In this document: piece by piece, positions 1 through 64,000 of the stretch | Numbering within the stretch: position 1 is the stretch's first letter | Layout: the number at the start of each line of letters is the position of its first letter | Source: Dethiobacter alkaliphilus | GTDB taxonomy: Bacteria > Bacillota > Dethiobacteria > DTU022 > UBA8154 | Length of the DNA stretch: 64,000 nt | Assembly: GCA_016841605.1 (NCBI GenBank) | Contig: JAENYV010000001.1 | Coordinates: 165,553-229,552 of the forward strand | Direction: 5' to 3' | Program-made: the position numbers and the translations under genes | Notes under the pieces: generated by a model | The model's input: the letters and a program-made list of their open reading frames with translations, nothing else | Database searches by the model: none | What the model was told of the DNA's origin: nothing

Positions 1-1094
1 ATTCTCCCCATGATGTTGTCTTTCTATTAAAGGAAATCGGCCTGCACATAGAAGAACAAGGCAATGAGGAGCGGGAGAGAGCCATCCAAAGAGGGACGCA
101 TTACTCTGAGATGCTTCCTATTGAGTACAGGCCGACAAAGGAGTATATTGACCTGTTCCATAAATCTTTAAAGGAAACGGGAGGCAGGCTTGCCCTGGCA
201 ACAGCCGTCGTAGCCGAGACTATCCTTAAAAGGTCGGGGCCAAGAGTAATTTTAGTCTCCCTGGCAAGGGCGGGCACACCGATCGGCGTTCTGATAAAAA
301 AATACCTGCGGCAGTTTCACGGAGTGGATGCGCCCCACTACAGTATTTCTATTATCCGGGATAAAGGAATTGATAAAAACGCCTTAATTTATCTGCTGCA
401 GCGATACCCTGGCTATGAGATTCAGTTTATTGATGGGTGGACGGGAAAAGGTTCTATTACCCGGGAGCTGAGCCGTTCCATCTCAAACTTCGAGCAGGAA
501 TTTAAATTGAACGCGGGCTGCATTAATCGGGACCTGGCGGTCCTGGCAGATCCGGGTTACTGCGCCAATATCTTTGGGACCAGGGATGACTTTTTAATCC
601 CCAGCGCCTGCCTGAATTCAACCGTATCCGGGCTGATGTCGCGGACGGTCTACAGGGATGACCTTATTAAGGGGCTTGATTTTCACGGGGCTAAATTTTA
701 TGCGGAGCTTAGGGGCGAGGATCTCTCCAACTACTTTGTTGATACCGTTGCAGGACACCTGAACGAGGCTCATCAACGGTCCTTAATGCTTCTGGAGGCA
801 AAACCCCGTCTGGGTGTGGATAATGCTCCCGCCTGGGTTGGTTTAAAAGAAGTAAGAGCTATTCAGCTGGCATTTGGTATTCAAAATGTTAATCATGTTA
901 AACCGGGGGTAGGGGAAACAACAAGGGTTCTCCTGCGGCGCGTACCCTGGAAGATCTTAGTAAGGGACGCTGCCGGCCCGGATGTCAGGCACGTTTTACT
1001 GCTGGCTGAGGATCGGAAGGTAGAGGTGCAGGAGTATCCCCGGATGAGCTATTCCTGCTGCGGGCTAATTAAGTCGGTAGGTGAAGCTGAATGA
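1..1094 (+). CDS. PRTase-fold protein of the Ter-associated biosynthetic module (StiP-family-like); 5' end probably off-window
   Basis: The same frame is open from nt 3 up to the listed ATG at 111 (..HDVVFLLKEIGLHIEEQGNEERERAIQRGTHYSE-MLPIEY), so the gene likely starts left of the window. Motifs RVILVSLARAGTPIGVLIKKY and IDGWTGKGSI look like PRTase-type loops. ATGA overlap with the next gene. Family call is from memory. Confidence 0.55.
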   Translation, partial: SPHDVVFLLKEIGLHIEEQGNEERERAIQRGTHYSEMLPIEYRPTKEYIDLFHKSLKETGGRLALATAVVAETILKRSGPRVILVSLARAGTPIGVLIKKYLRQFHGVDAPHYSISIIRDKGIDKNALIYLLQRYPGYEIQFIDGWTGKGSITRELSRSISNFEQEFKLNAGCINRDLAVLADPGYCANIFGTRDDFLIPSACLNSTVSGLMSRTVYRDDLIKGLDFHGAKFYAELRGEDLSNYFVDTVAGHLNEAHQRSLMLLEAKPRLGVDNAPAWVGLKEVRAIQLAFGIQNVNHVKPGVGETTRVLLRRVPWKILVRDAAGPDVRHVLLLAEDRKVEVQEYPRMSYSCCGLIKSVGEAE

Positions 1095-1906
1095 TTTTTG
1101 CCAGTGACCTTGACCGCACCCTGATTTACTCGGAAAAATTTCTTGAAGGCACTTCCTGCGCGGTCAGTTTGGTTGAGAGGGGCAAGTACAGATCATATAT
1201 GACCAGGCCGGCCGTTGAATTGCTGCGTCAGATTGCCGGGGAGATGACTTTTGTACCCTGCACTACCAGAACCATAGAGCAGTACCATCGCATTCAGCTT
1301 TTCCAGACGGAAATTGTTCCCCGGTACGCGGTAGTCAGTAATGGGGCTAATCTTCTTATCCGCGGCACGCCGGATATTAGTTACCGGACAAAGATGAGCC
1401 GAATGCTGGCAACAGACTGCCTGGCACCTGAGGATATGTTTGTTGAATTCAACAAAATCGCTTCAGAAGAATGGGCCGCCCCCATGCGGCAAGCGGACGG
1501 TGTCTTTTATTACTGCATTATTGACCGCCTGAAGGCCCCCCTCGGCTTGGTGCAGGCTTTTGCCCAATGGGCCGAAAGGAAAGGTTGGGCTGTATCTGTT
1601 CAGGAAAGGAAGCTGTATTTAGTTCCTCAACTGGTAAATAAGTGGACCGCCTTAAAAAGAGTTATGGAATTAACGGGCGATAATAGGGTTGTGGCTGCCG
1701 GCGACTCCCTCCTGGATCTACCGCTTGTTAAGGGAGCGGAGTATGCAATTTCCCCGTCACATGGCGAGCTATACTTGCAGCAAAAAGAGCTGAATGCCGG
1801 CAATGCCGGCTGGGATTTTACAAAGGCCTGCGGCATTGCAGCGGGGGAAGAGCTATTAAGAGCTGTTCTTAACAAAAACACCACTACAGAACAAGGGGGC
1901 TATTAG
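1091..1906 (+). CDS. HAD-superfamily phosphatase (Ter-module associated)
   Basis: N-terminal MIFASDLDRTLIYS (DxDxT-type motif I) and late GDSLLDL (motif IV-like). Translationally coupled (ATGA) to the upstream gene. Confidence 0.7.
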   Translation: MIFASDLDRTLIYSEKFLEGTSCAVSLVERGKYRSYMTRPAVELLRQIAGEMTFVPCTTRTIEQYHRIQLFQTEIVPRYAVVSNGANLLIRGTPDISYRTKMSRMLATDCLAPEDMFVEFNKIASEEWAAPMRQADGVFYYCIIDRLKAPLGLVQAFAQWAERKGWAVSVQERKLYLVPQLVNKWTALKRVMELTGDNRVVAAGDSLLDLPLVKGAEYAISPSHGELYLQQKELNAGNAGWDFTKACGIAAGEELLRAVLNKNTTTEQGGY

Positions 1907-2590
1907 GTGGAATATAAAATACTTTATCCAGGTGCATCTCCGCTAGTTCAAATATTTCTCACAGGGGGGGAGACCATAAAGGCTGAATCAGATGCTATGG
2001 TTGCCATGTCCTCATCTGTAGATGTAGAAGGGAAACTGGATGGGGGGCTGCTGGGAGGCCTGGCCCGGATGGTTGCAGGTGAGAGTTTTTTTCTGCAAAC
2101 GCTTACGGCCGGCCGCGGGCCGGGGGATGTTTTGTTGGCCCCGTCAACACCAGGAGACATTATTGACGTGGAGCTTGATGGCTCTTACAGTCTGATTATT
2201 CAAAAGGACGGCTTTTTGGCCGGCTCGGAAAATCTGCAAATATCTACTAAGCTGCAAAATCTCGCGCAGGGCATGTTTTCAGGGGAAGGTTTCTTTGTTG
2301 TGAAAGTCTCCGGCAAGGGATTTGTTTTCTTAAGTAGCTATGGCAGTATTCATGTCGTTAATCTGGAACCGGACCAGGAGTATGTTGTAGATAATAGTCA
2401 TCTGGTAGCGTGGCCCGACTATATGAACTATACGATAGAAAAAGCCTCCAAGGGCTGGATTTCCAGTTTTACATCCGGCGAGATGGCTGTCTGCCGTTTC
2501 CGGGGTCCTGGCCCGGTTATTATTCAAACCCGTAACCCCAGGGGCTTTGGAAACTGGATAAAAAGATTTATCCCTCAAAAAAAAGCATAA
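1907..2590 (+). CDS. TIGR00266/AIM24 (DUF124) family protein
   Basis: GTG start directly after the stop of the HAD gene. Sequence MEYKILYPG..GETIKAESDAMVAMSSSVDVEGKL..GESFFLQTLTG is typical of AIM24/TIGR00266 proteins. Confidence 0.7.
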   Translation: MEYKILYPGASPLVQIFLTGGETIKAESDAMVAMSSSVDVEGKLDGGLLGGLARMVAGESFFLQTLTAGRGPGDVLLAPSTPGDIIDVELDGSYSLIIQKDGFLAGSENLQISTKLQNLAQGMFSGEGFFVVKVSGKGFVFLSSYGSIHVVNLEPDQEYVVDNSHLVAWPDYMNYTIEKASKGWISSFTSGEMAVCRFRGPGPVIIQTRNPRGFGNWIKRFIPQKKA

Positions 2591-2692
2591 AAGTGCAAAA
2601 AAGAGGATATATGAAAGGTGAACTATTCCATTTAAAGCAATAATAAACTATTATAATATATTTATACGTCCGGACTATAAGAATGAAAGGGT

Positions 2693-5140
2693 ATGCTCTG
2701 GATGGAAATTAATAGAAATAAAAGCATTGTTTTTAAGCAATCTAACGACATATATAATGACATATTGCTGCCATTAGAAGAACGTTCTCAGGAGCAAGGT
2801 AAAAGATCTGTCTATTTTTATAGGATGATAGGTTTTAACAACCAGACGGAATTTGTCAAGAAAACAGCCATGCTTCATGAGAAATTAGTCAATCTGGGTA
2901 ATCTCTATCTATATTTTATCAATGAAATCCCGCTTCCTTTTAATGAACAACTAACCGGCCAAATAAATAAAACCTTTACTTCATTAAATATATCTTTTGA
3001 GACTTTGCAAGCAGAAACTTTATGCCATACTATTGAAACGGCGGATTTATTTCCTTTACCTGCTGTGGAATTAAAAAATTCTTTCAAAACTGTTCTAGGC
3101 GAATATCTAAAAAAAGAGAAACCTGCAAACATAGGGATGATAAAAAATTTTGTTTCCAAGTTAATCTTATGGATACACGAGTATATTCCAGGGTTTTATG
3201 CCTCTAAATCTCCCTGGAATCCCAAAATACTATATTACGGTGATATTAAAAAACACTCTGTTTACTTCCTGATTTTGTTATCACAACTCGGTTGTGATGT
3301 TTTGTATATCAACCCTTACTCTGATGAGGAATATATAAAAGTAGACAATAATAACCGTTTTTCTATGCTCCATGAAGAAAATATTAAAAGTAAGCTTAGC
3401 AGTCCGCCCATAAAAGTAATTAGTAGACCTGAGCAGCCCCTTAACATGGAACAGCTAAATCAAGTAGTGCCGATAACGGGTCATTCGGTTATTGTTAAAT
3501 TAAAAAGCTCCAACGACATATTTAAGGACTTACTGATGCCGTTAAGTAAAAGAAGCGGTTTTCTTGGTAACCCAGCTCCAATTGTGCCGGTATATTTTTA
3601 TAGGTACATTGGTATAAACGGGAAAATTGATCCGGCAGTTGATGAGTATTACAATAACCTTTACCAACTTGATAAAACTTTAAGGAGCAGGCAAAATGGC
3701 TATATAAGATTAACGGACCAATTAGCTGCACCTGAGAATAAGGAAATCTCCACTTACAAGTCTAAATTACAGCATGCCGGGACAACACTACTTTATGGCA
3801 GCGAAAAGGATCTTTTCATAAACAGAATAATCAATGCGAAAATTTTACCTTCCACCATAAACCAGCCATTAAACAACACCATAAAAAAAGCTTTTATGGA
3901 TATAATGAACTTGTTTGACAAATTGGAGCCCAACAGTGGCATTTACAAAATGGAGAGTTTTGCACTTAAAATGCTCTGCTGGATTAATAATTATTTCAAA
4001 TATTTATACAAATCCTTTGATTTTAAAGAAAACCCTCGAATCTTGTATTACGGCGACATTAAAAACCATGAGATATGCCTGTTAATCTATTTTTCAAAAA
4101 TTGGGTGTGATGTTCTATATGTTAATTCCGACATAGAAAAAGATGATATTTTTAAACAAATCGATATAAAACAAGAATACACAAAACTGATACAAAATGA
4201 GTTTAGTAAAGAGTTGGAAAAGTTTCCGGAACATGAAAGAAAAGTTAGGAAAGCTACCGTTGCCTATAATGCATCCCAGGAAATACAGCAGGTTATTTAC
4301 AACGAGGATGTAGGGTTATTTAAACCCTGGCAGTTTGAGAATAGTATGACAAGAACGGTAACTTTAAAAACCACTTATGATGAACTTAAAATTTTGTGGA
4401 ATGAAGAAGCCAAAATTAGACCCGAGTTTAAAGTTGTGGAGAACACTGTTTATGTGCCGAATCTTTTTGCTAAAATTAAGGGTACCCATGAGAATTTAGC
4501 ACAGTATTGGCAAGATTATAAAAAGCTGGCTGCTGCTAAGAATACCCACGTAATAACCTCTGTTCCTTTCACGAAAATAAATTACAGTAAGCGGGATTTA
4601 TATGCATCAGCTTTTTTAATCAATGATTCCGGCTTAATAGATAGAGAGAAACTATTTAGTAGTAATTTCTATAAGTACGGCTATTTAAGAACATCGTTGC
4701 AAGAATTTATCATTAATAAGACGGAGGAGTTAATTAAAGCAGATTTATTTATCAATAGCAATAAAGAGTTGCCTTTAAAGATACTGATGACCATCCTGAC
4801 CATGGATGAAAACGTATTAAACTTGATAGAATTCTTTGATTATCCCGGTGATATACCAAAACTGGTTATTTTTGACGGGACTAAAGATGTTTTCAGCGAT
4901 GAAGACGCCATAATTATAGCCTTTCTTAACCTGGTCGGAATAGATATGGCCGTTTTTACACCAACTAATTATAACAATATTGAACTTAAATTGAAGAAAG
5001 GGTTGCTGGATATCCATCAGTTGTCATCAGTACACCTGGATTTACAAGCACCTGATATTACTATTAAGCCGGCTGAAGAAAACAAAATTAGTTCTTTCTT
5101 AAACAGCTTTTCACAAAAAATTAGGAGGAAATTTAATTGA
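2693..5140 (+). CDS. YceG-like 'biosynthetic module' protein, internally duplicated (815 aa)
   Basis: It sits directly upstream of telA, as yceG/yceH do in Bacillus. Two paralogous halves are visible: ..IVFKQSNDIYNDILLPLEERS..VYFYRMIGFN..ILYYGDIKKHSVYFLILLSQLGCDVLYINP versus ..VIVKLKSSNDIFKDLLMPLSKRS..VYFYRYIGIN..ILYYGDIKNHEICLLIYFSKIGCDVLYVNS. An alternative ATG lies at 2702. Confidence 0.6.
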   Translation: MLWMEINRNKSIVFKQSNDIYNDILLPLEERSQEQGKRSVYFYRMIGFNNQTEFVKKTAMLHEKLVNLGNLYLYFINEIPLPFNEQLTGQINKTFTSLNISFETLQAETLCHTIETADLFPLPAVELKNSFKTVLGEYLKKEKPANIGMIKNFVSKLILWIHEYIPGFYASKSPWNPKILYYGDIKKHSVYFLILLSQLGCDVLYINPYSDEEYIKVDNNNRFSMLHEENIKSKLSSPPIKVISRPEQPLNMEQLNQVVPITGHSVIVKLKSSNDIFKDLLMPLSKRSGFLGNPAPIVPVYFYRYIGINGKIDPAVDEYYNNLYQLDKTLRSRQNGYIRLTDQLAAPENKEISTYKSKLQHAGTTLLYGSEKDLFINRIINAKILPSTINQPLNNTIKKAFMDIMNLFDKLEPNSGIYKMESFALKMLCWINNYFKYLYKSFDFKENPRILYYGDIKNHEICLLIYFSKIGCDVLYVNSDIEKDDIFKQIDIKQEYTKLIQNEFSKELEKFPEHERKVRKATVAYNASQEIQQVIYNEDVGLFKPWQFENSMTRTVTLKTTYDELKILWNEEAKIRPEFKVVENTVYVPNLFAKIKGTHENLAQYWQDYKKLAAAKNTHVITSVPFTKINYSKRDLYASAFLINDSGLIDREKLFSSNFYKYGYLRTSLQEFIINKTEELIKADLFINSNKELPLKILMTILTMDENVLNLIEFFDYPGDIPKLVIFDGTKDVFSDEDAIIIAFLNLVGIDMAVFTPTNYNNIELKLKKGLLDIHQLSSVHLDLQAPDITIKPAEENKISSFLNSFSQKIRRKFN

Positions 5141-6246
5141 AAATTGAACGATCAAAAAAACAACCTGAACAGGCAGTGGAAGTAGTTCCTTTTGATTTAG
5201 AGAAGCAAAAAAAAGAAGTGGCGGCAAAAATTCAAAACTCTCCGGAGGTAGACCATATTTTGGAACAGATCGATCTGGATAACGCAGATACAATTATGAC
5301 CTTTGGAGCTAACATTACCGAGGAGATAGCTAAGTTTTCCGATCAGATTCTCCATAGCATGGAAACTACCAAAGTGGAAGATTCCGGGGATATGCTCATT
5401 CAACTCAACCAGATCATGGACAAGTTTGATATTAAGGATTTTGAAGAAAAAAAACAGGGAATTTTAACCAAATTGTTTAATAAGGCTAAGGATTCCATTG
5501 AGGCATTATTCAAGAAATACCACACCATGGGTGACGAGGTGGACAAGATTTATGTTACCCTAAAGCAGTATGAGTCTGAAATCAATATAACCAATAATAA
5601 TCTGGAAGAAATGTTCGTTAAGAACCTGGAATACTACGAGCAGTTAGGGGAATACATTTTTGCCGGGGAGCTAGCCGTTAATGAAATAAAAAGCAACGTA
5701 ATTCCCCAAATGCAAGTAAATGCTGAAAGCAGCGGTAATCAGCTGGATCAGTTGGCGGTAAATAATGCCAACAGAATGTTGGAGATGATGGAACAGCGGG
5801 TTCATGATTTAAAATTAGCCGAGAATATCGCCATTCAAACCATGCCCAGCATTAAGTCCATTCAAAATGGCAACTATAATTTAATCCGTAAAATAAATTC
5901 GGCTTTCATTATTACGCTGCCCATATTTAAGCAATGCCTGATCCAATCAATCATGCTAAAGAGGCAGGCGGTTCAAGCCAAGGCCATGCAGGCATTGGAT
6001 GACAAAACCAATGAACTGCTTTTAAGAAATGCCCAAAATACAGCTCTGCAGTCCAAAATGACCGCTAAACTGGCTTCCGGTAGTTTTGTCAGCATTGAAA
6101 CACTACAGCAGTCGTGGGAGACAATTGTTAAAGGCATTGAAGAAACCAAGCAAATTCAAGAGGATATGCGTCAAAAAAGGTACGAGGACAGTAAAAAATT
6201 GCAGGCTTTTAAAGAAGAGTTTGAAAGTAAGAAAATGCTCAATTAA
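5137..6246 (+). CDS. telA: TelA/KlaA toxic-anion-resistance family protein
   Basis: TTG start 9 nt after AGGAGG, with a 4-nt overlap on the upstream gene. A 369-aa coiled-coil-rich protein with DNADTIMTFGANITEEIAKFSDQIL.., typical of TelA/YceH. Confidence 0.8.
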   Translation: MKIERSKKQPEQAVEVVPFDLEKQKKEVAAKIQNSPEVDHILEQIDLDNADTIMTFGANITEEIAKFSDQILHSMETTKVEDSGDMLIQLNQIMDKFDIKDFEEKKQGILTKLFNKAKDSIEALFKKYHTMGDEVDKIYVTLKQYESEINITNNNLEEMFVKNLEYYEQLGEYIFAGELAVNEIKSNVIPQMQVNAESSGNQLDQLAVNNANRMLEMMEQRVHDLKLAENIAIQTMPSIKSIQNGNYNLIRKINSAFIITLPIFKQCLIQSIMLKRQAVQAKAMQALDDKTNELLLRNAQNTALQSKMTAKLASGSFVSIETLQQSWETIVKGIEETKQIQEDMRQKRYEDSKKLQAFKEEFESKKMLN

Positions 6247-6269
6247 TTATCTCATGGCCGGAAAAGTAA

Positions 6270-6298
6270 AAATCGGGAGTTTGATAACTCCCGATTTT
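6270..6298 (+). terminator. Rho-independent (potentially bidirectional) terminator after telA
   Basis: AAATCGGGAGTT-tgat-AACTCCCGATTT is a perfect 12-bp stem with a 4-nt loop, flanked by an A-run and a T-run, 24 nt after the stop. Confidence 0.75.
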
Positions 6299-6302
6299 AC
6301 GA

Positions 6303-6345
6303 TGGTGGGGCTGCCGGGGATCGAACCCGGGACCTTGAAGCCCAA
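6303..6345 (-). pseudogene. Orphan tRNA 3' fragment (T-arm + acceptor 3' strand + CCA)
   Basis: The reverse complement reads ..GGTC CCGGG TTCGATC CCCGG CAGCCCC A CCA: a perfect T-stem/loop, 7-nt acceptor strand, discriminator and CCA. No matching 5' acceptor strand (GGGGCTG), D-arm or paired anticodon stem could be found in the next 40 nt. Confidence 0.55.
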
Positions 6346-6779
6346 CCGGCAAAATTTGATCCCAAAAAGTTAAATTCCTCCTCATTAAAAAATTCATCAA
6401 CAGTAATCATCTTCCGCTAACTAAATTTTTTACTAATGCCCCCCCCCTTTTTTTTATTGTTAACAAATACTACACTGTTTTAAAACAGGACGGTTTGAAT
6501 AAAAGCACATTTAATCGATATAAGAAAGCCGAGTCCAATCTAAACTATTAAGATTGTTACAACTATGGACAGGCTTTTTTTTATTTGTAATATTAGCCAT
6601 ATAAATCAAGAGAAAAAATCAAATAATTTTATGATTTATTCATGCTTACAACAGCAAAGTTCCCCCTATCCCTAATTTTAATAAATCTCAGTAATCTTTT
6701 TTAGCATTATATTACAAAAATTAAGTATTGGCATGAATGTTGCAAAAATGAGGATTGAGAAAGGTAAATGTAATGTTAA

Positions 6780-7259
6780 CTACAAAGGCAGGAAACTGCA
6801 AAGACCACCGCAATGCTTATGTTTTTAATTATATTCGGCATGGGTTTTGCCTACCTGGTTAGTTCCTTAGGAATACCGCGAGAAGTTTCAAGTGCACTGG
6901 TAAGCATTGACGCAAGCAAATGGGTTATTTTTACCTTTATCCTCATATTCTGGATACTGGCGGGTTGCTTTTTGGACCCTACGGGCTTGCTTGTTGTAAC
7001 ATTGCCCATATTGTATCCGCCTCTGGTTGAATTAGGATTTGAGCCTATTTGGATAGGTATTATTGCAACGCTTGCTATTTGTATCGGGATGATAACCCCC
7101 CCCGTTGGACTAAATTTATACGTTGTTAAGGGAATTACAAATAGTTCCTTTGAAGAAGTTGTCTCCGGATCACTTCCGTTTCTGCTTGTTATCCTGGTTA
7201 TAATGTTCTTATTGATAGTTTTCCCTCAGATTGTTATGTTTGTGCCCAATACAATGTGA
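6780..7259 (+). pseudogene. dctM: 5'-truncated TRAP transporter large permease (DctM) fragment
   Basis: Only the C-terminal ~160 aa are present. The frame opens right after a TAA at 6777 and reads LQRQETAKTTAMLMFLIIFG...LDPTGLLVVTLPILYPPLVELGFEPIWIGIIATL..ITPPVGLNLYVVKG, matching the DctM C-terminus. No N-terminal part, dctQ or dctP lies nearby. Confidence 0.7.
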
Positions 7260-7351
7260 TTTTGAGAATAAAATAACTCACCCCCTGCCGTGGGAGGTAG
7301 GGGGTGAAAAACTAAATAACTAAATAACATTTTGTTCAATGGGAGTAGCCC

Positions 7352-9292
7352 TTATGCTTCAGTATGCTCAATCCGATACTCATATATTTTACGGTATAAA
7401 GTTGTCCTGGAAATTCCCATGAATTCTGCAACCTTTGATTTATTTCCTTTATTCTTATTCAGAAGAGAAATAATTAGTTCTTTTTCATAATTATCCAGAG
7501 GTACTAGCATCGGTTCATCTTTTTCCTCAACAGTATTGCGAATAGTAGCGGGTAGATCCGAAGTAGTTATAATATTGCCGGTTACGATGTTTATTGTCCT
7601 TTCCAAAACGTTTTGCAGTTCTCTCGCATTTCCCGGCCAACGGTAACGGGTTAGCACATCTAAAGCATCCTTGCTGATTTGCGAAACATCTTTATTTAAG
7701 CGCTGATTTAATTTGTTTAAGAAATGTTCAGCTAAAATAACAATATCATCAGGTCTTTCTCTGAGTGATGGAATATTAATTCGCAATACATTTAACCTGT
7801 AAAAAAGGTCTTCTCTAAAGTGCCCCAATTTAATTTCTTCTTCCAGTTTTTTATTAGTAGCAGCAATTATTCTGACATCTATGGGAATTAATTTCCCTCC
7901 ACCTATTCTGGTAATAGAATTTTCTTGTAATACTCGCAATAAGACAGCTTGGAATTCAAGGGGCATTTCTCCTATCTCATCTAAAAAAAGTGTCCCGCCG
8001 TCAGCCAATTCAAATTTTCCCGGATTCCCGCCTTTTTTTGCCCCGGTAAATGCACCATCTGCATAACCGAATAATTCACTTTCAATTAAATTTCTGGGAA
8101 GGGCAGCGCAATTTATCGCCAGGAACGGATTGTTTTTACGGTTGCTTGCATTATGAATTGCCTGTGCAAAAATTTCTTTTCCGGTTCCGCTTTCGCCTAC
8201 GAGCAATACATTTGAAATACTGTTGGCAGCTGTTTTACCCAGCATTACTGTTGATAAAAAGAGGTCGTTTTGACCAATTAAATCTTCAAAAGTATATGTG
8301 GCCATTGCTCCTACAAACCTGTTAACGAATTTTTTTACTTTCTTCATTTCCCTTAATACCAGTAAAAGGCCGATAATCTCATTATTTGTTGAGTAAATCA
8401 GCTTGTAATTTGCCGTATAATCATTTGCATCCAGAGAGAAACCGGTTTTTTTTTGTTCAAAACAGTTTTCAATACCTTGATAAAGTGGATGGTTCTTTCC
8501 AAGAAGAGTATTAATCGGTTGAGATAATATTTTATCTTCCGGTTTGGTAATTTTAAGTAGATTTTTTGCGCACTTATTTATATGCATAATAGTTCTATCT
8601 GTTTTTAAAGCTAATATTCCATCACTAATGGATTCCATCATGGAGGTTTTAAACGCATCGACAATTGCAATTTCAATATAAGATTTTTGTATTCGCCAGC
8701 TGTTTTCTATCGCGCTTGCTGCGGCGACAATCATACCCAGCGTATGAGGATGAACTTTGTCATAATCACCAACCATTGTTAGAACGCCGAGAAGATTATT
8801 ATCTTCATCAAAAATTGGAGCTGAGGATGCAGCCCAATCATGTCCGGTTATACAAAAATGTTCAGCGGCAAATACCTGGCTGGGTTTCTGAGTTAAAAGG
8901 CATAATCCGATGGAGTTTGTTCCTGCTGATTCCTCTGTCCAATTGTCACCCAAACGTACTTTTGTATTTTTTATGATATTATGATCCCCTTCAATAGCAA
9001 TATATACTCCTTTGCTATTCGTCAGGGAAATGAGGAAAAATGAACCTTTAACAATATTATATAAATTTTTCATTATTGGAACTGCTGTTTCCAATAAAGC
9101 ATGTTGTTTTCCTAATTCATCTTCCGATAAACTGGTTCTCAGTATTCTATTAGTAAAAGGTGAAAGCTGGTTATCGGAACATCTTTGCCAGGATTTAGCA
9201 ATAACCGGCCTTACAGAGGAAGTAATTTTTCCTGTTGTTACAAAGATATCCCATGCCTTTTCCAGGCTTTTTCTCATGCTTAAATTATCCAT
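7352..9292 (-). CDS. Sigma-54-dependent transcriptional activator (GAF/PAS sensor - AAA+ - Fis HTH; AcoR-like)
   Basis: Walker A is VLLVGESGTGKE and the sigma-54 contact loop is GAFTGA (YADGAFTGAKK). Also present are GTLFLDEIGEM and the C-terminal HTH SKVAEFMGISRTTLYRKI. Confidence 0.9.
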   Translation of the reverse strand: MDNLSMRKSLEKAWDIFVTTGKITSSVRPVIAKSWQRCSDNQLSPFTNRILRTSLSEDELGKQHALLETAVPIMKNLYNIVKGSFFLISLTNSKGVYIAIEGDHNIIKNTKVRLGDNWTEESAGTNSIGLCLLTQKPSQVFAAEHFCITGHDWAASSAPIFDEDNNLLGVLTMVGDYDKVHPHTLGMIVAAASAIENSWRIQKSYIEIAIVDAFKTSMMESISDGILALKTDRTIMHINKCAKNLLKITKPEDKILSQPINTLLGKNHPLYQGIENCFEQKKTGFSLDANDYTANYKLIYSTNNEIIGLLLVLREMKKVKKFVNRFVGAMATYTFEDLIGQNDLFLSTVMLGKTAANSISNVLLVGESGTGKEIFAQAIHNASNRKNNPFLAINCAALPRNLIESELFGYADGAFTGAKKGGNPGKFELADGGTLFLDEIGEMPLEFQAVLLRVLQENSITRIGGGKLIPIDVRIIAATNKKLEEEIKLGHFREDLFYRLNVLRINIPSLRERPDDIVILAEHFLNKLNQRLNKDVSQISKDALDVLTRYRWPGNARELQNVLERTINIVTGNIITTSDLPATIRNTVEEKDEPMLVPLDNYEKELIISLLNKNKGNKSKVAEFMGISRTTLYRKIYEYRIEHTEA

Positions 9293-9571
9293 AAATTAAC
9301 TCCTCTGACAATAAACAGAAAAACATTATTGTTTAAAGAATTATTTACATTTTTAATATATAAAGCTTAGCATAAAAAAGGCAGTCTTTCAATCCATAAT
9401 TGAAAATGCAGCATTATATTGTCCATTAATGTTACACTGTCCATAAAGTGTGCGTTAAGATGTTACAGTTATCATCCCGAACAATAGAAGAACAATATAC
9501 TTAGGATAATTTTTCCCGGCCTGCCGGCACTCCTGCCTTCGGGCCTCTGCATTTTCAGGGCGGGGCATGTT

Positions 9572-9587
9572 TGGTACGGTAGTTGCA
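9572..9587 (+). promoter_or_regulatory. Sigma-54 (-24/-12) promoter of the hbd operon
   Basis: TGGTAC-GGTAG-TTGCA matches the TGGCAC-N5-TTGCW consensus with exact spacing. It lies ~90 nt upstream of the 9676 start and next to the divergent sigma-54 activator. Confidence 0.7.
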
Positions 9588-9675
9588 CAATATCTCTGTG
9601 TCGAGAAAAAAAATTAAGCTCTAACACCTTGGCAAAACGATCTAAGGCTATTTTTAAAAAAGGAGGTATGTACAG

Positions 9676-10527
9676 TTGGAAATTTCTACTATAGGTGTTC
9701 TTGGAGCCGGAACAATGGGAGGTGGTATTGCACTTGTCGCTGCACAGACAGGGTTCAAGGTTTTATTGAAGGGCACTGAATTGTCACGTGTTAAGAATTC
9801 AATCAAACGTTTGGAAGCTTTTTTGGAGAAAAGCGTTCAAAAAGGTAAGTTAACTGAAGAAGAGAAGCAGGAAACCCTTGTGCGTATTAAACCTACCAAT
9901 GAATTATCAGACTTTAAAGAAGCTGATCTGGTAGTTGAAGCCATAGTTGAAAATCTTGAACGAAAGAAAAAAGCCTTTGGCGAACTGGATAATGTTTGTA
10001 AACCGGAAACAATTATTACGACAAACACTTCCTCCATGTCCATAAATATGCTTGCCGGTGTTACGAAGAGACCTGATCGTGTGGCCGGCATGCATTTCTT
10101 TAATCCTACTCCGATTATGAAATTGGTAGAGGTAGTTCGAGGGTATGATACAAGCGACGAAACCATAAAAGTGATTTTTGATGTTGCAAAAAAAATGGGT
10201 AAAATTACGGTTGAAGTCAAAAAGGATTACCCCGGGTTTATTGTTACAAGGGTTAATATGGCTCAGGTTATTGAAGCAATCCGTCTGGTCGAAGAAGGTG
10301 TGGCAACACCTGAAGATATTGATACCGCGATGAAGTTAGGGCTTAACTGGCCCATGGGTCCATTTGAAATGCAAGATTTTATCGGACTGGATGTGACGAG
10401 TTCGATTCTGGGATATTTTAATGATGAATTTAAAGAGGCCCGCTGGAATCCTCCCCAATCTCTCAAGGCTTTAATCAGGTCGGGAAAATTAGGTAAAAAA
10501 TCTAATTCAGGCTGGTTTCACTATTAA
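9676..10527 (+). CDS. hbd: 3-hydroxyacyl/3-hydroxybutyryl-CoA dehydrogenase
   Basis: TTG start after AAGGAGGT. Rossmann motif VLGAGTMGGGIA and the typical HFFNP..MKLVEV core. Confidence 0.85.
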   Translation: MEISTIGVLGAGTMGGGIALVAAQTGFKVLLKGTELSRVKNSIKRLEAFLEKSVQKGKLTEEEKQETLVRIKPTNELSDFKEADLVVEAIVENLERKKKAFGELDNVCKPETIITTNTSSMSINMLAGVTKRPDRVAGMHFFNPTPIMKLVEVVRGYDTSDETIKVIFDVAKKMGKITVEVKKDYPGFIVTRVNMAQVIEAIRLVEEGVATPEDIDTAMKLGLNWPMGPFEMQDFIGLDVTSSILGYFNDEFKEARWNPPQSLKALIRSGKLGKKSNSGWFHY

Positions 10528-10553
10528 TTAATCAACCAATTGATTAAAAAGGG

Positions 10554-11345
10554 GTGAACAAAAAAATGGTTTCCGAAGTGGTTAAGCTGGAAAGAGAAGA
10601 CGATATCGCCATCATTACCTTAAATCGGCCTCCTTTTAATCCGCTCAGCAGCCGGGTTTTTTCTGATTTAAATAAAGCCCTTGCGGAAATTGAAGCTGAT
10701 TCTTCGTTTAAGTCGGTAATTATTACAGGATCAGGTGAAAAAGCTTTTGCAGCCGGGGCTGATGTTAACGAAGTGGCCGCCAATACTTCAGTTGCACAGC
10801 ATGACTTCTTAAAATTAATACTATCTGTTTTCAACAGGCTGGAAAACCTGGAGAAGCCAACCATTGCCGCTGTAAATGGTCTTGCGCTCGGAGGCGGATG
10901 TGAACTGACGTTAGCATGCGATTTTCGTATCGCCGCGGAAAATGCCAAGTTCGGGCAACCCGAAATTAACATCGGTGTTATCCCGGGGGGCGGAGGTACA
11001 CAGCGTTTGCCCAGGTTAATAGGGCTTACCCGTGCCAAAGAAATGTTGTTTTTGGGAGAGGTAATCGATGCAGTTACTGCTGAGAAATATGGACTGGTAA
11101 ACAAGGTTGTTCCGAAAGACCAGTTACTCAACGAAGCTAAAAAATATGCCCGAAAAATTGCTTCCAAGCCGCCCGTGACAATGAAGGTTCTTAAGAAAAC
11201 AGTAAATGCAGGGCAAAACATTGATTTACCTTCGGCTCTTAACCTGGAAATAGATAGCTTTATAGTTGCCTTTTCCAGCGATGATCGTGTCGAAGGAATA
11301 AAGGCAATGTTGGAAAAACGTAAACCAAACTTTCAGGGGAAATAA
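10554..11345 (+). CDS. Enoyl-CoA hydratase/isomerase (crotonase) family
   Basis: ITLNRPP..NPL, GSGEKAFAAGADV, AAVNGLALGGGCELTLACDFRIA and FGQPEINIGVIPGGGGTQRL are classic crotonase oxyanion-hole segments. The start may instead be the ATG at 10566. Confidence 0.85.
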   Translation: MNKKMVSEVVKLEREDDIAIITLNRPPFNPLSSRVFSDLNKALAEIEADSSFKSVIITGSGEKAFAAGADVNEVAANTSVAQHDFLKLILSVFNRLENLEKPTIAAVNGLALGGGCELTLACDFRIAAENAKFGQPEINIGVIPGGGGTQRLPRLIGLTRAKEMLFLGEVIDAVTAEKYGLVNKVVPKDQLLNEAKKYARKIASKPPVTMKVLKKTVNAGQNIDLPSALNLEIDSFIVAFSSDDRVEGIKAMLEKRKPNFQGK

Positions 11346-11401
11346 AAAAGTTAATTTTACCACATTAAGCCAAATCAGTACAAAGAAAGGGGTACTTTAA
11401 A

Positions 11402-12493
11402 ATGTTGCTTTCTCCGGTAAATTTTAGAAATTTGAGTTTAAAAAACAGGATCGTCTGGCTGCCTATTGTCAGCTGGTTGGCAGAAGATGACGGTTTTGTT
11501 ACCGATGCAGTTATCGAACGTTACAGCCGCAGGGCAGAAGGTGGAGTAGGGATGGTTGTTATTGAAGCGACAGGAGTCCTGGACAGGAGAAGCCCGAAAC
11601 TGATAAAGATTTGTGATGATAAATATATGCCGGGTTTGGAAAAGTTGGTACAAGCCATTCACGATGCGGGAGCAAAAGTATCCGTTCAGCTGATTCACTA
11701 CGCCAAGAAATCTAAAAAAACAGGATGGAAACAAAAGGTTGAAGATTTAAGTCCGGAAGATATCCGGCAGGTCAAGAAAGAATATGTAGAAGCGGCAATC
11801 AGGGCAAAAAAAGTCGGGTTTGATGCTATTGAATTACATGTGGCTCACAGCTATACCCTTGCCTCTTTCGTTTCCCTTCTGAACAAGCGGCAAGATGAAT
11901 ATGGCCGTGATATATGGGGAAGAAGTAAAATTGTTCTGGAGATTATGGAAATGATTCGAGAAAAAGTCGGTGATGACTATGCTGTATGTGCCAGAATCAG
12001 CGGTGAAGAATTTGTAAAAGGTGGCAACACTTTGAAGCAAACCAGAGTAATCTCCAGGTTAATGGCCGGGAAAGGCCTGGACTATTTAAGCGTATCGGCC
12101 GGAGGGAAAGATGAAGATGGTGATTGGTACACAGGATATAGTTCAACGAGAAGCATGCCAACTGCCAACCTGACGGATGGATGCCATGTATACCTGGCGG
12201 AAGCTCTTCGGGAAGAAATGGCACCATATGGAGTACCGGTCATTGCTTCCGGAAAAATAAATACCCTTAAACAGGCTGAAGAAATTTTAGCCGGGGGACA
12301 GGCTGATTTGATCGGTGTGGCCAGGCCGTTGCTGGCTGATCCCGATTGGATATTAAAACTTAAAGAAAATAAGGAAGACGAACTTGTTACGTGCACATAC
12401 TGTAATACCTGCCTGGATAGAGACCGCCGCTTTGAGCCTGTCGAATGTATTGAAGCAGAGAAAAAAATCAGAAAAGAAGCCAGGATGGCATAA
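11402..12493 (+). CDS. Old-Yellow-Enzyme-type FMN oxidoreductase with C-terminal 4Fe-4S motif (enoate / 2,4-dienoyl-CoA reductase N-domain-like)
   Basis: LSLKNRIVWLPI.., GGVGMVVIEAT and GFDAIELHVAHSYTLASF (OYE TIM barrel), then C-x2-C-x2-C-x11-C (CTYCNTCLDRDRRFEPVEC). No C-terminal FAD/NAD domain. Confidence 0.75.
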   Translation: MLLSPVNFRNLSLKNRIVWLPIVSWLAEDDGFVTDAVIERYSRRAEGGVGMVVIEATGVLDRRSPKLIKICDDKYMPGLEKLVQAIHDAGAKVSVQLIHYAKKSKKTGWKQKVEDLSPEDIRQVKKEYVEAAIRAKKVGFDAIELHVAHSYTLASFVSLLNKRQDEYGRDIWGRSKIVLEIMEMIREKVGDDYAVCARISGEEFVKGGNTLKQTRVISRLMAGKGLDYLSVSAGGKDEDGDWYTGYSSTRSMPTANLTDGCHVYLAEALREEMAPYGVPVIASGKINTLKQAEEILAGGQADLIGVARPLLADPDWILKLKENKEDELVTCTYCNTCLDRDRRFEPVECIEAEKKIRKEARMA

Positions 12494-12538
12494 AGGAAGG
12501 ACTGTATTCTGTTCAGCTATGCAGAAGGAGGGAAAGAT

Positions 12539-14197
12539 ATGCTGCAAGGTTGTGTTCCATGGCCGGATGAATTTGTTGAAAAATATGTAGAAGGGGGGTA
12601 TTGGGAGAATATCACCCTTGGAGACGCATTTGACAGGATTGCCGGCTCTTTTCCCCATAAAGAGGCGTTGGTTTTTAAAGATGAGAGAATAACCTACAGC
12701 CGGCTAAAAAAAATGTCCGATCAATTGGCTACCGGTTTTCTAAAGTCCGGCTTGAAACCCTTAGACCGGGTTATTGTTCAATTGCCGAACATTACTGAAT
12801 TTGTTACATGTTATTTGGCATTTCTAAAGATAGGTGTAATTCCGGTAATGTGCCTGCCTCAGCACCGTCTTGCAGAGATAGAATATATTGCAAACCAGTG
12901 TGAGGCTAAAGGATATTTAATTTCTGATAAAATCGGTAAATTTAACTTCCTGGAGCTGGCGGTAGAAGTGTGCCGGGAAGTACCTTCTCTAGAGAAAGTC
13001 TTTGTAGCAGGTCAAGATTGCCCGGAGGGGTATATATCTATTGAAAGTTTGCTTGAAGATGCCATTGAAGAAAAGCAAATATCTAAAACGCTGGAGAACA
13101 ATAAACCAAGCCCTTATGAAGTTGCCGTTTTTTTGCTCTCAGGGGGTACAACAGGCTTACCTAAGATAATTCCAAGAACGCACAATGATTACAGATATAC
13201 TTCTCAAATAACGGGTATGCATATGGGTGTCAGCAAATATACTACGTACCTGGCTATAGCACCTTTAGCTCATAATATGACTTTGGCCTGTCCCGGAATA
13301 ATGGGTGTTTTTCAGCGGGGAGGAAAAGTCGTTTTAACAGATTCAACGGCTCCGGAAAATATTTGTAAGGTTGTTGAGAAAGAAAAAGTTACAAATATGG
13401 GGCTGGTGCCGGCGTTAATAATCGGCTTATTAAATCTTGAGAAAAGAAAGGATTACGATCTTTCTTTTCTGGTTGCCATTGTATCCGGCGGCTCCAAATT
13501 AAATCCCGAAGTAGCAAAAAGGGTTAAGCCCGAATTGGGCTGTAATTTAATCCAGCAATTCGGCATGGGGGAAGGTTTGTTGACGATGACGGATGATACC
13601 AGTGATAGCGACAGACTAACTTTTGAAACGATCGGTCGTCCACTGTCTCCTGCTGATGAGGTAAAGATTGTAGATGATAAAGGCCTGGAAGTACCTGCCG
13701 GTGAAGTCGGAGAACTGTTATGCCGGGGGCCTTACACCATCAGGGGTTATTATAAAGCACCCGAGCATAATAAAAAAGCTTTTACAGAAGATGGTTTTTA
13801 TAAATCGGGAGATATGGTCGTAATAGATCCGAAAAGTGGGTATTTCTCTATTGGGGGTAGAGTTAAGGATATAATTAACAGGGGTGGAGAAAAAATCAGT
13901 GCGGAGGAGATCGAAAATCTGATTTTGGCACACCCCAAGGTAAAGAATGCTGCTGCCATTGCCATGCCGGATGCTTTAATGGGAGAAAAATGCTGCGCTT
14001 ACGTTATATTAAAAGAGAATGAAAGTCTGGATCTGGCTGAGCTAAACGCTTTCTTAGTGGATAAAAAAATTGCCAAGTTCAAACTGCCTGAGCGTCTTGA
14101 AGTTGTCGACAGTTTTCCCATGACCAATATTGGAAAAATCTCCAAGAAAGATTTACGTGATGATATTGAGGAAAAATTAAAAGAAAAAGTAAATTAA
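12539..14197 (+). CDS. AMP-dependent aryl/acyl-CoA ligase (EntE/DhbE-like adenylate-forming enzyme)
   Basis: N-terminus WPDEFVEKYVEGGYWENITLGD is EntE/DhbE-like. The AMP-binding motif is LLSGGTTGLPKIIPRTH, followed by later GEKISAEEIE and a C-terminal lysine (GKISKKDL). Confidence 0.8.
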   Translation: MLQGCVPWPDEFVEKYVEGGYWENITLGDAFDRIAGSFPHKEALVFKDERITYSRLKKMSDQLATGFLKSGLKPLDRVIVQLPNITEFVTCYLAFLKIGVIPVMCLPQHRLAEIEYIANQCEAKGYLISDKIGKFNFLELAVEVCREVPSLEKVFVAGQDCPEGYISIESLLEDAIEEKQISKTLENNKPSPYEVAVFLLSGGTTGLPKIIPRTHNDYRYTSQITGMHMGVSKYTTYLAIAPLAHNMTLACPGIMGVFQRGGKVVLTDSTAPENICKVVEKEKVTNMGLVPALIIGLLNLEKRKDYDLSFLVAIVSGGSKLNPEVAKRVKPELGCNLIQQFGMGEGLLTMTDDTSDSDRLTFETIGRPLSPADEVKIVDDKGLEVPAGEVGELLCRGPYTIRGYYKAPEHNKKAFTEDGFYKSGDMVVIDPKSGYFSIGGRVKDIINRGGEKISAEEIENLILAHPKVKNAAAIAMPDALMGEKCCAYVILKENESLDLAELNAFLVDKKIAKFKLPERLEVVDSFPMTNIGKISKKDLRDDIEEKLKEKVN

Positions 14198-14425
14198 TTT
14201 ACTACCGGTAGACTACCTCAACTAAATAATCTTTCCTTACAGGAAAACCTTGGTAACTCCAGGGTTTTCTTGTTTCAAAGACCTAATTTTGTGTTGGAAC
14301 GTTAAAAATTATATACATCCCTGCAGCTATAGAAAATATCTATTGGTTTTCTTTGTTGCCCTTTGATAGACTACTTTGAAGATTAAACGAAACATAATAT
14401 TGCTTAAAAAAAGTGAAGGGGTGAG

Positions 14426-15046
14426 GTGATGCTCATCGATATTCATGTGCATACCTGCAAACATTCTCCATGCAGCCGCATTGAACCGCAAGAGGCGGTT
14501 TTGAAGGCCAGGGAGATGGGCCTAGACGGGATATGCATAACAGACCACGATAACTGCCATTTTCGGTCCGAGGCCGAAGTGCTAAGCAGGGAAACGAACT
14601 TTTTGATTTTAGTCGGAATGGAAGTGTTGAGTTACGAAGGGGATCTGCTTATCTTTGGGCTGGACGAAGCTCCGGCACAAAAAATGCACGCCAGGGATTT
14701 AATTGCTCTGGTCAACAGGAAAAGCGGTGTCGCTATTGCTGCGCACCCTTTTCGCGACAACGGGCGAGCTTTGGGCGAGTCTATCAGGGAACTGGAAGGT
14801 TTGTCAGGGGTGGAGAGTTTTAACGGCAATACTTCATTGGCCGATAACTACCGGGCAGACGCTCTGGGGAAGTCACTGTTTTTGCCCTTATTGGGCGGGA
14901 GCGATGCTCACTCGGTTGAGCGCGTCGGGTGCTACGCTACATATTTTTCTGCAGATATTAATAGTACTGCCGCTTTTATCAGTGCTGTCAAAGGTGGACT
15001 TGTTTGCCCGGTGGCTCATGAGGTAAACGGCTTTTATAAGCTTTAA
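14426..15046 (+). CDS. PHP-domain metal-dependent phosphoesterase
   Basis: IDIHVHT..SPCS, ICITDHD, AAHPF and GGSDAHS form the PHP His/Asp pattern. The real start is probably the ATG at 14429. Confidence 0.75.
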   Translation: MMLIDIHVHTCKHSPCSRIEPQEAVLKAREMGLDGICITDHDNCHFRSEAEVLSRETNFLILVGMEVLSYEGDLLIFGLDEAPAQKMHARDLIALVNRKSGVAIAAHPFRDNGRALGESIRELEGLSGVESFNGNTSLADNYRADALGKSLFLPLLGGSDAHSVERVGCYATYFSADINSTAAFISAVKGGLVCPVAHEVNGFYKL

Positions 15047-15091
15047 TTTGTTTTATTAAACGGAAAAGCAAAACGAGGGGGAACGAAGTTA

Positions 15092-16213
15092 ATGAAAAAG
15101 GTTCTAATTTTGTTGCTGGCTGTGATGCTGGTCTTTACTTTGGCTTCCTGTTCACCAAAAGAAACAGAGACAGAGAACGGAACGGGAGCGGAAGTAGGGA
15201 CAGAAACAGGCACAGAGCCGGAGATCTATGTCGGTGAGGGCTGGTCCTCGGAGTATTACAATCCGGAAACCATGAAAGGTGTTGTTCTGAATCTTTATGG
15301 TGTAACGGATGTCGTCAGACCTATCCTTGATATTTTTGAAGAAGATACGGGTATCAAAGTGGAACACCTGACCTTGAAAAATGCGGAAATTCTGCAAAGA
15401 TTAAGCAATGAGTTTGACGTAGGGGTCTCCATTGCGGATATTTGGTTTACAGGCGGTGCGGATACTTTTATTAATGCCGCGCAGAATGGACTGCTAATTC
15501 CTTACAAATCACCGCCCGGCGCAGAACTCGACGATATTATGAAAGATACCGAAGGGTATTGGCATGGGACATCCTTAACCATTGTCAACTGGGTTGTCAA
15601 CAAGGAGCTTATTGAACAGAAAGGTCTTAAAATGCCGGAAACCTGGGAGGATCTTTTGCAGGAAGGCTTAAAGGGCGAAGTAGCCATGCCCAATCCGGCT
15701 TCTTCAGGAACCGGTTATAATACTATCAGCGCGATTATCGAAGTAAAAGGTGAAGAAGCGGGCTGGGCTTACCTGGAGAAACTCATTGAGCAAGTTTCCT
15801 TTTTTAGCCCCAGGGGCAGCGACCCGGCCCAGCATGTTGTCAACGGCGAGGCAATTGTCGGTATTAATCCCACAGACGGCGGCAGGGAGTTGGAGATTAA
15901 CAACCCCCATATAGCCCTTGTTTACCCCGAAGATGGAACCGGATGGTGGCCACAGCCGGTGGCTATCGTTAATGGCACCAAAAATGAAGAAGCAGCCAAA
16001 GTTTTTGTTGACTGGCTTTTATCGAAGAGGGGTATGGAGACGATAGCGAGAGAAAGGTATGCAGCTGTTGCCAGACAAGATGTGGAAAGGCCGGAAGGAA
16101 TTGTTGATATCAGCACGATAAACCTTTTTGCTACTGATTTTCAACTTAATGCCGAAAGGCGAGATGAGATTTTAGCAGAATGGGAAAAACGGGTCAGCGC
16201 TGCCGCAAGGTAG
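15092..16213 (+). CDS. ABC transporter substrate-binding lipoprotein (Fe3+/2-aminoethylphosphonate/thiamine FbpA-type family)
   Basis: Signal peptide plus lipobox (LVFTLASCS) and an E/T-rich linker. The SBP_bac_1/6-like body contains NPASSGTGYN. Confidence 0.7.
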   Translation: MKKVLILLLAVMLVFTLASCSPKETETENGTGAEVGTETGTEPEIYVGEGWSSEYYNPETMKGVVLNLYGVTDVVRPILDIFEEDTGIKVEHLTLKNAEILQRLSNEFDVGVSIADIWFTGGADTFINAAQNGLLIPYKSPPGAELDDIMKDTEGYWHGTSLTIVNWVVNKELIEQKGLKMPETWEDLLQEGLKGEVAMPNPASSGTGYNTISAIIEVKGEEAGWAYLEKLIEQVSFFSPRGSDPAQHVVNGEAIVGINPTDGGRELEINNPHIALVYPEDGTGWWPQPVAIVNGTKNEEAAKVFVDWLLSKRGMETIARERYAAVARQDVERPEGIVDISTINLFATDFQLNAERRDEILAEWEKRVSAAAR

Positions 16214-16235
16214 AGAGAGCTCAAATAAAATTTAT

Positions 16236-16280
16236 GGCAAAGAGAAAGCCGGGGCTTCGCTTTCCGGCTTTCTCTTTGCC
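16236..16280 (+). promoter_or_regulatory. Strong intra-operon stem-loop between SBP and permease genes
   Basis: GGCAAAGAGAAAGCCGG-(11 nt)-CCGGCTTTCTCTTTGCC is a perfect 17-bp stem with no T-tract after it. It could be an mRNA stabiliser or partial terminator giving SBP excess. Confidence 0.55.
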
Positions 16281-16330
16281 GTTAACATGGCAAGTATTCT
16301 CTTTGCAACTATGCTCTTCGAGGTGTACCG

Positions 16331-18076
16331 ATGTCTTTACAAGCCAGTAAACCGGTTATAGTCTTATACATTTTAATATTAATTTCTGTTGTCTATTTTG
16401 TTTTGGTGCCCGTTGTCAGTGTGGTTTACTACGGGATTAGCTCCGGCGAGCCGGGGGTTGTTTTCCAGGGAACAGGCCGGGCCCTTTTGTATTTAAAGAA
16501 TAGTTTGCAGGTTTCAATGCCTGTTACCTTGATTGCCACTGCTTTTGGATTATTGGCCGCGCTTACCCTGTGGCGTGTAAAGTTTTGGGGCAGGTCCTTG
16601 ATGAGGCTGATGGTTTTATTTCCTTTGATCAATCCTCCTTTTGTGGGAAGTATTGCCTTTATTATGCTTTTTGGGAAAAGGGGTCTTATCAGCCATAATC
16701 TACTCGGGTTGACGGTCAGCCCCTTTGGCTATTATGGTATTGTCGTCATGCAGTGTATCGGGCTTTCAACGCTGGCTTACCTGATTATCTCCAGTGCTAT
16801 CCAGGAAATAAATATTGACTATGAAGAAGCGGCACGCAATCTTGGTGCTTCGGAAGGGCGCATCTTCTTTTCCGTAACTTTGCCGTTGATGATTCCGGAA
16901 ATAACGGTTGCTGCCATGTTGGTTTTTCTTTCCTCCATGTCGGATTTTGGGACGCCCCTCATTATTGGGGGAAATTATCAAACCCTTGCTTCAGATTTAT
17001 ATTTACAGATAACGGGCTTGTACAATATGCGCACAGCATCGCTTTCCGGCATCTTCCTTTTAATACCCTGCCTCATTGCCTTTTTCATACAAAAGTACTT
17101 TTCCGGTCGCCAAGCATACTATAGTCAGTCTGTTGCCTCTGAAAACATTGAATATACGAGCATACCTGCAGCAGTAAAAGGTATTTTAATTTCTTTGACA
17201 GGTCTCTTTATTTTTTTTGTCATCATCAAATACGGCTTTATTGCTTTGGGAGCCTTTACCGAGCACTGGGGTTATGACTTTTCTCTTACGCTCCGGCACT
17301 TTTATAAGTTGCTTGGCAGGGAATTTGCTCCTTTTATCAACAGTGTCAAGCTGGCGTTGGGTGTGGCTGTGGTTTCTTCCTTATTGGGGGTTGTCATCGC
17401 TTATCTGTTAAAAACCAGGAAGTTGTTCTGTGTCCGACAGCTGGACTTCCTGGCTACTGTCCCGGCGGCAGTACCGGGGATTCTTTTTGGTATCGGCTAT
17501 CTGGTTACTTTTAAATATCCACTGTTCGGTGTGGGCAGGTTTATTTTTCCGGAGATGTCTCCTGTTATTTTGTTGGGAACAGGTATAATTATTTACATAA
17601 TTTGTGTGTTCCGATATTTATATGTAGGCCTGAAAACCGGTTATGCTCTCCTGGAACACCTTGATCCAAACCTGGAACCTGCTGCCAATAATCTCGGAGC
17701 CGGCGATCTGAAAACATTTGTCCATATTATCTTTCCACAGCTCAAACCTGCTTTTGCCGCCGCGTTTTTGCGCAACTTTACTTCCACCATGACGACCCTG
17801 GGCGCCATAATTTTTTTATTGTTGCCCCGGAATAAAGTTGCAACGCAACAAATTCTGCAAGTTGCCGGCAGTTCGGAAATCGGTTTTGCCGCAACATTGG
17901 CCTTGATGCTCTCTTTGCTCTCCCTTTTGTTGCTCATTGTCTTTCAGATAATTGTTAACTACCAGGGGCTTATCGGTTGGTTTAAAAGCAAATGGGGCCG
18001 GGTAAGGCGTGTCAGGAATGTTAAAATGCTTACTGGGAGCAACTTTTCAGGAGAAAAAAACCGGGAGACAACTTGA
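16331..18076 (+). CDS. ABC transporter permease, duplicated (two MetI-like domains; FbpB/PhnU2-type)
   Basis: A 581-aa polytopic protein. Two EAA-like loops are present (DYEEAARNLGASEGRIFFSVTLP and EPAANNLGAGDLKTFVHIIFP). Confidence 0.8.
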   Translation: MSLQASKPVIVLYILILISVVYFVLVPVVSVVYYGISSGEPGVVFQGTGRALLYLKNSLQVSMPVTLIATAFGLLAALTLWRVKFWGRSLMRLMVLFPLINPPFVGSIAFIMLFGKRGLISHNLLGLTVSPFGYYGIVVMQCIGLSTLAYLIISSAIQEINIDYEEAARNLGASEGRIFFSVTLPLMIPEITVAAMLVFLSSMSDFGTPLIIGGNYQTLASDLYLQITGLYNMRTASLSGIFLLIPCLIAFFIQKYFSGRQAYYSQSVASENIEYTSIPAAVKGILISLTGLFIFFVIIKYGFIALGAFTEHWGYDFSLTLRHFYKLLGREFAPFINSVKLALGVAVVSSLLGVVIAYLLKTRKLFCVRQLDFLATVPAAVPGILFGIGYLVTFKYPLFGVGRFIFPEMSPVILLGTGIIIYIICVFRYLYVGLKTGYALLEHLDPNLEPAANNLGAGDLKTFVHIIFPQLKPAFAAAFLRNFTSTMTTLGAIIFLLLPRNKVATQQILQVAGSSEIGFAATLALMLSLLSLLLLIVFQIIVNYQGLIGWFKSKWGRVRRVRNVKMLTGSNFSGEKNRETT

Positions 18077-18115
18077 CGTATCAACTTGACGTATTGCCTG
18101 CGAAGGAGTTTTTTT

Positions 18116-19174
18116 ATGAAAATTGAATTGCGAGACATTACACAAAAATATGGGGACAAAATAGCCGTTAACAATGTAAGCTTTTCTATTGATGATGGAG
18201 AGCTGGTCGCTCTCCTAGGTCCCTCCGGTTGCGGCAAGACGACATTGCTGAGAACCATTGCCGGCATGATACCTCTATTTAAAGGTGCAATTTACCTGAA
18301 TGGGGTAAATATCAGTGTCTGGCCTGCGCAGAGACGCAATACGGCTATGGTTTTTCAAAATTATGCCCTGTTTCCCCATATGACTGTGGAAGAAAATATT
18401 GCTTATGGTCTGAGAGTGAAAAAAATAAAGAAAAACGTTCAAAGACAAAAGGTTGAGGAAATACTGAGCAAGGTCCGGCTGGAGGGATACAATAAACGTA
18501 AAATATATGAACTCAGCGGCGGAGAGCAACAAAGAGTGGCTCTGGCCAGAGCCCTGGTTATTGAGCCCGGTGTTTTGCTCTTTGATGAACCTTTAAGCAA
18601 TCTGGACGAAAAGCTGCGGGTCTCCATGCGCCGGGAGATTAGAAAGATTCAACAGGAATATGGGATAACCAGCATTTATGTAACTCATGACCAGGAAGAG
18701 GCCATGTCTATCGCAGACCGAATTGTCATTATGAAAGACGGTCTGCTTCAGCAAATGGGCTCTCCCCGTGAAATTTATTTTCATCCGGCCAACACGTTTG
18801 TGGCGGATTTTATGGGTGTTGCCAATATTATTGAACCGGGAGAAATAAGAATAAACCGCGATCATCAACTTGTTTTTAAAATCTTCGGAAATACTTATGC
18901 CATACCGTCCAACAACTATCAGGAAAAAGGAAATCTAAAAGGAAAGATTATGTTCAGACCGGAAGACGTTGAGCTGAAAGAGAACGGAGAATGCAGGGGC
19001 GTTGTCAGATGGTACGAGAACCTCGGGGCGACCGGCAGAGTTGCCATTGATTGCCAAGGCATCTCTCTTATCGCTGAAATATTCAATCGCTATGGAAATA
19101 TCCGGGAATATTGTTTTGGTGAAGAGGTGCGATTTACTATTATTCCGGACGCCTTTCATTTGCTTGCAGAATAA
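18116..19174 (+). CDS. ABC transporter ATP-binding protein (FbpC/PotA-type with C-terminal TOBE-like domain)
   Basis: An ATG 4 nt after AAGGAG is preferred over the listed TTG at 18086. Walker A GPSGCGKTT, signature LSGGEQQRVALARA and Walker B LLFDEPLSNLD. Confidence 0.85.
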   Translation: MKIELRDITQKYGDKIAVNNVSFSIDDGELVALLGPSGCGKTTLLRTIAGMIPLFKGAIYLNGVNISVWPAQRRNTAMVFQNYALFPHMTVEENIAYGLRVKKIKKNVQRQKVEEILSKVRLEGYNKRKIYELSGGEQQRVALARALVIEPGVLLFDEPLSNLDEKLRVSMRREIRKIQQEYGITSIYVTHDQEEAMSIADRIVIMKDGLLQQMGSPREIYFHPANTFVADFMGVANIIEPGEIRINRDHQLVFKIFGNTYAIPSNNYQEKGNLKGKIMFRPEDVELKENGECRGVVRWYENLGATGRVAIDCQGISLIAEIFNRYGNIREYCFGEEVRFTIIPDAFHLLAE

Positions 19175-19197
19175 TACTGCCGTTTGCCTGTATCAAA

Positions 19198-19695
19198 TTA
19201 TGAACGCTTATTATCTTGCAAAGTTTCCCCCGGTTCGGGGAAAAGGGACGGATCTCCGAGTTTTGATGTCAACAAAGCGGCAGTAATACCATACAGCCCG
19301 TGATTTATAAAAGCTGATAAATTTGTGGAAGCATTAAGAGGAAATAAGCCCTTGATGCCGAACATGCGGCCTACTGCCCCGTATAAAGAAACCCAGGCAA
19401 GATTACCGAAGCCCAAACCTTTGAGGGTAGCATGGTCTCTGCCCGTATAACGTAATATGTAAACCATGGGTACCCCCATCATTGCTCCGATGGCAAAGTC
19501 TGCCAGCGCGCCGACAAATAAACCGACCGGTTTTTTGCGTTCTTTTTGGGCCATAAAAAGCCCTGCGGCAATTTCCGGATAAGTTACATTGGAAATTTTT
19601 AAGATTTTCCTGTTGAATTCATTTCCCACAAATTTTACAAGATTTGCTACTATACCCACGGTAGCGCCAAGAACCAGCGGATCTTTTATTTTCAT
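19198..19695 (-). CDS. Small polytopic membrane protein, unknown function (last gene of the lanM-lanA transcription direction; immunity candidate)
   Basis: A 165-aa protein with about 4 hydrophobic segments and no recognisable motif. It is co-oriented with and 125 nt downstream of the precursor gene. Confidence 0.45.
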   Translation of the reverse strand: MKIKDPLVLGATVGIVANLVKFVGNEFNRKILKISNVTYPEIAAGLFMAQKERKKPVGLFVGALADFAIGAMMGVPMVYILRYTGRDHATLKGLGFGNLAWVSLYGAVGRMFGIKGLFPLNASTNLSAFINHGLYGITAALLTSKLGDPSLFPEPGETLQDNKRS

Positions 19696-19820
19696 TATTT
19701 ATCCGCCTTTCATGTTATGGTACAGTTTATTGTGCCCGGATTTAGCGTTTTTAGTCTTGGTAAATGATAGCTATTTCGCTTGACGCTTTGATGCAGTTAA
19801 ATAAAATAGTAATTGTTCTT

Positions 19821-20189
19821 CTATTCTCTTTCTATTACACAGTTATAATTATTTCCAAATTTAGACTTATAAATAGCTGACGTAACAGCTGCTATTCCGC
19901 AGAGGACACCCAAAGTAACCATGGAATATACTACCCATGTGCTTCCCCCCGCCACATTTTCTAATTCCTCATCACTTAATTCTCCTTCATTTTGGGCTTG
20001 CCGGACTGCTTCCGTGATGTACGTATAGAAGTCTTCTTCTGTAAACCGGAGGCCCTGTTTTTCTCCTATTTTGATTATTTCTTTGATCACTTCTTCGTTC
20101 ATTTCGCTGTGCAAATTTTTTAGTTGCTCTTGCAGACTTTCATCCCCGGCCACTTTTTCTAATAATAACTTCACATTCTCTACTGCCAT
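19821..20189 (-). CDS. lanA: Nif11-type leader lanthipeptide precursor (LanA)
   Basis: The leader MAVENVKLLLEKVAGDESLQEQLKNL...FTEEDF...ELSDEELENVAGG matches the Nif11/N11P leader architecture and ends in a double-Gly cleavage motif. The 40-aa core STWVVYSMVTLGVLCGIAAVTSAIYKSKFGNNYNCVIERE has 7 Ser/Thr and 2 Cys. AAGGAG RBS. It lies 87 nt downstream of lanM. Confidence 0.8.
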   Translation of the reverse strand: MAVENVKLLLEKVAGDESLQEQLKNLHSEMNEEVIKEIIKIGEKQGLRFTEEDFYTYITEAVRQAQNEGELSDEELENVAGGSTWVVYSMVTLGVLCGIAAVTSAIYKSKFGNNYNCVIERE

Positions 20190-20276
20190 ACTGTTATCAT
20201 CTCCTTGTAAACTGTAAATAGTGTAATTTCTAAAGGTATATACGAAAAAACGTCTATTCTATTACAGGGTCTATTT

Positions 20277-23200
20277 TTACGTTAGAATACTTGGTATACC
20301 CTCTCTGTTGAAAAGGCGCAACAGTTCATATCCTATTCCGGCCAGGCCCTGAAATAAGGAGGGATTAAACAAAGCCCCCGCCTCTTTATCCTCCCCGTGG
20401 AAGACATAATGTCCCAATTTCCTCTTACGCTGCAGCATCCAGCTTAGCCTCTTTCCGGCTTCCGTCAATAGTTCCGGTTGATTCAGCCTGTGGCCGGCTT
20501 CGATCAGCAGTTCAATCCGGCCTCCATTGCCGCAACAGATATGGTCGCTGTAATACGGAGGATAATTTAAGGTAAAGGTAAGGGCATTAGCAATATCCTC
20601 GTGCACTTTTTGTGTATGATGAACGGAAAGAGTGCCCAATCTTGCCAAGCCGATTCCCGGTGCCCCGCTGCACCACCCTGCCATGAAAGCTTTTTCTCCT
20701 TTCTTTAAATTCGGGTTTTTTCGTAAATCCGGCCAGTTGTTTTTCTCCCGGTCATACAAGGTATCTTCGTGATGGAGCGCCTCTTCGGCTGCATGATAAT
20801 ACCTGTCCTCCCCCGTGATTTGATAGAGCCTTAATAAAGAATTGGCAATTCCTGCGGAGCCGTGCCCCATTCCTGTCAAGGGCGCAGTTCCCATGCCCGT
20901 ATCCCAGACCTGCTGACCCGAAGCAGCTCTGACCCGCTGTTTTAAAAGGTGTTCCCCGCATGTTTCGGATAAAGATAATACCTTTGGTGATTTTTCCTGA
21001 GTGTATAGTTGCGTCAGGACAGAAAGGAGGCCTGCACATCCTCCCAATATATCCAGATGAGCGTCTTCCCTAATTTGTCCCTGTTCCAACCTGCTAATTA
21101 TCGTAGAGATATCTTTTTGAAAAGAAGAATCTCCTAAAAAGTTGCCAATCAGAATGAGAGACTTTAATATTCCGGCAAGGCCGTTTCCCAGACCCAGGGG
21201 CAAGCGATGGAGAGGAAGGGGGTTAGAGGGATCATGCAATTGGTTTCTGAATTTTTCTAATGCTTTGAGCGTATCATGTTTAATTTGTTTTTTTCCGGTA
21301 CAGTGATACAGGGCTGCCATAAAAACGGCGATCCCCAAAATTCCATCATATAGCAGCGGACCGATAAGGTCTAAAGCCATCTTCTGCGTTTGGATATCAT
21401 GTTGCCTGACCACCCAGGTAAAATCTCCATCCGCCCCTTCAATCCTCCGCTCCATAATATGGCGATAAATGTTTAGGGCTTCTTCCAACAGAGTTTCGTT
21501 ATCTATGGGGAGAATATCTTCTACTTTTGTGGATAGTATACGATCTCCACCTGCTGCCTCTTCCCCATGGGAGGTGACTTCATGCATAGATAAGGATGAA
21601 AGGATTAAGTTCATTTGCAGCTTTTTATCTTGGGGGTTCATTCCTTTAAGCAATTTCTGCGCTCTGTCTGTGGCGCTTTGCCAAAAATATTGACCGTATA
21701 AATAACCCCTATGATCCTGTACTGATAGGTCGCCGGCATCACCGAAGAAAACCGGAATATCCCTTTGTTCCAGTGCATCTCTTTCAGAAAGATATATCTT
21801 CCAGAGTTCTTTTAATTTGGCTGCAGGGGCAGATAATAGATAAGCACTGCCCATCCTTTCCAGTTCAAAGGAATAGTCAAGCCCGGTCCGGAGGTAAGCC
21901 GGGTGTGTCGTATGATGCAATAGATCCGCATAGATCTGTGTGGATCTGATCAGAAAGCGAAACCGGCAGTCCTGAAACTTGCGGAAAGGGGAAGCTTCGA
22001 GGAGTGTGTCTCTATGTTGAAGCAGGAAATCATAGATCGTCGCAAAACCCTGGAGAATCTCTTCCCGATAGCGGCTGCTTTGCTGCTTTTCTCCTTGATA
22101 CAGGGGAAGATTTTTCATTCTGTCATTATTAGCGGTCAATGCTCCGATATCTTGCGTATTCCCATTTCCGTCCATCCGCCAAACAGGTAAAAGCCCTATC
22201 CGGAGGACGGAATCACCAAGCATATTCAGGGCCTTCTGTATACCGTCCAAACCCTGTTCAGCTTCAGTTAGCTGAAAAGGCCTTACCCGGTGAAGCAAAA
22301 GCGTTTCCAGGTCGATCAAAACAGGATGGGAACCCCAGGCAATGAGGTTTTCACAGTGAAAATCATTTCCTCCCAGGGCATAAACCAACCCCAGCAGAAC
22401 ACCTCCCCGGTAATAAAATTCTCTCACTTCTTTTTCTTCCTCAACAGGTTTTTGCTCGATGTACTCCACCCAGCCGCGGCTTCCTCGATCCAACAGCAAG
22501 GGAGTCCTGAAATAACATGGGAAGCCTTTTTCTCCGAGCCACTCCAGCAGTTCGTCCCAGATCCGATCAATCTGCAGGCTTCTGGGTTTAAAGACTATTT
22601 TTACCCCCGAAGAGAACGTCAAAGCCTTTACACATCTTCCTTGTTGATGGAAATCGGAGAGGTTGTCTTCAACGCGGTTAATTTGTCCTAAAGGCCGGCT
22701 ATTATTAAATATTTTTTCCAGTTTTACCCTGTCTTCTTCCAAAAATTTGACCAATTCCCGGATCGCCTCGGCCCAATTGTTCACTGCTGTTACCAGCAGT
22801 CTGGCGAGAACGGGATACTCCATAAAATGCTCCTTCCATTCTCCCCCCAGCATCTCATTTGTAAAAGCGTGCAGATGCTTTCTATATTCCTTTTCCGTAG
22901 GTTTCATTTCCAGAAAGCAGTAGAGGGGGTTTTTCTTCAGAAAAGACGTGCTGAATTTGTTTAAAAGGGTATTAAAACAGAGTGAACTCAAGGTTTTAAG
23001 CAGCCCGTCATGGAGATGATGCAGGGCGTTGCAGGTGAAGGCGGCTGCCCTGCTTCCCAATCCTGCTGCGAGCTTCTGTGCTGCATAGGCAATGAAAGGG
23101 GAAAAACAGGGAGAAAAGGATAGGGGAGAGAGGGTATATGTTTTATCTTTTTCTTCTTCTTCTTCTTCTTCTTCAAAGCATTGCACAGCCGGTATTTCCG

Positions 23201-23546
23201 ATTCTGACGCCGGAAAAAAGTGAAATATTGTCTCAATTTCTCTCACCCATGCAGGAAGGGGATATTTCGTATTCCATATAACAGCGCCTGTCAGTGTTTC
23301 TGCTTGTTCCAGGGTAATATCCTCTGCTGACAATCTTTTTGCAAAAGCCGCCTTGCCCCCGTTTCCCCCGGCTTTTTGCATCCACCTGTCAATTTGCCGG
23401 ACAGATCCTGCGGCAGATCCTTTGGAAATTGTCATTCCCTGAAGCCGTTCTTTGAGAAAAGCAGCCCTGGCTGCCAGTTCATTCTGTTGTTCTGTTGTTA
23501 AGAACATAATATCAACCAGCCTCTCTCCGGTCCCCTTAAGAGCCAT
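20277..23546 (-). CDS. lanM: Class II lanthipeptide synthetase LanM (dehydratase + LanC-like cyclase)
   Basis: 1089 aa. The N-terminal DUF4135-like region contains VKIVFKPRSLQIDRIWDELLEWL. The C-terminal LanC-like region has GHGSAGIA, the zinc-ligand motifs AGWCSGAPGIGLA and HICCGNGG, and GLAGIGYELL. Confidence 0.9.
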   Translation of the reverse strand: MALKGTGERLVDIMFLTTEQQNELAARAAFLKERLQGMTISKGSAAGSVRQIDRWMQKAGGNGGKAAFAKRLSAEDITLEQAETLTGAVIWNTKYPLPAWVREIETIFHFFPASESEIPAVQCFEEEEEEEEKDKTYTLSPLSFSPCFSPFIAYAAQKLAAGLGSRAAAFTCNALHHLHDGLLKTLSSLCFNTLLNKFSTSFLKKNPLYCFLEMKPTEKEYRKHLHAFTNEMLGGEWKEHFMEYPVLARLLVTAVNNWAEAIRELVKFLEEDRVKLEKIFNNSRPLGQINRVEDNLSDFHQQGRCVKALTFSSGVKIVFKPRSLQIDRIWDELLEWLGEKGFPCYFRTPLLLDRGSRGWVEYIEQKPVEEEKEVREFYYRGGVLLGLVYALGGNDFHCENLIAWGSHPVLIDLETLLLHRVRPFQLTEAEQGLDGIQKALNMLGDSVLRIGLLPVWRMDGNGNTQDIGALTANNDRMKNLPLYQGEKQQSSRYREEILQGFATIYDFLLQHRDTLLEASPFRKFQDCRFRFLIRSTQIYADLLHHTTHPAYLRTGLDYSFELERMGSAYLLSAPAAKLKELWKIYLSERDALEQRDIPVFFGDAGDLSVQDHRGYLYGQYFWQSATDRAQKLLKGMNPQDKKLQMNLILSSLSMHEVTSHGEEAAGGDRILSTKVEDILPIDNETLLEEALNIYRHIMERRIEGADGDFTWVVRQHDIQTQKMALDLIGPLLYDGILGIAVFMAALYHCTGKKQIKHDTLKALEKFRNQLHDPSNPLPLHRLPLGLGNGLAGILKSLILIGNFLGDSSFQKDISTIISRLEQGQIREDAHLDILGGCAGLLSVLTQLYTQEKSPKVLSLSETCGEHLLKQRVRAASGQQVWDTGMGTAPLTGMGHGSAGIANSLLRLYQITGEDRYYHAAEEALHHEDTLYDREKNNWPDLRKNPNLKKGEKAFMAGWCSGAPGIGLARLGTLSVHHTQKVHEDIANALTFTLNYPPYYSDHICCGNGGRIELLIEAGHRLNQPELLTEAGKRLSWMLQRKRKLGHYVFHGEDKEAGALFNPSLFQGLAGIGYELLRLFNREGIPSILT
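23151..23174. repeat. (TTC)8 / (GAA)8 microsatellite inside lanM (encodes Glu8)
   Basis: Eight perfect TTC units on the + strand. They translate as FEEEEEEEEKDK in LanM. Confidence 0.95.
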
Positions 23547-23705
23547 GGGAATGAAGAGTCATGAAGACGGTTCCATTGTCTTCCCTTCGGACCTCTTCTT
23601 CGCTTCGGTGACGCTCGAACCGTCCCCTTGGCTTAAGTCAACCGGTTTAACTAAATATATACGGTGCCGTTATTTACTGCAAACCGACAAGTTGGCAAAA
23701 ACATT

Positions 23706-23730
23706 TTATTCCATATAAATTATGGAATAA
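23706..23730. promoter_or_regulatory. Perfect 10-bp inverted repeat in the lanM / methyltransferase divergent intergenic region (operator candidate)
   Basis: TTATTCCATA-taaat-TATGGAATAA, AT-rich, located 160 nt from the lanM start and 236 nt from the 23966 start. Confidence 0.4.
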
Positions 23731-23965
23731 AAACGAATGGAGAGCAAGGGGCAATTTAACAAAGCTAAACGGATACGGGTCATTTTAGCAGGTCAGGGCG
23801 GTATGTATGGCTCTAAAAAGCAAAATAAATATGCAGCTAATCCTGATCCGAGCTTTTCTACAAAAAATTCATTAAGTTTATCAAAATATGGAGGTTTTTC
23901 TATTTTTAATGTAGAATGGGAAATAAAAGAGAGGTACATTAATTAATTTCAATAATAAGTAAATT

Positions 23966-24781
23966 ATGCTAAATAACGGCAGAATATTGGGGAGACAAAC
24001 CTCAGGAGTGCAACTTGACATGGAAGTGGAGAAAGCATTATGGAAAGTATATGCCACCGTCTATGACGGTATCCTGTTGCGTTTCCTACCATACCTTACA
24101 TTGCTTGGCCGGGTGAAGGAAGCCCTGGGTGTGAAGGATAGGCGGCGAGTGCTTGATGCCGGCTGCGGGACGGGTAATTTAATACAATCTATGATTAAAT
24201 CGTCTGTAAGTATTTCCATAGTCGGTATTGATTTTGACAGAGCCATGCTGGAGCGAGCCAGGGCTAAAATTGGAGTAAACGGCCGAGTTACCCTTCGGAA
24301 AGGAAGTTTGGATCACCCTTTACCCTTTGCGAACGAGGAGTTTGACGGTATTGCCTGTGTCAATGTTCTCTATGCCTTAGCCGACCCCTCCCACTTTATG
24401 AAGGAATGCCGGAGGGTTTTAAAGGCAAAAGGGAAAATGGTCCTGGTCACGCCACCGGAACAACCGAAGATGGGACCTGTTTTTTGGGAACATCTTCAGG
24501 CGCTGGGGCAAAAGCAAAAGTATCCCCTCTTTCGGTTTTTTACCCTCTGCTGTCTGATGCTCCAATTGAGCCCATCCTTAGTGCCTTTCTTGTTCATCAA
24601 CCGTATCATCCAGGGTCAAAGTTCGTTTACCTTTTTCGGCGAAAAGGAGCTTATCTCACTGGTAACCCGATGCGGTTTTTTAATTCAAAAGCTGGAAAAA
24701 GCTTACGGAGGACAGGCCTGGTTTCTTGTTTGCATAAAACCGGCAAATGCTGAGGACGGCATTGCAGGGAAAGGAGCATAA
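23966..24781 (+). CDS. Class I SAM-dependent methyltransferase with hydrophobic C-terminal segment
   Basis: Motif I VLDAGCGTGNL and the post-I acidic residue (VGIDFD). Motif II-like FDGIACVNVLYAL. A late hydrophobic stretch reads FRFFTLCCLMLQLSPSLVPFLFI. Confidence 0.8.
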   Translation: MLNNGRILGRQTSGVQLDMEVEKALWKVYATVYDGILLRFLPYLTLLGRVKEALGVKDRRRVLDAGCGTGNLIQSMIKSSVSISIVGIDFDRAMLERARAKIGVNGRVTLRKGSLDHPLPFANEEFDGIACVNVLYALADPSHFMKECRRVLKAKGKMVLVTPPEQPKMGPVFWEHLQALGQKQKYPLFRFFTLCCLMLQLSPSLVPFLFINRIIQGQSSFTFFGEKELISLVTRCGFLIQKLEKAYGGQAWFLVCIKPANAEDGIAGKGA

Positions 24782-24782
24782 G

Positions 24783-26006
24783 ATGAAAAGCGTGGTCATA
24801 ACGGGGCTTGGGGTAGTAGCACCAAACGGCCTGGGCAAAGAAGCCTACTGGCATGCTCTGGCAAACGGTAAATCGGGGATACGATCCATTAGTAAATTTG
24901 ACCCTTCTCCCTTTCCCTGCCGCATTGCCGGAGAAATCCCGGCAGAATGGTTCGCGGAAAAGGGACTTGCCTCGGGGGGAGAAGAATATTCCTGGAGCAC
25001 AATTTATGCTCTCCAGGCAGCCAGGCTGGCCCTCAAGGATGCCATGCTCAGCTCTGAAGCGATAAAAGACTGCTCCACCGGTGTTTACATGGGGATCAGC
25101 AGCACCGACATGGGAGTTGTACAGGATGAATATGCGGTTTTTCAAAAAAATAAAACAACTTCTGCCGGAGCAATCGCGGCGTCTTTTCCCCATGCACCGG
25201 CAAGTCAACTGGCGAAGGAAATTAACTGTGCGGGAAATGTGTTTACCGTTTCCACAGGGTGTTCTTCCGGGCTGAACAGCCTTATTCTGGCAGCCGAGAG
25301 TATTATACACGGCGAAGCGGAAGTTGTGCTGGCCGGAGGGGTGGATGCCCCCCTAACACCCCTGCTCCTGGCAGGTTTTTGTGCCACAGGTTTACTCCCC
25401 ACCAGCTTTAATGATACTCCGGAAACAGCCAGCCGACCTTTTGATGCAAAGCGACAGGGGGGAGTACTCTCGGAGGGTGCCGGGGTCCTGGTCTTGGAAG
25501 AGGAGGAGGGTGCCCGGCGGCGTGGCGCCCCCCTTTATGCCAGGATAAGCGGGTGGGGAGCGACCAACACCTTTTCTCCAACCGGTTTGCGCGCTTCCTC
25601 CAATGAGTGTATTATTCAGGCTTTGCATAGCGCGGGCCTTAAACCGGAACAAATTGATTATATCAGTGCCCATTCCCCCGGGGACCCTGTCATGGACCGG
25701 GTGGAAACCCGGGTTATTAAGGAAGTGTGGGGTAAATATGCCTACAATATTCCGGTAAGTTCCGTCAAATCCATGATCGGCAACCCCCTGGCGGCATCAG
25801 GACCGTTGCAGACGATCGCAACGGTCCTGGCACTGCAAAACCAGTTTATTCCGCCGACCGTGAATTACCGTTATCCCGATCACCGCTGCGACCTCGATTA
25901 TGTCCCGAATACGGGGCGGGTTGCCAGGGTTGCCAGGGCCTTAATCAATGTACAGGGGTTTGGCGGTGGGATTACAGCTTTGGTTATCAGCAAACCTTCA
26001 ATATAA
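24783..26006 (+). CDS. Stand-alone beta-ketoacyl synthase (FabF/KAS-II fold) with atypical Cys-His-Asn triad
   Basis: The ATG after AAGGAGCATAAG is preferred over the listed 24747. Sequence runs MKSVVITGLGVVAPNG.. with active-site Cys in FTVSTGCSSGLNS and first His in ISAHSPGD. The position of the second His (KSMxGH in FabF) reads KSMIGNPLAASG (codon AAC 25782-25784). Confidence 0.8.
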   Translation: MKSVVITGLGVVAPNGLGKEAYWHALANGKSGIRSISKFDPSPFPCRIAGEIPAEWFAEKGLASGGEEYSWSTIYALQAARLALKDAMLSSEAIKDCSTGVYMGISSTDMGVVQDEYAVFQKNKTTSAGAIAASFPHAPASQLAKEINCAGNVFTVSTGCSSGLNSLILAAESIIHGEAEVVLAGGVDAPLTPLLLAGFCATGLLPTSFNDTPETASRPFDAKRQGGVLSEGAGVLVLEEEEGARRRGAPLYARISGWGATNTFSPTGLRASSNECIIQALHSAGLKPEQIDYISAHSPGDPVMDRVETRVIKEVWGKYAYNIPVSSVKSMIGNPLAASGPLQTIATVLALQNQFIPPTVNYRYPDHRCDLDYVPNTGRVARVARALINVQGFGGGITALVISKPSI

Positions 26007-26028
26007 TTTTGGGAGCGGGTTATATCTT

Positions 26029-28500
26029 TTGACAAATCCAAACATCTGGCTATTATCTATTATAGCTTTGGCGAACTTAACGCTGGGTTTGCTGGTTCTC
26101 CTAAAAAACCGCCGGGGGACGTTGAACCGCCTTTTATTCAGGTTGAGTATCAGCGCCGCTCTCTGGAGCCTGACGGTTTTGTTCATCGTGTCACATCATG
26201 ATTATCCCATAGTCCTGTTTTGGGTCCGGGCATCCCATGCGGCAGCTATTATTATCCCCTGGCATATCCTTCTTATAGCTTTTGCCGTAGCCGGAATTAA
26301 TCCCCGGCAGCAAAGATGGGCCGGGTTTGTCAGTCTATGCTGTTTTCTCCTCGTTTTCCTCTCCTTTACTCCGGCTATTATCCGCGGCCTGGATTTACCT
26401 TTGGAAAACAAAGATATAGTATTGGGATTTCTTTACCCTTTTTATTCGCTTTTTTTCCTGGGCGTAATACTGGCTGCTCTGGGGAAGTTATTCCGGCAGC
26501 TTCGCTCTGCCAGGGGACTGTTGCGTTTGCAGCTGCGTTACCTTTTCTGGGGAATTGCCATATCACTGGTGCTCGGCAGCTTATCCAATATGTTGTTGCC
26601 TTTAATGGGGATTACAGCAGTAGACCTGCGACCCTTCGGTCCCACTTTCAGCATCATCATGATTGGAGCTATCAGCTATGCTATTATTAAATACCGGCTG
26701 ATGGACATCCGCCTTGTTGTCCGTAACGGCCTGGCCATCGTCATGACTGCCCTTATTTTTAGCGTAGCTTTTGGGCTGGTTTTTTCTTTGCTCCAGTGGG
26801 TGGAACTGCTTGCGACCACAAACTTTGTCCTGGTGGTCGTCGTATTTATTGTTGCCTTTTTCTTTGGACCTCTAAGGATTAAAGTGCAGAAGATCGTTGA
26901 TAAATACTTCTTCCGGGGAGCCTATGACTACCATGCTTCTTTGTTAAAAATCGGCAAAGATATGGTTTCTTTGCTCAGACTGGAGAAGCTTATTACTGTT
27001 ATTTCCCAAAACTTGTTTGAAAAAATGATGCTGGAAAACTGTTCTTTTTTTAGACAGAGTAAAGAAGGGGAGTTTGTTTTATCTGCCTTTTATTGTTCCA
27101 ATGAAGGAAATGTCTTTTCCCAGGAAGCGGTTATTTCCCGGGAAAACCCCCTTGTACAGTTTTTAAATGAAAAGGCGGAACTCTTTTTTATTACGGATAT
27201 CCCTGACATTGCGCCGCCGGAAGACAGAGAATCCCTATCCCGGGCCATGCAGGATTTGCGTGGTGAAGTTGCTATTCCCATCATCCTGGATAATAAATTG
27301 GAAGGTATCTTTCTGCTTGGTCCCAAGCTTTCCGGTGAACCGTATTCCATGAAGGACGGGAATATCCTGACAGCCCTGACCGCGCAGCTAACTGTAGCAT
27401 GGCGAAATGCTCAGCTCTATCAGGAGGTTCTGGCTGTTAAACAGCACCTGGAAAATGTTTTGGAAAATATGGGTAATGCTTTAATCGCTGTTAATTGTGA
27501 GGGTCTGGTAACACTGTTTAACAGTGCTGCAGAGCATTTTACCGGCTTCAAGGCGGAAAATATTTTAGGAAGAAAAGCAGAGGACATTTTACCCGGCGGC
27601 CTCAGCAAGCTTTTTATGCAGGCCCTTGCGGAACAACAGGATCTAAAAGAAGTGGAGCAGGTTTTTTCCGATAACGAAAGGGAAATGCACTTTTCCTGCA
27701 GCATTACGCTGGTTGGGTCTGCTGAATCCCGGGAAAAAGGGGCAATTATGGTACTTAGCGATGTAACTCGAATTAAAGAGCTGGAAAAAGAAAAAGCTCA
27801 GGCACTCAGGCTGGCTTCCCTGGGTGAAGTTGCTGCGGGCATGGCTCACGAAATTAAAAACCCCCTGGTTTCCATTAAAACTTTTGCCGAGTTATTACCC
27901 GAGAAATACAATGACCATGAGTTTCGTCATACTTTTTCTCACATTGTCATTCAAGAGATCGAACGGATCAATACGCTTATTTTACGGCTGCTGGATTTAA
28001 CGGCAGATCCGTCTCTCATCTTTCAAAAAACAAAGCTCCAAGACCTCATGGATGAAGTTCTTTTTCTCTTGTCTCCATACCTGGAGACGTTTAAGATCTC
28101 CCTGATGAAGGAATATTATTCCAGGATCCCTCCTGTAAATGTTGATCGCAGCCATATTAAGCAGGCTCTCTTCAACATTTGCCTAAACGGCGTACAGGCC
28201 ATGGGGGAAGGCGGAAATTTAAATATTCGGCTTATGCCCGTTTGGCAGGAAAACCTTAATCAGACCGGGCCGGACGATAAAGAGGAAGTAAAGATCATCA
28301 TCAAGGATACAGGGCCGGGTATTCCCGGAGAGATAGCACAGAGGATTTTTGATCCCTTCTTTACCACCAAGGCCGATGGTATGGGGATGGGTCTTGCCCT
28401 CAGTCATAAAATTATCTCAGCTCACGGAGGAGCCATACAGTTCAGCAGTAATGGTGCAGGAACCATGTTTGAAATATCCATTCCCGTATTGTCGGAATGA
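26029..28500 (+). CDS. Sensor histidine kinase: N-terminal 7TM-type membrane domain - GAF-like - PAS - HisKA - HATPase_c
   Basis: The start is uncertain. TTG 26029 after GGGAG is preferred over the listed 25948, which would overlap the KS gene by 59 nt. About 8 hydrophobic helices. H-box [16 protein letters not shown]-box [12 protein letters not shown]1 IKDTGPGIP and G2 GMGMGLALS. Confidence 0.85.
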
Positions 28501-28504
28501 AAGG

Positions 28505-30502
28505 ATGATCAGCTTGAAGTTAATTATTTTAATTTCAGACATAAACAGCACCGGTCAGATCCTAAAGTCGTATGTTCCTCAGGATTTTGTCCTCCTGGAA
28601 GGCAGCGCGGACAACAGGGGAGCTGAGTTGCTTAAAAATATTTCCTCAGGTATTGTCCTTGTGGATACAAACGTTGCCGGAGCCTTGTCGTGGATGAAAG
28701 AGGTATACCCCTTCAAACCGGACCTTACATACATCGGCATCACCGGCGATGAAAGGAAAACAAACGACCTCTTTCACCTTTTTTATGAGATACTTTCTCC
28801 TCCCTTTAATCCTGCACAGGTCCAAAACCTGCTTAATCGCTCCTGGGAGAGGACTGTTTTACTGATGCAAAAAAATATGGAGCATGGTATCAGCGTGGAG
28901 AGGAGAAGCCGTAACTATGCTGCCGGCAGCGCTTACAGCCACAAAGAGCATATTCTGTGTAAGTTTTCGCGGGCTCTCGGAACAGACTTTAACTGCCGGC
29001 ATCTAATAGATCTTTTTCTCAGCATGCTGGAAGAATTGGTGCCTGTGAATAAGATATCGCTTTTACTGGCCGGCAGCAAGGATGGAGTTTATGAGATCGC
29101 CGCTCAAAGGGGGCTTGATTTGCAAATTGCTTCCAAACTGCGCTTCCATGCCAATGGGGGGTTAATTGCCTGGTTGTCAAGGGAGGGACGTATCCTCTAT
29201 TCCGATGGACGGCCCGCACAAGGGTTATTTGTTCAGGAGGCACTCCAGGAAATGAGCCTCCTCCACTCTCTGATCTCTATTCCTCTGCTGGCGCGGGGAC
29301 GCCTGGTGGGAGCACTAAATCTCGGCCCCAAGGTAACCGGCTATCTTTATAGCGATGATGAACTGGAGATCCTTTATATGCTGTCGGGAAACGTAGCTAC
29401 AGCCCTGCTGGACATAGATTTGCACCATCAGTTGCGCTATCAGAAACTTTATACCGAAAATATCCTTTTACGTATGAATAGCGGAGTTATTGGAATCGAC
29501 ATGCATGATAAAATTACAACTTTTAACGAACGAGCGGCAGAGATTTTGAAAATGAACTCAAGCGAGGTCATGCAGAAAGACTTACGCTGTTTACCCAGCC
29601 CTCTTGGCGATATGCTTTATCGGACCCGTTCCAGCGGAGAGGGTTGCGACCGGGAAAAACTTGAGCTGGTCAAAAATCGGCTTCCTCTGGAAATAAGTAC
29701 CTATCAGCTGGTTGACGAGGGGGATAATATTCTGGGCAGCGTGATGATTTTTGATAATATTTCCGAGCGGCGCCAGTTGGAACTGGAAAGACGCAAAGCC
29801 GACCAGCTTGATGTTCTCAATCGCTTTGTCGGCCAGCTTGCCCATGAAATTAAAAATCCCATGGTTGCCATTTTAACCTTTGCCGAGTTGCTACCGGAGA
29901 AATACAGTGATGAATCTTTCCGGGAACAGTTTGCCGGGACCGTGCAAAAAGAGGTTAAACGTTTAAATGATCTTGTGGAGCAACTTATTGATTTTTCCAC
30001 CCCCCTTTCTTATAAATACAGTGTGGAGGATATTCATGAAATTGTTGAACAGGGTCTACTCCTCGTACAGGAACAGGACAGTACGGTTGAAGTTACTATT
30101 AAATTTACCCGTCATGAAAAGAAATTGCTTGTAAGGGCCGACCGGACACTTCTTTCCAGGGCTTTCGCCTATCTGATCCATCTTTTTGGTCACACCCTGT
30201 CACGGGGCAACGTTTTATTTATTCAAGTAGAGCTTCGCCCTTCTCTTTTTGCGGAAGGCGGCATCAGCCTTTCCTTCCGGTCCCCTGAGGCAAAGTTGGA
30301 AAAAGAACACGTGGAGAAGATTTTTGACCCCCTTTTATTTCCACAGGAGCAGAGCATCTCGTTGGGACTGCCCGTTAGCAGGAAGATTGTAGAAGACCAT
30401 GGCGGAAGGATGAAAGCGTCTTTAAGCCGGGATGGATATCTGATCATTGATGTAGAGCTTCCTATCACAGATAACAAAGCGCAGGTGAAATCTCTTGACT
30501 AA
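28505..30502 (+). CDS. Cytoplasmic kinase-like protein: pseudo-receiver - GAF - PAS - HisKA - degenerate HATPase_c
   Basis: The ATG at 28505, 5 nt after the upstream stop, is preferred over the listed 28349. The H-box is intact (VGQLAHEIKNPMVAI). The N-box Asn is absent (AFAYLIHLFGHTL) and the DxGxG G1 box is absent (LSFRSPEAKLEKEHVEKIFDP). The N-terminal REC-like fold lacks the conserved Lys (EILSPPF). Confidence 0.75.
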   Translation: MISLKLIILISDINSTGQILKSYVPQDFVLLEGSADNRGAELLKNISSGIVLVDTNVAGALSWMKEVYPFKPDLTYIGITGDERKTNDLFHLFYEILSPPFNPAQVQNLLNRSWERTVLLMQKNMEHGISVERRSRNYAAGSAYSHKEHILCKFSRALGTDFNCRHLIDLFLSMLEELVPVNKISLLLAGSKDGVYEIAAQRGLDLQIASKLRFHANGGLIAWLSREGRILYSDGRPAQGLFVQEALQEMSLLHSLISIPLLARGRLVGALNLGPKVTGYLYSDDELEILYMLSGNVATALLDIDLHHQLRYQKLYTENILLRMNSGVIGIDMHDKITTFNERAAEILKMNSSEVMQKDLRCLPSPLGDMLYRTRSSGEGCDREKLELVKNRLPLEISTYQLVDEGDNILGSVMIFDNISERRQLELERRKADQLDVLNRFVGQLAHEIKNPMVAILTFAELLPEKYSDESFREQFAGTVQKEVKRLNDLVEQLIDFSTPLSYKYSVEDIHEIVEQGLLLVQEQDSTVEVTIKFTRHEKKLLVRADRTLLSRAFAYLIHLFGHTLSRGNVLFIQVELRPSLFAEGGISLSFRSPEAKLEKEHVEKIFDPLLFPQEQSISLGLPVSRKIVEDHGGRMKASLSRDGYLIIDVELPITDNKAQVKSLD

Positions 30503-31568
30503 TGATTCATGCATACTCATTGTAGACGATGAACTTGGACCGCGTGAAGCGCTACGTATGATTTTACGGGACAATTACCGGGTTACCGTGGCGGCTTCCG
30601 GAAAAGAAGCACTGGATTGTTTTGCCGGAAAGGAATACGACCTGGTTATCCTGGATATTAGAATGCCTGATATAAATGGCGTTGATCTTCTGGCGGAGAT
30701 AAAAAAGAAAGCACCGGAGACCGAGGTTGTAATGATAACTGCTTATGCTTCCGTGGAAACGGCTACAAAAGCCTTGCGCTACGGTGCCCTTGATTACCTG
30801 ATTAAACCTTTTGACCGTGCTTCAGTGCTGAATGTTGTGGAGAAAGGCCTGTCGCGCCGCAGCAATACGCGCGGCATGAGGGATAAACTGAAAGAACTTC
30901 AGCTCGCCAATAAAACTCTTGAGAAAGAAGTGGAGTATGCTTATAAAAACATTCAAGGCCATTATTCGGAAACCGTATCATCCCTGGTGGCGGCAGTAGA
31001 TGCCAAGGATGCTTATACCAAGGGACATCAGGAAAGAATCGCCAGGTTTGCACAGCTTATCGGCCAAAAAATCGGTTGCTCCGCAGAAGAAACGGAGTTA
31101 ATCAAGCAGGCCGCTATCCTTCATGATATAGGCAAAATTGGTGTTCCGGAAGCAATTCTCATGAAACAGGACGCTTTAACCGACGAAGAATATGAGATCA
31201 TAAAAAAACACCCTGTGATCGGGGCAAAAATTCTTTCTCCCGTGCAGTTCTTAAAAGAAGTGGTTCCGCTGGTTTTCTTTCATCATGAAAGGTTTGATGG
31301 AACAGGATACCCCAGGGGTCTTAAGGGATCCCAAATACCCCTGAGTGCCCGGGTCATTTGTATTGCCGACGCAGTGGATGCCATGCTTTCCCAACGGCCA
31401 TATTCCCGTGCAAAAACAGTAGAAAAAGTAAAGGAAGAGTTGCTGCGCTGCTCGGGAACGCAATTTGATCCCCAGTTGGTGGATGTTATCATCAAAAACG
31501 ACCTTCTTTCTGTTTACCTTCTTTTAGTAGAGACCCATGAAGCTTCGTCTTCATCATCGGACGGATGA
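30495..31568 (+). CDS. Response regulator with HD-GYP domain (RpfG-type c-di-GMP phosphodiesterase)
   Basis: REC features: ILIVDDE, LVILDIRMPDING and LIKPF. HD-GYP features: GHQERIA, ILHDIGKIGVPEAIL and HHERFDGTGYPRGL. The TTG start overlaps the upstream stop. Confidence 0.9.
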   Translation: MTNDSCILIVDDELGPREALRMILRDNYRVTVAASGKEALDCFAGKEYDLVILDIRMPDINGVDLLAEIKKKAPETEVVMITAYASVETATKALRYGALDYLIKPFDRASVLNVVEKGLSRRSNTRGMRDKLKELQLANKTLEKEVEYAYKNIQGHYSETVSSLVAAVDAKDAYTKGHQERIARFAQLIGQKIGCSAEETELIKQAAILHDIGKIGVPEAILMKQDALTDEEYEIIKKHPVIGAKILSPVQFLKEVVPLVFFHHERFDGTGYPRGLKGSQIPLSARVICIADAVDAMLSQRPYSRAKTVEKVKEELLRCSGTQFDPQLVDVIIKNDLLSVYLLLVETHEASSSSSDG

Positions 31569-31661
31569 AAATAGAAGAACATTAGAAGCCGAGGTTTGCT
31601 TTCAAAAGAGCGGTTTTTTTGCTATAATGTACCACAATGAGCGGTGTCGGGAGGATGACAC

Positions 31662-32828
31662 ATGGTTAAAAATTTTTCCAATGAATTTAAAATAGCTCTC
31701 CAGCTGGAAGGGGAAAAGTCTCTTTCCGGAAATGACCTTTTTACTCTCTTAGAAAATATCATGCTTTCCGGTTCGATCAGCAGTGCAGCGGCGCGGATGG
31801 GTGCCTCTTACCGCTATTGCTGGGGGCTGATCCAGGGGGCGGAAAAAACTCTGGGTCTTACATTGGTAGATAAGCAGGTAGGCGGGGTAGCCGGTGGGGG
31901 AACTTCACTGACACCTCAGGGAAAAGAGTTGCTTGAGCAGTATAAGGCTTTTAAACAGGAAGTTGACAGTCAGTTAAAACACTTCCTGGCCCGGACCGGT
32001 AGTACGCCCTCTCAAGATGTTTTTGTCTCAGCCGGACAGCCCGAAAAAGCGGATGAGAGGACTGCTGTGCGGCACCTCTTACTGGCCAGTACTATGGAAG
32101 CAGTGGAAACCGGGCTGATGGATCTTTTGGAAGAGGCTTTTTTCCATACCAGCAGTATCCTGGTCAGGCATATCTCCATCGGCAGCGGACGAGCTTTGCA
32201 GATTGCCAGGGAAGGCCGCGTCGATGTGGTGCTTTCTCATGCTCCGGAACTGGAGAAGTCCTTTATGGACGAGGGCTGGGGAGTAGAAATGATCCCCATC
32301 ATGGCCAATGATTTTGTTATTGCCGGCCCTCTATCCGACCCGGTGGGGGTATCTGAACTGTCCGGTGCGGTAGAGGCTTTCAGAAAGATCGCTTCCTCCC
32401 AGGTGCCCTTTATTAGCCGCGGCGACAGTTCGGGGACCCACCAGCGGGAAAAGGAAATTTGGAAACAGGCGGGGATAATTCCCGAAGGACAGTGGTATAC
32501 CAAATCTTCGGGAATGGTGGGAAATCTGGGAGCCTTACATCTGGCCAGGGAAAAAGAGGGCTATACTCTTGTTGACCGGGCGACCTTTCTTATTTCCCGT
32601 GAGGAAAAAATGATTATTTTTCCTCCTGGAGAAAAAGCAAATGATCCGGCCTGGACCCTGGAAAATATTTTTGTCCTAACCATAGTCAACCCGGAGCGTG
32701 TTCCCGGAGTCAAACTCGCTGATGCGCGGCTTTTTGCCCGCTGGCTGCTGGAAAGGGAAGGGCAGGAGCTTATTTCCTCTTTCGGCCGTGAAACTTTTGG
32801 AACCCCTCTTTTTTCCAGAGTTACCTGA
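31662..32828 (+). CDS. ModE-type winged-helix regulator fused to a tungstate/anion PBP-like domain
   Basis: The N-terminus LLENIMLSGSISSAAARMGASYRYCWGLIQGAEKTLGLTLVDKQVGGVAGGGTSLTPQGKELL is the ModE/LysR-like HTH_1 domain. The C-terminal ~250 aa (..ISRGDSSGTHQREKEIW..) resembles TupA/PBP_like_2 binding proteins. No signal peptide. Confidence 0.7.
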   Translation: MVKNFSNEFKIALQLEGEKSLSGNDLFTLLENIMLSGSISSAAARMGASYRYCWGLIQGAEKTLGLTLVDKQVGGVAGGGTSLTPQGKELLEQYKAFKQEVDSQLKHFLARTGSTPSQDVFVSAGQPEKADERTAVRHLLLASTMEAVETGLMDLLEEAFFHTSSILVRHISIGSGRALQIAREGRVDVVLSHAPELEKSFMDEGWGVEMIPIMANDFVIAGPLSDPVGVSELSGAVEAFRKIASSQVPFISRGDSSGTHQREKEIWKQAGIIPEGQWYTKSSGMVGNLGALHLAREKEGYTLVDRATFLISREEKMIIFPPGEKANDPAWTLENIFVLTIVNPERVPGVKLADARLFARWLLEREGQELISSFGRETFGTPLFSRVT

Positions 32829-32902
32829 TCCGCCTTATTAGGCCGTGCGGATTTTTTTGTAACCGCTATGCAATTTAATGCATATCCGATGACTTGATAA
32901 TA

Positions 32903-32931
32903 TTGACACCCATTTCTTTTTTAAATATAAT
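32903..32931 (+). promoter_or_regulatory. Consensus sigma-A promoter (TTGACA-17 nt-TATAAT) ahead of the 33096 operon
   Basis: TTGACA at 32903-32908, an exactly 17-nt spacer, and TATAAT at 32926-32931. This leaves a ~160-nt leader before the TTG start at 33096. Confidence 0.65.
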
Positions 32932-33095
32932 AGCACATGGAAGGTTCATCGCGGTGGACACTACTTGAAGGAGATGAAACAAACAGAAAAAAGAAAAATT
33001 AAGGGGCAGGCTGAAATTCTATCTTTTTGTACCGGTATATGCTGTCGTTATGTCAAAATAGGCATAATGCCTGCTTAATAAAGGAGGAGGAGACA

Positions 33096-34253
33096 TTGAA
33101 AAAGTTTATCCAATTACTACTTATTGCAGTAATGATTTTATCAATCTTTATGGGAACCTGGGGTTGTACGGCCCAGCCGGAGGAAACTGCCCCGGCGACG
33201 TCCGGTGAGGAGATATCGGCAACTCCTGAGGAGACTACACCCGCGACACGGGAGGTAGTGGACCTCGCGGAGAGAACCGTGACCGTTCCTGCGGAACCAA
33301 AGAAAGTAGCAACAATGCAGGGCCCAACGTATGAGATGGTTTTTATGCTGGGAGCCAAAGACCGGATAGGTCTTGTCAGGGATGACCATCCAACTGCTTA
33401 TCCTCTCGCCCTGTTGACCAATCCTGACCTTGCGAACTATCCGACCATTGCCGGTGTCGGGCCCCAGAGCCCGGTTAATGTGGAAGAATTTATTAATAAA
33501 GGGGTTGACCTGGTTATCTACTGGAACATTGAACAGGAACTCACGAAGTTTGATAATGCCGGCATCCCCGCGCTTGTGATAAACTGGTCGACTTTTCAGC
33601 CGACTAATATTGAGGAAGCTCTTATGGACTCCAAGAAACAGATTTCATTCCTTGCGGACGTGCTGGGCGGCAAGGCGCCCGAGCGCTATGCAGATTGGGA
33701 AAGCTATCTTGACGAGACCGTTGAATTTATCCGGTCCCGTACGGCACAAATTCCGGAAGATGAACGCCCTGTTGTCTACTGGGGCAATAGTTGGGGTCCC
33801 AATATCCTTTCCACATGGCCTCTTACGCCGAAACAATTTGAAGTGGAACTTTGCGGCGGCAAGCTTGTCAGCGTAGAAAAGGGCGGCCAGTTTCCGGAGA
33901 CAACCAAAGAACAGTTGCTCGCCTGGGAGCCTGAAGTAATTATTGTTGATAATCACGGAGGGAGTCCGGAACAAGTTATTGAAGAGCTTAAGAGCAGCGC
34001 AGACTGGGCTTCATTGCCCGCGGTCAAGAATGACCGTCTCTATCGCATACCTGCCGGCGTCTTCTTCCTGGATAAAGGAACCAGCCGTACTGTCTATTAC
34101 TACTGGCTGGCAAAACAACTGCATCCCGATCTGTTCGAAGATGTTGACTTGATTAAGGAATTAAAGTACTACTTCAAGACTTTCTATGATTATGAGCTGA
34201 CCACGGAGGAGGGCGAAAAAGTGCTCGCGGGCTGGGCGGAAACAAGAAAATAA
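33096..34253 (+). CDS. ABC transporter substrate-binding lipoprotein, FecB/BtuF (cluster A/type III) family
   Basis: TTG start 6 nt after AAGGAGGAGGAG, in frame with the listed 33027. Signal peptide plus Cys (MGTWGCTAQ) and an E/T/P-rich linker. The Peripla_BP_2-like body contains PEVIIVDN. Confidence 0.75.
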   Translation: MKKFIQLLLIAVMILSIFMGTWGCTAQPEETAPATSGEEISATPEETTPATREVVDLAERTVTVPAEPKKVATMQGPTYEMVFMLGAKDRIGLVRDDHPTAYPLALLTNPDLANYPTIAGVGPQSPVNVEEFINKGVDLVIYWNIEQELTKFDNAGIPALVINWSTFQPTNIEEALMDSKKQISFLADVLGGKAPERYADWESYLDETVEFIRSRTAQIPEDERPVVYWGNSWGPNILSTWPLTPKQFEVELCGGKLVSVEKGGQFPETTKEQLLAWEPEVIIVDNHGGSPEQVIEELKSSADWASLPAVKNDRLYRIPAGVFFLDKGTSRTVYYYWLAKQLHPDLFEDVDLIKELKYYFKTFYDYELTTEEGEKVLAGWAETRK

Positions 34254-34277
34254 TCGGATAAAATCGGAGGGAAGGTC

Positions 34278-35366
34278 ATGCGCACTACAACGAATACGAT
34301 AAAGCCAACGCCGGTCCAAAAACAGAAGAACCTGAACGAACAAACGGAGACGGAGAAACTTTCCTGCACTAAAATGGCATTGCTCATCGGCCTTCCCCTG
34401 CTTTTCTTCTTTATTTCTCTATTTTTGGGTCGTCACTTCATAGACCCGCTTACCGTTTTAAAGATCCTGGGGCAAAAGTTGCTCTCCTTACCTCTAGAGA
34501 CGACATGGACCGATACCATGGAAACGGTTGTCCTGCGCATCAGAATGCCCCGTGCCATCATGGCGGGTGCGGTCGGTGCCGGTCTTTCCATTTCCGGCGC
34601 CGCGTTTCAGGGGATGTTCCATAATCCTTTGGTGAGCCCCTTTGTCCTAGGCGTTTCTTCCGGAGCCGGCTTTGGCGCTGCACTGGCTATAGTTATGGAG
34701 GGCTCCATGCTGATGATTCAGCTGTTGGCATTTTTATTCGGTATAATCGCCGTCACCATCACCTATTGTACAAGCCGTATCTACAAAACAACCCCCATTT
34801 TGATGCTCGTCCTCTCCGGTATTGTTGTCTCCGCGCTCTTTCAGTCTCTGCTTTCTTTGCTCAAGTATACGGCAGATACGGAAGACAAGCTTCCTGCCAT
34901 TGTCTTCTGGTTAATGGGGAGTATGGGCAGTGTTAGCCTGGAGAATTTGCTCCCGGCTGTTGCCTCAATTGCCGCGGGCTGTCTTGGTCTGCTTCTTATC
35001 CGCTGGCGTTTCAACGTACTCTCTATGGGGGACCAGGAAGCCAGGTCTATGGGGATGAATACGGAATTGCTCAAGGGTATTATTATCGTCTGTACCACCA
35101 TTATCTCTTCCGTAGTAGTTGCTTTTTGCGGTATTATCGGCTGGGTGGGGCTGGTTATTCCCCACTTATGCCGTATGCTGGTAGGTCCCGATCACCGCGT
35201 GCTCATGCCCACTACTCTCTGTGTGGGAGCTGCCTATCTGATTTTTGTTGACAATATAGCCCGCATCATATCGCCGGCCGAGGTGCCTCTGGGTATTCTG
35301 ACCGCGCTGGTGGGCGCCCCGTTTTTTATGATTATGCTCAGGAAGACGAGAGGAGGCTGGGGATAA
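34278..35366 (+). CDS. FecCD/BtuC-family iron-chelate/corrinoid-type ABC permease
   Basis: A polytopic 362-aa protein. RMPRAIMAGAVGAGLSISGAAFQG and GILTALVGAPFFMIML are hallmark FecCD segments. Confidence 0.85.
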   Translation: MRTTTNTIKPTPVQKQKNLNEQTETEKLSCTKMALLIGLPLLFFFISLFLGRHFIDPLTVLKILGQKLLSLPLETTWTDTMETVVLRIRMPRAIMAGAVGAGLSISGAAFQGMFHNPLVSPFVLGVSSGAGFGAALAIVMEGSMLMIQLLAFLFGIIAVTITYCTSRIYKTTPILMLVLSGIVVSALFQSLLSLLKYTADTEDKLPAIVFWLMGSMGSVSLENLLPAVASIAAGCLGLLLIRWRFNVLSMGDQEARSMGMNTELLKGIIIVCTTIISSVVVAFCGIIGWVGLVIPHLCRMLVGPDHRVLMPTTLCVGAAYLIFVDNIARIISPAEVPLGILTALVGAPFFMIMLRKTRGGWG

Positions 35367-36184
35367 TGACGGCAAAGGTATCGGTTAGCTCTGCCTGCTT
35401 CAGCTATGGTGAGAAGGAAGTATGGAGGGATATCAATCTGAACGTGGAAAAAGGGGAAACCATCTGCCTGCTTGGTCCAAACGGCTGTGGTAAAACCACC
35501 CTTCTCAACTGCATACACGGGGACCTTGCCTTAAAAAGCGGAGATATCTATATTGACGGGCGCAATATCAAAACAATGGCGGTTACGGAGATTGCACGCA
35601 GCGTGGGTTACGTCTTTCAGGAGCACAGAGCGCCGTTTCCGTACAGTTCTCTTGAAGTGGTGAGAATGGGGCGTGCTCCTCATCTGGGTCTTTTCCAGGC
35701 TCCCTCCCGCGATGATACGGAGCTGGCTAGAAGCATCATGGAGGAGATGGGTATCGGTTACCTTGCGGCAAAACGCTATACCAACATATCGGGCGGGGAA
35801 CGTCAGCTTGTGCTTATCGCGCGGACGCTTTGTCAGCAACCGGAGATGATTTTGTTTGATGAACCGACCTCTCATCTTGATTTTAAGAACCAGGCACTTG
35901 TTCTCCGGACGATTAGCCGTCTGACCCGGAAAGGTCTCACCATTATTATGACAAGTCATTTTCCCAATCACGCCTGGCTGCTCAGCAGCAGGGTGGCCAT
36001 GATGGACAATAACGGCTTTGTGGCTCTGGGACCGGCGGAAGAGGTTATGACCGAAGAAAACCTGAGTGAAACTTACGGGGTGAGGGTTAAAGTCTACGAG
36101 GCCAAGGACGACCACAAGACTGTCAACTTCTGTACTCCGGAGTTCGTTCCGACGTCAAAGGGAGAGGGAGTCGATGATGATTAA
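35366..36184 (+). CDS. ABC ATP-binding protein (FecE/BtuD-type)
   Basis: Walker A GPNGCGKTT, signature ISGGERQLVLIART and Walker B ILFDEPTSHLD. One-nt overlap with the permease gene. Confidence 0.85.
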   Translation: MTAKVSVSSACFSYGEKEVWRDINLNVEKGETICLLGPNGCGKTTLLNCIHGDLALKSGDIYIDGRNIKTMAVTEIARSVGYVFQEHRAPFPYSSLEVVRMGRAPHLGLFQAPSRDDTELARSIMEEMGIGYLAAKRYTNISGGERQLVLIARTLCQQPEMILFDEPTSHLDFKNQALVLRTISRLTRKGLTIIMTSHFPNHAWLLSSRVAMMDNNGFVALGPAEEVMTEENLSETYGVRVKVYEAKDDHKTVNFCTPEFVPTSKGEGVDDD

Positions 36185-36222
36185 GCACGAAAATTTAAAA
36201 ACCTTTCAGCGGGGGAGATAAG

Positions 36223-36813
36223 ATGAAAAAGACGTTTTATAATCTTCTTCAGCCGATTTATCCTTTGCTTGCGCAGCAGTTTGTGGATGATTACGGTTTG
36301 CAAAGCGGCAGGTGTATTGATATAGGAGCCGGTCCCGGCTTTATCGGTATCGAACTGGCCAAAATAACCGATATGGAAATATATTTTGTCGACACTGTTG
36401 ATGAACAGCTGAAACTGGCGCAGGCTAATTTTTTAGCATCCGGAAGCGAAAATAAAGCGCATTTTATTAATTCCGATGTTCACCAATTGGCCTTTGAAGA
36501 TAACTTTGGCGATTTTATTGTCAGCAGGGGTTCGATCTGGTTTTGGCGGGAGCCCCGGGAAGCGTTAAAGGAAATATACCGTGTCCTTAAACCCGGAGGG
36601 ACAGCCTTAATTGGAGGAGGGCTCGGCAGATACGTTCCTGAAACAATGAGAAAACGCTTGATGGAAGCGAATCAGAAAAGACTGGCTGAGCGAGGAGAAA
36701 AAAGACCTACTTTGGCAGAGTTTCAGTTGATGGTGGAAGAGGCCCATTTACCCCATTATCTCGTTATCAGTGAAGAACCGGGAGTGGGAAGATGGGTCGA
36801 GATCAAGAAGTAA
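36223..36813 (+). CDS. Class I SAM-dependent methyltransferase
   Basis: CIDIGAGPGFIGIELA (motif I), FVDTVDE and LKPGGTALIGGG. Confidence 0.75.
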   Translation: MKKTFYNLLQPIYPLLAQQFVDDYGLQSGRCIDIGAGPGFIGIELAKITDMEIYFVDTVDEQLKLAQANFLASGSENKAHFINSDVHQLAFEDNFGDFIVSRGSIWFWREPREALKEIYRVLKPGGTALIGGGLGRYVPETMRKRLMEANQKRLAERGEKRPTLAEFQLMVEEAHLPHYLVISEEPGVGRWVEIKK

Positions 36814-36866
36814 GCGAAAATGAGTAGAGGAATAAATTTAAAGAAAGAAAGGGGAGTGAGAAACCT

Positions 36867-37757
36867 GTGAACCGCATACTTATTCACACCCCCATCAACA
36901 TCCGGAAAGCCCTTGTAGACGCTTTAAAACAGCATCTTAAGGAATTTAGGAATAAGCACGGGATGGAGATAAGCGTAGAAACTCCCGGCCATAACCATGC
37001 GGAAAACTGGCTGGTTAAGTGTATGGAAGAAGGTTCATTTCCGGATATGGTGATAGCCCATGCTACTGATTTCGCTCCTTTAAACCGGCAGCAGCTTAAA
37101 GAAATATTCCTGCCCGTCGGGGAACGGTTTCCTTTGCGGAGGGAGTTGGATAGGTTCCGGGAAGAAGGAGGGCTTTTAAATCCTGTTTTCCTCGTTCCCC
37201 TTGTCATTGCTTGCAACACCGACATGGTCGATGAGGCAAAGAGGCCGGAAAAATGGGAAGACCTGCTTAAATCTGAATGGGAAAATATGGTAACTTTTCC
37301 TGCCGGTGAAACGCCCATCTCCCAGGCGGTCCTCTCTTTCCTTGCCGACAAGTATCCGGATAAATTCAGAGATTTTTTCCCTTCCATTGTCTTTCAGAGC
37401 TCTGTTCCGGAGGTTCTCCAGTCTATGGGAGCGGGAAATTTCCCCCTGGCTGTGGCCAATATTTCTTTTGCCAAAATGCTCCGTCAGAAACATGTCATAC
37501 CTTTATGGCCCCGGGAAGGAGCCGTGTGTATTCCCCAGGTAGCGGTCTGGTCCCGCAACGCCGATAAAAGACTGCTGGAGCTTGGCGAATTTTTCCGCAG
37601 CCGGCAGTTGCAGGAACTGTTTGCCCACCAGGGCTTTATTCCGGTAATTCCCGAAGTTTCTTTGCCGGCGGAATTGCCCGGTCGGAATTTTTCTTTCACC
37701 TGGGAAGGCTGGGACCCGTTTCTGGAAAGTATCAGGAAAGGTTGTGGCGCCCGGTGA
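36867..37757 (+). CDS. Cytoplasmic periplasmic-binding-protein-like protein (no signal peptide), function unknown
   Basis: GTG start and no hydrophobic N-terminus. Overall resemblance to type II SBPs (..PDMVIAHATDFAP..VPLVIACNTDMV..WEDLL..). Weak call. Confidence 0.4.
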   Translation: MNRILIHTPINIRKALVDALKQHLKEFRNKHGMEISVETPGHNHAENWLVKCMEEGSFPDMVIAHATDFAPLNRQQLKEIFLPVGERFPLRRELDRFREEGGLLNPVFLVPLVIACNTDMVDEAKRPEKWEDLLKSEWENMVTFPAGETPISQAVLSFLADKYPDKFRDFFPSIVFQSSVPEVLQSMGAGNFPLAVANISFAKMLRQKHVIPLWPREGAVCIPQVAVWSRNADKRLLELGEFFRSRQLQELFAHQGFIPVIPEVSLPAELPGRNFSFTWEGWDPFLESIRKGCGAR

Positions 37758-38449
37758 AGTTGCTTACGGTCTGTGGCCCACCTTCTTCAGGGAAAACTTC
37801 CGTTATCACGAAAACCATAGAGATCCTGCGGCAGCAGGGGCTGAACGCGGGAGTGGTTAAATTTGATTGCCTGACAACTCATGATGATGCTTTATACGAA
37901 GAAAAAGGAATCAAAAATAAAGTCGGTCTCTCCGACAGCCTTTGCCCCGATCATTTTCTGGTGAGCAATATTGAGGGGTGTCTTCGCTGGGGCATCGATC
38001 AGGGTTTCGATCTTCTCATCACCGAAAGCGCAGGCCTCTGCAGCCGGTGTTCTCCTCATATTAAGGGTGTTCCGGCCGTGTGCGTGATGGATAACCTGAT
38101 GGGAATCAATACCCCGAAAAAAACCGGCCCCATGCTGAGATTCGCCGATATCGTCGTTATTACTAAAGGAGATATTGTTTCTCAGGCCGAAAGAGAAGTG
38201 TTTGCCTTCAGGATTAAACAGGTAAACCCCCGGGGCAAGATCCTGCATATAAACGGAATTACCGGGCAGGGAACGTTTCAATTGGCCGGGTTGTTTATGG
38301 AGGCCGGGGATATCCGGACCCTTAAAGACAAAGAGCTCCGCTATTCCATGCCTTCGGCCCTTTGTTCCTACTGCCTGGGGGAAAGACAAATCGGAGAAGA
38401 ATTTCAAATGGGAAGCGGAAAAAAAATGGTTTTTGATGAGGTAAAGTGA
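37754..38449 (+). CDS. G3E-like (HypB/UreG/CobW-type) P-loop metallochaperone GTPase candidate
   Basis: The GTG at 37754 overlaps the upstream TGA (GTGA coupling). P-loop CGPPSSGKTS, ITESAGL (like the ExxG Mg site), ITKGD (NKxD-like), and Cys/His-rich CPDH and CSRCSPH. Confidence 0.55.
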   Translation: MKLLTVCGPPSSGKTSVITKTIEILRQQGLNAGVVKFDCLTTHDDALYEEKGIKNKVGLSDSLCPDHFLVSNIEGCLRWGIDQGFDLLITESAGLCSRCSPHIKGVPAVCVMDNLMGINTPKKTGPMLRFADIVVITKGDIVSQAEREVFAFRIKQVNPRGKILHINGITGQGTFQLAGLFMEAGDIRTLKDKELRYSMPSALCSYCLGERQIGEEFQMGSGKKMVFDEVK

Positions 38450-38450
38450 G

Positions 38451-39452
38451 ATGGGTTTACAACAAAATTCTTTCCTGAAAATGGAACAGCTCATAAAAGA
38501 GTATCCGCCGCTGAGAGGTTTTTTAGAGAACATGAACCTGCCTCTTGACAAGATTACGCTTCTCCCGGAAGAGTATTTTCGCTCTCTGGATAGCTTTGTT
38601 TTGGAAGAAACAGGTTTGGGGCGGGTGGAGTTGCAGGATCTTTTCCAGTCTTACCTCCAACACCTGCAAATGATCAAGGAGGATCAGGGAAGCATCGGTT
38701 CCTTGACCCTATGGGGCGGTCAGGATAAAGCGGGAAAGCCGGAAGAGGTGCATCTGCATATACAAAGGGGGGAGATAGTCTGTCTTGTGGGTCCCACCGG
38801 TTCGGGCAAGAGCAGGCTTTTGGAGGATATTGAGTGGCTGGCGCAGCAAGATACCGTCACCCGCAGAAAAGTAACCATCGACGGAAATGTTCCCCGTGAG
38901 GAGTTGAGGTTTTCCTCCGGACGAAAATTGGTCGCGCAGCTGTCGCAGAATATGAATTTTGTGATGGATGTCACTGTTTATGAATTTCTTAAGATGCACG
39001 CTGAAAGCCGCTTGATGAAAAATATAGAAGAACTGGTGGATATCGTGGTTGAACAGGCCAATCTCCTTACCGGGGAAAGTTTTGGGAAGGATGTGCCGGT
39101 CACATCATTGAGCGGCGGGCAGTCACGCGCTTTGATGATTGCCGATACGGCCGCGTTAAGCGTAGCACCGGTCGTTCTCATTGACGAAATTGAGAATGCC
39201 GGTATTAACAGGAGTAAAGCGCTGGAGCTGCTGGTCAGCCGGGATAAGATCGTCTTTATCGCCACCCATGATCCCATTTTGGCTCTCATGGGCCACAAAA
39301 GGCTAGTAATGAAAAACGGGGGAATGATCAAAGTCCTGGAAAGATCGGAAAAAGAACTTGAGGCTCTTGAGAAACTTCAAATGATAGATAGAAAAATTAA
39401 TGAAGCCCGGCAACTACTGAGGGAAGGTGCGAAACTGGAAAGTTTATTTTAG
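38451..39452 (+). CDS. Soluble ABC-type ATPase with ~100-aa N-terminal extension (no cognate permease adjacent)
   Basis: Walker A GPTGSGKSRLL, signature LSGGQSRALMIAD, Walker B VLIDEIENAGI and an H-loop-like ATHD. Confidence 0.65.
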   Translation: MGLQQNSFLKMEQLIKEYPPLRGFLENMNLPLDKITLLPEEYFRSLDSFVLEETGLGRVELQDLFQSYLQHLQMIKEDQGSIGSLTLWGGQDKAGKPEEVHLHIQRGEIVCLVGPTGSGKSRLLEDIEWLAQQDTVTRRKVTIDGNVPREELRFSSGRKLVAQLSQNMNFVMDVTVYEFLKMHAESRLMKNIEELVDIVVEQANLLTGESFGKDVPVTSLSGGQSRALMIADTAALSVAPVVLIDEIENAGINRSKALELLVSRDKIVFIATHDPILALMGHKRLVMKNGGMIKVLERSEKELEALEKLQMIDRKINEARQLLREGAKLESLF

Positions 39453-39545
39453 AGTAGCACATATAAACGGGTTTCATAAATAGGACGCTCGTACGGCGCT
39501 ATTTTTTGCTTTACTTAAATATTTATATTATTGGGAGGTTTTTTA

Positions 39546-40367
39546 GTGAAAAGGTTTTTTGGGATTTGTGTTGCAGTTTTCTTTATTGTCTTGTTGGGGG
39601 TAACAGGCGGTTGCGGGTCCGGGAATACGGATGACGCTTCCGGTGCAGGTCAAGAAATACAGCCGGGCAGCACGGGAGAAGAGCTCCTGGTCTACAGTGG
39701 TGCCGGATTACGCAAACCAATGGAAGAAATTGCGGGAATGTTCCAGGAAGAAACCGGTATTTTGGTTCAATTTTCCTTTGGTGGTTCAGCTCAGTGTGTC
39801 GGTCAGATTCTGACCGTCGATAAGGGGGATGCCTTTTTGCCGGGGGATGTGGTAGAATTAGATAAATTGATTGAAAAAGATAAGATTGACCTGCAAAAAC
39901 CGGTAGTTCTGCATGTCCCTGTGCTCGCTGTTCCTGCGGGTAATCCCGCCGGGATAACCGGAATAGAAGATCTTGCCGAACCGGGAATTAAGGTTGTTTT
40001 GGGCGACCCTGAGGCCAATCCGATCGGTAAACTGGCTGATAAGGCATTGCAAGAGCTTGGCCTTTTTGAAAAAGTGCAGGCTAATGTCGTGGCCCGGGCA
40101 GCTACGGTCAATGAGCTCTTTGCTTACCTTGCCCTGGGACAGGCAGATGTTGCCGTCATTTGGGAAGACAATCTGGTCGGCAATGAAAAGATCGAACTGA
40201 TTCAGACTTCGGATTTTGATAACTTTATCAAAACTATCCCTGTTGTCTCTTTGAAATGCTCGACCAACCCTGAAGCGGCCAACCGGTTTGTTGAGTTCGT
40301 ATCAAGTGAAAAAGCGATGGGCGTTTGGGAGAAATGCGGGTTTAAACCGGCACCGGAGGCCGAGTAG
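39546..40367 (+). CDS. modA: Molybdate/tungstate ABC transporter substrate-binding lipoprotein (ModA family)
   Basis: GTG 8 nt after GGGAGG, in frame with the listed 39531. Lipobox LLGVTGGCGS. The ModA-like body contains LLVYSGAGLRKPMEEI..FSFGGSAQ..GDPEANPIGK..QADVAVIWE. Confidence 0.75.
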   Translation: MKRFFGICVAVFFIVLLGVTGGCGSGNTDDASGAGQEIQPGSTGEELLVYSGAGLRKPMEEIAGMFQEETGILVQFSFGGSAQCVGQILTVDKGDAFLPGDVVELDKLIEKDKIDLQKPVVLHVPVLAVPAGNPAGITGIEDLAEPGIKVVLGDPEANPIGKLADKALQELGLFEKVQANVVARAATVNELFAYLALGQADVAVIWEDNLVGNEKIELIQTSDFDNFIKTIPVVSLKCSTNPEAANRFVEFVSSEKAMGVWEKCGFKPAPEAE

Positions 40368-40370
40368 TAA

Positions 40371-41180
40371 ATGAAGAAACTTTGGTGGAAAGACAAATTT
40401 AACATCTTTATGGCTGCAATAGCTTATCTTACTCTTCTTTTTATTATTGCTGCTATTGGAACGGTAATAATGAAGGGGTTTCCGCATATCGGTAAATCCC
40501 TTGCCACCCCGGAGATTCAATTTGCCGTCAAGCTAAGTCTTTATACTTCGCTGATTTCCACGGTTCTCTGTATTGTAATTGCCATTCCTGTAGCATTTGT
40601 TCTGGCCAGGGTGGATATCCCTTTTAAATCTCTTTTCAATACCCTGTTGGATTTACCCCTGGCCTTGCCGCCGGTGGTATCGGGTGTCTGTCTCCTGCTC
40701 TTTTTTGGGACGACAGCTTTCGGAGCCTGGCTGGAAGAGATCGGTCTCCCCTTTGTCTTCACGATAAAAGGAATCATCATTGCCCAAATTTTTGTCAACC
40801 TTCCTTTTATGATCCGGGTCATGAAGTCGACAATTCTCTCGGTGAGCCCGCGTCTGGAATTTATCGCGCGGACCCTGGGCTGTACTCCGACTCAGGCTTT
40901 CTGGAAGATAACCCTCCCTCTTTCAAGAAACGGAATCATTGCCGGGACTGTCATTACCTGGGCAAGAGCGTTAGGGGAGTTCGGAGCAGCGTTGATGCTG
41001 GCCGGAGCAACACGCTTTCGCACGGAGACTTTGCCGATCTCCCTTTTTCTCAACATGTCGACCGGAGATTTGGAAGAGGCGATGGCAGCAGCAAACCTGT
41101 TGATAATAATATCTATTATCTCTCTCTATATCTTTAACAAATTAGGCGGTGATTTTATCGGAGGGACCCGCGGTGTTTAA
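40371..41180 (+). CDS. modB: Molybdate/tungstate ABC permease (ModB/CysTW family)
   Basis: Six hydrophobic segments. The EAA loop is EFIARTLGCTPTQAFWKITLPLSRNG and ARALGEFGAALMLAG is ModB-typical. Confidence 0.75.
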   Translation: MKKLWWKDKFNIFMAAIAYLTLLFIIAAIGTVIMKGFPHIGKSLATPEIQFAVKLSLYTSLISTVLCIVIAIPVAFVLARVDIPFKSLFNTLLDLPLALPPVVSGVCLLLFFGTTAFGAWLEEIGLPFVFTIKGIIIAQIFVNLPFMIRVMKSTILSVSPRLEFIARTLGCTPTQAFWKITLPLSRNGIIAGTVITWARALGEFGAALMLAGATRFRTETLPISLFLNMSTGDLEEAMAAANLLIIISIISLYIFNKLGGDFIGGTRGV

Positions 41181-41229
41181 ATTTTAGGCGGTTAAGTAAA
41201 ACAAGCATTTTTGTTGGGGAGGACGGCAA

Positions 41230-41958
41230 ATGATAAAACTTGCAGATGTGTCAATAACGCTGGGGGATTTTTCACTGAAGAATGTTCATCTGGAAATAAG
41301 AAAAGGAGAATTCTTTACTATCCTGGGGCCGACGGGTACCGGAAAAACCGTCATCCTGGAGCTGATTGCCGGGTTGTACAGGCCGGACGCCGGTAAAGTG
41401 TTAATTAACGGAGCAGACTCTGAAAACATTCCTCCCGAAAAAAGAGAAATCGGTTTTGTTTATCAGGATTATGCACTTTTTCCCCATCTTAATGTATATA
41501 AAAACATTGCCTTTGGGCCACGACTTCGCAAAATGCCGCCTTCTGCGATTAAAGAAAATGTCCAGGGCCTGGCGGATATGCTGGAAATTACGCACCTGTT
41601 GGCCCGTTTTCCCGGTACTTTGAGCGGTGGTGAGCAGCAGCGTGTTTCACTGGCCAGAGCCCTTATCATGAAACCAAAAATACTTTTAATGGATGAACCG
41701 CTCAGTGCTCTTGATCCCAATACAAAAAGGATGTTATGCGGGGAACTGAAAAGAGTACATGAAAAATACCGCTGTACTGTTGTCCATGTTACCCATGATT
41801 TTAACGAAGCGGCTATGCTGGCGGACCGGATCGGGGTTATACTGAAGGGAAAGGTAAAGCAAGTAGGAGTTCCCAGGGAGGTCTTTGAAAGACCCCGGGA
41901 TCAAGAAGTAAAAAATTTCCTGGGCGTTGAGCCCTTAAAAGCCGTCTATGCACGATAA
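41230..41958 (+). CDS. modC: ABC ATP-binding protein (ModC-like, lacks TOBE domain)
   Basis: Walker A GPTGTGKT, signature LSGGEQQRVSLARA and Walker B LLMDEPLSALD. 242 aa. Confidence 0.75.
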   Translation: MIKLADVSITLGDFSLKNVHLEIRKGEFFTILGPTGTGKTVILELIAGLYRPDAGKVLINGADSENIPPEKREIGFVYQDYALFPHLNVYKNIAFGPRLRKMPPSAIKENVQGLADMLEITHLLARFPGTLSGGEQQRVSLARALIMKPKILLMDEPLSALDPNTKRMLCGELKRVHEKYRCTVVHVTHDFNEAAMLADRIGVILKGKVKQVGVPREVFERPRDQEVKNFLGVEPLKAVYAR

Positions 41959-42028
41959 AGAAACTTTTAGGGAATGAAAGAGGGGCATCCCTGATTTTTA
42001 ATAACTTGAACAGGTTAAAAAGGGGTGA

Positions 42029-43030
42029 GTGAAGATTATGCAGTGCGGGTATTGCGCAAGCAGGTGTGAGCTTGAAGGGAAAAAAGCAGGTGTGTGCGGG
42101 ATGTATGCTGTAGTGGATGGTGAGATCAGAGAGCGTTTTCCCAACACGTGGTCGACATATCATGCGACACATATTGAGCAGATACCGTTTTTCCATGCTT
42201 ATCCGGGCAGCAGAAGTCTTCTTGTGGGAACGGCAGGATGTAATTTTAGCTGCAGCTATTGTATGAATGCCTATGTAGCTAAGGAAAAACCCGAAAACCT
42301 GGATTTGTTTGAACTGACACCGGAAAAGCTGGTCAAAACGGCAAAATTGTCAGGCTGCCATAATATTGTGTTTGGAGTAAATGAGGTAACAGTATCGCTA
42401 CCCTCAGCCATAAATTTGGCCAAAGAGGCCAAATTGCACAACTTGCCCATGGGATGCCTCTCAAATGGATATATGACAGAGGAAGCGGCAGGTTTGCTTG
42501 CTGATCATATGTCATTTTTAAATATCAGTTTAAAATCTCTTTCTCCGGAATTTTACCAAAAATATGCCGGAGTAACCGATATAAAGCCTGTCCTGCGCAA
42601 TATTGAAAAATTTGCCGTAAAGAATCATCTGGAAATTACAACTCCGATAGTTCAGTCTGTCAATGATCATGAGATAGAGGAAATAGCAAAATATATCCGT
42701 GACATTGATCCCAATATACCCTGGCATGTATTCAGACTTCTTCCGGAGTATAAAATGAAGGATTATGCCTATCCTGACATTGAAAAAATAAGCGAGGCTT
42801 TGCAAAAAGCCGGAGAAATACTTCCTTACATCTATTTCAGTAATTTTGTCGGTTCCCCCTGGGTAAGCACAAACTGTCCTGAATGCGGTAAAACCGTCAT
42901 TAATCGTATCAGTCTGGGCACCTGTGGAGCTAAGCTGCTGAATAATCTTTTACTTGAGAACAGGTGTCCCGGCTGCGGTGAAAAAATAGCTGTTTTGGAA
43001 GATTATGAAAAGGGAATTCCGGGAAGGTGA
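42029..43030 (+). CDS. Radical SAM enzyme (PflA/AmmeMemoRadiSam-like activase fold) with N- and C-terminal Cys clusters
   Basis: The CxxxCxxC motif is GTAGCNFSCSYCMN. The N-terminus has CGYCASRC..GVCG and the C-terminus has a zinc-ribbon-like CPECG..(x)..CPGCG. Confidence 0.8.
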   Translation: MKIMQCGYCASRCELEGKKAGVCGMYAVVDGEIRERFPNTWSTYHATHIEQIPFFHAYPGSRSLLVGTAGCNFSCSYCMNAYVAKEKPENLDLFELTPEKLVKTAKLSGCHNIVFGVNEVTVSLPSAINLAKEAKLHNLPMGCLSNGYMTEEAAGLLADHMSFLNISLKSLSPEFYQKYAGVTDIKPVLRNIEKFAVKNHLEITTPIVQSVNDHEIEEIAKYIRDIDPNIPWHVFRLLPEYKMKDYAYPDIEKISEALQKAGEILPYIYFSNFVGSPWVSTNCPECGKTVINRISLGTCGAKLLNNLLLENRCPGCGEKIAVLEDYEKGIPGR

Positions 43031-43034
43031 GAGT

Positions 43035-44177
43035 ATGAGTACAGGAATAATTGATGTCAGGGACTGGCAGGTAACCGTAGATTTCCAAACAGGAAATAAA
43101 ATTGAGCTGGAAAATGAACTTACCGGTATGGTCAGGGAGATTATCCGGAACAACAGATATCCCGGGGATATGGATCTGCGAAGTATTGACTGGGTTACTG
43201 ATATGGGATTAAGGCTGGCGGACAAATACAATCCCGATTTTATGTTCCTCAGCTATGCGCAGCCGTATTTTTTTTCCGCCTATGGGCAGGGTACGCCCGG
43301 GGAATGGGAATCAGTTATGAAAAGAATATTTGACAATGTAGAAAAGTTTCTCGCGGGGACGGACTTTTGGCCTGTTGTGGTCGGACTGGGCCGTATGACC
43401 GATCTGCTGGGAAAAATTGATTTAAGTATTCTTGACTGTTTGGCAATTGCTACCAACTGGTCTTTACAATATGCAGGCCTCTTCAATCCCACGGCGGAGG
43501 ATGTAGAAAAAGTAATGGCCATGCCAAAGCTTGAAAAGGTAATTAGTAAGGAAGATTTTGTTAAGGAGTATGGCGGGAGTGAGAGCTTCATCAAAAGATT
43601 CCCCGACTATCTGCTTACTGCTGAAGAGGGTTATACCTTCAAAGGATTTGAAAGTACCTCCAGAAAAATAAAAAAAATACCTGCTAAAAATATTGAAATA
43701 CCAATATATACTACTTTGGGTGAAGTAAATTCCCTTATTGATATCAGAGGATTAATTGACAGTGTACTGCCGGAGAAAAAAGTAGCCCTGATAGTTATTG
43801 AGGCAATAGGAGCCGGAGACTTCGAGTATGAATATAAGCTATGTTCCAATAAATTAAACTCCTATATATATGAACATATTGAAAGTCAGTACCTGGCCAT
43901 GACAACGGGCAAACACTTTCAGTATCATCCTTTTCCTCCTGTTTTTAAATTTTTCGAAGAAGACAATGAAAATAAAAGTTATCCGTTTTCAGGAAGCCAC
44001 TATACACTTCCACAGGATACCATCGGCAGACGGAAGGATATTAAGAGCGGCGCGGTCGGAACAAGAGGAATGGTAACACATGTGGCAAGTGGAGCGGATA
44101 TTTGTATTGAATGTTATGCCAGACAGCTTTCCAATATGGGAACGCTGGCAGTTATTAATGATACAAAAAATGAATAA
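43035..44177 (+). CDS. Hypothetical protein (380 aa), co-transcribed with the radical SAM gene
   Basis: An ATG after AAGGTGAG, 5 nt past the rSAM stop, is preferred over the listed 43005. No motif recognised by eye. Confidence 0.5.
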   Translation: MSTGIIDVRDWQVTVDFQTGNKIELENELTGMVREIIRNNRYPGDMDLRSIDWVTDMGLRLADKYNPDFMFLSYAQPYFFSAYGQGTPGEWESVMKRIFDNVEKFLAGTDFWPVVVGLGRMTDLLGKIDLSILDCLAIATNWSLQYAGLFNPTAEDVEKVMAMPKLEKVISKEDFVKEYGGSESFIKRFPDYLLTAEEGYTFKGFESTSRKIKKIPAKNIEIPIYTTLGEVNSLIDIRGLIDSVLPEKKVALIVIEAIGAGDFEYEYKLCSNKLNSYIYEHIESQYLAMTTGKHFQYHPFPPVFKFFEEDNENKSYPFSGSHYTLPQDTIGRRKDIKSGAVGTRGMVTHVASGADICIECYARQLSNMGTLAVINDTKNE

Positions 44178-44251
44178 CAGTAATAATAAAGAAGGGATAG
44201 AAGAGAAGCCCGCAGAACGTACTGTTTTTTACACTTCCGCGAAAATTTTTG

Positions 44252-44305
44252 TTGACACCCCTTGTTTATACATATATAATTTTCCTGTAGTGGTAAAAAA
44301 GACTA
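44252..44305 (+). promoter_or_regulatory. Conserved promoter/leader element, copy 1 (TTGACA-17-TATAAT + GTAGTGGTAAAAAAGACTA box)
   Basis: TTGACA 44252-57, 17-nt spacer, TATAAT 44275-80, then TTTCCTGTAGTGGTAAAAAAGACTATTTTT. Near-identical elements occur at 52732 and 57257. Confidence 0.7.
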
Positions 44306-44464
44306 TTTTTTTTGCCGCGCAGTTTAAATCCAAGAAGTCCGGTTGTTCGTTTTTTCTATATTATGAAGAAAGTAATATGGGAAAAATATGTTTTGCAAGC
44401 ATTATGCCTGTTCAGGCATAATGCGACAGATTTTGACGTTATAAAGATAAGGGGTGTCTGAATA

Positions 44465-47400
44465 ATGCTGATTACTAACAAAAATTGGTGGTACAGGCTC
44501 CTGCCGTCTATTTTGATTGTGCTCCTGCTTCCCTGTTTCTTCGGCCTGCCGGTACCGGCCGCTGTTCATTCCGAAGGGGGCATTGTTACAATAACAGAGC
44601 CCACCGGGAATATCAAGAATACCGTTAGCAAGGAAACAGCAAGCGGACCAGGCGGTTCGGCCGGCAACAATGTCACTTTTAAGGACCAGGTTCCCGTATT
44701 TTTGAACATGAATAATCCTGACGGTGTAACCGGGAAAGAAGTGTATGCAGGGCATACCTTATCCGGAACCGACGGCGCAACCCCCGCGGATACAGACAGC
44801 CGTGGATTTATCGTGGTAATGGATGAAGCCGGAATACCAGCTCCGGCTTTGACTGCCGATACCAGCGATAACCTGCTTGGGAAGTCCATAGATATTACCT
44901 TTACGGATAATGCCTCCTGGCGGGCGGCGATTAGCGGTGTGCTTGTGGACGGGGTAGCGCTGCAGTCCGGCAAATACACGGTAAGCGCCGGCAAAATCAG
45001 CATTTCCGGCAGCGTTTTCCAGGAATCGAAAGAATACGCCATTGTAGTTGCAGCCAATGGTTACACCGATGCAAGTGTGAGCCAGATAATCGGTACATTG
45101 ATAATTACCGGAGACGGGGTGACGGATCCCCAAATTTTTACGCAGCCCCAACTCGAGGCAATGCAGCCCCAGCTCGAGGAAATGGAGCCCCAGCATGTTG
45201 TTTACAGTTGCATTAATACCTGGCCCAGCAAGAAATGGTATGTGGGAAAAGGGGTCAAATTAGAAGACCTGCTCACCCAGGCGGGACTGAAAGAAACCGC
45301 CGAACAGATTAAATTCAGTTCCGTTGATGGCTACTATATGACGCTTACAGTCAAGGAGTTATTAACGGACAAGCGTTATTGTTTTCCCAATTTCAAAACC
45401 GGTGGCGACGGAGACGGGCATATTCCCGGTGACCCGTCGGGTGCATTCGAGGTGGAGACTATTCTAGGCCTGGTCAGCGCCGAGGGCACCGACGAATCTT
45501 CCTCTATGAACGATACAAATGCCCTGTTGCTGATGCTGGGGCAGCGGTCAGTTACCGAGCAAACAGGCCCCATATTTGTTAAATACGTCAATAAAATTGA
45601 AGTATTGACTGCTGCACCGGCTAAATGGGATAATCCGACGGCGAGCCCGGATAGTGGCATAGTATCTGCGGGGACCATGGTGGAACTGCATAGCAAGTAC
45701 AACGATTTGGATAAGGTCCATTATACGACGGACGGCAGTACTCCAACCATAGAAAGTCCCATGTATAACTGGATTGCCAGCCGGTGGTGGTCCTCGCGAC
45801 AGGATGTTAAGGACGAAATAAACCACCCGATTGAAATTACAAAGAACACCGCTATTAAGGCAATAGTAATCGGTCCAGGCAAAGAGGACAGCGATATTGT
45901 CACCTTCGAGTACCAGGTTCCTGTTATTATGAACACAGATAATCTTGCCGATGCAACCGAAAACGAAGCATACGCAGGTCATACCTTCACAGCGACAGGC
46001 GGAGCTGAGCCATACAGTTTTGCAGTAACTGCCGGGACACTGCCGGCAGGCATGGTTTTAAACGGTGCCGTATTGGAAGGAACGCCGACTGAGAGTGGGA
46101 CATTTCTCTTCACTGTAACCTTAACGGACAGTGCAGATCCCGCGGATGCAGACAGCCATGAGTTTACCCTGGCGGTTGATGAGGCTGAAGTAGTCACGCC
46201 GGTCTTGAATGCCGATACGACGGACAATAAAGTTGGACAGCCGATCGAGCTGACCTTTACGGATGATGGGCTCTGGCGTTCGGCGATTAGCGGTGTGTTT
46301 GTGGACGAAGTGGTGCTTCAGCCGGAGGAATACACGGTAAGCGCCGGTAAGATTAACATAGCTGCCGGAGTCTTCACGTCAGCAAAAGATTACAGTATCG
46401 TAGTGGAAGCCGAAGGGTACGAAGATGCGGCCGTGACGCAGATTATCACTACGTCGTCAACGCCGGAGACTAAGGAACCACCGGTTCTGACCGCCGATAG
46501 TAGCGATAACCTGAAGGGACGGCCGATCGAGCTGACTTTTACGGATGATGGGCTCTGGCGTTCGGCGATTAGCGGTGTGCTGGTGGACGAAGTGGTGCTT
46601 CAGCCGGAGGAATACACGGTAAGCGCCGGTAAGATTAACATAGCTGCCGGAGTCTTCACGTCAGCAAAAGATTACAGTATCGTAGTGGAAGCCGAAGGGT
46701 ACGAAGATGCGGCCGTGACACAGATTATCACTACGTCGTCAGCGCCGGAAACTAAGGAACCACCGGTTTTGACCGCCGATAATAGCGATAACCTGCTTGG
46801 GCAGGGTATAGATATTACCTTTACGGATGATGGCTCCTGGCGTTCGGCGATTCAAGAGGTTAGTGTGGACGGCGCGGTGCTTCAGCCGGAGAAATACACG
46901 GTTAGTGCCGGTAAGATTGCCATTGTTTCCGGCGTTTTCAAGGAATCGAAAGAATACGCCATCGTAGTTAAAGCAGGCGGGTACCCCGATGCAAGTGTGA
47001 GCCAAACGATTAATAGATTGGTAATTACAGGAGCCGGGGTGACTGAATCCAAGATGTTTACGCAGTCCCAGCTCGAAGCAATGTCGCAGCGCCAGTATGT
47101 GTACAGTTGCATCAATACCTGGCCCAGCAAAAAGTGGTATGTGGGAAAAGGGGTCAAATTGAGCGATCTGCTCACACAGGCGGGGATGAAGGGAAACGCC
47201 AAGCTCATTAAATTTTCTGCCGGCGATGGTTATGCCATGACACTTACTGTTCAGGAAATATTAACGGACAAGCGTTATCGTTTTCCTAATTTCAAGACCG
47301 GTGGCGATGGAGACGGGCATATTCCCGGCGATCCGTCGGGCAAAGTAGAGGTGGAAACTATTCTTGGGCTGGTCAGCGCCGAGGGCACGGACGACCCCTC

Positions 47401-49567
47401 TTATATGAACGACACAAATTCCCTGCTGCTGATGCTGGGACAGCGCTCAGTCATCGAGCAAACCGGCCCCTTATTTGTTAAAAACGTCAATAGAATTGAG
47501 GTACTTACTACTACTCCCGGCAAATGGGATACTCCAAAGGTGACTCCGAGTGGTGGAGAGGTGCCTGTTGGAACCATGGTGGAGCTGCACAGCCTTTTTG
47601 ACGACATGGATAAGGTTCATTACACGATGGACGGCAGTACTCCAACCATAGAAAGTCCCATGTATAACTGGATTGCCAGCCGATGGTGGTCTTCACGGGG
47701 CGAAGAAAAAGTAGCCGAGATTAATCACCCGCTTGAGCTGACAAAAGATACGGTAATCAAAGCAATCACAATTGGTTCCGGTAAGATGAACAGTGATGTT
47801 GTCACCTTTTCCTACAAGGTCAGAACAAGTGCGGACAGCAAAATTACCTCCGGAGAAGGCGGTACAATCAGCCTTGGAGAAGAAGCCGTTCTTGAAATAC
47901 CGGGAGGAGCGCTGACCGGAAGCGGAGCGAGGGAAGTAAAAATAGAACGTGTGGAAACAACTCTCTCGGCCCCGAAGGGCTTCAAGCTACTGGGTAGTGT
48001 ATATGAGTTCAGCGTGGGAGGCAAAAACAGCTACAATTTTGCCAAGAAAGTAACCATTAAGCTCAGCTTTGATGCCGGGGCTGTAAATGCGGACGAGACA
48101 CCGGCCATCCACTATTATGACGAAGCTGCCGGCGAGTGGATAAACCTGGGCGGGGAAGTAAGCGGGAATATAATTACTGTGCAGGTGGATCACTTTACTA
48201 AGTTTGCTGTTATTGCAGCCCTTCCCAGTACTGTGACTGTCAAAGTTGAGCCCCGCGAAGGGGGTACAGTAAGCCTTGGAGAAGAAGCTGTTCTTGCAAT
48301 ACCGGGAGGAGCGCTGACCGGAAGCGGAGCGAGGGAAGTAAAAATAGAACGTGTGGAAACAACTCTCTCGGCCCCGAAGGGCTTCAAGCTACTGGGTAGT
48401 GTATATGAGTTCAGCGTGGGAGGCAAAAACAGCTACAATTTTGCCAAGAAAGTAACCATTAAGCTCAGCTTTGATGCCGGGGCTGTAAATGCGGACGAGA
48501 CACCGGCCATCCACTATTATGACGAAGCTGCCGGCGAGTGGATAAACCTGGGCGGGGAAGTAAGCGGGAATATAATTACTGTGCAGGTGGATCACTTTAC
48601 TAAGTTTGCTGTTATTGCGGCGCTTCCCAGTACTGTGACTGCCAAAGTTGAGCCCCGCGAAGGGGGCACAGTAAGCCTTGGAGAAGAAGCTGTTCTTGCA
48701 ATACCTGAAGGAGCGCTGACCGGAAGCGAAGCACTGGAGGTAAAAATAGAGCGGGTGGTTGTACCTCCTGCTCCACCAGCGGGCTTCAAGCTGCTGAGCG
48801 ATATGTTTGATTTCAGTGTGGACGGCAAGAAGTGGTATCGCTTTGCCGGGGAAGTTACCATCAAGCTCAGCTTCGCTCCTGAGGTAAGAAAAGCGGAAGA
48901 GATCCCGGTTATTTATTGCTACGACGAATTCTCGCGGCGTTGGATAAACCTGGGCGGGGAGATAAACGGGACCACTGTTACTGTACAGGTGGACCACTTC
49001 ACCAAATTTGCCGTAATGGCAGCAATGGAGCAGGGATTGGCAGATATCGCCGGGCACTGGGCGGAATACAGTATTAAAGAACTGCTTACCCTTGGGGCTA
49101 TTAGCGGTTATCCGGACGGCACCTTTAAGCCCGACAAGATAATAACCAGGGCTGAATTTACCACAGTGCTGGCGAAGTCCTTTCAGCTTGAAAACAGGGG
49201 CGAAAAGACCTTTATCGACACTGAGGCACACTGGGCCAAAAATTACATAGCTGCGGCAGTAGCGGAGGGTATTGTCAATGGCTATGACACCGCGACCTTC
49301 GGACCGGATAATCCGGTCACCCGCGAGCAGATGGCTGTGATGACCGTCAAGGCGGCCAAAGTATCTCCGGAAGCAGGAGAGCCCCTCTTTGACGACAGCG
49401 GCAGTATCTCCGCGTGGGCCGGGGAAGCCCTGGTCACAGCGATGGAGAACGGGCTCATAGAGGAATATGCCGATAACACCGTCCGGCCTCAGAACAGTGC
49501 CACCAGGGCCGAAGCTGTTACAGTTATTGTGAATGCGTTGCATAAGGCGGGAGAGAGGAAAATATAA
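44465..49567 (+). CDS. Giant S-layer-homology (SLH) surface protein, 1700 aa, multi-module
   Basis: Signal peptide MLITNKNWWYRLLPSILIVLLL..AAVHS. Two super-modules each comprise He_PIG-like Ig (EAYAGHT..GG..PYSF..GTLPAG..L.G.L.GTPT), DUF1533/Shr-like repeats (LTADTSDN..G..I.ITFTDD..WR.AI), an Oxidored_molyb-like domain and CHB_HEX_C (VHYTTDGSTPT..SPMYN). These are followed by 3 x 134-aa repeats and 3 C-terminal SLH domains (AGHWAEYSIKELL.., EAHWAKNYIAAAV.., ISAWAGEALVTAM..). Confidence 0.9.
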   Translation: MLITNKNWWYRLLPSILIVLLLPCFFGLPVPAAVHSEGGIVTITEPTGNIKNTVSKETASGPGGSAGNNVTFKDQVPVFLNMNNPDGVTGKEVYAGHTLSGTDGATPADTDSRGFIVVMDEAGIPAPALTADTSDNLLGKSIDITFTDNASWRAAISGVLVDGVALQSGKYTVSAGKISISGSVFQESKEYAIVVAANGYTDASVSQIIGTLIITGDGVTDPQIFTQPQLEAMQPQLEEMEPQHVVYSCINTWPSKKWYVGKGVKLEDLLTQAGLKETAEQIKFSSVDGYYMTLTVKELLTDKRYCFPNFKTGGDGDGHIPGDPSGAFEVETILGLVSAEGTDESSSMNDTNALLLMLGQRSVTEQTGPIFVKYVNKIEVLTAAPAKWDNPTASPDSGIVSAGTMVELHSKYNDLDKVHYTTDGSTPTIESPMYNWIASRWWSSRQDVKDEINHPIEITKNTAIKAIVIGPGKEDSDIVTFEYQVPVIMNTDNLADATENEAYAGHTFTATGGAEPYSFAVTAGTLPAGMVLNGAVLEGTPTESGTFLFTVTLTDSADPADADSHEFTLAVDEAEVVTPVLNADTTDNKVGQPIELTFTDDGLWRSAISGVFVDEVVLQPEEYTVSAGKINIAAGVFTSAKDYSIVVEAEGYEDAAVTQIITTSSTPETKEPPVLTADSSDNLKGRPIELTFTDDGLWRSAISGVLVDEVVLQPEEYTVSAGKINIAAGVFTSAKDYSIVVEAEGYEDAAVTQIITTSSAPETKEPPVLTADNSDNLLGQGIDITFTDDGSWRSAIQEVSVDGAVLQPEKYTVSAGKIAIVSGVFKESKEYAIVVKAGGYPDASVSQTINRLVITGAGVTESKMFTQSQLEAMSQRQYVYSCINTWPSKKWYVGKGVKLSDLLTQAGMKGNAKLIKFSAGDGYAMTLTVQEILTDKRYRFPNFKTGGDGDGHIPGDPSGKVEVETILGLVSAEGTDDPSYMNDTNSLLLMLGQRSVIEQTGPLFVKNVNRIEVLTTTPGKWDTPKVTPSGGEVPVGTMVELHSLFDDMDKVHYTMDGSTPTIESPMYNWIASRWWSSRGEEKVAEINHPLELTKDTVIKAITIGSGKMNSDVVTFSYKVRTSADSKITSGEGGTISLGEEAVLEIPGGALTGSGAREVKIERVETTLSAPKGFKLLGSVYEFSVGGKNSYNFAKKVTIKLSFDAGAVNADETPAIHYYDEAAGEWINLGGEVSGNIITVQVDHFTKFAVIAALPSTVTVKVEPREGGTVSLGEEAVLAIPGGALTGSGAREVKIERVETTLSAPKGFKLLGSVYEFSVGGKNSYNFAKKVTIKLSFDAGAVNADETPAIHYYDEAAGEWINLGGEVSGNIITVQVDHFTKFAVIAALPSTVTAKVEPREGGTVSLGEEAVLAIPEGALTGSEALEVKIERVVVPPAPPAGFKLLSDMFDFSVDGKKWYRFAGEVTIKLSFAPEVRKAEEIPVIYCYDEFSRRWINLGGEINGTTVTVQVDHFTKFAVMAAMEQGLADIAGHWAEYSIKELLTLGAISGYPDGTFKPDKIITRAEFTTVLAKSFQLENRGEKTFIDTEAHWAKNYIAAAVAEGIVNGYDTATFGPDNPVTREQMAVMTVKAAKVSPEAGEPLFDDSGSISAWAGEALVTAMENGLIEEYADNTVRPQNSATRAEAVTVIVNALHKAGERKI
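46241..46804 (+). repeat. Near-identical 282-bp tandem duplication (2 units; DUF1533-like module)
   Basis: Anchor CCGATCGAGCTGAC occurs at 46241 and 46523. Both units encode PIELTFTDDGLWRSAISGV(F/L)VDEVVLQPEEYTVSAGKINIAAGVFTSAKDYSIVVEAEGYEDAAVTQIITTSS(T/A)PETKEPP. Confidence 0.9.
47861..49030 (+). repeat. 402-bp tandem repeat x3 (134-aa Ig-like module); units 1 and 2 almost identical, unit 3 diverged
   Basis: Anchor CGGGAGGAGCGCTGACCGGAAGCGGAGCGAGGG occurs at 47901 and 48303, with the diverged unit-3 counterpart (CTGAAGGAGCGCTGACCGGAAGCGAAGC) at 48705. Antisense ORFs 47812-48024 and 48190-48426 share identical translations, confirming DNA identity. Confidence 0.9.
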
Positions 49568-49620
49568 CGGCACAACCTGTTGAGAAACCAAGATTTTCCG
49601 AAACGGAGTGAAAGTGAAAA

Positions 49621-50205
49621 TTGAGTAAAATGTACCGGAAAAGAATTTCCTTTATAACAACTATAACAACGCTATCGTTATTGTTTTTTCTTCTAATGCT
49701 TTACCTTACGTTTTTGGCCGGATGTCAGGGTGGTCAGCCGACTTCAGCCGGAGAAGGTATTCTAGTAATACGGGGGGATGCTGTGGAAGGTGAAGTTTGC
49801 CTTACCCTGGATGAATTAAAGTCCATGGAGGACGGCCTGATTGAAGACGATTATTTTTCCGTTAATTCATACGGGACAAAGGAGTATTTTCATTTCAAGG
49901 GCATCTGGATCTGGCATGTTTTACAAGAAAAAACGGACTTAAAGGATAATGCCTCCAAGGTGACTTTCATTGCAGAGGACGGTTACACAGTGGAATACAC
50001 GCTGGAAGAGGTCAAGAGGGAAGATTATATTGACGAGCAAAATCCTGCGACAAAGTACAAGATGATCCTGGCCTGGGAAGAAAATGGAAAAGAGTATGAT
50101 CCGGATGAAGGCAATCCCTTTCAACTGGTCGTCGGTCAAAAGGAGCCGGGTGATGAAAACAAACCATACTGGGTGCGCAATGTAAAGACCATCCGCATTG
50201 ATTGA
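49621..50205 (+). CDS. Small lipoprotein with divergent Oxidored_molyb-like domain
   Basis: Signal peptide plus lipobox (LTFLAGCQG). LVIRGDAVEGEVCLTLDELKSM...FIAEDGYTVEYTLEEV...PFQLVVGQ...WVRNVKTIRI parallels the cassette of the large proteins (L.ITGDGV....T...LE.M....DGY..TLTV.E.L....LMLGQ....FVK.VN.IEV). The start may be the ATG at 49630. Confidence 0.7.
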   Translation: MSKMYRKRISFITTITTLSLLFFLLMLYLTFLAGCQGGQPTSAGEGILVIRGDAVEGEVCLTLDELKSMEDGLIEDDYFSVNSYGTKEYFHFKGIWIWHVLQEKTDLKDNASKVTFIAEDGYTVEYTLEEVKREDYIDEQNPATKYKMILAWEENGKEYDPDEGNPFQLVVGQKEPGDENKPYWVRNVKTIRID

Positions 50206-50261
50206 AGAAAGCAGGCCGACAACCGGTGAGTGAGAATGGTTCCTAAACTGGAGGTTATAGC

Positions 50262-51344
50262 GTGGAAGAAAAAATGAAAAAACATAAGAACTATTACCTG
50301 AGCAATCGGGATCTGCTTATTGTTGCTGTTTTGAGCGGTATCGGAGGAGTGATGAGTACCTATATCGGCTATCTGGGCAATCTCCTGAACCGTATTTGCG
50401 GTGTTCCTTTCGGTGCGGGACAGTTCGTCTCCGGTTTGCATATTTTCTGGTTTATCCTGGTGGCGGGGCTGATCAGGCGACCGGGAGCTGTTACCGTCGC
50501 GGGTCTGCTCAAAGGAGTAATTGAATTGCTCACCGGCAGTACCCACGGGGTTGTCATTGTCTTGATTTCTCTGATACAGGGTCTTATCGTCGATGTTGTC
50601 CTTCTGATTGCCAGGCGCCGGAATTTGGGAAGCTATATGCTGGCCGGCGGGCTTTCCGCCGCCTCAAATGTTTTTGTCTTTCAGCTCCTCTACTTTTCCG
50701 GTGTCCCTTTCACCTATCTTCTCTTTATAGGACTTTTAGCCTTTGTTTCCGGAGTTCTTCTGGCAGGCAGCTTTGGTCACAGTGTGCTGGATATTGTGTT
50801 GCAGGCCAGGCCTTTTCGTTTGGCCGATGCTTCAAGGGAAGAGACAGCCGCAACAGCCGCGACCCCCGGGAGCAAAAAAAGAGTCCTCCCCCGTTTAAGG
50901 ATTGCTGCAACGGTTCTACTGGTTGTGCTGTTTTTTATTGGTGCGGTTTATTACTTTACCGCTGTCTTTGAACCTCCCTGGGTAGGCCCCAGCTGCCGGG
51001 TAGAAGGAGCGGTAGAAAACCCCCTCTCTTTCCAGCTTTCCCGTTTCGACCGGTATGAAACAACCATAACCGCCGAATTAAAGGGGCAGGTTAGCTACAT
51101 CCCTCCGCAGGAGTATACAGGCATCCCCTTAAGTATAATTCTCCAGGAGGCCTCTCCCCTGGATGAGGCTAAAAAGCTTAAAGTTATGGCAACGGATGGT
51201 TATATGGTGGAATTTGAACTGCAAGAAGTGTTAAATGACGACCTGATGGTACTGATCCGGGAAGAAGATATGCTTCGCCTTATAGCCGGAAATTACGAAG
51301 GAGGATACTGGGTGAAACTGGTAAACAGAATGATAGTGGAATAA
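50262..51344 (+). CDS. Polytopic membrane protein: ECF-transporter-S-component-like N-domain fused to divergent Oxidored_molyb-like C-domain
   Basis: About 6 TM helices (LSNRDLLIVAVLSGIGGVMSTYIGY..GAGQFVSGLHIFWFILVAGL..LLKGVIELLTGSTHG..) plus a 7th TM. The extracytoplasmic part reads CRVEGAVENPLSFQLSRFD...VMATDGYMVEFELQEV...YWVKLVNRMIVE. Confidence 0.65.
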   Translation: MEEKMKKHKNYYLSNRDLLIVAVLSGIGGVMSTYIGYLGNLLNRICGVPFGAGQFVSGLHIFWFILVAGLIRRPGAVTVAGLLKGVIELLTGSTHGVVIVLISLIQGLIVDVVLLIARRRNLGSYMLAGGLSAASNVFVFQLLYFSGVPFTYLLFIGLLAFVSGVLLAGSFGHSVLDIVLQARPFRLADASREETAATAATPGSKKRVLPRLRIAATVLLVVLFFIGAVYYFTAVFEPPWVGPSCRVEGAVENPLSFQLSRFDRYETTITAELKGQVSYIPPQEYTGIPLSIILQEASPLDEAKKLKVMATDGYMVEFELQEVLNDDLMVLIREEDMLRLIAGNYEGGYWVKLVNRMIVE

Positions 51345-51656
51345 ATAAATCTTATTACTGAGGAAGAGCCGGACCAATGGGATGAGCCGACCTCATCGCA
51401 TGTATCGGGGACGGTAACGGCCGGGACACAGGTAACGCTCAATCATACCGGTATCAACGAGGTGAGAATTTATTATACAACTGACAGCAGCACCCCGGAT
51501 GTGAACAGTACCATGTACAATGTAAGCGCTACCTACTACCAGCCGCAGTTGAACGTACCTATTACGATCAACCAAACTGCTACAATTAAGGCTATCGCCA
51601 TCGGACCGGGTAAAACCGATAGCGATGTAGCTGTTTGGACCTATATGTTGGAATAA
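51345..51656 (+). pseudogene. In-frame post-stop extension of the 50262 gene encoding a complete CHB_HEX_C-like domain (nonsense-split or readthrough segment)
   Basis: A single TAA (51342-51344) separates ..VNRMIVE from the in-frame INLITEEEPDQWDEPTSSHVSGTVTAGTQVTLNHTGINEVRIYYTTDSSTPDVNSTMYN...ATIKAIAIGPGKTDSDVAVWTYMLE. That is the same junction (..IEVLT..P.KWD.P..) and domain order as in the intact paralogs. There is no RBS or ATG at its beginning. Confidence 0.6.
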
Positions 51657-51697
51657 CTGTTTTGGCTAAAGACAGCTAATGTTGTTGTCTAAAACGG

Positions 51698-52543
51698 TTA
51701 AACGGCTATCATGGTTACACCGATATTTACAGGCCGGCCAAAATACATGGAAGTGGTAACGATGGCATCCACTCCTGTTGCCGCATATTTTTCAACATTA
51801 GTTTCGTTTATTCCCCCGGCGGCAATGGTCAGAATGTGCGGGAAATCTTTTTTTATCTCCCGGACCAGGTCGGCTATTTTTTCGGGAGACAATTTATCAA
51901 ACTGTAACCCGTCAATACCCGCGTTGCATAAATAATCTGCTTCTTCCGGTTGTTCAATTTCTACGATTATCTTTTTTTCACAGGTTTTTGTTTTTAATTC
52001 CTGTATTTTTGCAGCCAGTTTGTCCTCCGATTCCAGGAAAACCCGGTGATGCTTAAAAATAAGTATTGTTTCCGATAAGCCGAGCCGGTGAGGAAAACCT
52101 CCGCCGCTCAAAACAGCCTTAATGGATAATTCTTTTGTTCCCGGGAATACCTTTCTTGTTGATAGTATAGAGACGTTCCGGTTTACTTTCTTCGCTTTTT
52201 CTACCAGCTTGTTGGTGCGAGAAGCCACTGCACTGGCATACTCCAGGATATTCTGGGAAGGTTTCCAGAGCAGGTGCAAAACATCTGCTTTACCGCTAAT
52301 TTTCATAAAGATCTGTCCGGGAAGGACTTTCGAACCTGAAGGGGTATATTCGAGCACCCGGCCTCCCTTTAGCTCACACAAACGTGCAATTTCCTCCGTG
52401 CCGCAAAGAACGGCTTCATCCCTGCTGAGGAAGTGCATTTCTCCGTCCCGGCTACCGATATTCAACATAAAGGTAGTGAGATCCATGTAAGGAGTATCTT
52501 CTTTAAGCCATTTTTCTAAAGTATCATTGGTGATATTAACCAT
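51698..52543 (-). CDS. modD: ModD-like protein (quinolinate/nicotinate-nucleotide phosphoribosyltransferase family)
   Basis: LEKWLKEDTPYMDLTT.., GKADVLHLLWKPSQNILEYASAVAS, TRKVFPGTKELSIKAVLSGGGFPHRLGLSETILIFKHH and a C-terminal TIM-barrel part (AAGGIN..N). It fits the ModD/QPRTase pattern. Confidence 0.7.
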   Translation of the reverse strand: MVNITNDTLEKWLKEDTPYMDLTTFMLNIGSRDGEMHFLSRDEAVLCGTEEIARLCELKGGRVLEYTPSGSKVLPGQIFMKISGKADVLHLLWKPSQNILEYASAVASRTNKLVEKAKKVNRNVSILSTRKVFPGTKELSIKAVLSGGGFPHRLGLSETILIFKHHRVFLESEDKLAAKIQELKTKTCEKKIIVEIEQPEEADYLCNAGIDGLQFDKLSPEKIADLVREIKKDFPHILTIAAGGINETNVEKYAATGVDAIVTTSMYFGRPVNIGVTMIAV

Positions 52544-52731
52544 GTTAAATCCTCCTGTATAGAATTAAGAGACCATCAAGCATTTAACAGACCGGACATT
52601 ACACGAAAGGACTGTTGATTTAGGGGAAGTATACCAAATTTCCTCCTTTATGTAAAGATATGCATATCCATGTGTCTCAATATGATTATATTAAGGGGCA
52701 AAATAAGCTGCAAATCAAAGTAGTTTTTCTG

Positions 52732-52785
52732 TTGACCCTCTTATTTTTATCATATATAATTTTCATGTATTGGTAAAAAAGACTA
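52732..52785 (+). promoter_or_regulatory. Conserved promoter/leader element, copy 2
   Basis: TTGACC 52732-37, 17-nt spacer, TATAAT 52755-60, then TTTCATGTATTGGTAAAAAAGACTAACTTTT. Confidence 0.7.
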
Positions 52786-52906
52786 ACTTTTGTGGTTACC
52801 AGCAATATGCATGCCGAAACATATCGCGCCTCAAGAGAGCGCTACCAGGTCCGGGACTGTTAATTATTTTTAATATACTGAATAAGACGGGAGAGAGGAG
52901 AGTATA

Positions 52907-54655
52907 ATGGCGCAGGGAAATAATCTTCAATTAAAAAAATGGTTGTATAAGCAATTAATAACCATTCCAGCTCTGTTATTACTTACTGCTTCGTTTTATC
53001 TGACGGCGCCTGCGGTTGCTTTGGCCATACAGTCGGACTCGCTGGAAATTATCGGGGACGGGGTGACGACTCCTGTGACGTTCACCTTGGCCGAGCTTGA
53101 GGCGATGAAGCAATACGAGCAAGTCTACAGTACGATCAACACTTATCCGACCAAGAGATGGTACACGGCAAGAGGGGTTAAATTGAGGAACCTGCTTGCT
53201 TTGGCAGGAATGACAGAAGAAGCCGAAATGATTAAGTTTATATCCAATGATGGCTACGATGTGACCCTTACGGTTAAAGAACTGCTGGAAGACAAACGGT
53301 ATTATTTTCCGGGTTTAAAGGAGAATCATCCCAGTGATGGAAGCATTCCAGGTTCTCCGGAGGGGGCGCAGGAGGTTGAGCCTATCCTTGCCCTTATCAG
53401 TGCCGAGGGCAGTGACAATCCGGCTAATATGAACGACAGGGATTTCTTGCTGCTGATGCTGGGGCAGCGGGCCGTAACCGAGCAGACGAATAATTTGTTT
53501 TTAAAATATACAAGTAGAATCGAGGTGCTTACCACTGCTCCGGAAAAATGGGATAGTCCGAAGACGAGTATTCCGGACGGCACCGTGCTGCCTCCGGGGA
53601 TCATGCTGGAATTGAGCAATAAGGGCAATGACGATGATAAAATTTATTATACCCTGGACGGCAGCACTCCCACGGTGAACAGCCCTATGTTTAACTGGAG
53701 CGCCAGTCGCTGGTGGCCTTTACGAGCGAATGACCTGGAGAGTGTCAACAGGCCGATCGAGCTTACGGAGGACACCGTCCTCAAGGCCATCACCATCGGT
53801 CCCGGCAGGGAGGATAGCGATGTGGTCACGTTTACCTTCACTACTGATCCCACGGCTGTGGACCCGACGAAGATCCCCGGCGGACCGCCGACCGGCGTGA
53901 CCCTCGACCGCAATGCAATTGACCTCAAAGTCGGCGCCACTTTTCAGCTGCAGGCGACGATAGCTCCGTACAATGCCACGGACCGGAGCGTAACCTGGAG
54001 TTCCAGTGATACCAGGACGGCCACGGTGGATAACAATGGCCTGGTAACCGTTGTCGGCCCGGGCTCGGCTACCATCACCGTAAAAACTTTAGTCGGCAAA
54101 TATATATCCTCCTGCATCGTGAACGGTCCTGAACAGGATGATGATGAAGGGGGCGCTATAATTGCCGGTCCCGTTTCTCCGGAAAATGAAGCCCAGGAGG
54201 ATCCTTTGGAGCCGTCGGCGGAAGAACCATTGGTGGAAGAGATTCAAGAAGAGGAGCTTTCAGTAGAGGAGCCGCCGCCATTACCGGAAGATGATCAGCA
54301 GTTCGTGGAAGATAAGGTTACGGCTGATCCCGCGACAGCACCTTCAAAAACCCCTGATAAAGCACCGGACTCTTCCGATGAACCACCAGTGGATGAGTTG
54401 CCTGTACCGGATGTCAAAGGGCAGTATTTGGCGGAAAAGGATGCAGTAGCACTCGCTTCACCCGCTGGCGATGTTTCCTCAGAACAGCCGGGTAGCCTTA
54501 CCCGGCAGATATTCGAAATGTCGCTTGATGTTACTGTACCATTGCCATTACAGGAGGTGCAAAACGAACTGAATATTTATACTGCTGCTATTTTCCTGTT
54601 TCTTTTTCTTTCCGGTATAAGCAAAAAAATCGTAGAATATGCAAAGGAGCTTTGA
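52907..54655 (+). CDS. Envelope protein: signal/TM - Oxidored_molyb-like - CHB_HEX_C - Big_2 Ig - acidic P/E-rich spacer - C-terminal TM anchor
   Basis: The cassette runs LEIIGDGVTTPVTFTLAELEAM..YSTINTYPTKRWY..IYYTLDGSTPTVNSPMFN. The Big_2-like part is VTLDRNAIDLKVGATFQLQATIAPYNATDRSVTWSSSD..ATVDNNGLVTVVGPGSATITV. The C-terminal helix is IYTAAIFLFLFLSGI. Confidence 0.8.
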   Translation: MAQGNNLQLKKWLYKQLITIPALLLLTASFYLTAPAVALAIQSDSLEIIGDGVTTPVTFTLAELEAMKQYEQVYSTINTYPTKRWYTARGVKLRNLLALAGMTEEAEMIKFISNDGYDVTLTVKELLEDKRYYFPGLKENHPSDGSIPGSPEGAQEVEPILALISAEGSDNPANMNDRDFLLLMLGQRAVTEQTNNLFLKYTSRIEVLTTAPEKWDSPKTSIPDGTVLPPGIMLELSNKGNDDDKIYYTLDGSTPTVNSPMFNWSASRWWPLRANDLESVNRPIELTEDTVLKAITIGPGREDSDVVTFTFTTDPTAVDPTKIPGGPPTGVTLDRNAIDLKVGATFQLQATIAPYNATDRSVTWSSSDTRTATVDNNGLVTVVGPGSATITVKTLVGKYISSCIVNGPEQDDDEGGAIIAGPVSPENEAQEDPLEPSAEEPLVEEIQEEELSVEEPPPLPEDDQQFVEDKVTADPATAPSKTPDKAPDSSDEPPVDELPVPDVKGQYLAEKDAVALASPAGDVSSEQPGSLTRQIFEMSLDVTVPLPLQEVQNELNIYTAAIFLFLFLSGISKKIVEYAKEL

Positions 54656-54661
54656 AGCAAG

Positions 54662-55333
54662 GTGACGGAATCTATTTTATTATCCTTAAAAGATACCATG
54701 CATGTCATCTCGTCAAATTTATTGATACCTACTATTATTATCCTGCTCCTACTTTTGGCTTTGACCGTAGTCGAACTCGGCGGTATTCTGGCGGAAACCC
54801 TGACGGAAAGACGCAGGATGAAAGTCGACGTGTCGGAGTTGGTTGACGCTTTTCAAGGGAAGGATGCCGGCAAGATTATGGACAAGATCGAGCATAGCCT
54901 TTTGTTACGGCGTCAGAAGAAGGTTCTCGGCAAGCTAATCAGGCACAGCAATTTGCCGTCTGCCTCGTTGCAGGCACTGGCGCGCCGCTTGCTTGCCGGT
55001 GAGGAACTGCATTATACCAAGATAACAAACAGGACCGATCTGGTGGTGCGTTTGGGTCCCATGTTCGGATTGATGGGCACTCTCATTCCACTAGGGCCGG
55101 GTATGATCGCCCTCGGCCAGGGGGATACCAAGACACTGGCAGATTCTCTGCTCATCGCCTTTGACACAACAATAACCGGCCTGGCAGCCGCGGGTATTGC
55201 TTTTGCCATTTCCCGGTTACGGAAACGGTGGTATGATGATTACTTGAGTAATCTGGAGGCCTTAATGGAGAGCCTATTGGAGGTGTTTGCTCATGAACGG
55301 GGGATTGAGAAGCAGGAGGTACAGGACGCATAG
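54662..55333 (+). CDS. MotA/TolQ/ExbB-family proton-channel protein
   Basis: GTG start. Three TM segments. LGPMFGLMGTLIPLGPGMIALGQG......LADSLLIAFDTTITGLAAAGIAFAISRL matches the ExbB/TolQ signature region. Confidence 0.8.
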   Translation: MTESILLSLKDTMHVISSNLLIPTIIILLLLLALTVVELGGILAETLTERRRMKVDVSELVDAFQGKDAGKIMDKIEHSLLLRRQKKVLGKLIRHSNLPSASLQALARRLLAGEELHYTKITNRTDLVVRLGPMFGLMGTLIPLGPGMIALGQGDTKTLADSLLIAFDTTITGLAAAGIAFAISRLRKRWYDDYLSNLEALMESLLEVFAHERGIEKQEVQDA

Positions 55334-55619
55334 GGAATCAGAAGATATCAATCCTCTGGAGGGCGTTATCAACATTGTAGATGCCATGCTGGTATTTGCC
55401 TGCGGACTTATGCTTGCTTTGGCTGTTTACTGGAACATCGACCTGGGCCCCATAGGAGAACGAATCAATATAAACCGTGGACGGGAGGTGACGGAAGTCC
55501 CGGAGTTACGTGACGACCTGATTGAAACCCAAGACCAGGGAAAGCTTTACGAAAGAATGGGCACCGTCTATAAAGACCCCGCAACCGGGCAGCTTTTTAT
55601 GCTGACCGACGAGGAATAA
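55293..55619 (+). CDS. DUF2149-like / ExbD-like single-pass partner of the ExbB-like protein
   Basis: ATG 9 nt after GGAGG, with a 41-nt overlap on the ExbB-like gene. EDINPLEGVINIVDAMLVFACGLMLALAV resembles the ExbD/DUF2149 N-terminal anchor. Confidence 0.6.
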   Translation: MNGGLRSRRYRTHRESEDINPLEGVINIVDAMLVFACGLMLALAVYWNIDLGPIGERININRGREVTEVPELRDDLIETQDQGKLYERMGTVYKDPATGQLFMLTDEE

Positions 55620-55643
55620 TAAAGATAAGGGGGGACTAGATCA

Positions 55644-57122
55644 ATGCAAGCTGATAAAAGGAAAGGGGAGACACCCCCGGCATATCCGCCGGAATCTTCT
55701 CAGTTAAAGAGATGGATTTACAGGTCCATGATGATTGTCCTGGGTATGTTAATGCTGGTAAGTATGTTTTACATGCCGTTGCCCGCGGTTGTCCATGCCG
55801 CGACGGACTCGCTGGAAATTACCGGAGACGGGGTGACGGACCCGCTGACCCTGACCCTGACCCAGTTAGAGGAAATGGAGCAATACCAGTATACATACAG
55901 TTGTATTAACACGTGGCCTACCAAAAAATGGTATGTAGGTAAAGGAGTTAAATTGAGCGATCTGCTCGCCAGGGCGGGGATGACCGATGAGGCCAGGCTG
56001 CTTAAATTTACGGCTGTCGACGGTTACACAGTGACGCTTACGGTCAAGGAACTGTTAAAAGATAAGCGTTATCGTTTTCCCAATTTCAAGAGCGGTGGCG
56101 GCGATGGTGACGGGCATACTCCGGGCGATCCTTCGGGTCAGGTGGAGGTAGTGACGATTATCGGCCTGGTCAGCGTCGAAGGCAGCGATAATCCCCAGTA
56201 TATGAACGATCTGAATACTTTGCTGTTGATGCTGGGGCAGCGTGCTGTAACTGAGCAGACAGGAAACCTTTTCGTTAAATATCTGAACAAGATCGAAGTA
56301 CTTACGGACGAGCCGGAAAAATGGGATGCACCGCAGGCCAATCCGGACAGTAGCACAGTGCCCGCGGGAACCATGGTGACACTGAGCAATCTCCACAATG
56401 ATGACGACAAAATTTATTATACCACGGACGGCAGTGAGCCGACCCGGAACAGCCCCATGTATAACTGGATTGCCAAGCGCTGGTGGTCATCACGGGCGGA
56501 TGTACTGGGAACCATCAATCACCCTATCGGACCCATTGAGAAAGATACAATCATCAAGGCGGTTACCATCGGACCCGGTAAAGCGGACAGCGATGTCGTT
56601 ACCTTCAAATATCAGGTTTCCGGGGCTGAGCCGGACAACGGGACATCAACGTCAACAGTCACACCCGGTCCGGAAGAGTCTGAGACAACAGAAGAACACG
56701 GGACAGATGAAATGAAAGGCGAAGTACCCGGGAAACCGTCGCAAAAAATTATCAAGCTTGCCATTGACCGGATGGAAGCGGATATTGACGGCAATACCTG
56801 CGCTCTGGAGGCAGCACCTTATCTCAACACCGAGGTCGGTCGTGTCCTGGTTCCGGTACGGTTTGTCAGCGAAGCCCTGGGTGCCGGAGTTAATTGGAAC
56901 CCGGAAAAAGGACAGATAACCGTCACCGATGAAGGAAAAGAAATTCTCCTGACCCTCGGTTCCGGCAATGTTCAGATCAACGGTATACCGCAGGCCGTTG
57001 ATTGTGTTCCGGTTACACTCCCGCCCGGCCGTACTTTTATCCCCCTCCGCTTTGTGAGTGAGACCCTTGGAGCGAAGGTGGGCTACAAAGCAGAGACCGG
57101 AGAGATCACCATCACAAGATAG
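55644..57122 (+). CDS. Envelope protein: signal/TM - Oxidored_molyb-like - CHB_HEX_C - T/E-rich linker - copper-amine-oxidase-N-like wall-binding domain
   Basis: The cassette runs LEITGDGVTDPLTLTLTQLEEM..YSCINTWPTKKWY..IYYTTDGSEPTRNSPMYN. The C-terminus reads VLVPVRFVSEALGAGVNWNPEKGQITV....TFIPLRFVSETLGAKVGY, the typical Cu_amine_oxidN1 repeat pair. Confidence 0.8.
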   Translation: MQADKRKGETPPAYPPESSQLKRWIYRSMMIVLGMLMLVSMFYMPLPAVVHAATDSLEITGDGVTDPLTLTLTQLEEMEQYQYTYSCINTWPTKKWYVGKGVKLSDLLARAGMTDEARLLKFTAVDGYTVTLTVKELLKDKRYRFPNFKSGGGDGDGHTPGDPSGQVEVVTIIGLVSVEGSDNPQYMNDLNTLLLMLGQRAVTEQTGNLFVKYLNKIEVLTDEPEKWDAPQANPDSSTVPAGTMVTLSNLHNDDDKIYYTTDGSEPTRNSPMYNWIAKRWWSSRADVLGTINHPIGPIEKDTIIKAVTIGPGKADSDVVTFKYQVSGAEPDNGTSTSTVTPGPEESETTEEHGTDEMKGEVPGKPSQKIIKLAIDRMEADIDGNTCALEAAPYLNTEVGRVLVPVRFVSEALGAGVNWNPEKGQITVTDEGKEILLTLGSGNVQINGIPQAVDCVPVTLPPGRTFIPLRFVSETLGAKVGYKAETGEITITR

Positions 57123-57150
57123 TTCTTTCTTACAATCAGGCCTTAACACT

Positions 57151-57186
57151 GCCAGAGCCGTTTGACGTAGTGAATACGGCTCTGGC
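57151..57186 (+). terminator. Candidate terminator hairpin after 55644 gene
   Basis: GCCAGAGCCGT-(14 nt)-ACGGCTCTGGC is an 11-bp perfect stem, but it has no downstream T-tract. Confidence 0.35.
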
Positions 57187-57256
57187 CTAGAAAACGGCTG
57201 TATTTGGGCAATATCCATGGTGACTGAAACATACGCTTTATGTTGACAACTTTTTG

Positions 57257-57310
57257 TTGACACCCCTTGTTTTTCCTATATAATTTAGTTGATTGGTAAA
57301 AAAGCCAACT
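57257..57310 (+). promoter_or_regulatory. Conserved promoter/leader element, copy 3
   Basis: TTGACA 57257-62, 16-nt spacer, TATAAT 57279-84, then TTAGTTGATTGGTAAAAAAGCCAACTTTTT. The spacer CCCCTTGTTT is identical to copy 1. Confidence 0.65.
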
Positions 57311-57439
57311 TTTTGCAGTAATATTAAATACAAACCGGTCAATTGTTATTTTAACAGGCACAATTAAGCATGAAGGGGTTTTTTTACGCACATTATGTCT
57401 GAATTGGCATATTGATGGCACTTAAACGGAAAACATTCG

Positions 57440-57740
57440 CCTTCGAGGAGAGATGTTCGCAGGGACCATGGTGGAATTGAGTTCTCTTGAGGCCTTGATG
57501 GATAGTCTGTTGAAGGTAGTTTTTCCGTGGACGGGGGATGGGAGCATAAGGCAATGCTTAAAGCTTCTGATGAGGATAATCCTCCGGATAAACTGACGAC
57601 ATCGTGAAAATTATGTCGGTAGTTGTTTGCAGTAGTATTTGCATCGGCTATTTATTGTTAGGAAGATCCCGGCCTGGCAGAGAGCTCAGTAGTTTAAAAT
57701 TATTGGACGGGAGGTGACATAAGTCCCGGAGATACGTATC
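57440..57740 (+). pseudogene. Degenerate relics of a second exbB-like 3' end and DUF2149-like gene
   Basis: 57486-57517 (CTTGAGGCCTTGATGGATAGTCTGTTGAAGGT) aligns with the intact CTGGAGGCCTTAATGGAGAGCCTATTGGAGGT at ~55253. 57705-57737 (GGACGGGAGGTGACATAAGTCCCGGAGATACGT) aligns with GGACGGGAGGTGACGGAAGTCCCGGAGTTACGT at ~55480. No intact ORF is present. Confidence 0.6.
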
Positions 57741-57783
57741 GTTCAAGAAGAAGAAAATCAAGTATTAAAGGAGTGTATGCTCA

Positions 57784-60700
57784 ATGCAAACAGTAAAAAA
57801 AAGATGGTGGTACAGGCTTGTACCATCCATCCTGAGTGTGCTGATGATCGTCTGTTCGTTCGGCATGGCGGCACCTGCGGCTGTTTATGCTGTGGACGAT
57901 ATTGAACCTCCTGCCTGGCCGGCAGAGAGCGAATTAACCGCGGATGTCTGCGGCAGCAGTGTGACCTTGAGCTGGCCTGCGGCAACCGATAACGTAGGGG
58001 TTGTCTGCTACGAGGTTTATAAAAACGACGGTCTCATTGATACGGTGACCGGTGCCACTCAGAGAAGCTGCACTGTCTCCGGACTCGATCCTTCTGTCTA
58101 CACCTTCGGCGTACAGGCTGTGGATGACGCCGGCAATCACAGCGAAGCCTTAACGGCCGACGCCACCGTAGAAGCCGTTGCCCTTACAGTTACCGGAGAC
58201 GGTGTAGAGACTCCCATGACCTTTAGCATGACCGATCTACAGGAAATGGAACAGTACCAGCATTTGTACAGTTCAATTAACACCTGGCCCACCAAAAAAT
58301 GGTATGCCGGAGAGGGCGTCAAGCTGACGGACCTTTTAGCCTCCGCCGGAATTAAGGATGAAGCCACGCTGATTACCGTAAAAGCAACTGATGGTTATAG
58401 AATGACGTTTACCCGTCAAGAACTGGTGGAGGACCCCCGCTATTATTATCCGGGTTTGAGAGAAAATGCGGAATATGACGGATCTATACCGGGCTCTCCG
58501 GAGGGGGCGCAGCAGGTGGAGACCATCATAGCACTGCGCAGCGCACAAAGCAATAGCTTAGCAAATATGAATACATCCGATGCTCTGCATTTGCTGATGG
58601 GGCAGAGGTGGGTTACCGAACAAACCAACAACGCGTTTGTGAAACATACCGGGACAATTGAAGTCTCTACTGAGGCCCCGGAAAAATGGGCAAATCCCAT
58701 CGCAGATCCGCCGTCCGGGATTGTGCCCGCGGGGACCGGGGTAATTTTTGACCCTGTCAATATAAATGACATGGACGGGGCCAATTTCCATTATACCACG
58801 GACGGCAGTGATCCTACTTTTGAGAGTCCCATGTATAACTGGATTAAATACCGGTGGTGGTTTAATCGCCCTGACGACCTGCCGATTATAAACCATCCCA
58901 TTAACGTAGACAAAAGTATGACAATTAAAGCGGTGGCTATCGGTTTTGGCAGGGAGGATAGCGATATCCTTACTTTCAATTACCAGGTTCCTCTGCTCAT
59001 TGACACCGGTAATCCTGCCAATGCAACCGAGAACGAAGCCTATGCGGGTCATACCTTTATAGCGGCAGGCGGAGTAGAACCGTACAGTTTTGCGGTAACT
59101 GAGGGAACACTGCCGGCAGGTATGGAACTGAACGGTGCGATATTGGAAGGAACACCGACGGCAAGCGGGACATCTGTTTTCACTGTAACCGTAACCGACA
59201 GTGCAAATCCTGCGAATACAGGCAGCCATGAGTTTACCATGGTGGTAGACGAAGCGGGCGCAGCACCGCCGGCCTTGACCGCCGATACTAGCGATAACAA
59301 AGTCGGACAGGCCATAGATATCACCTTTACCGACGATGCGGCCTGGCGGGCGGCTGTCGGCGGAATAAAAGTCAATGATACTGATTTAAACGGCGAGCAG
59401 TATACACTTGGCGAAGGTAACATCAATATTATTGCCGACGTATTCACCGCTGCCGGTGATTACGTAATTACGGTCCAGGCAACGGGATATGTCGATGCCG
59501 CAGTAACCCAGACCGTAACAGTTGCATCTTCGGACCCGGACGATTTTTATGTATACCAGGGTATATTGGTAGCATACTACGGTTCCGGTGGTGATGTGAT
59601 CATTCCGGATAATTTAGATATAACCGGCATTGGGGGGAGTGCGTTTAGTAATTTAACCAGCCTGACCTCCATAAGCATCCCCGAAGGAGTCACCAGCATT
59701 GACAATAGTGCCTTTCGTGACTGCAGCAACCTGGTTTCAGCCGTCATTCCCGGCACCATTACCAGCATTGGAAACGGTATTTTTTATGATTGCAGCAGCC
59801 TGACTTCGGTCACTATCTTCGAAGGAGTCACCGGCATTGGAGAGCAAATGTTTCGAAATTGTACCAGTCTGGCCTCGCTAACTATCCCCAATAGCGTTAC
59901 CGGTATTGGAGAAAATGCCTTTCTCGACTGCAGCGGCTTGACCTCGCTAACTATCCCCGGCAGCGTTACCGACATTGGCGAAGGTGCCTTTAGAGGTTGC
60001 AGCGGCCTGACTTCGCTAAGTATCCCCGGCAGCGTTACCAGTATGGGAAGGTATGCCTTTCGCGATTGCACTAGCCTGACCTCAGTTACTATCTCTGAAG
60101 GTGTTACCGACATTGGAGAGGATGCTTTTAACGGTTGTAGCGGTCTGACTTCGATAGCTATCCCCGGCAGTGTTACCGGCATTGGAGAAAGTGCCTTTAG
60201 CGGTTGCAGCGGCCTGACTTCAGTCACTATCTCTGAAGGTGTTATTAGCATTGGAGAAGATGCTTTTAGCGGTTGCAGCGGCCTGACTTCAGTTACTATT
60301 CCCGGTAGTGTCACCAGTATTGGAACTAGTGTCTTTAATGTGTGTACCAGTTTGACAACAATTAATGTAAATCCAAGTAACCTCAATTATACCGGTGATG
60401 GTGGGGTATTGTTCAATAAGCTTTTAACAGTACTTGAATGCTATCCGGCTGGAAAAACAGGGGAATATATTGTGCCTGACGGCGTTGAAGCTATTGGCGA
60501 AAGTGCTTTTTCTTCTTGCATCAACCTGGGCTCGCTAGTTTTTCCCGATAGTGTCACCAGCATTGGAGAGTATGCCTTCCGTAACTGTAGCGGCCTGACT
60601 GCGGTTACTATTCCCGGCAGCGTTACCAGTATGGGAAGATATGCTTTTAGAGGTTGCAGCGGCCTGACTTCACTTACTATCTCCGAAGGAGTCACCAGCA

Positions 60701-63700
60701 TTGGAGAGTATGCCTTCCGTGACTGTAGCGGCCTGACTGCGGTTACTATTCCCGGCACTATCACCAGCTTTGAGGATGATGCCTTCCAAGACTGCACTAG
60801 CCTGACTTCGGTCACTATTTCTGAAGGAGTTACCAGCATTGGGAGTGGTGCCTTCAATGGCTGCACTAGCCTGACCACGGTAACTATCCCCAACAGCGTT
60901 ATCAGCATTCAATCTAATGCATTTTCCGGCTGCAGCAGCCTGAATTCGGTAACTATCCCCAACAGCGTCACCATCATTGATACTTATGCGTTTTATGGCT
61001 GCAGTAACCTGAGTTCGTTTACTATCCCTGAAGGTGTCACCGGTATTGGAAGAGCTACGTTTTCCGGCTGCAGCAGCCTGAATTACGTAACTATCCCCGA
61101 AAGCGTTACCATCATTGACAGGGATGCCTTTAAAGACTGCGTCAGTCTGACTTTTATAAATATCCCCGATAACGTCACCAGCATAGGGAGATCTGCCTTT
61201 CAAGGTTGCACCGGCTTTAGTTTGGTTACTATTCCCGGTAGCGTCACCAGTATTGATAGAGATGCCTTTTCCGGATGCAGTAATTTAACATCCATAAATA
61301 TTCCCGAAAGCGTTACCACTATTGGAAGTAATGTGTTCAGCGGATGCAGTAGCTTAACCGTATACGGTTATGACGGTTCCTATGCGCAGAGCTATGCCTC
61401 CGACAATAGTATTCCCTTTGAAGTTATCAGCGGAGCGTTCGCACCGGTCTTGACCCCCGATACTAGCGATAACAAAGTCGGACAGGCCATAGATATCACC
61501 TTTACCGACGATGCGGCCTGGCGGGCGGCTGTCGGCGGAATAAAAGTCAATGATACTGATTTAAACGGCGAGCAGTATACACTTGGCGAAGGTAACATCA
61601 ATATTATTGCCGACGTATTCACCGCTGCCGGTGATTACGTAATTACGGTCCAGGCAACGGGATATACCGATGCCGTAGTAATCCAGACCGTAACAGTTGC
61701 ATCTTCGGACCCGGACGATTTTGTAGTAAACGAGGGTATTCTGTCAGCATACCAGGGTTCCGGCGGTGATGTGATCATTCCGGATAATCTGGGTATAACC
61801 GGCATTGGGGAAGCTGTGTTTGAAAATTTAATAAGCCTCACTTCGATAATTATTCCCGAAGGAGTTACCACCATTGGAGCCAGCGCCTTTCGTGGCTGCA
61901 GCAACCTGGGCTCCATAACTATTCCCGCCGGCGTTACCAGTATTGGAATTGGCGCTATTCGTGATTGCAGCAGTCTGACCTCGGTAACGATTCCCGAAGG
62001 GGTTGAGGATATCGGAAGCTATGCCTTCAGAGGTAGCAACCTGAGCTCCATAACTATTCCCGGCAGTGTCGCCGGTATTGGGAATAGTGCTTTTCGTGAG
62101 TGCAGCAACTTAAGTTCGGTGATCCTCTCCGAAGGAGTTAGCACCATGGGAACTTATGTCTTTAGCGAGTGCACTAGCCTGAGCTCCATAACTATTCCCG
62201 GCAGCGTTACCAGTATTGGAAGTCGCATGTTCAACGGTTGCAGCAGCCTGACCTCGGTAACCCTCTCCGAAGGGGTTGAGGAGATTGGAACTTATGTATT
62301 CTGGAATTGCAGCAGTCTGAGTTCCATAAGTATCCCCGGCAGCGTTACGAGCATTGGCAATTCAGCCTTTGGCGGCTGCACCGGCCTGATCTCCGTTATT
62401 ATTCCCGACAGCATTACCAGTCTGGGAACTAGCATCTTCAGCGGTTGCAGCAATTTGACAGAAGTAACTCTTCCCGACAACCTTACCGGTTTACCGAATA
62501 GTTTGTTTAAAGACTGCAGCAGCCTGATCACAGTAAATATCCCGGAAAGCGTTACGAGCATTGGAGACAGTGTCTTTTCCGGCTGCAGCAGCCTGACTTC
62601 CATAAATATTCCCGATAGTGTTACCTCTATATTGGGCAGTGCCTTTTATAATTGCAGCAGCCTGACTTCTATAAATATTCCTGACAACATTACCGATATT
62701 GCAGGATATCTGTTTTACAATTGTACCAGTCTAGTTTCCATAACCATCCCGGACAATGTTACCGGTATAGGATTTTATGCTTTTAAAAATTGCACCAATT
62801 TAAGCTCCATTATCATCCCCAGTAGTGTCAGCAACATTGCAAATGATGCTTTTCAAGAGTGCAGTAGCTTAACCATATACGGTTATGAAGGCTCTTATGC
62901 GCAGAGCTATGCCTCTGCCAACAGTATTCCTTTTGTAGCGATAGATCCCGTAATCTGGTATGTTGATGACTCCGGCAGCGCCGACTTTACCGCCATACAG
63001 GCAGCCGTGACAGCTGCCGACGCCGGTGATACCATCATTGTAAAAGACGGTACCTATACTGAGAACGTGGTTGTGGATAAAAGTCTGGTTATTCAGTCCG
63101 AAAACGGGGCGGAGCTGACTATTGTCCGGGCGGCCGCTTCAAATGCCGATGTCTTCAAGGTGACAGCAGAGAACGTTACCATTGACGGCTTTAGCATAAC
63201 CGGAGCAACGTCAATGGGGAAATCAGGTATTGCAGTCTTTGGTTCGACCAGTGGCTCCTGCACTATTATTAATAATCAGTGCAGCGAGAACAATCAAGGA
63301 ATAACCATTGAAGCACTGACAACAGATAATACGGTTGCCGATAACATCTGTACTCTCAGTGGCAGATACGGCATTTATCTGTCAAACACAACCGGCAACA
63401 TCATAACCGGTAACACTTGCTCAAACAACACGGCTAGCTCCGGTTTTGCTCTCTATCTGGCGGATAATGCTGATAATAATACTGTTAATGATAACATCAC
63501 AGACTCAAATAACATCGGTATACGGGTTAAAAACGCAGACTCTAATTTGCTCTTTAACAACACCTCCTCAAACAATAACTACGGCCTGGAAATTGCCACC
63601 GGCTCTCTAGACAATGTTTTTTACCTGAACAATTTTGTGGGAAATACCAGTAGTCAGTTATCCCTGGGGTACGGTGCGGTGGCCGGTAATTTCTGGAACT

Positions 63701-64000
63701 CCCAGACGGAACAGACCTACACGTTCAATGAAACTCAGTATACCGGTCAAGTGGGCAACTACTGGAGCGACTATACCGGTACGGATGCGGATAGTAACGG
63801 CATCGGTGATACGCCATACGGGACATTCACGAACGAGTATGACAACTATCCTTTGATGGGGCAATGGGAGAACGGCGTTATCACTGTGACCGAACCAACG
63901 CCGGTTTATTCAGTTCTTCCCGTAGCCGATGATGCTTATACTATTGGGACAACACCGGAAGGCATCAAAACCATGACCGTAAATGAAGGTAAAACAGGAT
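57784..64000 (+). CDS. Giant surface protein (at least 2072 aa, 3' end off-window): SP - FN3 - Oxidored_molyb-like - CHB_HEX_C - He_PIG - DUF1533 - BspA-type LRR block - DUF1533 - LRR block - NosD/PbH1 beta-helix
   Basis: It is not in the ORF track because no stop occurs before the window end. I translated frame 1 at lines 58141, 58201, 58261, 59581, 60361, 60421, 62941, 63601 and 63961 and found no stops. ATG 57784 lies 10 nt after AAAGGAG. The N-terminus MQTVKKRWWYRLVPSILSVLMIV..AAVYA is paralogous to the 44465 signal peptide. The 23-aa LRR unit is (LTS(V/I)TIP.SVTSIG..AF.GCS). The beta-helix part reads GDTIIVKDGTYTENVVVDKSLVIQSE... with N-rich turns. Confidence 0.85.
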   Translation, partial: MQTVKKRWWYRLVPSILSVLMIVCSFGMAAPAAVYAVDDIEPPAWPAESELTADVCGSSVTLSWPAATDNVGVVCYEVYKNDGLIDTVTGATQRSCTVSGLDPSVYTFGVQAVDDAGNHSEALTADATVEAVALTVTGDGVETPMTFSMTDLQEMEQYQHLYSSINTWPTKKWYAGEGVKLTDLLASAGIKDEATLITVKATDGYRMTFTRQELVEDPRYYYPGLRENAEYDGSIPGSPEGAQQVETIIALRSAQSNSLANMNTSDALHLLMGQRWVTEQTNNAFVKHTGTIEVSTEAPEKWANPIADPPSGIVPAGTGVIFDPVNINDMDGANFHYTTDGSDPTFESPMYNWIKYRWWFNRPDDLPIINHPINVDKSMTIKAVAIGFGREDSDILTFNYQVPLLIDTGNPANATENEAYAGHTFIAAGGVEPYSFAVTEGTLPAGMELNGAILEGTPTASGTSVFTVTVTDSANPANTGSHEFTMVVDEAGAAPPALTADTSDNKVGQAIDITFTDDAAWRAAVGGIKVNDTDLNGEQYTLGEGNINIIADVFTAAGDYVITVQATGYVDAAVTQTVTVASSDPDDFYVYQGILVAYYGSGGDVIIPDNLDITGIGGSAFSNLTSLTSISIPEGVTSIDNSAFRDCSNLVSAVIPGTITSIGNGIFYDCSSLTSVTIFEGVTGIGEQMFRNCTSLASLTIPNSVTGIGENAFLDCSGLTSLTIPGSVTDIGEGAFRGCSGLTSLSIPGSVTSMGRYAFRDCTSLTSVTISEGVTDIGEDAFNGCSGLTSIAIPGSVTGIGESAFSGCSGLTSVTISEGVISIGEDAFSGCSGLTSVTIPGSVTSIGTSVFNVCTSLTTINVNPSNLNYTGDGGVLFNKLLTVLECYPAGKTGEYIVPDGVEAIGESAFSSCINLGSLVFPDSVTSIGEYAFRNCSGLTAVTIPGSVTSMGRYAFRGCSGLTSLTISEGVTSIGEYAFRDCSGLTAVTIPGTITSFEDDAFQDCTSLTSVTISEGVTSIGSGAFNGCTSLTTVTIPNSVISIQSNAFSGCSSLNSVTIPNSVTIIDTYAFYGCSNLSSFTIPEGVTGIGRATFSGCSSLNYVTIPESVTIIDRDAFKDCVSLTFINIPDNVTSIGRSAFQGCTGFSLVTIPGSVTSIDRDAFSGCSNLTSINIPESVTTIGSNVFSGCSSLTVYGYDGSYAQSYASDNSIPFEVISGAFAPVLTPDTSDNKVGQAIDITFTDDAAWRAAVGGIKVNDTDLNGEQYTLGEGNINIIADVFTAAGDYVITVQATGYTDAVVIQTVTVASSDPDDFVVNEGILSAYQGSGGDVIIPDNLGITGIGEAVFENLISLTSIIIPEGVTTIGASAFRGCSNLGSITIPAGVTSIGIGAIRDCSSLTSVTIPEGVEDIGSYAFRGSNLSSITIPGSVAGIGNSAFRECSNLSSVILSEGVSTMGTYVFSECTSLSSITIPGSVTSIGSRMFNGCSSLTSVTLSEGVEEIGTYVFWNCSSLSSISIPGSVTSIGNSAFGGCTGLISVIIPDSITSLGTSIFSGCSNLTEVTLPDNLTGLPNSLFKDCSSLITVNIPESVTSIGDSVFSGCSSLTSINIPDSVTSILGSAFYNCSSLTSINIPDNITDIAGYLFYNCTSLVSITIPDNVTGIGFYAFKNCTNLSSIIIPSSVSNIANDAFQECSSLTIYGYEGSYAQSYASANSIPFVAIDPVIWYVDDSGSADFTAIQAAVTAADAGDTIIVKDGTYTENVVVDKSLVIQSENGAELTIVRAAASNADVFKVTAENVTIDGFSITGATSMGKSGIAVFGSTSGSCTIINNQCSENNQGITIEALTTDNTVADNICTLSGRYGIYLSNTTGNIITGNTCSNNTASSGFALYLADNADNNTVNDNITDSNNIGIRVKNADSNLLFNNTSSNNNYGLEIATGSLDNVFYLNNFVGNTSSQLSLGYGAVAGNFWNSQTEQTYTFNETQYTGQVGNYWSDYTGTDADSNGIGDTPYGTFTNEYDNYPLMGQWENGVITVTEPTPVYSVLPVADDAYTIGTTPEGIKTMTVNEGKTG
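59262..59547 (+). repeat. Dispersed direct repeat, copy A (DUF1533-like module), 2175 bp from copy B
   Basis: By eye, 59284-59490 is identical to 61459-61665 (207 bp), with few mismatches in the flanks. Antisense ORFs 59049-59447 and 61392-61622 share an identical 55-aa N-terminal translation. Confidence 0.85.
61437..61722 (+). repeat. Dispersed direct repeat, copy B
   Basis: See copy A. The offset is exactly 2175 bp (725 codons), so the frame is preserved. Confidence 0.85.

Follow-up and report, generated by a model that had tools for sequence, protein, structure and literature searches.

Several described systems are relevant to the locus analysed here. In Bacillus, a hairpin at the 5' end stabilises mRNAs against 5'-end-dependent decay, and 5'-terminal stabiliser stem-loops of the ermC and aprE type are known from Firmicute mRNAs. 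For ModE, a repressor site located 100 or more nt past the transcription start is unusual, and the modA site of E. coli overlaps the start. The TunR family, reportedly described by Kazakov in 2013, is said to be tungstate/molybdate-responsive, and its DNA-binding domain is recombinase-like. The consensus of the E. coli ModE site is ATCGNTATATA-N6-TATATANCGAT (PMC545781), and the ModE site of Methanosarcina acetivorans, RTTATGT-N8-RCATAAY, was validated by EMSA, mutated sites included (PMC12327845). TaoR is referred to in PMC11980592 as another tungstate/molybdate-responsive regulator (Rajeev 2019, as cited there).

In the 64-kb window (i.e., the whole stretch of DNA that was analysed), everything from 31662 onward is a molybdenum/tungsten (Mo/W) island. 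A preliminary description of this DNA reported one promoter/leader element in three copies, at 44252, 52732 and 57257, in front of what it called surface-protein units. All three copies were found at these places, and large surface proteins are indeed encoded downstream of them; the units are not, however, generic surface-protein units, as they belong to the Mo/W island. The genes of concern are the following.

31662..32828, + strand: candidate regulator with a ModE-type winged-helix DNA-binding domain (residues ~12-107) and a TupA-like tungstate-binding domain (residues ~135-375)
33027-36184: FecCD-type ABC system
39531-41958: modA, modB and a WtpC/ModC-like ATPase
42029-43030: radical-SAM protein
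44465..51344, + strand: unit 1, three genes
44465-49567, + strand: unit 1 gene 1, 1700 aa, with two Oxidored_molyb-like + Fn3_assoc modules, four Shr-like HID domains and SLH repeats
49621-50205, + strand: unit 1 gene 2, Oxidored_molyb-like
50262-51344, + strand: unit 1 gene 3, ABC_cobalt-like membrane domain and Oxidored_molyb-like domain
51698..52543, - strand: modD (QRPTase-family molybdenum utilisation protein), divergent from unit 2; TIGR01334 218 bits, cut-off 179
52907..57122, + strand: unit 2, four genes
52907-54655, + strand: unit 2 gene 1, protein with the module and Big_2
54662-55333, + strand: unit 2 gene 2, MotA/ExbB-like protein
55287-55619, + strand: small ORF of unit 2, at the position of the DUF2149 gene of relatives, without a family match here
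55644-57122, + strand: unit 2 gene 4, protein with the module and Cu_amine_oxidN1
57784..64000, + strand: unit 3, giant protein with the module, He_PIG/Shr-like domains, LRR_5 repeats and a NosD/beta-helix part, running past the window end

The candidate regulator has 1557 homologues at E<=1e-20. TunR was rejected as its family, as the DNA-binding domain of TunR differs. The assignment of the gene at 51698-52543 as nadC was also rejected, since the nadC model scored below its cut-off and TIGR01334 above. A conserved gene set that is probably under Mo/W control, and that consists of a giant SLH/Shr-HID protein, a Big_2 protein, a MotA/ExbB-like protein, a DUF2149 protein and a Cu_amine_oxidN1 or SLH protein, was observed in the window (44465-64000) and in the relatives L080-L087 and L089. 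All the large proteins of this set share the Oxidored_molyb-like + Fn3_assoc module, and the set may serve to acquire a metal or a cofactor at the cell surface. Just after the gene at 50262-51344 we noticed an orphan 64-aa ORF (51462-51656, + strand; 437-631 in L080) with a lone Fn3_assoc/CHB_HEX_C-like domain, which probably either is what remains of a larger gene or reflects a frameshift.

The three copies of the promoter element, hereafter the cassette, are composed as follows.

44245..44318, + strand: copy 1, with a T-tract, -35 TTGACA at 44252-44257, -10 TATAAT at 44275-44280 and predicted +1 at G44287
44287-44305 and 44306-44313, + strand: part of copy 1 predicted to be transcribed, i.e., the box GTAGTGGTAAAAAAGACTA and a T8 run, respectively
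52726..52796, + strand: copy 2, with -35 TTGACC at 52732-52737, -10 TATAAT at 52755-52760, predicted +1 at G52767 and the box GTATTGGTAAAAAAGACTA at 52767-52785
57251..57320, + strand: copy 3, with -35 TTGACA at 57257-57262, -10 TATAAT at 57279-57284, predicted +1 at G57291 and the box GATTGGTAAAAAAGCCAA at 57291-57308

When aligned, the copies contain, in order, a T-tract, TTGAC(A/C), a 16-17-nt spacer, TATATAAT, 6-7 nt, G(T)A(G/T)TGGTAAAAAAG(A)C(T/C)A(A/T) and a T-run, and their conservation spans about -45 to +30. The pairwise identity over ~67 nt (44248-44314, 52728-52794 and 57253-57317) is 77-84%, compared to 37-51% (random level) in the 70-nt flanks and 54% +/- 3 for shuffled copies. 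Thus, the cassette is sharply bounded and far above chance. Given that the ~270-aa module common to the downstream genes has only 48-58% amino-acid identity between units, the cassette DNA is also better conserved than the genes behind it. The (near-)consensus hexamers with spacers of 17, 17 and 16 nt that had been described before were confirmed (TTGACA, 44252-44280; TTGACC, 52732-52760; TTGACA, 57257-57284). Their sigma-70-type scores of 12/12, 11/12 and 12/12 are the top three among promoter-like matches in 43900-58000, and their spacing lies within the 16-18 nt of sigma-A promoters. A nhmmer profile built from the three copies found only those three in the window (E 5e-20 to 5e-18), with the next match at E 0.7. 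With three copies in 64 kb, all pointing at a gene start, the cassette does not behave as a dispersed repeat or mobile (MITE-like) promoter element, and the flanking TTTTTG is identical in all copies and hence part of the cassette rather than a target-site duplication.

The -35/spacer sequence TTGACAC[CT]nCTTGTTT has five matches in 726 kb of retrieved sequence, all of them at Mo/W regulon promoters, including those of the tupA-like operons in L090 and L091, which argues that this part of the cassette is older than its use before the surface-protein genes. A terminator-like hairpin (about 57149-57186) precedes copy 3, upstream of which GTTGACA is found twice, 14 nt apart (57241-57262); the upstream one reads GTTGAGA in L080. 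The class II lanthipeptide synthetase-like gene at 20277-23546 (- strand; DUF4135 + LANC_like) is unrelated to the cassette.

Local alignment of the three leaders revealed that each has its own palindrome, TATGY-N8-RCATA, 40-134 nt past the predicted start. The sites in the window and the additional control region that carries two of them are listed here.

4118-4135: exact TATGY-N8-RCATA inside an unrelated YceG-domain gene (2693-5140)
32865..33068, + strand: control region of the ABC operon, with the promoter TTGACACCC-17-TATAAT (32903-32931), two palindromes and no box
32867-32884 and 33049-33066: the two palindromes at the ABC operon, flanking the promoter at 32903-32931; the latter is GTTATGT-N8-GCATAAT and matches the archaeal ModE motif at 14/14 positions
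44401..44422, no strand assigned: leader 1 palindrome ATTATGC-CTGTTCAG-GCATAAT, core 44403-44420, about +117 to +134 and 45 nt before the ATG of the 1700-aa gene
52647..52668, no strand assigned: palindrome TTTATGT-AAAGATAT-GCATATC between modD and the unit-2 promoter, invariant in L080
52804..52825, no strand assigned: leader 2 palindrome AATATGC-ATGCCGAA-ACATATC, about +40 to +57
57392..57413, no strand assigned: leader 3 palindrome ATTATGT-CTGAATTG-GCATATT, about +104 to +121 in the ~490-nt leader, within a 61-nt run invariant in L080

Seven exact TATGY-N8-RCATA sites are present in the window, where 0.15 would be expected, and none of 100 shuffles reached seven. Six of them fall within Mo/W-island control regions, and the one at 4118-4135 is probably due to chance. 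As extended sequences, the palindromes match RTTATGT-N8-RCATAAY at 11-14 of 14 positions, so that both the half-sites and their spacing are those of ModE-type operators. They are located at Mo/W genes and co-occur with a gene for a ModE-domain regulator in the window, L080, L089, L090, L091 and, with one mismatch, L088. The palindrome at 52647..52668 lies about 105-125 nt upstream of modD and overlaps a minus-strand promoter-like site. As its promoter is flanked by two ModE-type palindromes, the haem/B12-type (FecCD-type) transporter is suggested to belong to the Mo/W regulon as well; this promoter begins with TTGACACCC, like cassette copies 1 and 3. A promoter-like match, TTGCAA-18-CATAAT (44393-44422), lies over the leader 1 palindrome, and a second promoter at the palindrome is possible, since the half-site CATAAT is itself -10-like.

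A third, weak block common to the leaders, (G)TCCGG..TTGTT..TTTTT, was noticed at 44327-44362, 52843-52880 and 57327-57360 and at about 2530-2550 of L089, with local scores of 16-20. Because it falls in different frames of the putative mini-ORFs considered below, it represents similarity at the nucleotide level. The unit-3 leader (57285-57783, ~490 nt) has runs of 87, 61 and 54 nt that are invariant in L080; it has no Rfam match and no conserved ORF, and a candidate conserved small ORF from 57468 was discarded, as L080 differs there by indels of 1 and 4 nt.

Homologues of the unit-2 protein number in the hundreds in Desulfotomaculia, among them Sporotomaculum, Pelotomaculum and Desulfofalx; only one, that of L080, exceeds 69% identity. 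L080, a JGI metagenome sequence with 92% identical DNA, carries cassette copies 2 and 3 and its three palindromes at orthologous places. In five more distant contigs, i.e., L081 (Sporotomaculum syntrophicum), L083 (Pelotomaculum PtaB.Bin104), L084, L085 and L086, synteny is kept and the cassette is absent. There, nine Moco/Wco riboswitches (RF01055, 50-73 bits), including one tandem pair, precede the homologues of units 1 and 3.

L081 3757-3873: RF01055
L081 14087-14206: RF01055
L083 5331-5447: RF01055
L083 5512-5627: RF01055
L083 19704-19820: RF01055
L084 2902-3028: RF01055
L084 10693-10811: RF01055
L085 5769-5885: RF01055
L086 7812-7931: RF01055

In these relatives, the unit-2 genes run on from unit 1 as one operon, without a control region of their own. 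No TATGY-N8-RCATA was found in the intergenic DNA of the five riboswitch-bearing contigs. Conversely, no RF01055 match was found in the window at the gathering score, in the three leaders at E<=10, in L080 or in L089; Rfam as a whole returned nothing in the window and only chance-level matches in the leaders at E<=10. Riboswitch and palindrome are therefore mutually exclusive among these sequences. A literature search found no paper that mentions both 'Moco riboswitch' and 'S-layer'.

Orthologues of the regulator in L088, L089, L090 and L091 all adjoin an operon with the palindrome in its leader. In L089 (regulator 78% identical), the regulator gene is directly upstream of a Big_2/ExbB/DUF2149 operon, and the spacer contains TTGACA-17-TATACT followed by tttcttGTAATGGTAAATATTTTTGGGG and two palindromes, one exact and one with one mismatch; the order is thus regulator gene, promoter, GTAATGGTAAA, two palindromes and Big_2 operon. 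In L090 and L091 (regulator ~60% identical), a tupA-like operon follows the regulator gene. The conserved blocks of the spacer are the promoter TTGACAC(C/T)GCTTGTTTT...TATAAT and an exact palindrome roughly 80-110 nt downstream of it. L088 (72%) has a one-mismatch palindrome about 30 nt after a promoter. L090 also contains tandem c-di-GMP-I riboswitches (12230-12321 and 12412-12500) upstream of a transglutaminase-core gene.

The part of the cassette that is predicted to be transcribed calls for separate treatment. Its 15-nt core, TGGTAAAAAAGMCWA, has three exact matches in 64 kb (44291, 52771 and 57294), and every other site there has at least two mismatches. In comparison with L080, 0/53 changes were counted over the box and T-run, while the remainder of the two intergenic spacers shows 98/981 (~10%; Fisher p=0.007) and the -35/-10 spacer also varies. 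This bears out the earlier statement that conservation extends past the -10 into the transcribed leader, down to about +30. It does not hold for the whole box, as only the 5' half GTAnTGGTAAA and the T-run are kept in L089 and the 3' half AAAGMCWA is missing. This footprinting has little depth, because the box is otherwise present only in L080, which is close (92% nt), and in the intermediate relative L089. The transporter promoters of the same regulon are without the box. An exact scan for TATAAT-N8-12-TGGTAAAAAAGNNNANNTTT gave 25 matches in public genomes and 54 in metagenomes, collections that do not contain the source genome; these were scattered single chance matches without the -35/spacer. 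Searches of the window for AAAAG-N3-7-CTTTT and TGGTAA...TTACCA returned only the copies and two AAAAG-type matches far upstream (2202 and 3804). CodY, Rex and Fur sites were rejected by eye, and an H-type pseudoknot of the two alternative stems was rejected on geometry, as its loops would be of zero length.

What the box does can be read in several ways. The TGGTAAAAAAGACTA box had been put forward as a candidate binding site, perhaps an operator overlapping +1, with the ModE-like regulator among the proteins that might bind it. The box does overlap the start region, is invariant in L080 and has the regulator gene 11 kb upstream. It is, however, unlike any ModE motif, with no TATRY half-sites and no N8 palindrome. 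The canonical palindrome further downstream in each leader is the better candidate and tracks the regulator gene in genomes without the box, given that the regulator-adjacent operons (the window promoter at 32903, L090, L091 and L088) have the palindrome and no box. With its 3' half dispensed with in L089, the box is hardly credible as a ModE operator. A binding site for a second regulatory protein, or sigma-dependent pausing close to the promoter (TGnTAAAAA is similar to an extended -10), giving extra control of the surface-protein units, would account for a primary sequence that is conserved at +1 to +20 without RNA structure and occurs only at surface-protein units and not at transporter promoters of the same regulon. 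Weak inverted half-sites, ATTGGT-N7/8-ACYAAY, point in the same direction, but they are poorly symmetrical and not retained in L089, there is no candidate protein, and the independent copies are too few for a motif definition; we consider this explanation unlikely, though not far-fetched. The similarity from +1 to +30 could also be without function past the promoter and merely date from the splitting of an ancestral operon, if a promoter fragment was recently copied or gene-converted at that time. The sharp boundaries, the loss of half of the box in L089 and the separation by modD of units that form one operon in relatives would be consistent with such an origin. Against it, the box is unchanged while the promoter spacer and other intergenic DNA vary, its 5' half is kept in L089 despite the distance of that relative, and the leaders past the box are otherwise unalignable, which speaks for old copies. 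We consider this explanation quite improbable.

Two further explanations place the function of the box in the transcript. A 5'-terminal RNA element, either an mRNA-stabilising hairpin or a protein/Hfq-binding A-run/U-run, would be supported by the ability of the A6G run to pair with the following U-run, by the fold of copy 1 (-13.7 kcal/mol, z = -4.0) and by one double change, from G.U to U-A, that distinguishes copies 1 and 2 within an alternative UUGGU/ACUAA stem. Copies 2 and 3, however, fold no better than shuffles (z of -0.4 and +0.2, respectively), L089 has a z of -1.4, with its first 19 nt predicted to be single-stranded and the A-run/loop part deleted, and RNAalifold found 0 pairs in six sequences, a test that is weak with so few independent sequences. 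The conserved structure with covariation that is expected of a structured cis-regulatory RNA leader was thus not observed; the preliminary description had offered a conserved 5' RNA leader as one possibility. We do not think that the box is an RNA structure, and an RNA element of either kind appears very unlikely. Alternatively, a near-leaderless mini-ORF (NTG GTA AAA AAG = M-V-K-K) whose translation affects the leader could begin with the box. Among the four distinct copies, the variable base yields GTG, TTG, TTG and ATG, with A-rich codons next, the indel in L089 is a multiple of 3, and the ORF of copy 2 ends in TAATG, overlapping the main ATG. The start-codon pattern is nevertheless not significant, since the probability of drawing no C in four draws is 0.32; three of four starts are non-AUG, located 2-3 nt from the predicted 5' end without a Shine-Dalgarno sequence, and the encoded peptides are unrelated, with lengths of 44, 48, 24 and 24 aa and a stop at codon 17 in copy 2 of L080. 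We regard a mini-ORF as highly improbable.

We favour, with moderate confidence, a mechanism in which the sigma-A cassette drives the units, Mo/W control is exerted via the ModE-type leader palindromes bound by the regulator encoded at 31662, and the box is a DNA-level part of the promoter. In the cassette, a T-tract is followed by a consensus -35 and, after a spacer of 16-17 nt, by an extended TATATAAT -10, with a start-site/initial-transcribed box from the predicted +1 G; it would drive the three units of the Mo/W island from near-consensus sigma-A promoters. The Mo/W signal would most likely enter via the TATGY-N8-RCATA palindrome in every leader and not via the box. On the sequence evidence, we infer that the tungstate- or molybdate-loaded ModE-HTH/TupA-like regulator sits on the leader palindrome and blocks or occludes transcription, so that the units would be OFF when the metal is replete, which is the same logic as that of the Moco riboswitches on the homologous operons elsewhere. 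The ModE-TupA regulator would then replace the Moco riboswitch of other genera, and the extra cassette before unit 2 may have become necessary once modD came between units 1 and 2. The distance of the sites from the start, unusual for ModE at 100 nt or more, and the possible second promoter at the palindrome speak against this mechanism. The weakest step is the role of the box, which may be a constrained DNA-level promoter part (start-site choice, +1 G, promoter escape) that is specific to the surface-protein units and possibly a second operator. That the three units are co-regulated, as had been suggested, is well supported by the shared cassette, the ModE-type palindrome in each unit and the homologues that are jointly under Moco riboswitches in other genera; very probably they form one regulon.

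A counterpart of the control region is the Moco/Wco riboswitch (RF01055), which is found at the equivalent place, past the promoter and ahead of the first gene of homologous surface-protein operons, in five contigs including those of Sporotomaculum and Pelotomaculum, and which is expected to follow the same OFF logic. The element of the window is DNA/promoter-based and without a conserved RNA fold, and it is therefore a functional analogue and not a member of that family. The same operons thus appear to be under an RNA sensor (Moco riboswitch) in some genera and under a protein sensor (ModE-TupA) in a sister lineage.

The comparison with ModE operators concerns the leader palindromes and not the ~70-nt cassette. 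With RTTATGY-N8-RCATAWY, they are nearly identical to the archaeal motif and have the 5-N8-5 geometry also found in E. coli, and they are likewise located at Mo/W transport and utilisation genes beside a gene with a ModE DNA-binding domain. They differ in lying well downstream of the main promoter, and the predicted regulator has a TupA-like sensor (periplasmic-binding-protein fold) instead of a Mop/TOBE di-domain; binding is predicted here. TaoR and TunR are likewise one-component regulators in which a DNA-binding domain is fused to an oxyanion-binding domain, and they control W/Mo transport and enzymes. TaoR has a different HTH and PBP_like PF12727, while the regulator of the window combines ModE-N with PBP_like_2/TupA. 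The palindrome thus provides an operator prediction for a widespread regulator architecture that, as far as we found, is uncharacterised in the literature.

The ops/JUMPstart element of RfaH and the LoaP leaders are also short conserved sequences just past the promoter of very long operons for surface or secreted products, a likeness of position only. An ops-like box was rejected by eye and by search, as no ops core (GGCGGTAGnnT; GGCGGTAG) is found in the leaders, the sole GGCGGTAG in the window is at 12958 and unrelated, and no NusG paralogue was noticed among the genes examined. As in the ermC/aprE-type stabilisers, the box extends from the predicted +1 and copy 1 has a strong hairpin; the structure is, however, not conserved among the copies.

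It is possible, and we suggest it only tentatively, that these genes represent an undescribed system, in which S-layer-anchored sulfite-oxidase-like (Oxidored_molyb-like) and haem-receptor-like (Shr HID) proteins, an ExbB-like/DUF2149 pair and an ECF-S-like membrane protein would form a Gram-positive surface scavenger of Mo, W or cofactor. The Desulfotomaculia would switch it by the Moco riboswitch or, in this lineage, by the ModE-TupA one-component regulator, with GTAnTGGTAAA as a new cis element of surface units, e.g., a second-regulator site. The tie between the very large surface proteins of syntrophic Desulfotomaculia and Mo/W status suggests that these proteins have a role in metal or cofactor acquisition. 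A promoter plus a ModE-type operator are of known kinds; the link of Mo/W to large surface proteins and the swap from riboswitch to regulator are the more notable results.

Follow-up and report, generated by a model that had tools for sequence, protein, structure and literature searches.

Moco and MPT are chemically labile, and we know of no bacterial Moco importer; nor do we know of a precedent for ExbB/DUF2149 acting in a bacterium that has no outer membrane. The S-component described here belongs to the family of YkoE, which itself binds thiamine. PruR binds pterins and has a Cys site as degenerate as the one reported below (PMC11194511), and the ExbB-like/DUF2149 combination of Pfam families is the same as that of HmuU/HmuV (PMC10434189, PMC11681262). 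The locus studied here, in a 64-kb window (the whole stretch of Dethiobacter alkaliphilus DNA that was analysed), is a conserved gene cluster of anaerobic Gram-positive bacteria. No published description of this system was found in the literature, in agreement with the initial annotation, which knew of none with such a composition. A cut-down Moco fold on the surface, a vitamin-type (ECF) importer, a proton-driven motor and riboswitches in relatives make it probable that the cluster scavenges a Mo/W cofactor or its metal.

The recurring element is a two-domain cassette of ~275 aa, present in five copies over four surface proteins, with pairwise identities of 48 to 74% and tblastn E values of 1e-89 to 1e-121, far beyond chance. 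Cassettes 1 (45089-45934) and 2 (47009-47830) share the carrier encoded at 44465-49567, while cassettes 3 (53033-53851), 4 (55803-56627) and 5 (58174-58998) lie in the genes at 52907-54655, 55644-57122 and 57784-64000, respectively; these and all other features are on the forward strand unless stated otherwise. The five copies claimed earlier were thus recovered, with boundaries shifted by ~15 nt or less, but that count had missed a sixth, domain-2-only fragment at 51357-51653. Pfam detected CHB_HEX_C_1/Fn3_assoc in all five cassettes, and Oxidored_molyb exceeded its gathering score in the products of 55644 (35.1 bits) and 44465 (29.4 bits) and fell below it in those of 52907 (21.1 bits) and the giant gene (18.7 bits). 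It was also exceeded in a lipoprotein (49621; 29.1 bits) and at the C terminus of an ECF-S fusion (50262; 24.5 bits), where divergent copies of the first domain had been predicted.

The assignment of the first domain to the sulfite-oxidase (SUOX)/YedY fold was borne out by AlphaFold, Foldseek and profile matches. In the AF2 model of the cassette 4 carrier (pLDDT 94.6), the cassette matched SorA (Foldseek E 2e-9) as well as YedY and the pterin-binding PruR (target TM 0.64-0.66), and the model of the ECF-S fusion (pLDDT 82) matched YkoE (5EDL, TM 0.76), SorA, SoxC, YedY and PruR, the last also as its neopterin complex 7rkb. In profile comparisons, the S-component C-domain matched SoxC (E 3e-7) and SorA (1e-4), and the lipoprotein aligned to the SorT motif ILAWEMNG..PLRMVV. 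The canonical Moco site did not turn out to be retained: the Cys hairpin region is ~19 aa shorter than that of SorA and lacks Cys, and the candidate Cys column of the cassette is variable between invariant flanks (C in 20, A in 12, S in 10, T in 4 and V in 2 of 48 sequences), with pocket conservation relative to PruR or YedY judged from motifs only. No twin-arginine motif was present in the signal peptides of the cassette-system proteins. The small size of these mini-SUOX domains (120-165 aa, as in PruR), the shortened hairpin, the variable Cys column and the parallel with PruR suggest a candidate role as ligand-binder rather than enzyme.

The different anchors ascribed to the proteins bearing these domains (polytopic membrane, lipobox LAGC, C-terminal TM, Cu_amine_oxidN1 and three SLH) were all confirmed. 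The S-layer-anchored carrier of cassettes 1 and 2 (1700 aa) contains four Shr-like HID (DUF1533) domains, He_PIG, three SLH domains and three near-identical repeats of ~115 aa. The protein with cassette 3 has Big_2, a spacer rich in acidic residues and Pro, and a C-terminal TM that is conserved together with its tail, K-x-Y-x-EY-x-KEL; cassette 4 is part of a wall protein with a Cu_amine_oxidN1 "stalk" domain that is the most conserved of the carriers (70-82% identity across families). The giant carrier of cassette 5 (>2072 aa) runs past the window end, as had been noted, and comprises fn3, He_PIG, HID, BspA-type LRR (LRR_5) in two blocks and NosD/beta-helix; a giant gene in the orthologous locus L031 (HID/PKD/NosD) is analogous to it and has its own Moco riboswitch. 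The three carrier operons of the window are each headed by one of three near-identical promoters, P1 (44252-44280, TTGACA-17-TATAAT, a 12/12 consensus match and among the top three of the region), P2 (52732-52760, 11/12) and P3 (57257-57284, 12/12), which share a conserved block of ~60 nt and the leader start.

Between the genes for cassettes 3 and 4, the previously annotated pair was confirmed as an ExbB/TolQ/MotA-like proton-channel protein with three TM (54662-55333; PF01618, MotA_ExbB, 35.9 bits) and a single-TM, HmuV-like DUF2149 protein (55287-55619; PF09919, 36.9 bits). The latter has an Asp within its TM helix (IVDAMLVF) and an ExbD/TolR-like architecture, with no ExbD Pfam match even at E<=10. 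The ExbB-like protein has >5000 relatives; among the 120 matches listed, identity was 70-100% and the named ones came from Peptococcia, Syntrophomonadales, Dethiobacteria or unclassified Bacillota. Relics of a second pair, a decayed ExbB 3' end and DUF2149 in the giant-gene leader (57477-57737), are real at the DNA level: two colinear blastn matches to the intact genes (57477-57539, 78% over 63 nt; 57704-57737, 91% over 34 nt; E 2e-9 each) have the same spacing as in those genes, and the tblastn matches are weak. The order of the cassette protein with C-terminal TM, ExbB-like, DUF2149 and cassette-stalk protein, here called module B, recurs in L001, L006, L013, L023, L030 (Desulfoscipio gibsoniae) and L031, and in all six the TM-anchored cassette gene directly precedes the ExbB-like gene, its product being a candidate force-transducing partner (an "inverted TonB").

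Module A consists of a phosphatase, the lipoprotein, the ECF-S fusion, EcfAA', EcfT and sometimes a kinase. The lipoprotein (49621-50205) has a single mini-SUOX domain, and the YkoE-family S-component (50262-51344; PF09819, 72 bits; E 9e-12 against 5EDL) has six TM, a disordered cytoplasmic linker, a seventh TM helix and an extracytoplasmic mini-SUOX domain of ~120 aa. The lipoprotein gene directly precedes the S gene in most orthologous loci covering that position, and the order lipoprotein, S fusion, EcfAA', EcfT is found in most of the ~20 orthologous loci of sufficient length; a purple-acid-phosphatase (PAP)-like metallophosphoesterase occurs in 12 distinct orthologous loci and an APH-like kinase 3' of EcfT in L006, L011, L014 and L026. 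The proposed ECF-S entry point is an S-component but incomplete here, since the 64-kb window contains neither EcfAA' nor EcfT, though expected after the S gene. The window also has no PAP-like phosphatase or APH kinase, and the local system may thus be only part of the whole or rely on genes elsewhere. The place of EcfAA'/T in other genomes is taken by the orphan CHB_HEX_C (domain 2) fragment, which matches the five cassettes at E 1e-15 to 1e-21. This fragment begins 12 nt past the stop codon of the S gene, in the reading frame of that gene, and is probably a rearrangement scar.

Both modules are found repeatedly in Peptococcia, Syntrophomonadia and Dethiobacteria, and in at least five genomes they are contiguous. 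The association of the cassette with ExbB/DUF2149 and the ECF-S fusion held in several bacterial classes, but that with modD in only one other lineage (L006), where it also lies 3' of the ECF operon. In the window, the quinolinate-phosphoribosyltransferase-like modD (51698-52543, reverse strand; TIGR01334, 218 bits, cutoff 179) is indeed within the locus. The molybdate/tungstate transporter genes modA, modB and modC (39531-41958; TIGR01256 modA, 95 bits; BPD_transp_1, ABC_tran) and a ModE-type regulator both exist, but neither adjoins the locus as claimed: between modABC and the locus lie two genes, one for a radical-SAM protein and an unknown one of 390 aa, and the regulator gene (31662-32828) is 11.6 kb upstream. 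Its product, a ModE-type HTH fused to a TupA-like domain (Pfam HTH_1 and PBP_like_2), matches a riboswitch-controlled TupA-like protein of L014 (phmmer E 1.8e-51) and is a candidate W/Mo-responsive regulator of the region. MoeA, molybdopterin oxidoreductase, ModD and a ModE-like HTH follow the system in L006, and some genomes have TupABC, MoeA, ModD and molybdopterin oxidoreductase as neighbours.

Strong independent support for the suggested Mo/W or pterin-cofactor link comes from Moco/Tuco riboswitches 5' of orthologous operons. RF01055 matches (59-83 bits, gathering score 36) lie directly upstream of such operons in seven related genomes, including the ExbB/DUF2149 operon in two: before ECF-S (L004, L029), SUOX-SLH/PAP/lipoprotein/S (L001) and giant/PAP/lipoprotein/S (L017), in tandem before PAP/cassettes/ExbB/DUF2149 (L030) and cassette/ExbB/DUF2149 (L031), and also before adjacent tupA-like genes (L014, L026). 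No riboswitch was found in the window or in the 95%-identical relative L027. A hairpin and U-run follow most aptamers. P3, whose absence is the tungsten-cofactor signature (Regulski 2008, PMC2408646), is missing in all three aptamer alignments shown, and the remaining aptamers, with 116-122 nt for a model of 135 positions, are short in a similar way. In Eubacterium limosum, Tuco riboswitches also govern W enzymes and transporters for iron (PMC11725836), so the substrate cannot be read from membership of the regulon.

The earlier interpretation is partly supported, in the fold, the recurring association and the Mo/W link. The fold, the arrangement of domains, the topology, a conserved order of genes and, in orthologous loci, control by riboswitches are established; beyond these, we infer substrate, transfer direction and stator coupling. 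Module B sets paralogous "mini-SUOX + Ig-like" cassettes at differing depths, in the S-layer (SLH), the wall (stalk) and the membrane (C-terminal TM), and on very long LRR/HID proteins, with the proton-driven ExbB-like/DUF2149 stator encoded beside the C-terminally anchored cassette protein. In the most likely mechanism, the cassettes would capture pterin-type Mo/W cofactor species that lysed neighbours release, for example molybdopterin/tungstopterin, one of its precursors or a dephosphorylated form. These would be trimmed by the phosphatase, and the trimmed species would pass through the lipoprotein and the S-component domain to ECF import and be re-phosphorylated in the cytoplasm. Module A, the core, is the ECF importer, with the PruR-like extracytoplasmic mini-SUOX on the YkoE-type S-component as putative ligand-binding domain; other genomes add EcfAA', EcfT, the extracellular PAP-like enzyme and often the cytoplasmic APH-type kinase. 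The stator may spend pmf on a conformational change (release or hand-over) of the TM-anchored carrier; this energisation and the envelope relay we infer only from gene order, anchoring depths and the conserved C-terminal TM anchor.

The FMN_bind and NapH-like redox proteins added to the D. gibsoniae locus point to redox chemistry beyond a simple salvage model. That the cluster is a scavenging system of the Mo/W-cofactor regulon feeding an ECF importer, with a pterin-type cofactor species as the most likely substrate, we consider an evenly balanced proposition. On this scavenging reading, the locus would be the local version of an envelope system in the Mo/W-cofactor regulon of anaerobic Firmicutes, one that would take up a nutrient related to the cofactor at times of cofactor shortage.

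The locus is built around one repeated cassette, made up of a mini-SUOX first domain and a CHB_HEX_C second domain. As had been proposed in the initial annotation, there are five copies; they are about 275 aa long and can be aligned end to end with 48-74% identity (tblastn E 1e-89 to 1e-121). CHB_HEX_C_1/Fn3_assoc was found by Pfam in all five copies, and Oxidored_molyb was matched in every carrier, meaning the proteins that hold the cassette or its first domain, with the gathering score reached in four of the six. On the forward strand, the SLH-anchored carrier g44465 (1700 aa, 44465-49567) is followed by the lipoprotein g49621 (194 aa, 49621-50205) and the polytopic membrane protein g50262, an ECF-S fusion (360 aa, 50262-51344). 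After modD, which lies on the reverse strand (51698-52543), come g52907, with a C-terminal TM helix (582 aa, 52907-54655), the ExbB-like gene (54662-55333), the DUF2149 gene (55287-55619), g55644, with a copper-amine-oxidase-N "stalk" domain (492 aa, 55644-57122), and a giant carrier of >2072 aa that starts at 57784 and extends beyond the window, all on the forward strand. The carrier anchors named earlier are all present in the region of 44.2-64 kb, and the suspected relics of a second ExbB/DUF2149 pair were recovered as two colinear DNA-level matches with the correct spacing. A sixth cassette fragment consisting of domain 2 alone, at 51357-51653, had been overlooked. At 51342-51653, the TAA stop of the S-component gene is followed by 12 nt and then by a same-frame 99-aa CHB_HEX_C fragment without a start codon, and the C-terminal domain of the S component, the stop and the fragment are together colinear with an entire cassette (tblastn 51009-51650, E 3e-23). 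At about 47900-49000, between its second cassette and its SLH domains, g44465 carries three near-identical tandem repeats of about 115 aa (…GGTVSLGEEAVLAIPGGALTGSGAREVKIERV…FTKFAVIAALPS) for which Pfam gave no family.

The ModE-type regulator is present, as a ModE-type HTH with a TupA-like binding domain (31662-32828), but it sits 11.6 kb upstream and not immediately upstream as had been stated. Downstream of it are a Peripla_BP_2/FecCD/ABC operon, modABC, a radical-SAM gene and a 390-aa unknown gene. The stretch of 31662-39452, upstream of modABC, holds the regulator, Peripla_BP_2/FecCD/ABC-ATPase genes, a methyltransferase, an SBP_bac_6 protein, a CobW/HypB-like GTPase and an odd ABC-ATPase-like protein, a gene set that recalls the "Fe ABC" transporters under Tuco (tungsten cofactor) riboswitches in Eubacterium limosum (PMC11725836). 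In the interval between modC and the locus (42029-44177), the radical-SAM gene is AmmeMemoRadiSam-like at 159 bits, short of the 220 cutoff, and the 390-aa protein has no Pfam or NCBIfam match; the pair also occurs in a close relative (L027). Elsewhere in the window, a class II lanthipeptide synthetase-like gene (DUF4135 and LANC_like, 1089 aa) lies on the reverse strand at 20277-23546, and a tellurite-resistance-type cluster (StiP/PELOTA_1, a YceG-domain protein and TelA) lies at the left end (111-6246).

The suggestion that the first domain has the SUOX/YedY fold was confirmed. An AlphaFold model of cassette 4 built from 48 homologs (pLDDT 94.6) matched SorA (E 2e-9), plant and chicken sulfite oxidase, SoxC and YedY in a Foldseek search of the PDB, and it also matched PruR with near-complete PruR coverage (target TM 0.64-0.66). 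The mini-SUOX domain at the C-terminus of g50262 (the S C-domain) likewise matched SorA, SoxC, YedY and PruR in the model of the ECF-S fusion. For the two models, the Foldseek probability was 1.0 to SorA, SoxC, YedY and plant/chicken sulfite oxidase, and PruR chains were matched by both at a target TM of 0.58-0.66. In hmmsearch, the sequence profile of the S C-domain alone reached SoxC (E 3e-7) and SorA (E 1e-4), with GVPL..LL..AG and LRL..G..G.YWVK as the aligned motifs. We regard the fold as established on the basis of the structural matches of both models together with this profile; against PDB sequences, the match of the cassette profile was limited to the CHB_HEX_C part, and the lipoprotein profile gave only marginal matches to SorT.

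In the model of g50262, six TM helices lead into a disordered cytoplasmic linker, after which come a seventh TM helix and a beta-rich domain. Its membrane part resembles the thiamine S-component YkoE (5EDL; TM 0.76, rmsd 2.1, sequence E 9e-12), and Pfam assigns it to PF09819 at 72 bits. A thiamine/HMP transporter was considered as the main reading from this homology and rejected, since there is no TPP riboswitch in the window or the scanned loci, and Moco-type riboswitches are found in the loci instead. Genes for EcfA/A' and EcfT were not found within the 64-kb window, and neither were a purple-acid-phosphatase-like metallophosphoesterase (PAP) or an APH-type kinase. In the orthologous loci that are long enough, a fused EcfAA' gene comes directly after the fused S gene and is followed by EcfT; in the window, their place is taken by a CHB_HEX_C fragment in frame, followed by modD in inverted orientation, and the site after the S gene is probably a recombination or rearrangement scar.

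Conservation was assessed in 21 species-representative loci and ten metagenomic or genomic contexts. The ECF-S fusion family is tight, with 57-81% identity among Syntrophomonadaceae, Desulfotomaculaceae, Desulfitobacteriaceae, Dethiobacteria and Thermovorax. Identity across families is higher still for the cassette-stalk protein, at 70-82%, in hosts including Sporotomaculum, Pelotomaculum, Desulfoscipio gibsoniae, Desulfofalx, Tepidanaerobacteraceae and Natronincolaceae, and since an exhaustive search gave 126 clusters (50% identity) at E<=1e-30, this family is real but restricted. Two gene modules recur. Module A has the order [PAP], lipoprotein, ECF-S fusion, fused EcfAA' (about 510 aa), EcfT (CbiQ) and [APH-type kinase], and module B has the order [cassette-SLH], cassette/Big_2/C-terminal TM, ExbB-like, DUF2149, cassette-stalk and [giant HID/NosD], where brackets mark genes that vary in presence. 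They are contiguous in L001, L006, L013, L023 and the genome that holds L011 and L031, and the cassette-stalk gene lies at the edge of the fetched flank in L017, L019 and L028. The association of cassette proteins with ExbB/DUF2149 and ECF-S, first noted in the window, is thus conserved, since both modules recur across the sampled loci. The kinase follows EcfT in L006, L011, L014 and L026. PAP is a near-constant member of module A (L001, L010, L011/L031, L013, L015-L017, L019, L021 and L028-L030) and is fused in some loci to SLH, HID or CHB_HEX_C. As a general partner modD did not hold up; it is present only in the window and in L006, where a ModE-like HTH, a molybdopterin oxidoreductase and MoeA come after it, and we therefore treat it as a weak link. 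The data also suggest that an extracytosolic flavin-based electron path is attached to the system in some species. In D. gibsoniae (L030; CP003273, locus 17921-21383), the interval between the lipoprotein and an unfused S-component holds an FMN_bind and SUOX-like protein of 533 aa without the hairpin Cys, and a NapH-like Fer4_5 and FMN_bind membrane protein.

The regulation of these operons points to the molybdenum and tungsten cofactors. RF01055 Moco/Tuco riboswitches, scoring 59-83 bits in Rfam against a gathering score of 36, lie directly before related operons: L004 and L029 have them before ECF-S, L001 before SUOX-SLH/PAP/lipoprotein/S, L017 before giant/PAP/lipoprotein/S, and L029 also before the SLH/SUOX-HID genes. 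They occur in tandem before PAP/cassette/cassette-TM/ExbB/DUF2149/cassette-stalk in L030 and before cassette/cassette-TM/ExbB/DUF2149/cassette-stalk in L031, which has another before its giant HID/PKD/NosD gene, and they precede neighbouring tupA-like genes in L014 and L026. Because the riboswitches are found directly before orthologous operons, modules A and B, stator included, are members of a Mo/W-cofactor regulon, and the Mo/W link that had been offered as one possibility is strengthened; as a whole, the earlier interpretation is supported in part. There was no riboswitch in the window (Rfam at gathering score over 64 kb and at E<=1 over 36000-58500) or, by Rfam, in the 95%-identical relative L027. 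The P3 hairpin is absent in the three of three aptamer alignments shown, and the remaining aptamers are similarly short, at 116-122 nt versus a model of 135 positions; the P3-lacking form has been associated with the tungsten cofactor by Regulski et al. (PMC2408646) and in a study of E. limosum (PMC11725836). A hairpin and U-run downstream of most aptamers are consistent with termination control. The tandem P3-lacking aptamers lie at 3432-3776 in L031 and 1401-1947 in L030, with a terminator-like hairpin after each. They match the tandem arrangements described in Syntrophomonas wolfei by Regulski et al. in 2008 (PMC2408646), who counted at least 15 riboswitch motifs of this kind in that species, some of them before "genes of unknown function".

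In the window itself, the top three sigma-70 matches in this region (12/12, 11/12 and 12/12) lie before the three carrier operons, at 44252, 52732 and 57257. They sit in nearly identical blocks of about 60 nt (44243-44300, 52723-52785 and 57247-57310; partial copy at 32899-32935) consisting of TTGACA-N16/17-TATAAT and a common downstream sequence (..TGGTAAAAAAGAC/GCC..), and the -35 region of the block recurs before the Peripla_BP_2/FecCD operon. The near identity of the blocks suggests either co-regulation or duplication along with the paralogs.

Starting from the fold, topology, anchoring, conserved gene order and riboswitch control in orthologs described here, we propose that the mini-SUOX domains are binders of pterin-type Mo/W cofactor species. 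This type of ligand is favored because the domain descends from binders of Moco, pterins are bound by its closest small relatives, and the ligand of the riboswitch belongs to the same class of molecules. PruR shows the same degeneration, a small SUOX fold without the Cys, and binds non-Moco pterins; proteins of its type are marked by a Tyr/Trp pterin sandwich with an Asn contact and by the PW motif (PMC11194511). Each of the three mini-SUOX sub-families keeps DGY and (Y/L)(W/F)VK without variation, and in alignment with SorA these motifs fall on LDGP and YWVK. Wall- and S-layer-anchored PruR-like domains would capture the cofactor or a precursor, the extracellular phosphatase would trim the captured molecule, the ECF transporter would import it and the kinase would re-activate it inside; a phosphatase outside, an ECF importer and a kinase inside would amount to the standard salvage logic for phosphorylated cofactors. 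Carriers at different depths may hand the ligand inward, as NEAT proteins do with heme, and the ExbB-like/DUF2149 proton motor may act on the adjacent, C-terminally anchored "inverted TonB" and so power the hand-over across the wall. These parts differ in how far we trust them. That this is an acquisition system of the Mo/W-cofactor regulon built on an ECF importer is probable, and the specific pterin-salvage mechanism we would put at an even chance. The full scheme, riboswitch-controlled salvage of Moco/Tuco or a precursor in monoderm anaerobes with ECF import and an energised "inverted TonB" hand-over, is put forward tentatively.

The same regulatory data could be read in terms of the metal, with the mini-SUOX domains binding tungstate/molybdate, thio-metalates or complexed W/Mo and the ECF transporter importing them to supplement TupABC/ModABC in sulfidic, metal-poor habitats. 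The riboswitch class is common to the system and the tupA-like genes, which adjoin it in L014 and L026, and the window has modABC and a regulator with a TupA-like domain. ECF-type metal transporters of the Cbi/Nik kind exist, SUOX active sites bind oxyanions (chicken sulfite oxidase 2a9a has bound sulfate), and the redox proteins of D. gibsoniae could process metal species. However, dedicated high-affinity Tup/Mod systems are already present in these genomes, the S-component is of the vitamin (YkoE) type and not CbiM/NikM, and oxyanion uptake leaves no role for a phosphatase outside and a kinase inside. The closest small structural relatives are, moreover, binders of pterins and not of oxyanions (PMC11194511), and we consider metal capture rather unlikely.

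The fate of the molybdenum site bears on whether the cassettes are instead extracytoplasmic Moco/Tuco redox enzymes of the MsrP/YedY kind, with the ECF-S and lipoprotein exporting or inserting the cofactor, by analogy with the EetB/FmnA exporter, which supplies FAD for extracytosolic flavinylation. Retention of the Mo-ligating Cys was not borne out. In the cassette, the candidate column, equated with the SUOX Mo ligand by motif alignment and not by superposition, holds C/A/S/T/V within the otherwise invariant motif YS-x-INTWPTKKW. No Cys is present at the candidate position in the lipoprotein or the S C-domain, and the latter is about 19 residues shorter in the Cys-bearing segment (SorA residues 91-130). 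All three sub-families have a truncated hairpin and no conserved ligand. The domains measure 120-165 aa, roughly half as much as a catalytic SUOX Moco domain, and by inspection of the window proteins, the carrier signal peptides lack the twin-arginine motif, unlike those of Tat-exported MsrP and SorA. Taken together, the half-size domain, the shortened Cys-less segment, the variable cassette column and the missing twin-arginine motif mean that the mini-SUOX proteins are not canonical molybdoenzymes. Genes for Moco-using enzymes are known to have Moco riboswitches in front of them (PMC2408646), the order of a Moco domain followed by an Ig-like domain is that of SorA, FMN_bind-SUOX and NapH-like-FMN_bind proteins occur in the D. 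gibsoniae locus, and there is precedent for ECF-type cofactor export (PMC9973259), all of which would suit an enzyme. The analogy with an EetB-type ECF exporter was nevertheless rejected since EetB belongs to a different Pfam family (PF07456), the phosphatase/kinase pair suits import and not export, and we find an enzymatic role improbable.

A further component for which a role has to be found is the stator. The ExbB-like protein matches PF01618 at 35.9 bits, and the DUF2149 protein has a single TM segment (VINIVDAMLVFACGL) that contains an Asp, with no match to ExbD (PF02472) in Pfam even at E<=10. The ortholog of g52907, the TM-anchored carrier, is always immediately upstream of the ExbB-like gene, seven orthologs share its C-terminal TM and cytoplasmic tail, and its spacer is acidic and proline-rich, TonB-like; g52907 is our candidate for the force-receiving partner. 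The Pfam pair of MotA_ExbB and DUF2149 is the same as in HmuU and HmuV of the Bacteroidota heme operon, a pair believed to power import through the outer membrane; among the genes of the locus here there is none for an outer-membrane receptor. The system might take up another nutrient, such as iron, heme or another tetrapyrrole, by an Hmu/Shr-like heme route and merely be co-regulated with W-cofactor demand. PF07550 is named for the hemoglobin-interacting domain of Shr, two "Fe ABC" transporters are under Tuco riboswitches in E. limosum, and a Peripla_BP_2/FecCD/ABC operon lies upstream in the window. An Hmu-type system was sought in the window through CobN/HmuS and rejected when this was not found, and HmuY, HmuR and NEAT were also absent among the window proteins scanned. 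The HID domains are missing from several carriers and from module A, and conservation is highest in the recurring SUOX-like domain, which is related to binders of Moco or pterins; heme or iron uptake is accordingly very unlikely. Least credible, to the point that we give it almost no weight, is that the carriers are ordinary surface adhesins or S-layer-associated paralogs next to ECF, ExbB and mod genes by chance: they are rich in generic surface modules (SLH, LRR_5, Big_2, He_PIG and beta-helix) and their number and architecture differ among genomes, but chance adjacency is disfavored by synteny and shared regulation, with gene order conserved across several classes, riboswitch control common to the operons, promoters shared in the window and a cassette-stalk identity across families that is unusually high for adhesins.

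The proposed salvage system resembles several known systems in part. Like the mini-SUOX domains, PruR (PDB 7kom, 7kos, 7kou and 7rkb) is a small secreted degenerate SUOX fold that lacks the Mo-ligating Cys and has a shortened Cys hairpin; PruR-type folds are about 130-150 aa long. PruR is, however, a stand-alone, periplasmic signalling partner of the DcpA diguanylate cyclase/phosphodiesterase in Gram-negative Proteobacteria, whereas the domains here are fused to ECF-S, lipoprotein or Ig-like surface modules. Unlike PruR operons, the locus has no GGDEF/EAL (DcpA-type) gene, its partners are ECF and stator genes, and Moco/Tuco riboswitches control the orthologous loci; pterin binding, known for PruR, is here a prediction. 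With SorA, SoxC and YedY/MsrP, the domains share the fold and the motifs GVPL..lL..AG and LRL..G...G.YWVK, and with SorA also the order of SUOX followed by Ig-like, but they occur as many paralogs on structural surface proteins. With YkoEDC and group I ECF vitamin importers, the system shares a YkoE-homologous S and, in the orthologous loci, a fused EcfAA' and CbiQ-type T directly downstream. It departs from YkoEDC in the seventh TM helix, the extracytoplasmic, putatively ligand-binding domain, the dedicated lipoprotein in the window and orthologs, the Moco/Tuco rather than TPP riboswitch in orthologs and the absence of EcfAA'/T from the window. By definition, ECF systems work without a binding protein outside the cytoplasm.

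The Isd and Shr/Shp/Hts heme relays likewise repeat one module at successive envelope depths and end at a lipoprotein and a membrane transporter, and the HID (DUF1533) domains in several carriers are a Shr-like feature. In contrast to those relays, the module is SUOX-like and not NEAT, the transporter is ECF and not a type II ABC importer, the anchors are SLH, stalk and TM and not sortase-linked, a pmf stator is present and the regulon is that of the Mo/W cofactor and not iron; transfer between the carriers would here be an analogy. ExbB-ExbD-TonB, TolQRA and HmuTUV also combine a MotA_ExbB-family protein with a small single-TM partner that has an Asp in its TM, and the carrier next to the pair here resembles TonB in joining a TM anchor to a distal binding domain through a Pro/acid-rich spacer. 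The hosts here are Firmicutes with SLH and lipobox anchoring, though, and the candidate transducer is C-terminally anchored, the reverse of TonB; with Hmu, only the HmuU/V-type pair is held in common, as there is no CobN/HmuS partner.

Each type of component has been described before, and in overall plan the system is similar to the heme relays of Gram-positive bacteria. The combination of a fused-domain ECF-S, PruR-like wall domains, a Firmicute stator without an outer-membrane receptor in the locus and Tuco-riboswitch control is unprecedented. No published description of the system was found in the full-text literature on DUF2149, on Moco riboswitches with ECF, on Moco salvage or uptake, or on tungsten in the relevant genera, and the papers on flavinylation and ECF export do not cover the system; those on flavinylation name no SUOX-like partners.

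Salvage of Moco/Tuco with a TonB-like step in a Gram-positive envelope would, if true, be a substantial discovery. It would be the first TonB-like energised capture system in such an envelope, and a fused-domain ECF-S and an ExbB/ExbD-like stator at work in the absence of an outer membrane would each extend current transport paradigms. The finding also gives a testable function to the "unknown" Moco-riboswitch genes noted since 2008, to DUF2149/HmuV and possibly to ModD. Syntrophic fatty-acid and propionate oxidisers (including Syntrophomonas, Pelotomaculum and relatives of Desulfotomaculum) depend on W/Mo formate dehydrogenases and aldehyde oxidoreductases. Such syntrophs are often rate-limiting in anaerobic digestion, and how W/Mo or pterins are supplied in sulfidic, metal-poor habitats is poorly understood. 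A dedicated, cofactor-responsive system of up to about 30 kb implies means of acquisition other than TupABC/ModABC. Should a pterin species prove to be the substrate, no bacterial route for Moco/Tuco uptake would have been found earlier, and cofactor cross-feeding in syntrophic consortia would become testable.

Follow-up and report, generated by a model that had tools for sequence, protein, structure and literature searches.

The module analyzed here is most readily compared with two kinds of described protein: the SUOX-fold Moco enzymes, represented by YedY/MsrP (PDB ID: 1XDQ), SorA (2BLF), SoxC (2XTS) and chicken sulfite oxidase (1SOX), and PruR, described in 2024, in which the same fold has been put to use as a pterin receptor (PMC11194511). 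This periplasmic protein of Proteobacteria consists of one domain, is ~170 aa long and is paired with the GGDEF-EAL enzyme DcpA; it has no Cys and a truncated cleft, and binds pterin, with a PW motif and the stacking residue W160 (PDB ID: 7KOS/7KOU, 7KOM, 7KP2 and 7RKB; PMC11194511). For the gene neighborhood the nearest counterparts are the ExbB–ExbD–TonB and TolQRA systems, the P. gingivalis heme-uptake operon, in which an ExbB-family/DUF2149 pair is known as hmuU/hmuV, and the Isd/Shr NEAT heme relay. In the 64,000-nucleotide stretch of Dethiobacter alkaliphilus DNA that was analyzed (the window), five copies of a SUOX-like cassette are encoded, and there is good reason for confidence that they are not canonical Moco enzymes.

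All five copies lie on the forward strand. Copies 1 (45089..45937) and 2 (46988..47836) are found in the SLH-anchored giant ORF 44465-49567, copy 3 (53012..53860) in ORF 52907-54655, copy 4 (55782..56630) in ORF 55644-57122, the C-terminus of which is a Cu_amine_oxidN1 domain, and copy 5 (58153..59001) in a giant LRR/NosD ORF that begins at 57784 and runs past the window end. In copy 1 the SUOX-like domain occupies ~45089-45619 and is followed by Fn3_assoc/CHB_HEX_C_1. Since ~283 aa can be aligned at 47-73% pairwise identity (n=5), the resemblance is not due to chance and the copies are genuine paralogous repeats. The proteins that bear them are multi-domain (492 to >2000 aa), and the giant surface proteins with the cassette also carry LRR_5, Big_2, He_PIG, Shr-like HID, SLH and NosD/beta-helix domains; in related proteins the module reaches 10 copies per protein. 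A regular expression search of the translated ORFs recovered the motif YS-(C/C/T/C/S)-INT(W/Y)P that the preliminary description had reported in the five copies: YSCINTWPSKKWY twice in ORF 44465-49567 (aa 247, nt 45203, and aa 880, nt 47102; variable codon TGC, Cys, at 45209-45211 and 47108-47110), YSTINTYPTKRWY in ORF 52907-54655 (aa 74, nt 53126; ACG, Thr, at 53132-53134), YSCINTWPTKKWY in ORF 55644-57122 (aa 85, nt 55896; TGT, Cys, at 55902-55904), and YSSINTWPTKKWY in the ORF from 57784 (aa 162, nt 58267; TCA, Ser, at 58273-58275). The end of the last motif, nt 58305, lies a little past the 58290 given earlier. The reported split of a second motif also holds, with the loop GGDGDGH(I/T)PGDPSG in three copies (GGDGDGHIPGDPSG twice, GGDGDGHTPGDPSG once) and DGSIPGSPEG in two (copies 3 and 5), and Y(C/R)FPNFK and Y(Y/F)PGL(K/R)EN were likewise recovered.

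The cassette has the SUOX (Moco-domain) fold. The AF2 model of copy 4 has a pLDDT of 86.5, with the hairpin region less confident (~69 for residues 41-50), and hhalign matches the cassette to YedY-like proteins with a probability of 97.9% (E 6e-13). Moco-enzyme ancestry is clear, because two cassette proteins, ORF 55644 (35.1 bits) and ORF 44465 (29.4 bits, two copies summed), pass the PF00174 (Oxidored_molyb) gathering threshold of 24 bits; ORF 52907 (21.1 bits) and ORF 57784 (18.7 bits) score below it. The hhalign alignment spans only residues 109-260 of the MsrP precursor, so that the first 64 residues of mature YedY are without a cassette counterpart; by this comparison the N-terminal Moco-domain segment that precedes the L-x-I-x-G-x-V strand is absent, and the signal peptides of ORFs 52907 and 55644 lead straight into the domain. 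That the segment contacts Moco is taken from the description of the truncated site of PruR (PMC11194511) and from general knowledge. Unlike the SUOX enzymes, the cassette also lacks a conserved Cys, a Tat signal and a heme or dimerisation partner domain, and it has features of its own, namely the GDGDGH or DGSIPGS loop insertion and 5 extra residues after GQR. Moco enzymes leave the cytoplasm through Tat, already folded; the leaders of the cassette proteins are of the Sec or lipoprotein type, and an RR-type Tat motif occurs in only 4 of 206 proteins with an N-terminal cassette, compared with 9 of 10 YedY-like control proteins whose N-terminus was recovered. A Pfam domain search found no heme or other redox domain in the cassette proteins. 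Molybdopterin binding that does not involve Cys ligation may still persist in the cassette.

The variable residue of the YS-x-INT motif, position 41 of the cassette, had been proposed as the Mo ligand. It coincides exactly with the YedY Mo-Cys (C102) in two hhalign runs, in which CINTWP of the cassette pairs with CVEAWS of YedY, and is adjacent to it in other runs with MAC realignment, so that most alignment settings bear out the proposed placement; in the Viterbi alignment without realignment, which is ungapped, the Cys falls two residues later, at a conserved Asn. Depending on the alignment, the Cys-equivalent residue is thus 41 or lies within 43-45. The register is immaterial to the conclusion, because Cys makes up at most 10% of any column and 6% of position 41, and A, C and S interchange in orthologs. 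Specifically, position 41 is T in 26%, A in 19%, S in 18%, V in 9% and C in 6% of 255 instances; positional orthologs downstream of DUF2149 have A (26), C (19), S (9), T (2) or V (2), and those upstream of ExbB have T (42), V (9) or A (6), and never Cys. The other invariant Cys for which the preliminary description had suggested looking does not exist, the Cys-richest of all columns reaching 10% among 294 domain instances. Residue 41 would lie on the ascending strand of the Mo-Cys hairpin, at the Mo-Cys position or two residues earlier, where only a small or beta-branched residue (T/A/S/V/C) would be required, and the Cys of three copies would then be one among several interchangeable residues. 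With Cys a minority, the N-terminal Moco part missing and no Tat motif, all five copies are most likely binding modules of a PruR-like, non-catalytic kind. The earlier statement that, in a Moco fold, at least two of the five cannot ligate Mo in the canonical way is too narrow, as the argument covers all five and not the S and T copies alone; of the two readings offered with it, the non-catalytic binding module is the better.

The other of those readings, a division into two functional subtypes, needs to be recast. Two subtypes are real, as paralog lineages set by loop and gene position, not as functional classes defined by Cys. The DGS loop is the mark of the membrane-anchored protein encoded upstream of ExbB and the GDGH loop that of the remainder, and within this window the DGS loop is also found on the giant LRR protein (ORF 57784). 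All 11 of the 11 loop-containing Cys instances share the signature YRFPNFK + GDGH; the GDGH loop co-occurs with T, S, A or V at position 41 as well, and Cys at this position is not the mark of any functional class.

The gene of the DGS-loop, membrane-anchored protein is followed directly by ExbB-like and DUF2149 genes, forming a three-gene unit. In ORF 52907-54655 the cassette is succeeded by Big_2, an acidic/Pro-rich linker and a C-terminal membrane anchor, which consists of the hydrophobic helix IYTAAIFLFLFLSGI and the basic tail SKKIVEYAKEL (54575..54655, forward strand); the same anchor is seen in the listed tails of positional orthologs upstream of ExbB. Of 61 related loci, 59 keep this unit, with the cassette on the ORF that precedes ExbB, and the hosts of the related loci are anaerobic, largely syntrophic, Bacillota. 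The gene for the MotA/TolQ/ExbB-family proton-channel protein (54662..55333, forward strand; PF01618, 35.9 bits, cut-off 22.9) begins 6 nt past the stop of ORF 52907-54655, and is overlapped by 47 nt by that for the single-pass DUF2149 protein (55287..55619, forward strand; PF09919). Among 38 long related loci the ExbB-like gene is found in 37 and the DUF2149 gene in 38, and the Asp that opens the hydrophobic segment of DUF2149 is invariant (63/63). A MotA/ExbB-family protein, a small single-pass partner with such an invariant Asp and, in the same operon, a single-pass membrane protein whose globular domain lies distally, beyond a long acidic/Pro-rich spacer, make up an arrangement that recalls ExbB–ExbD–TonB, TolQRA and hmuU/hmuV-type systems. 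However, the anchored cassette protein differs from TonB in that its membrane helix is C-terminal (reverse polarity) and TonB_C is lacking, no TonB domain being detected in the 52907-type protein by Pfam search; nor does DUF2149 have a Pfam-detectable relationship to ExbD, as no match was obtained even at E up to 10. The host Bacillota lineages are generally held to be single-membraned, and an outer-membrane receptor is therefore not expected.

The window also contains two more distant copies of the SUOX fold that the preliminary description did not mention. ORF 49621-50205 (forward strand) encodes a small lipoprotein with an LAGC lipobox and a more distant SUOX-like domain, in which a Ser stands within a YFSVNSYG motif that looks equivalent to the cassette motif. 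ORF 50262-51344 (forward strand) encodes a PF09819 membrane protein with a SUOX-like domain fused at its C-terminus; the family is named 'ABC-type cobalt transport system, permease component', and the protein is read as an ECF-type S component. The N-terminal part of this protein is found in 13 of 38 long related loci, and the gene order around it is kept in the related locus L002.

Three other explanations of the cassette have to be weighed. That the Cys copies (two in ORF 44465, one in ORF 55644) are true extracellular Moco (Mo or W) oxidoreductases, with the S/T copies as degenerate partners, would accord with the exact alignment of Cys41 with YedY C102 in two hhalign runs, with PF00174 scores above the cut-off for both Cys-bearing proteins, with the coherent signature of the 11 loop-bearing Cys instances, and with the presence of ModABC, ModD and a ModE/TupA-like regulator in the same window. 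Yet a single positional ortholog varies between Ala, Cys and Ser among species, the N-terminal Moco-binding segment, Tat leaders and redox domains are wanting, and linkage to Mo/W uptake is not general (ModE-like 3, ModA 1 and ModD 0 of 38 long loci); this explanation is accordingly very improbable. Like PruR, the cassette is a secreted SUOX fold with a truncated cleft and no Mo-Cys, and one might suppose that the modules are strict pterin sensors or receptors of the PruR type, which bind a secreted reduced pterin and pass on a signal and import nothing. HMMER does give an alignment across the hairpin that takes in the Trp of the PW motif of PruR, if a weak one (full-sequence E 0.08), and in a manual sequence comparison, made without superposition, D80-G-Y82 of the cassette pairs with the pterin contacts N102-x-Y104 of PruR (PMC11194511); D80 is conserved in 96% of instances, and position 82 is Y in 64% and F in 20%. 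However, PruR stacks the pterin with a second residue, W160, which corresponds in a weak HMMER alignment to K166 of the cassette, a Lys as in true SUOX enzymes, so that the cleft need not hold a simple pterin. The cassette further differs from PruR in having 3 more hairpin residues between the common Leu and Gly anchors, WP where PruR has PW, a GQR...EQ signature of its own and an attached Fn3_assoc domain. Whereas PruR is a soluble 170-aa sensor, the cassette recurs as a module of large Bacillota proteins of the wall, membrane or S-layer, with up to 10 copies in one giant protein. With no DcpA-like GGDEF/EAL gene found in the window cluster, L002 or L003, and with the ExbB/DUF2149 pair as the strongest conserved linkage, a strict sensor is quite unlikely.

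The cassette could also be a structural or adhesive surface module serving contacts in syntrophic consortia, a SUOX scaffold that binds no small molecule. The company it keeps in giant proteins, from LRR_5 and Big_2 to SLH and NosD/beta-helix domains, would suit this role, as would hosts that are mainly syntrophs in need of partner contact. Against it, polar residues are strongly conserved (Y39, S40, N43, D80, R96, Y97, G152-Q153-R154, E158-Q159 and K166), several of which align to segments lining the SUOX cofactor cleft, the PF09819 fusion and the lipoprotein versions suggest transport, and a passive adhesin would not be expected to show so tight a linkage to ExbB/DUF2149. Adhesion is thus an unlikely function, and the cassette is more probably than not a ligand-binding module.

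Each cassette is an extracellular module that consists of a truncated, Cys-independent SUOX fold and an Fn3_assoc beta-sandwich; as a ligand-binding module it would hold a small ligand non-catalytically in the old cofactor cleft, as in PruR. Such modules are displayed at several envelope depths, on the SLH giant protein, the Cu_amine_oxidN1 protein, the lipoprotein, the PF09819 protein and the linker-anchored protein, and a ligand would be captured by them or handed from one to another across the wall to a membrane transporter. The proton-driven ExbB/ExbD-like pair would act on the membrane-anchored module protein as ExbBD does on TonB. By analogy, the Isd/Shr NEAT heme relay likewise repeats one ligand-binding module at different envelope depths next to a membrane transporter, and the Shr-like HID domains that accompany the cassette in the same giant proteins recall Shr; the likeness is architectural only, as the SUOX fold is entirely different from NEAT and the cassette proteins have neither sortase signals nor evidence of heme. 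A motor-coupled relay among the module proteins is a tentative reading that rests on gene order and architecture, given that the anchored protein is reversed relative to TonB and has no TonB domain. More speculative is an undescribed TonB-like envelope machine that would import a scarce cofactor-like ligand by means of a repurposed Moco domain, in anaerobic, largely syntrophic Bacillota that are generally taken to lack an outer membrane. As a guess, the ligand of the relay might be a pterin, molybdopterin or a Mo/W-related compound, which is attractive because of the ancestry of the fold and because a ModE/TupA-type regulator stands beside the cluster in two genomes.

Syntrophs depend heavily on Mo/W enzymes, and a putative scavenging of cofactor or metal would matter ecologically since they are among the hosts. 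Coming after PruR, the cassette family would have reused the SUOX fold a second time, independently and far more elaborately, in Gram-positive envelopes, and its near-obligatory linkage of ExbB/DUF2149 to an anchored module offers a candidate proton-motor-coupled surface system in Gram-positives, where such systems are poorly understood. At E <= 0.001 the module is found in 1003 cluster representatives of public databases, and some homologues bear the name "molybdopterin-dependent oxidoreductase" or "DMSO/TMAO reductase YedYZ catalytic subunit". The former annotation is probably wrong; if the module is non-catalytic all such names are, and they would mislead the metabolic reconstruction of anaerobic digesters.

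The N-terminal motif of the cassette (a repeated module in which a SUOX-like domain is joined to a beta-sandwich) and its two loop variants were sought by pattern matching on translated ORFs, and all five motif instances and both loops were found exactly as the preliminary description had them. The motif YSCINTWPSKKWY occurs twice in the SLH-anchored giant protein of ORF 44465-49567 (at aa 247 and aa 880, with the variable codon TGC at nt 45209 and 47108), YSTINTYPTKRWY in ORF 52907-54655 (aa 74, ACG at nt 53132), YSCINTWPTKKWY in ORF 55644-57122 (aa 85, TGT at nt 55902), and YSSINTWPTKKWY in the ORF that begins at 57784 and is cut by the window end (aa 162, TCA at nt 58273). The five cassettes share 47-73% identity over an aligned length of ~283 aa; each comprises a ~175-aa domain with a weak match to PF00174 (Oxidored_molyb; 18.7-35.1 bits, cut-off 24) followed by a ~90-aa Fn3_assoc/CHB_HEX_C_1 domain. 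Two more divergent SUOX-like domains are absent from that earlier list: one is in ORF 49621-50205, a small lipoprotein with an LAGC lipobox, the other is fused C-terminally to a PF09819 ('ABC_cobalt') membrane protein (ORF 50262-51344) that we take for an ECF-type S component; both domains also give weak NCBIfam matches to the SorA/SoxC and 'GEGP motif-containing diheme protein' models.

When 1.84 billion cluster representatives were searched with a profile, 1003 relatives were returned at the threshold of E <= 0.001 (186 of them below 1e-30), many carrying 2-10 copies per protein. Column statistics were calculated over 294 domain instances, taken from the 150 best representatives and the window, and positions are numbered on a 176-aa model in which the motif is Y39 S40 C41 I42 N43 T44 W45 P46. 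Position 41, the variable residue, is T in 26%, A in 19%, S in 18%, V in 9% and C in 6% of the family alignment; the Cys found in three of the five window copies is a minority state. An invariant Cys elsewhere in the domain, which would have counted against the earlier reading, was looked for across the 294 domain instances and not found: no column exceeds 10% Cys, and there is therefore no alternative invariant Cys. Strong conservation is seen on the motif side at Y39 (91%), S40 (82%), N43 (84%), P46 (72%) and G55 (99%), and in the remainder of the domain at D80 (96%), R96 (84%), Y97 (89%), G152 and Q153 (99%), E158 (81%) and K166 (85%). A disulfide role for Cys41 was rejected, as the sole other Cys-rich column (98, with 9%) co-occurs with Cys41 in 2 of 11 instances.

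The premise that the domain has a Moco fold is correct, since in hhalign the family profile matches a set of 12 YedY-like/SO-like sequences (E. coli MsrP and 11 plasmid-borne homologues) plus a SorA fragment (probability 97.9%, E 6e-13), the match spanning MsrP precursor residues 109-260. Fold comparison gave values of 15.3 for SorA (2BLF), 14.5 for SoxC (2XTS), 13.2 and 11.9 for PruR (7RKB and 7KP2), 13.0 for nitrate reductase (2BII), 12.9 for chicken sulfite oxidase (2A99 / 1SOX), 12.3 for YedY (1XDQ), 11.7 for Thermus sulfite dehydrogenase (8S5S) and 10.4 for SorT (4PW3). PruR proteins bind pterin and have the SUOX fold without the Cys (PMC11194511). Sequence searches of the PDB returned nothing relevant with a five-copy profile, and with a 47-sequence profile weak partial matches to SorA and PruR and nothing more.

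The register of the variable residue was compared with the molybdenum-ligating Cys of YedY (C102, mature numbering) and SorA (C104), both confirmed on PDB sequences. In the cassette model the motif belongs to a hairpin of strands 35-44 and 47-57. Residue 41 falls exactly on C102 in hhalign with a YedY-like-only template (97.2%, INTWP on VEAWS) and with a close-family query (95.4%); with the mixed template C102 lies inside a 2-residue insertion directly after residue 41, and in the ungapped Viterbi alignment without realignment it lies on N43. HMMER alignment with V. vulnificus PruR, a weak match (full-sequence E 0.08), pairs W45 with the Trp of the PW motif; according to PMC11194511, this PruR Trp takes the place of the Cys at the tip of the hairpin. 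The earlier assignment of the putative Mo-ligand position to the variable residue is thus exact in two hhalign settings, but other settings shift it downstream. On these alignments residue 41 is the likeliest equivalent of the Mo-Cys, moderately favored; alternative equivalents would lie 2-4 residues downstream in the same hairpin, the candidates being 41, 43 or 45 depending on the method. The choice of register does not change the non-Moco conclusion.

Further marks against a Moco enzyme come from the extent of the domain and from export. The cassette domain matches YedY in hhalign only from mature residue 65 on, the first 64 residues having no counterpart, and in ORFs 52907 and 55644 it follows directly after the signal peptide. 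PruR is likewise truncated and unable to accommodate Moco (PMC11194511). The leader peptides of cassette proteins are of Sec or lipoprotein type. Of 206 N-terminal-cassette proteins, 4 have an RR-like motif, and there it looks spurious, versus 9 of 10 YedY-like controls with a recovered N-terminus. Moco enzymes destined for export receive their cofactor in the cytoplasm and leave through Tat. A domain search of the window ORFs found no heme or other redox domain alongside the cassette.

Public annotations call members of the family "molybdopterin-dependent oxidoreductase" or "DMSO/TMAO reductase YedYZ catalytic subunit". The cassette departs from SUOX enzymes in the Cys, in the completeness of the domain and in Tat export, and from PruR proper in not being a single domain and in having no DcpA partner. 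It is a cysteine-independent, truncated SUOX-fold module whose enzyme function has most likely been lost, and the non-catalytic module proposed in the preliminary description is likely right in view of the missing conserved Cys, the truncated domain and the non-Tat leaders. By analogy, the former cofactor cleft would most likely be used for non-catalytic binding of the PruR kind. By manual sequence comparison, D80 and Y82, both conserved in the cassette, match the PruR pterin contacts N102 and Y104. PruR W160 has K166 as its counterpart, a Lys as in true SUOX enzymes. PruR is the closest described relative; the principle is common to both, whereas architecture, taxonomy, partner genes and one key contact residue differ.

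The family had also been suggested to split into two functional subtypes, one with the GDGH loop, GGDGDGH(I/T)PGDPSG, and one with the DGS loop, DGSIPGSPEG. All Cys41 instances having the loop (11/11) combine it with His112 (GDGH loop) and YRFPNFK; T (12), A (7), S (6) or V (5) at position 41 are found with the GDGH loop as well. When cassette proteins were sorted by gene position in 67 related genomic loci, those directly upstream of the ExbB-like gene (52907 type) had T42, V9 and A6 at residue 41, never Cys, and Ser at residue 112 in 54 of 59 (DGS loop); those directly downstream of DUF2149 (55644 type) had A26, C19, S9, T2 and V2 at residue 41, and His or Asn at residue 112. These patterns by gene position show that the two loop subtypes are real paralog lineages, so that the proposed split stands but follows gene lineage, not cofactor chemistry. 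Free exchange of Cys, Ala and Ser within one lineage is unlike the behavior of a metal ligand and fits a site that requires no more than a small residue; the Cys/Ser/Thr difference at position 41 is not functionally meaningful. The GGDGDGH(I/T)PGD loop (45401-45442, 47300-47341 and 56097-56138) is similar to calcium-binding loops of the DxDxDG type; it is an insertion with respect to YedY, is missing in about half of the family's domain instances, and has lower model confidence.

Gene linkage is conserved. The related loci belong to anaerobic Bacillota, many of them syntrophs (Syntrophomonas, Pelotomaculum, Desulfoscipio, Sporotomaculum, Desulfotomaculaceae, Thermovorax and Dethiobacteria), with one related contig labeled Bacteroidales, and DNA identity of the window to any of them is ~70% at most. 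Among 38 long related loci the ExbB-like gene is present in 37 and the DUF2149 gene in all 38, the PF09819 membrane protein in 13 and an ABC ATPase in 16; lipoprotein versions of the cassette are common, and the gene order of the window is repeated in two related loci, L002 and L003. L002, from a Syntrophomonadales MAG, has a group II intron reverse transcriptase (RVT_1 + GIIM, 2117-3529) just upstream of its homologous cluster. The ORF immediately 5' of ExbB encodes ~540-650 aa with an N-terminal cassette in 59 of 61 loci, and the listed tails of these proteins have the common ending ...VFEMS..TVPLPL...IYTAAIFLFLFLSGAGKRYAEYAKE, which is read as a membrane helix with a short basic cytoplasmic tail. 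In the window, the C-terminal ~80 aa of ORF 52907-54655 (nt ~54420-54655) comprise juxtamembrane VFEMS..TVPLPL, a hydrophobic helix and a KRYAEYAKE-like tail, which the positional orthologs in those 59 loci also have; an acidic/Pro-rich spacer precedes this anchor, which resembles a TonB/TolA-like anchor with polarity reversed, and 6 nt separate the stop of the ORF from the ExbB-like gene (54662-55333). The latter overlaps the DUF2149 gene (55287-55619), whose end lies 24 nt ahead of ORF 55644. The DUF2149 protein has no Pfam ExbD match; in 63 of 63 loci an Asp is invariant where its hydrophobic segment starts (NPLEGVxNIxDAMLVFACGLMLAL), comparable to the Asp that is essential in ExbD and TolR. 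An ExbB-family/DUF2149 gene pair is also known, as hmuU/hmuV, from the heme-uptake operon of P. gingivalis.

What the linked genes might transport was weighed against the same loci. A Mo/W uptake system was considered in view of a ModE/TupA-like regulator (ModE-N/TupA-like fusion, 31662-32828), ModA, ModB and ModC (WtpC/ModC-like ATPase; 39531-41958) and ModD (51698-52543, minus strand), which flank the cluster in the window; in L003 a similar regulator stands directly upstream of the cluster (1196-2365). This reading is a weak lead at most because co-occurrence is low, with ModE-like genes in 3, ModA in 1 and ModD in 0 of 38 related loci. Heme or corrinoid uptake, considered from the BtuCD-like genes of the window (33027-36184: a BtuF/FecB-like binding protein, a BtuC-like permease and a heme/corrinoid-type ATPase), was rejected, BtuC or FecB-like genes occurring in 0 of 38 related loci. 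The modules are carried on proteins anchored at several envelope depths, one lineage being a membrane-anchored, long-spacer protein genetically coupled to a putative proton-channel pair. Extending the preferred reading, a non-catalytic binding module, we infer that the modules may capture or relay a ligand with assistance from the proton motor. In architecture, such a system would compare with TonB-ExbBD joined to a relay of the NEAT type. The data establish the fold, the lack of a conserved Cys, the truncation, the leader type and the gene linkage; ligand binding, relay and coupling to the motor are inference. In literature searches, neither the cassette family nor its ExbB/DUF2149 linkage was found described. 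With PruR known, the residue variation by itself is unremarkable; the conserved gene unit linked to the motor makes a lead worth following.

Several other features of the window were recorded. The BtuCD-like genes are followed at 36867-39452 by a methyltransferase, an SBP_bac_6 protein, a HypB/MobB-like P-loop protein and an atypical ABC ATPase. An AmmeMemoRadiSam-like radical SAM gene (42029-43030) lies directly 5' of the cluster and overlaps by 26 nt ORF 43005-44177 (390 aa), for which no Pfam or NCBIfam family match was found. In ORF 44465-49567 the second cassette is followed, ahead of the three SLH domains, by three ~125-aa tandem repeats (aa ~1130-1500; EGGTVSLGEEAVLAIPGGALTGSGAREVKIERV...), the first two near-identical and none matched by a Pfam family. 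ORF 57784-64000, which runs off the window end, encodes fn3, the cassette, He_PIG, two large Shr-like HID + BspA-type LRR_5 blocks and then NosD/beta-helix; over ~85 aa the HID segments hardly differ between the two blocks, pointing to a recent internal duplication. A class II lanthipeptide synthetase-like gene (DUF4135 + LANC_like, 1089 aa) is located at 20277-23546 on the minus strand, and a tellurite/toxic-anion-resistance-like cluster (StiP, AIM24, YceG_bac, TelA) occupies 111-6246, its GC content from ~2 kb on being ~36-38%, markedly below the 45-52% of most of the window.
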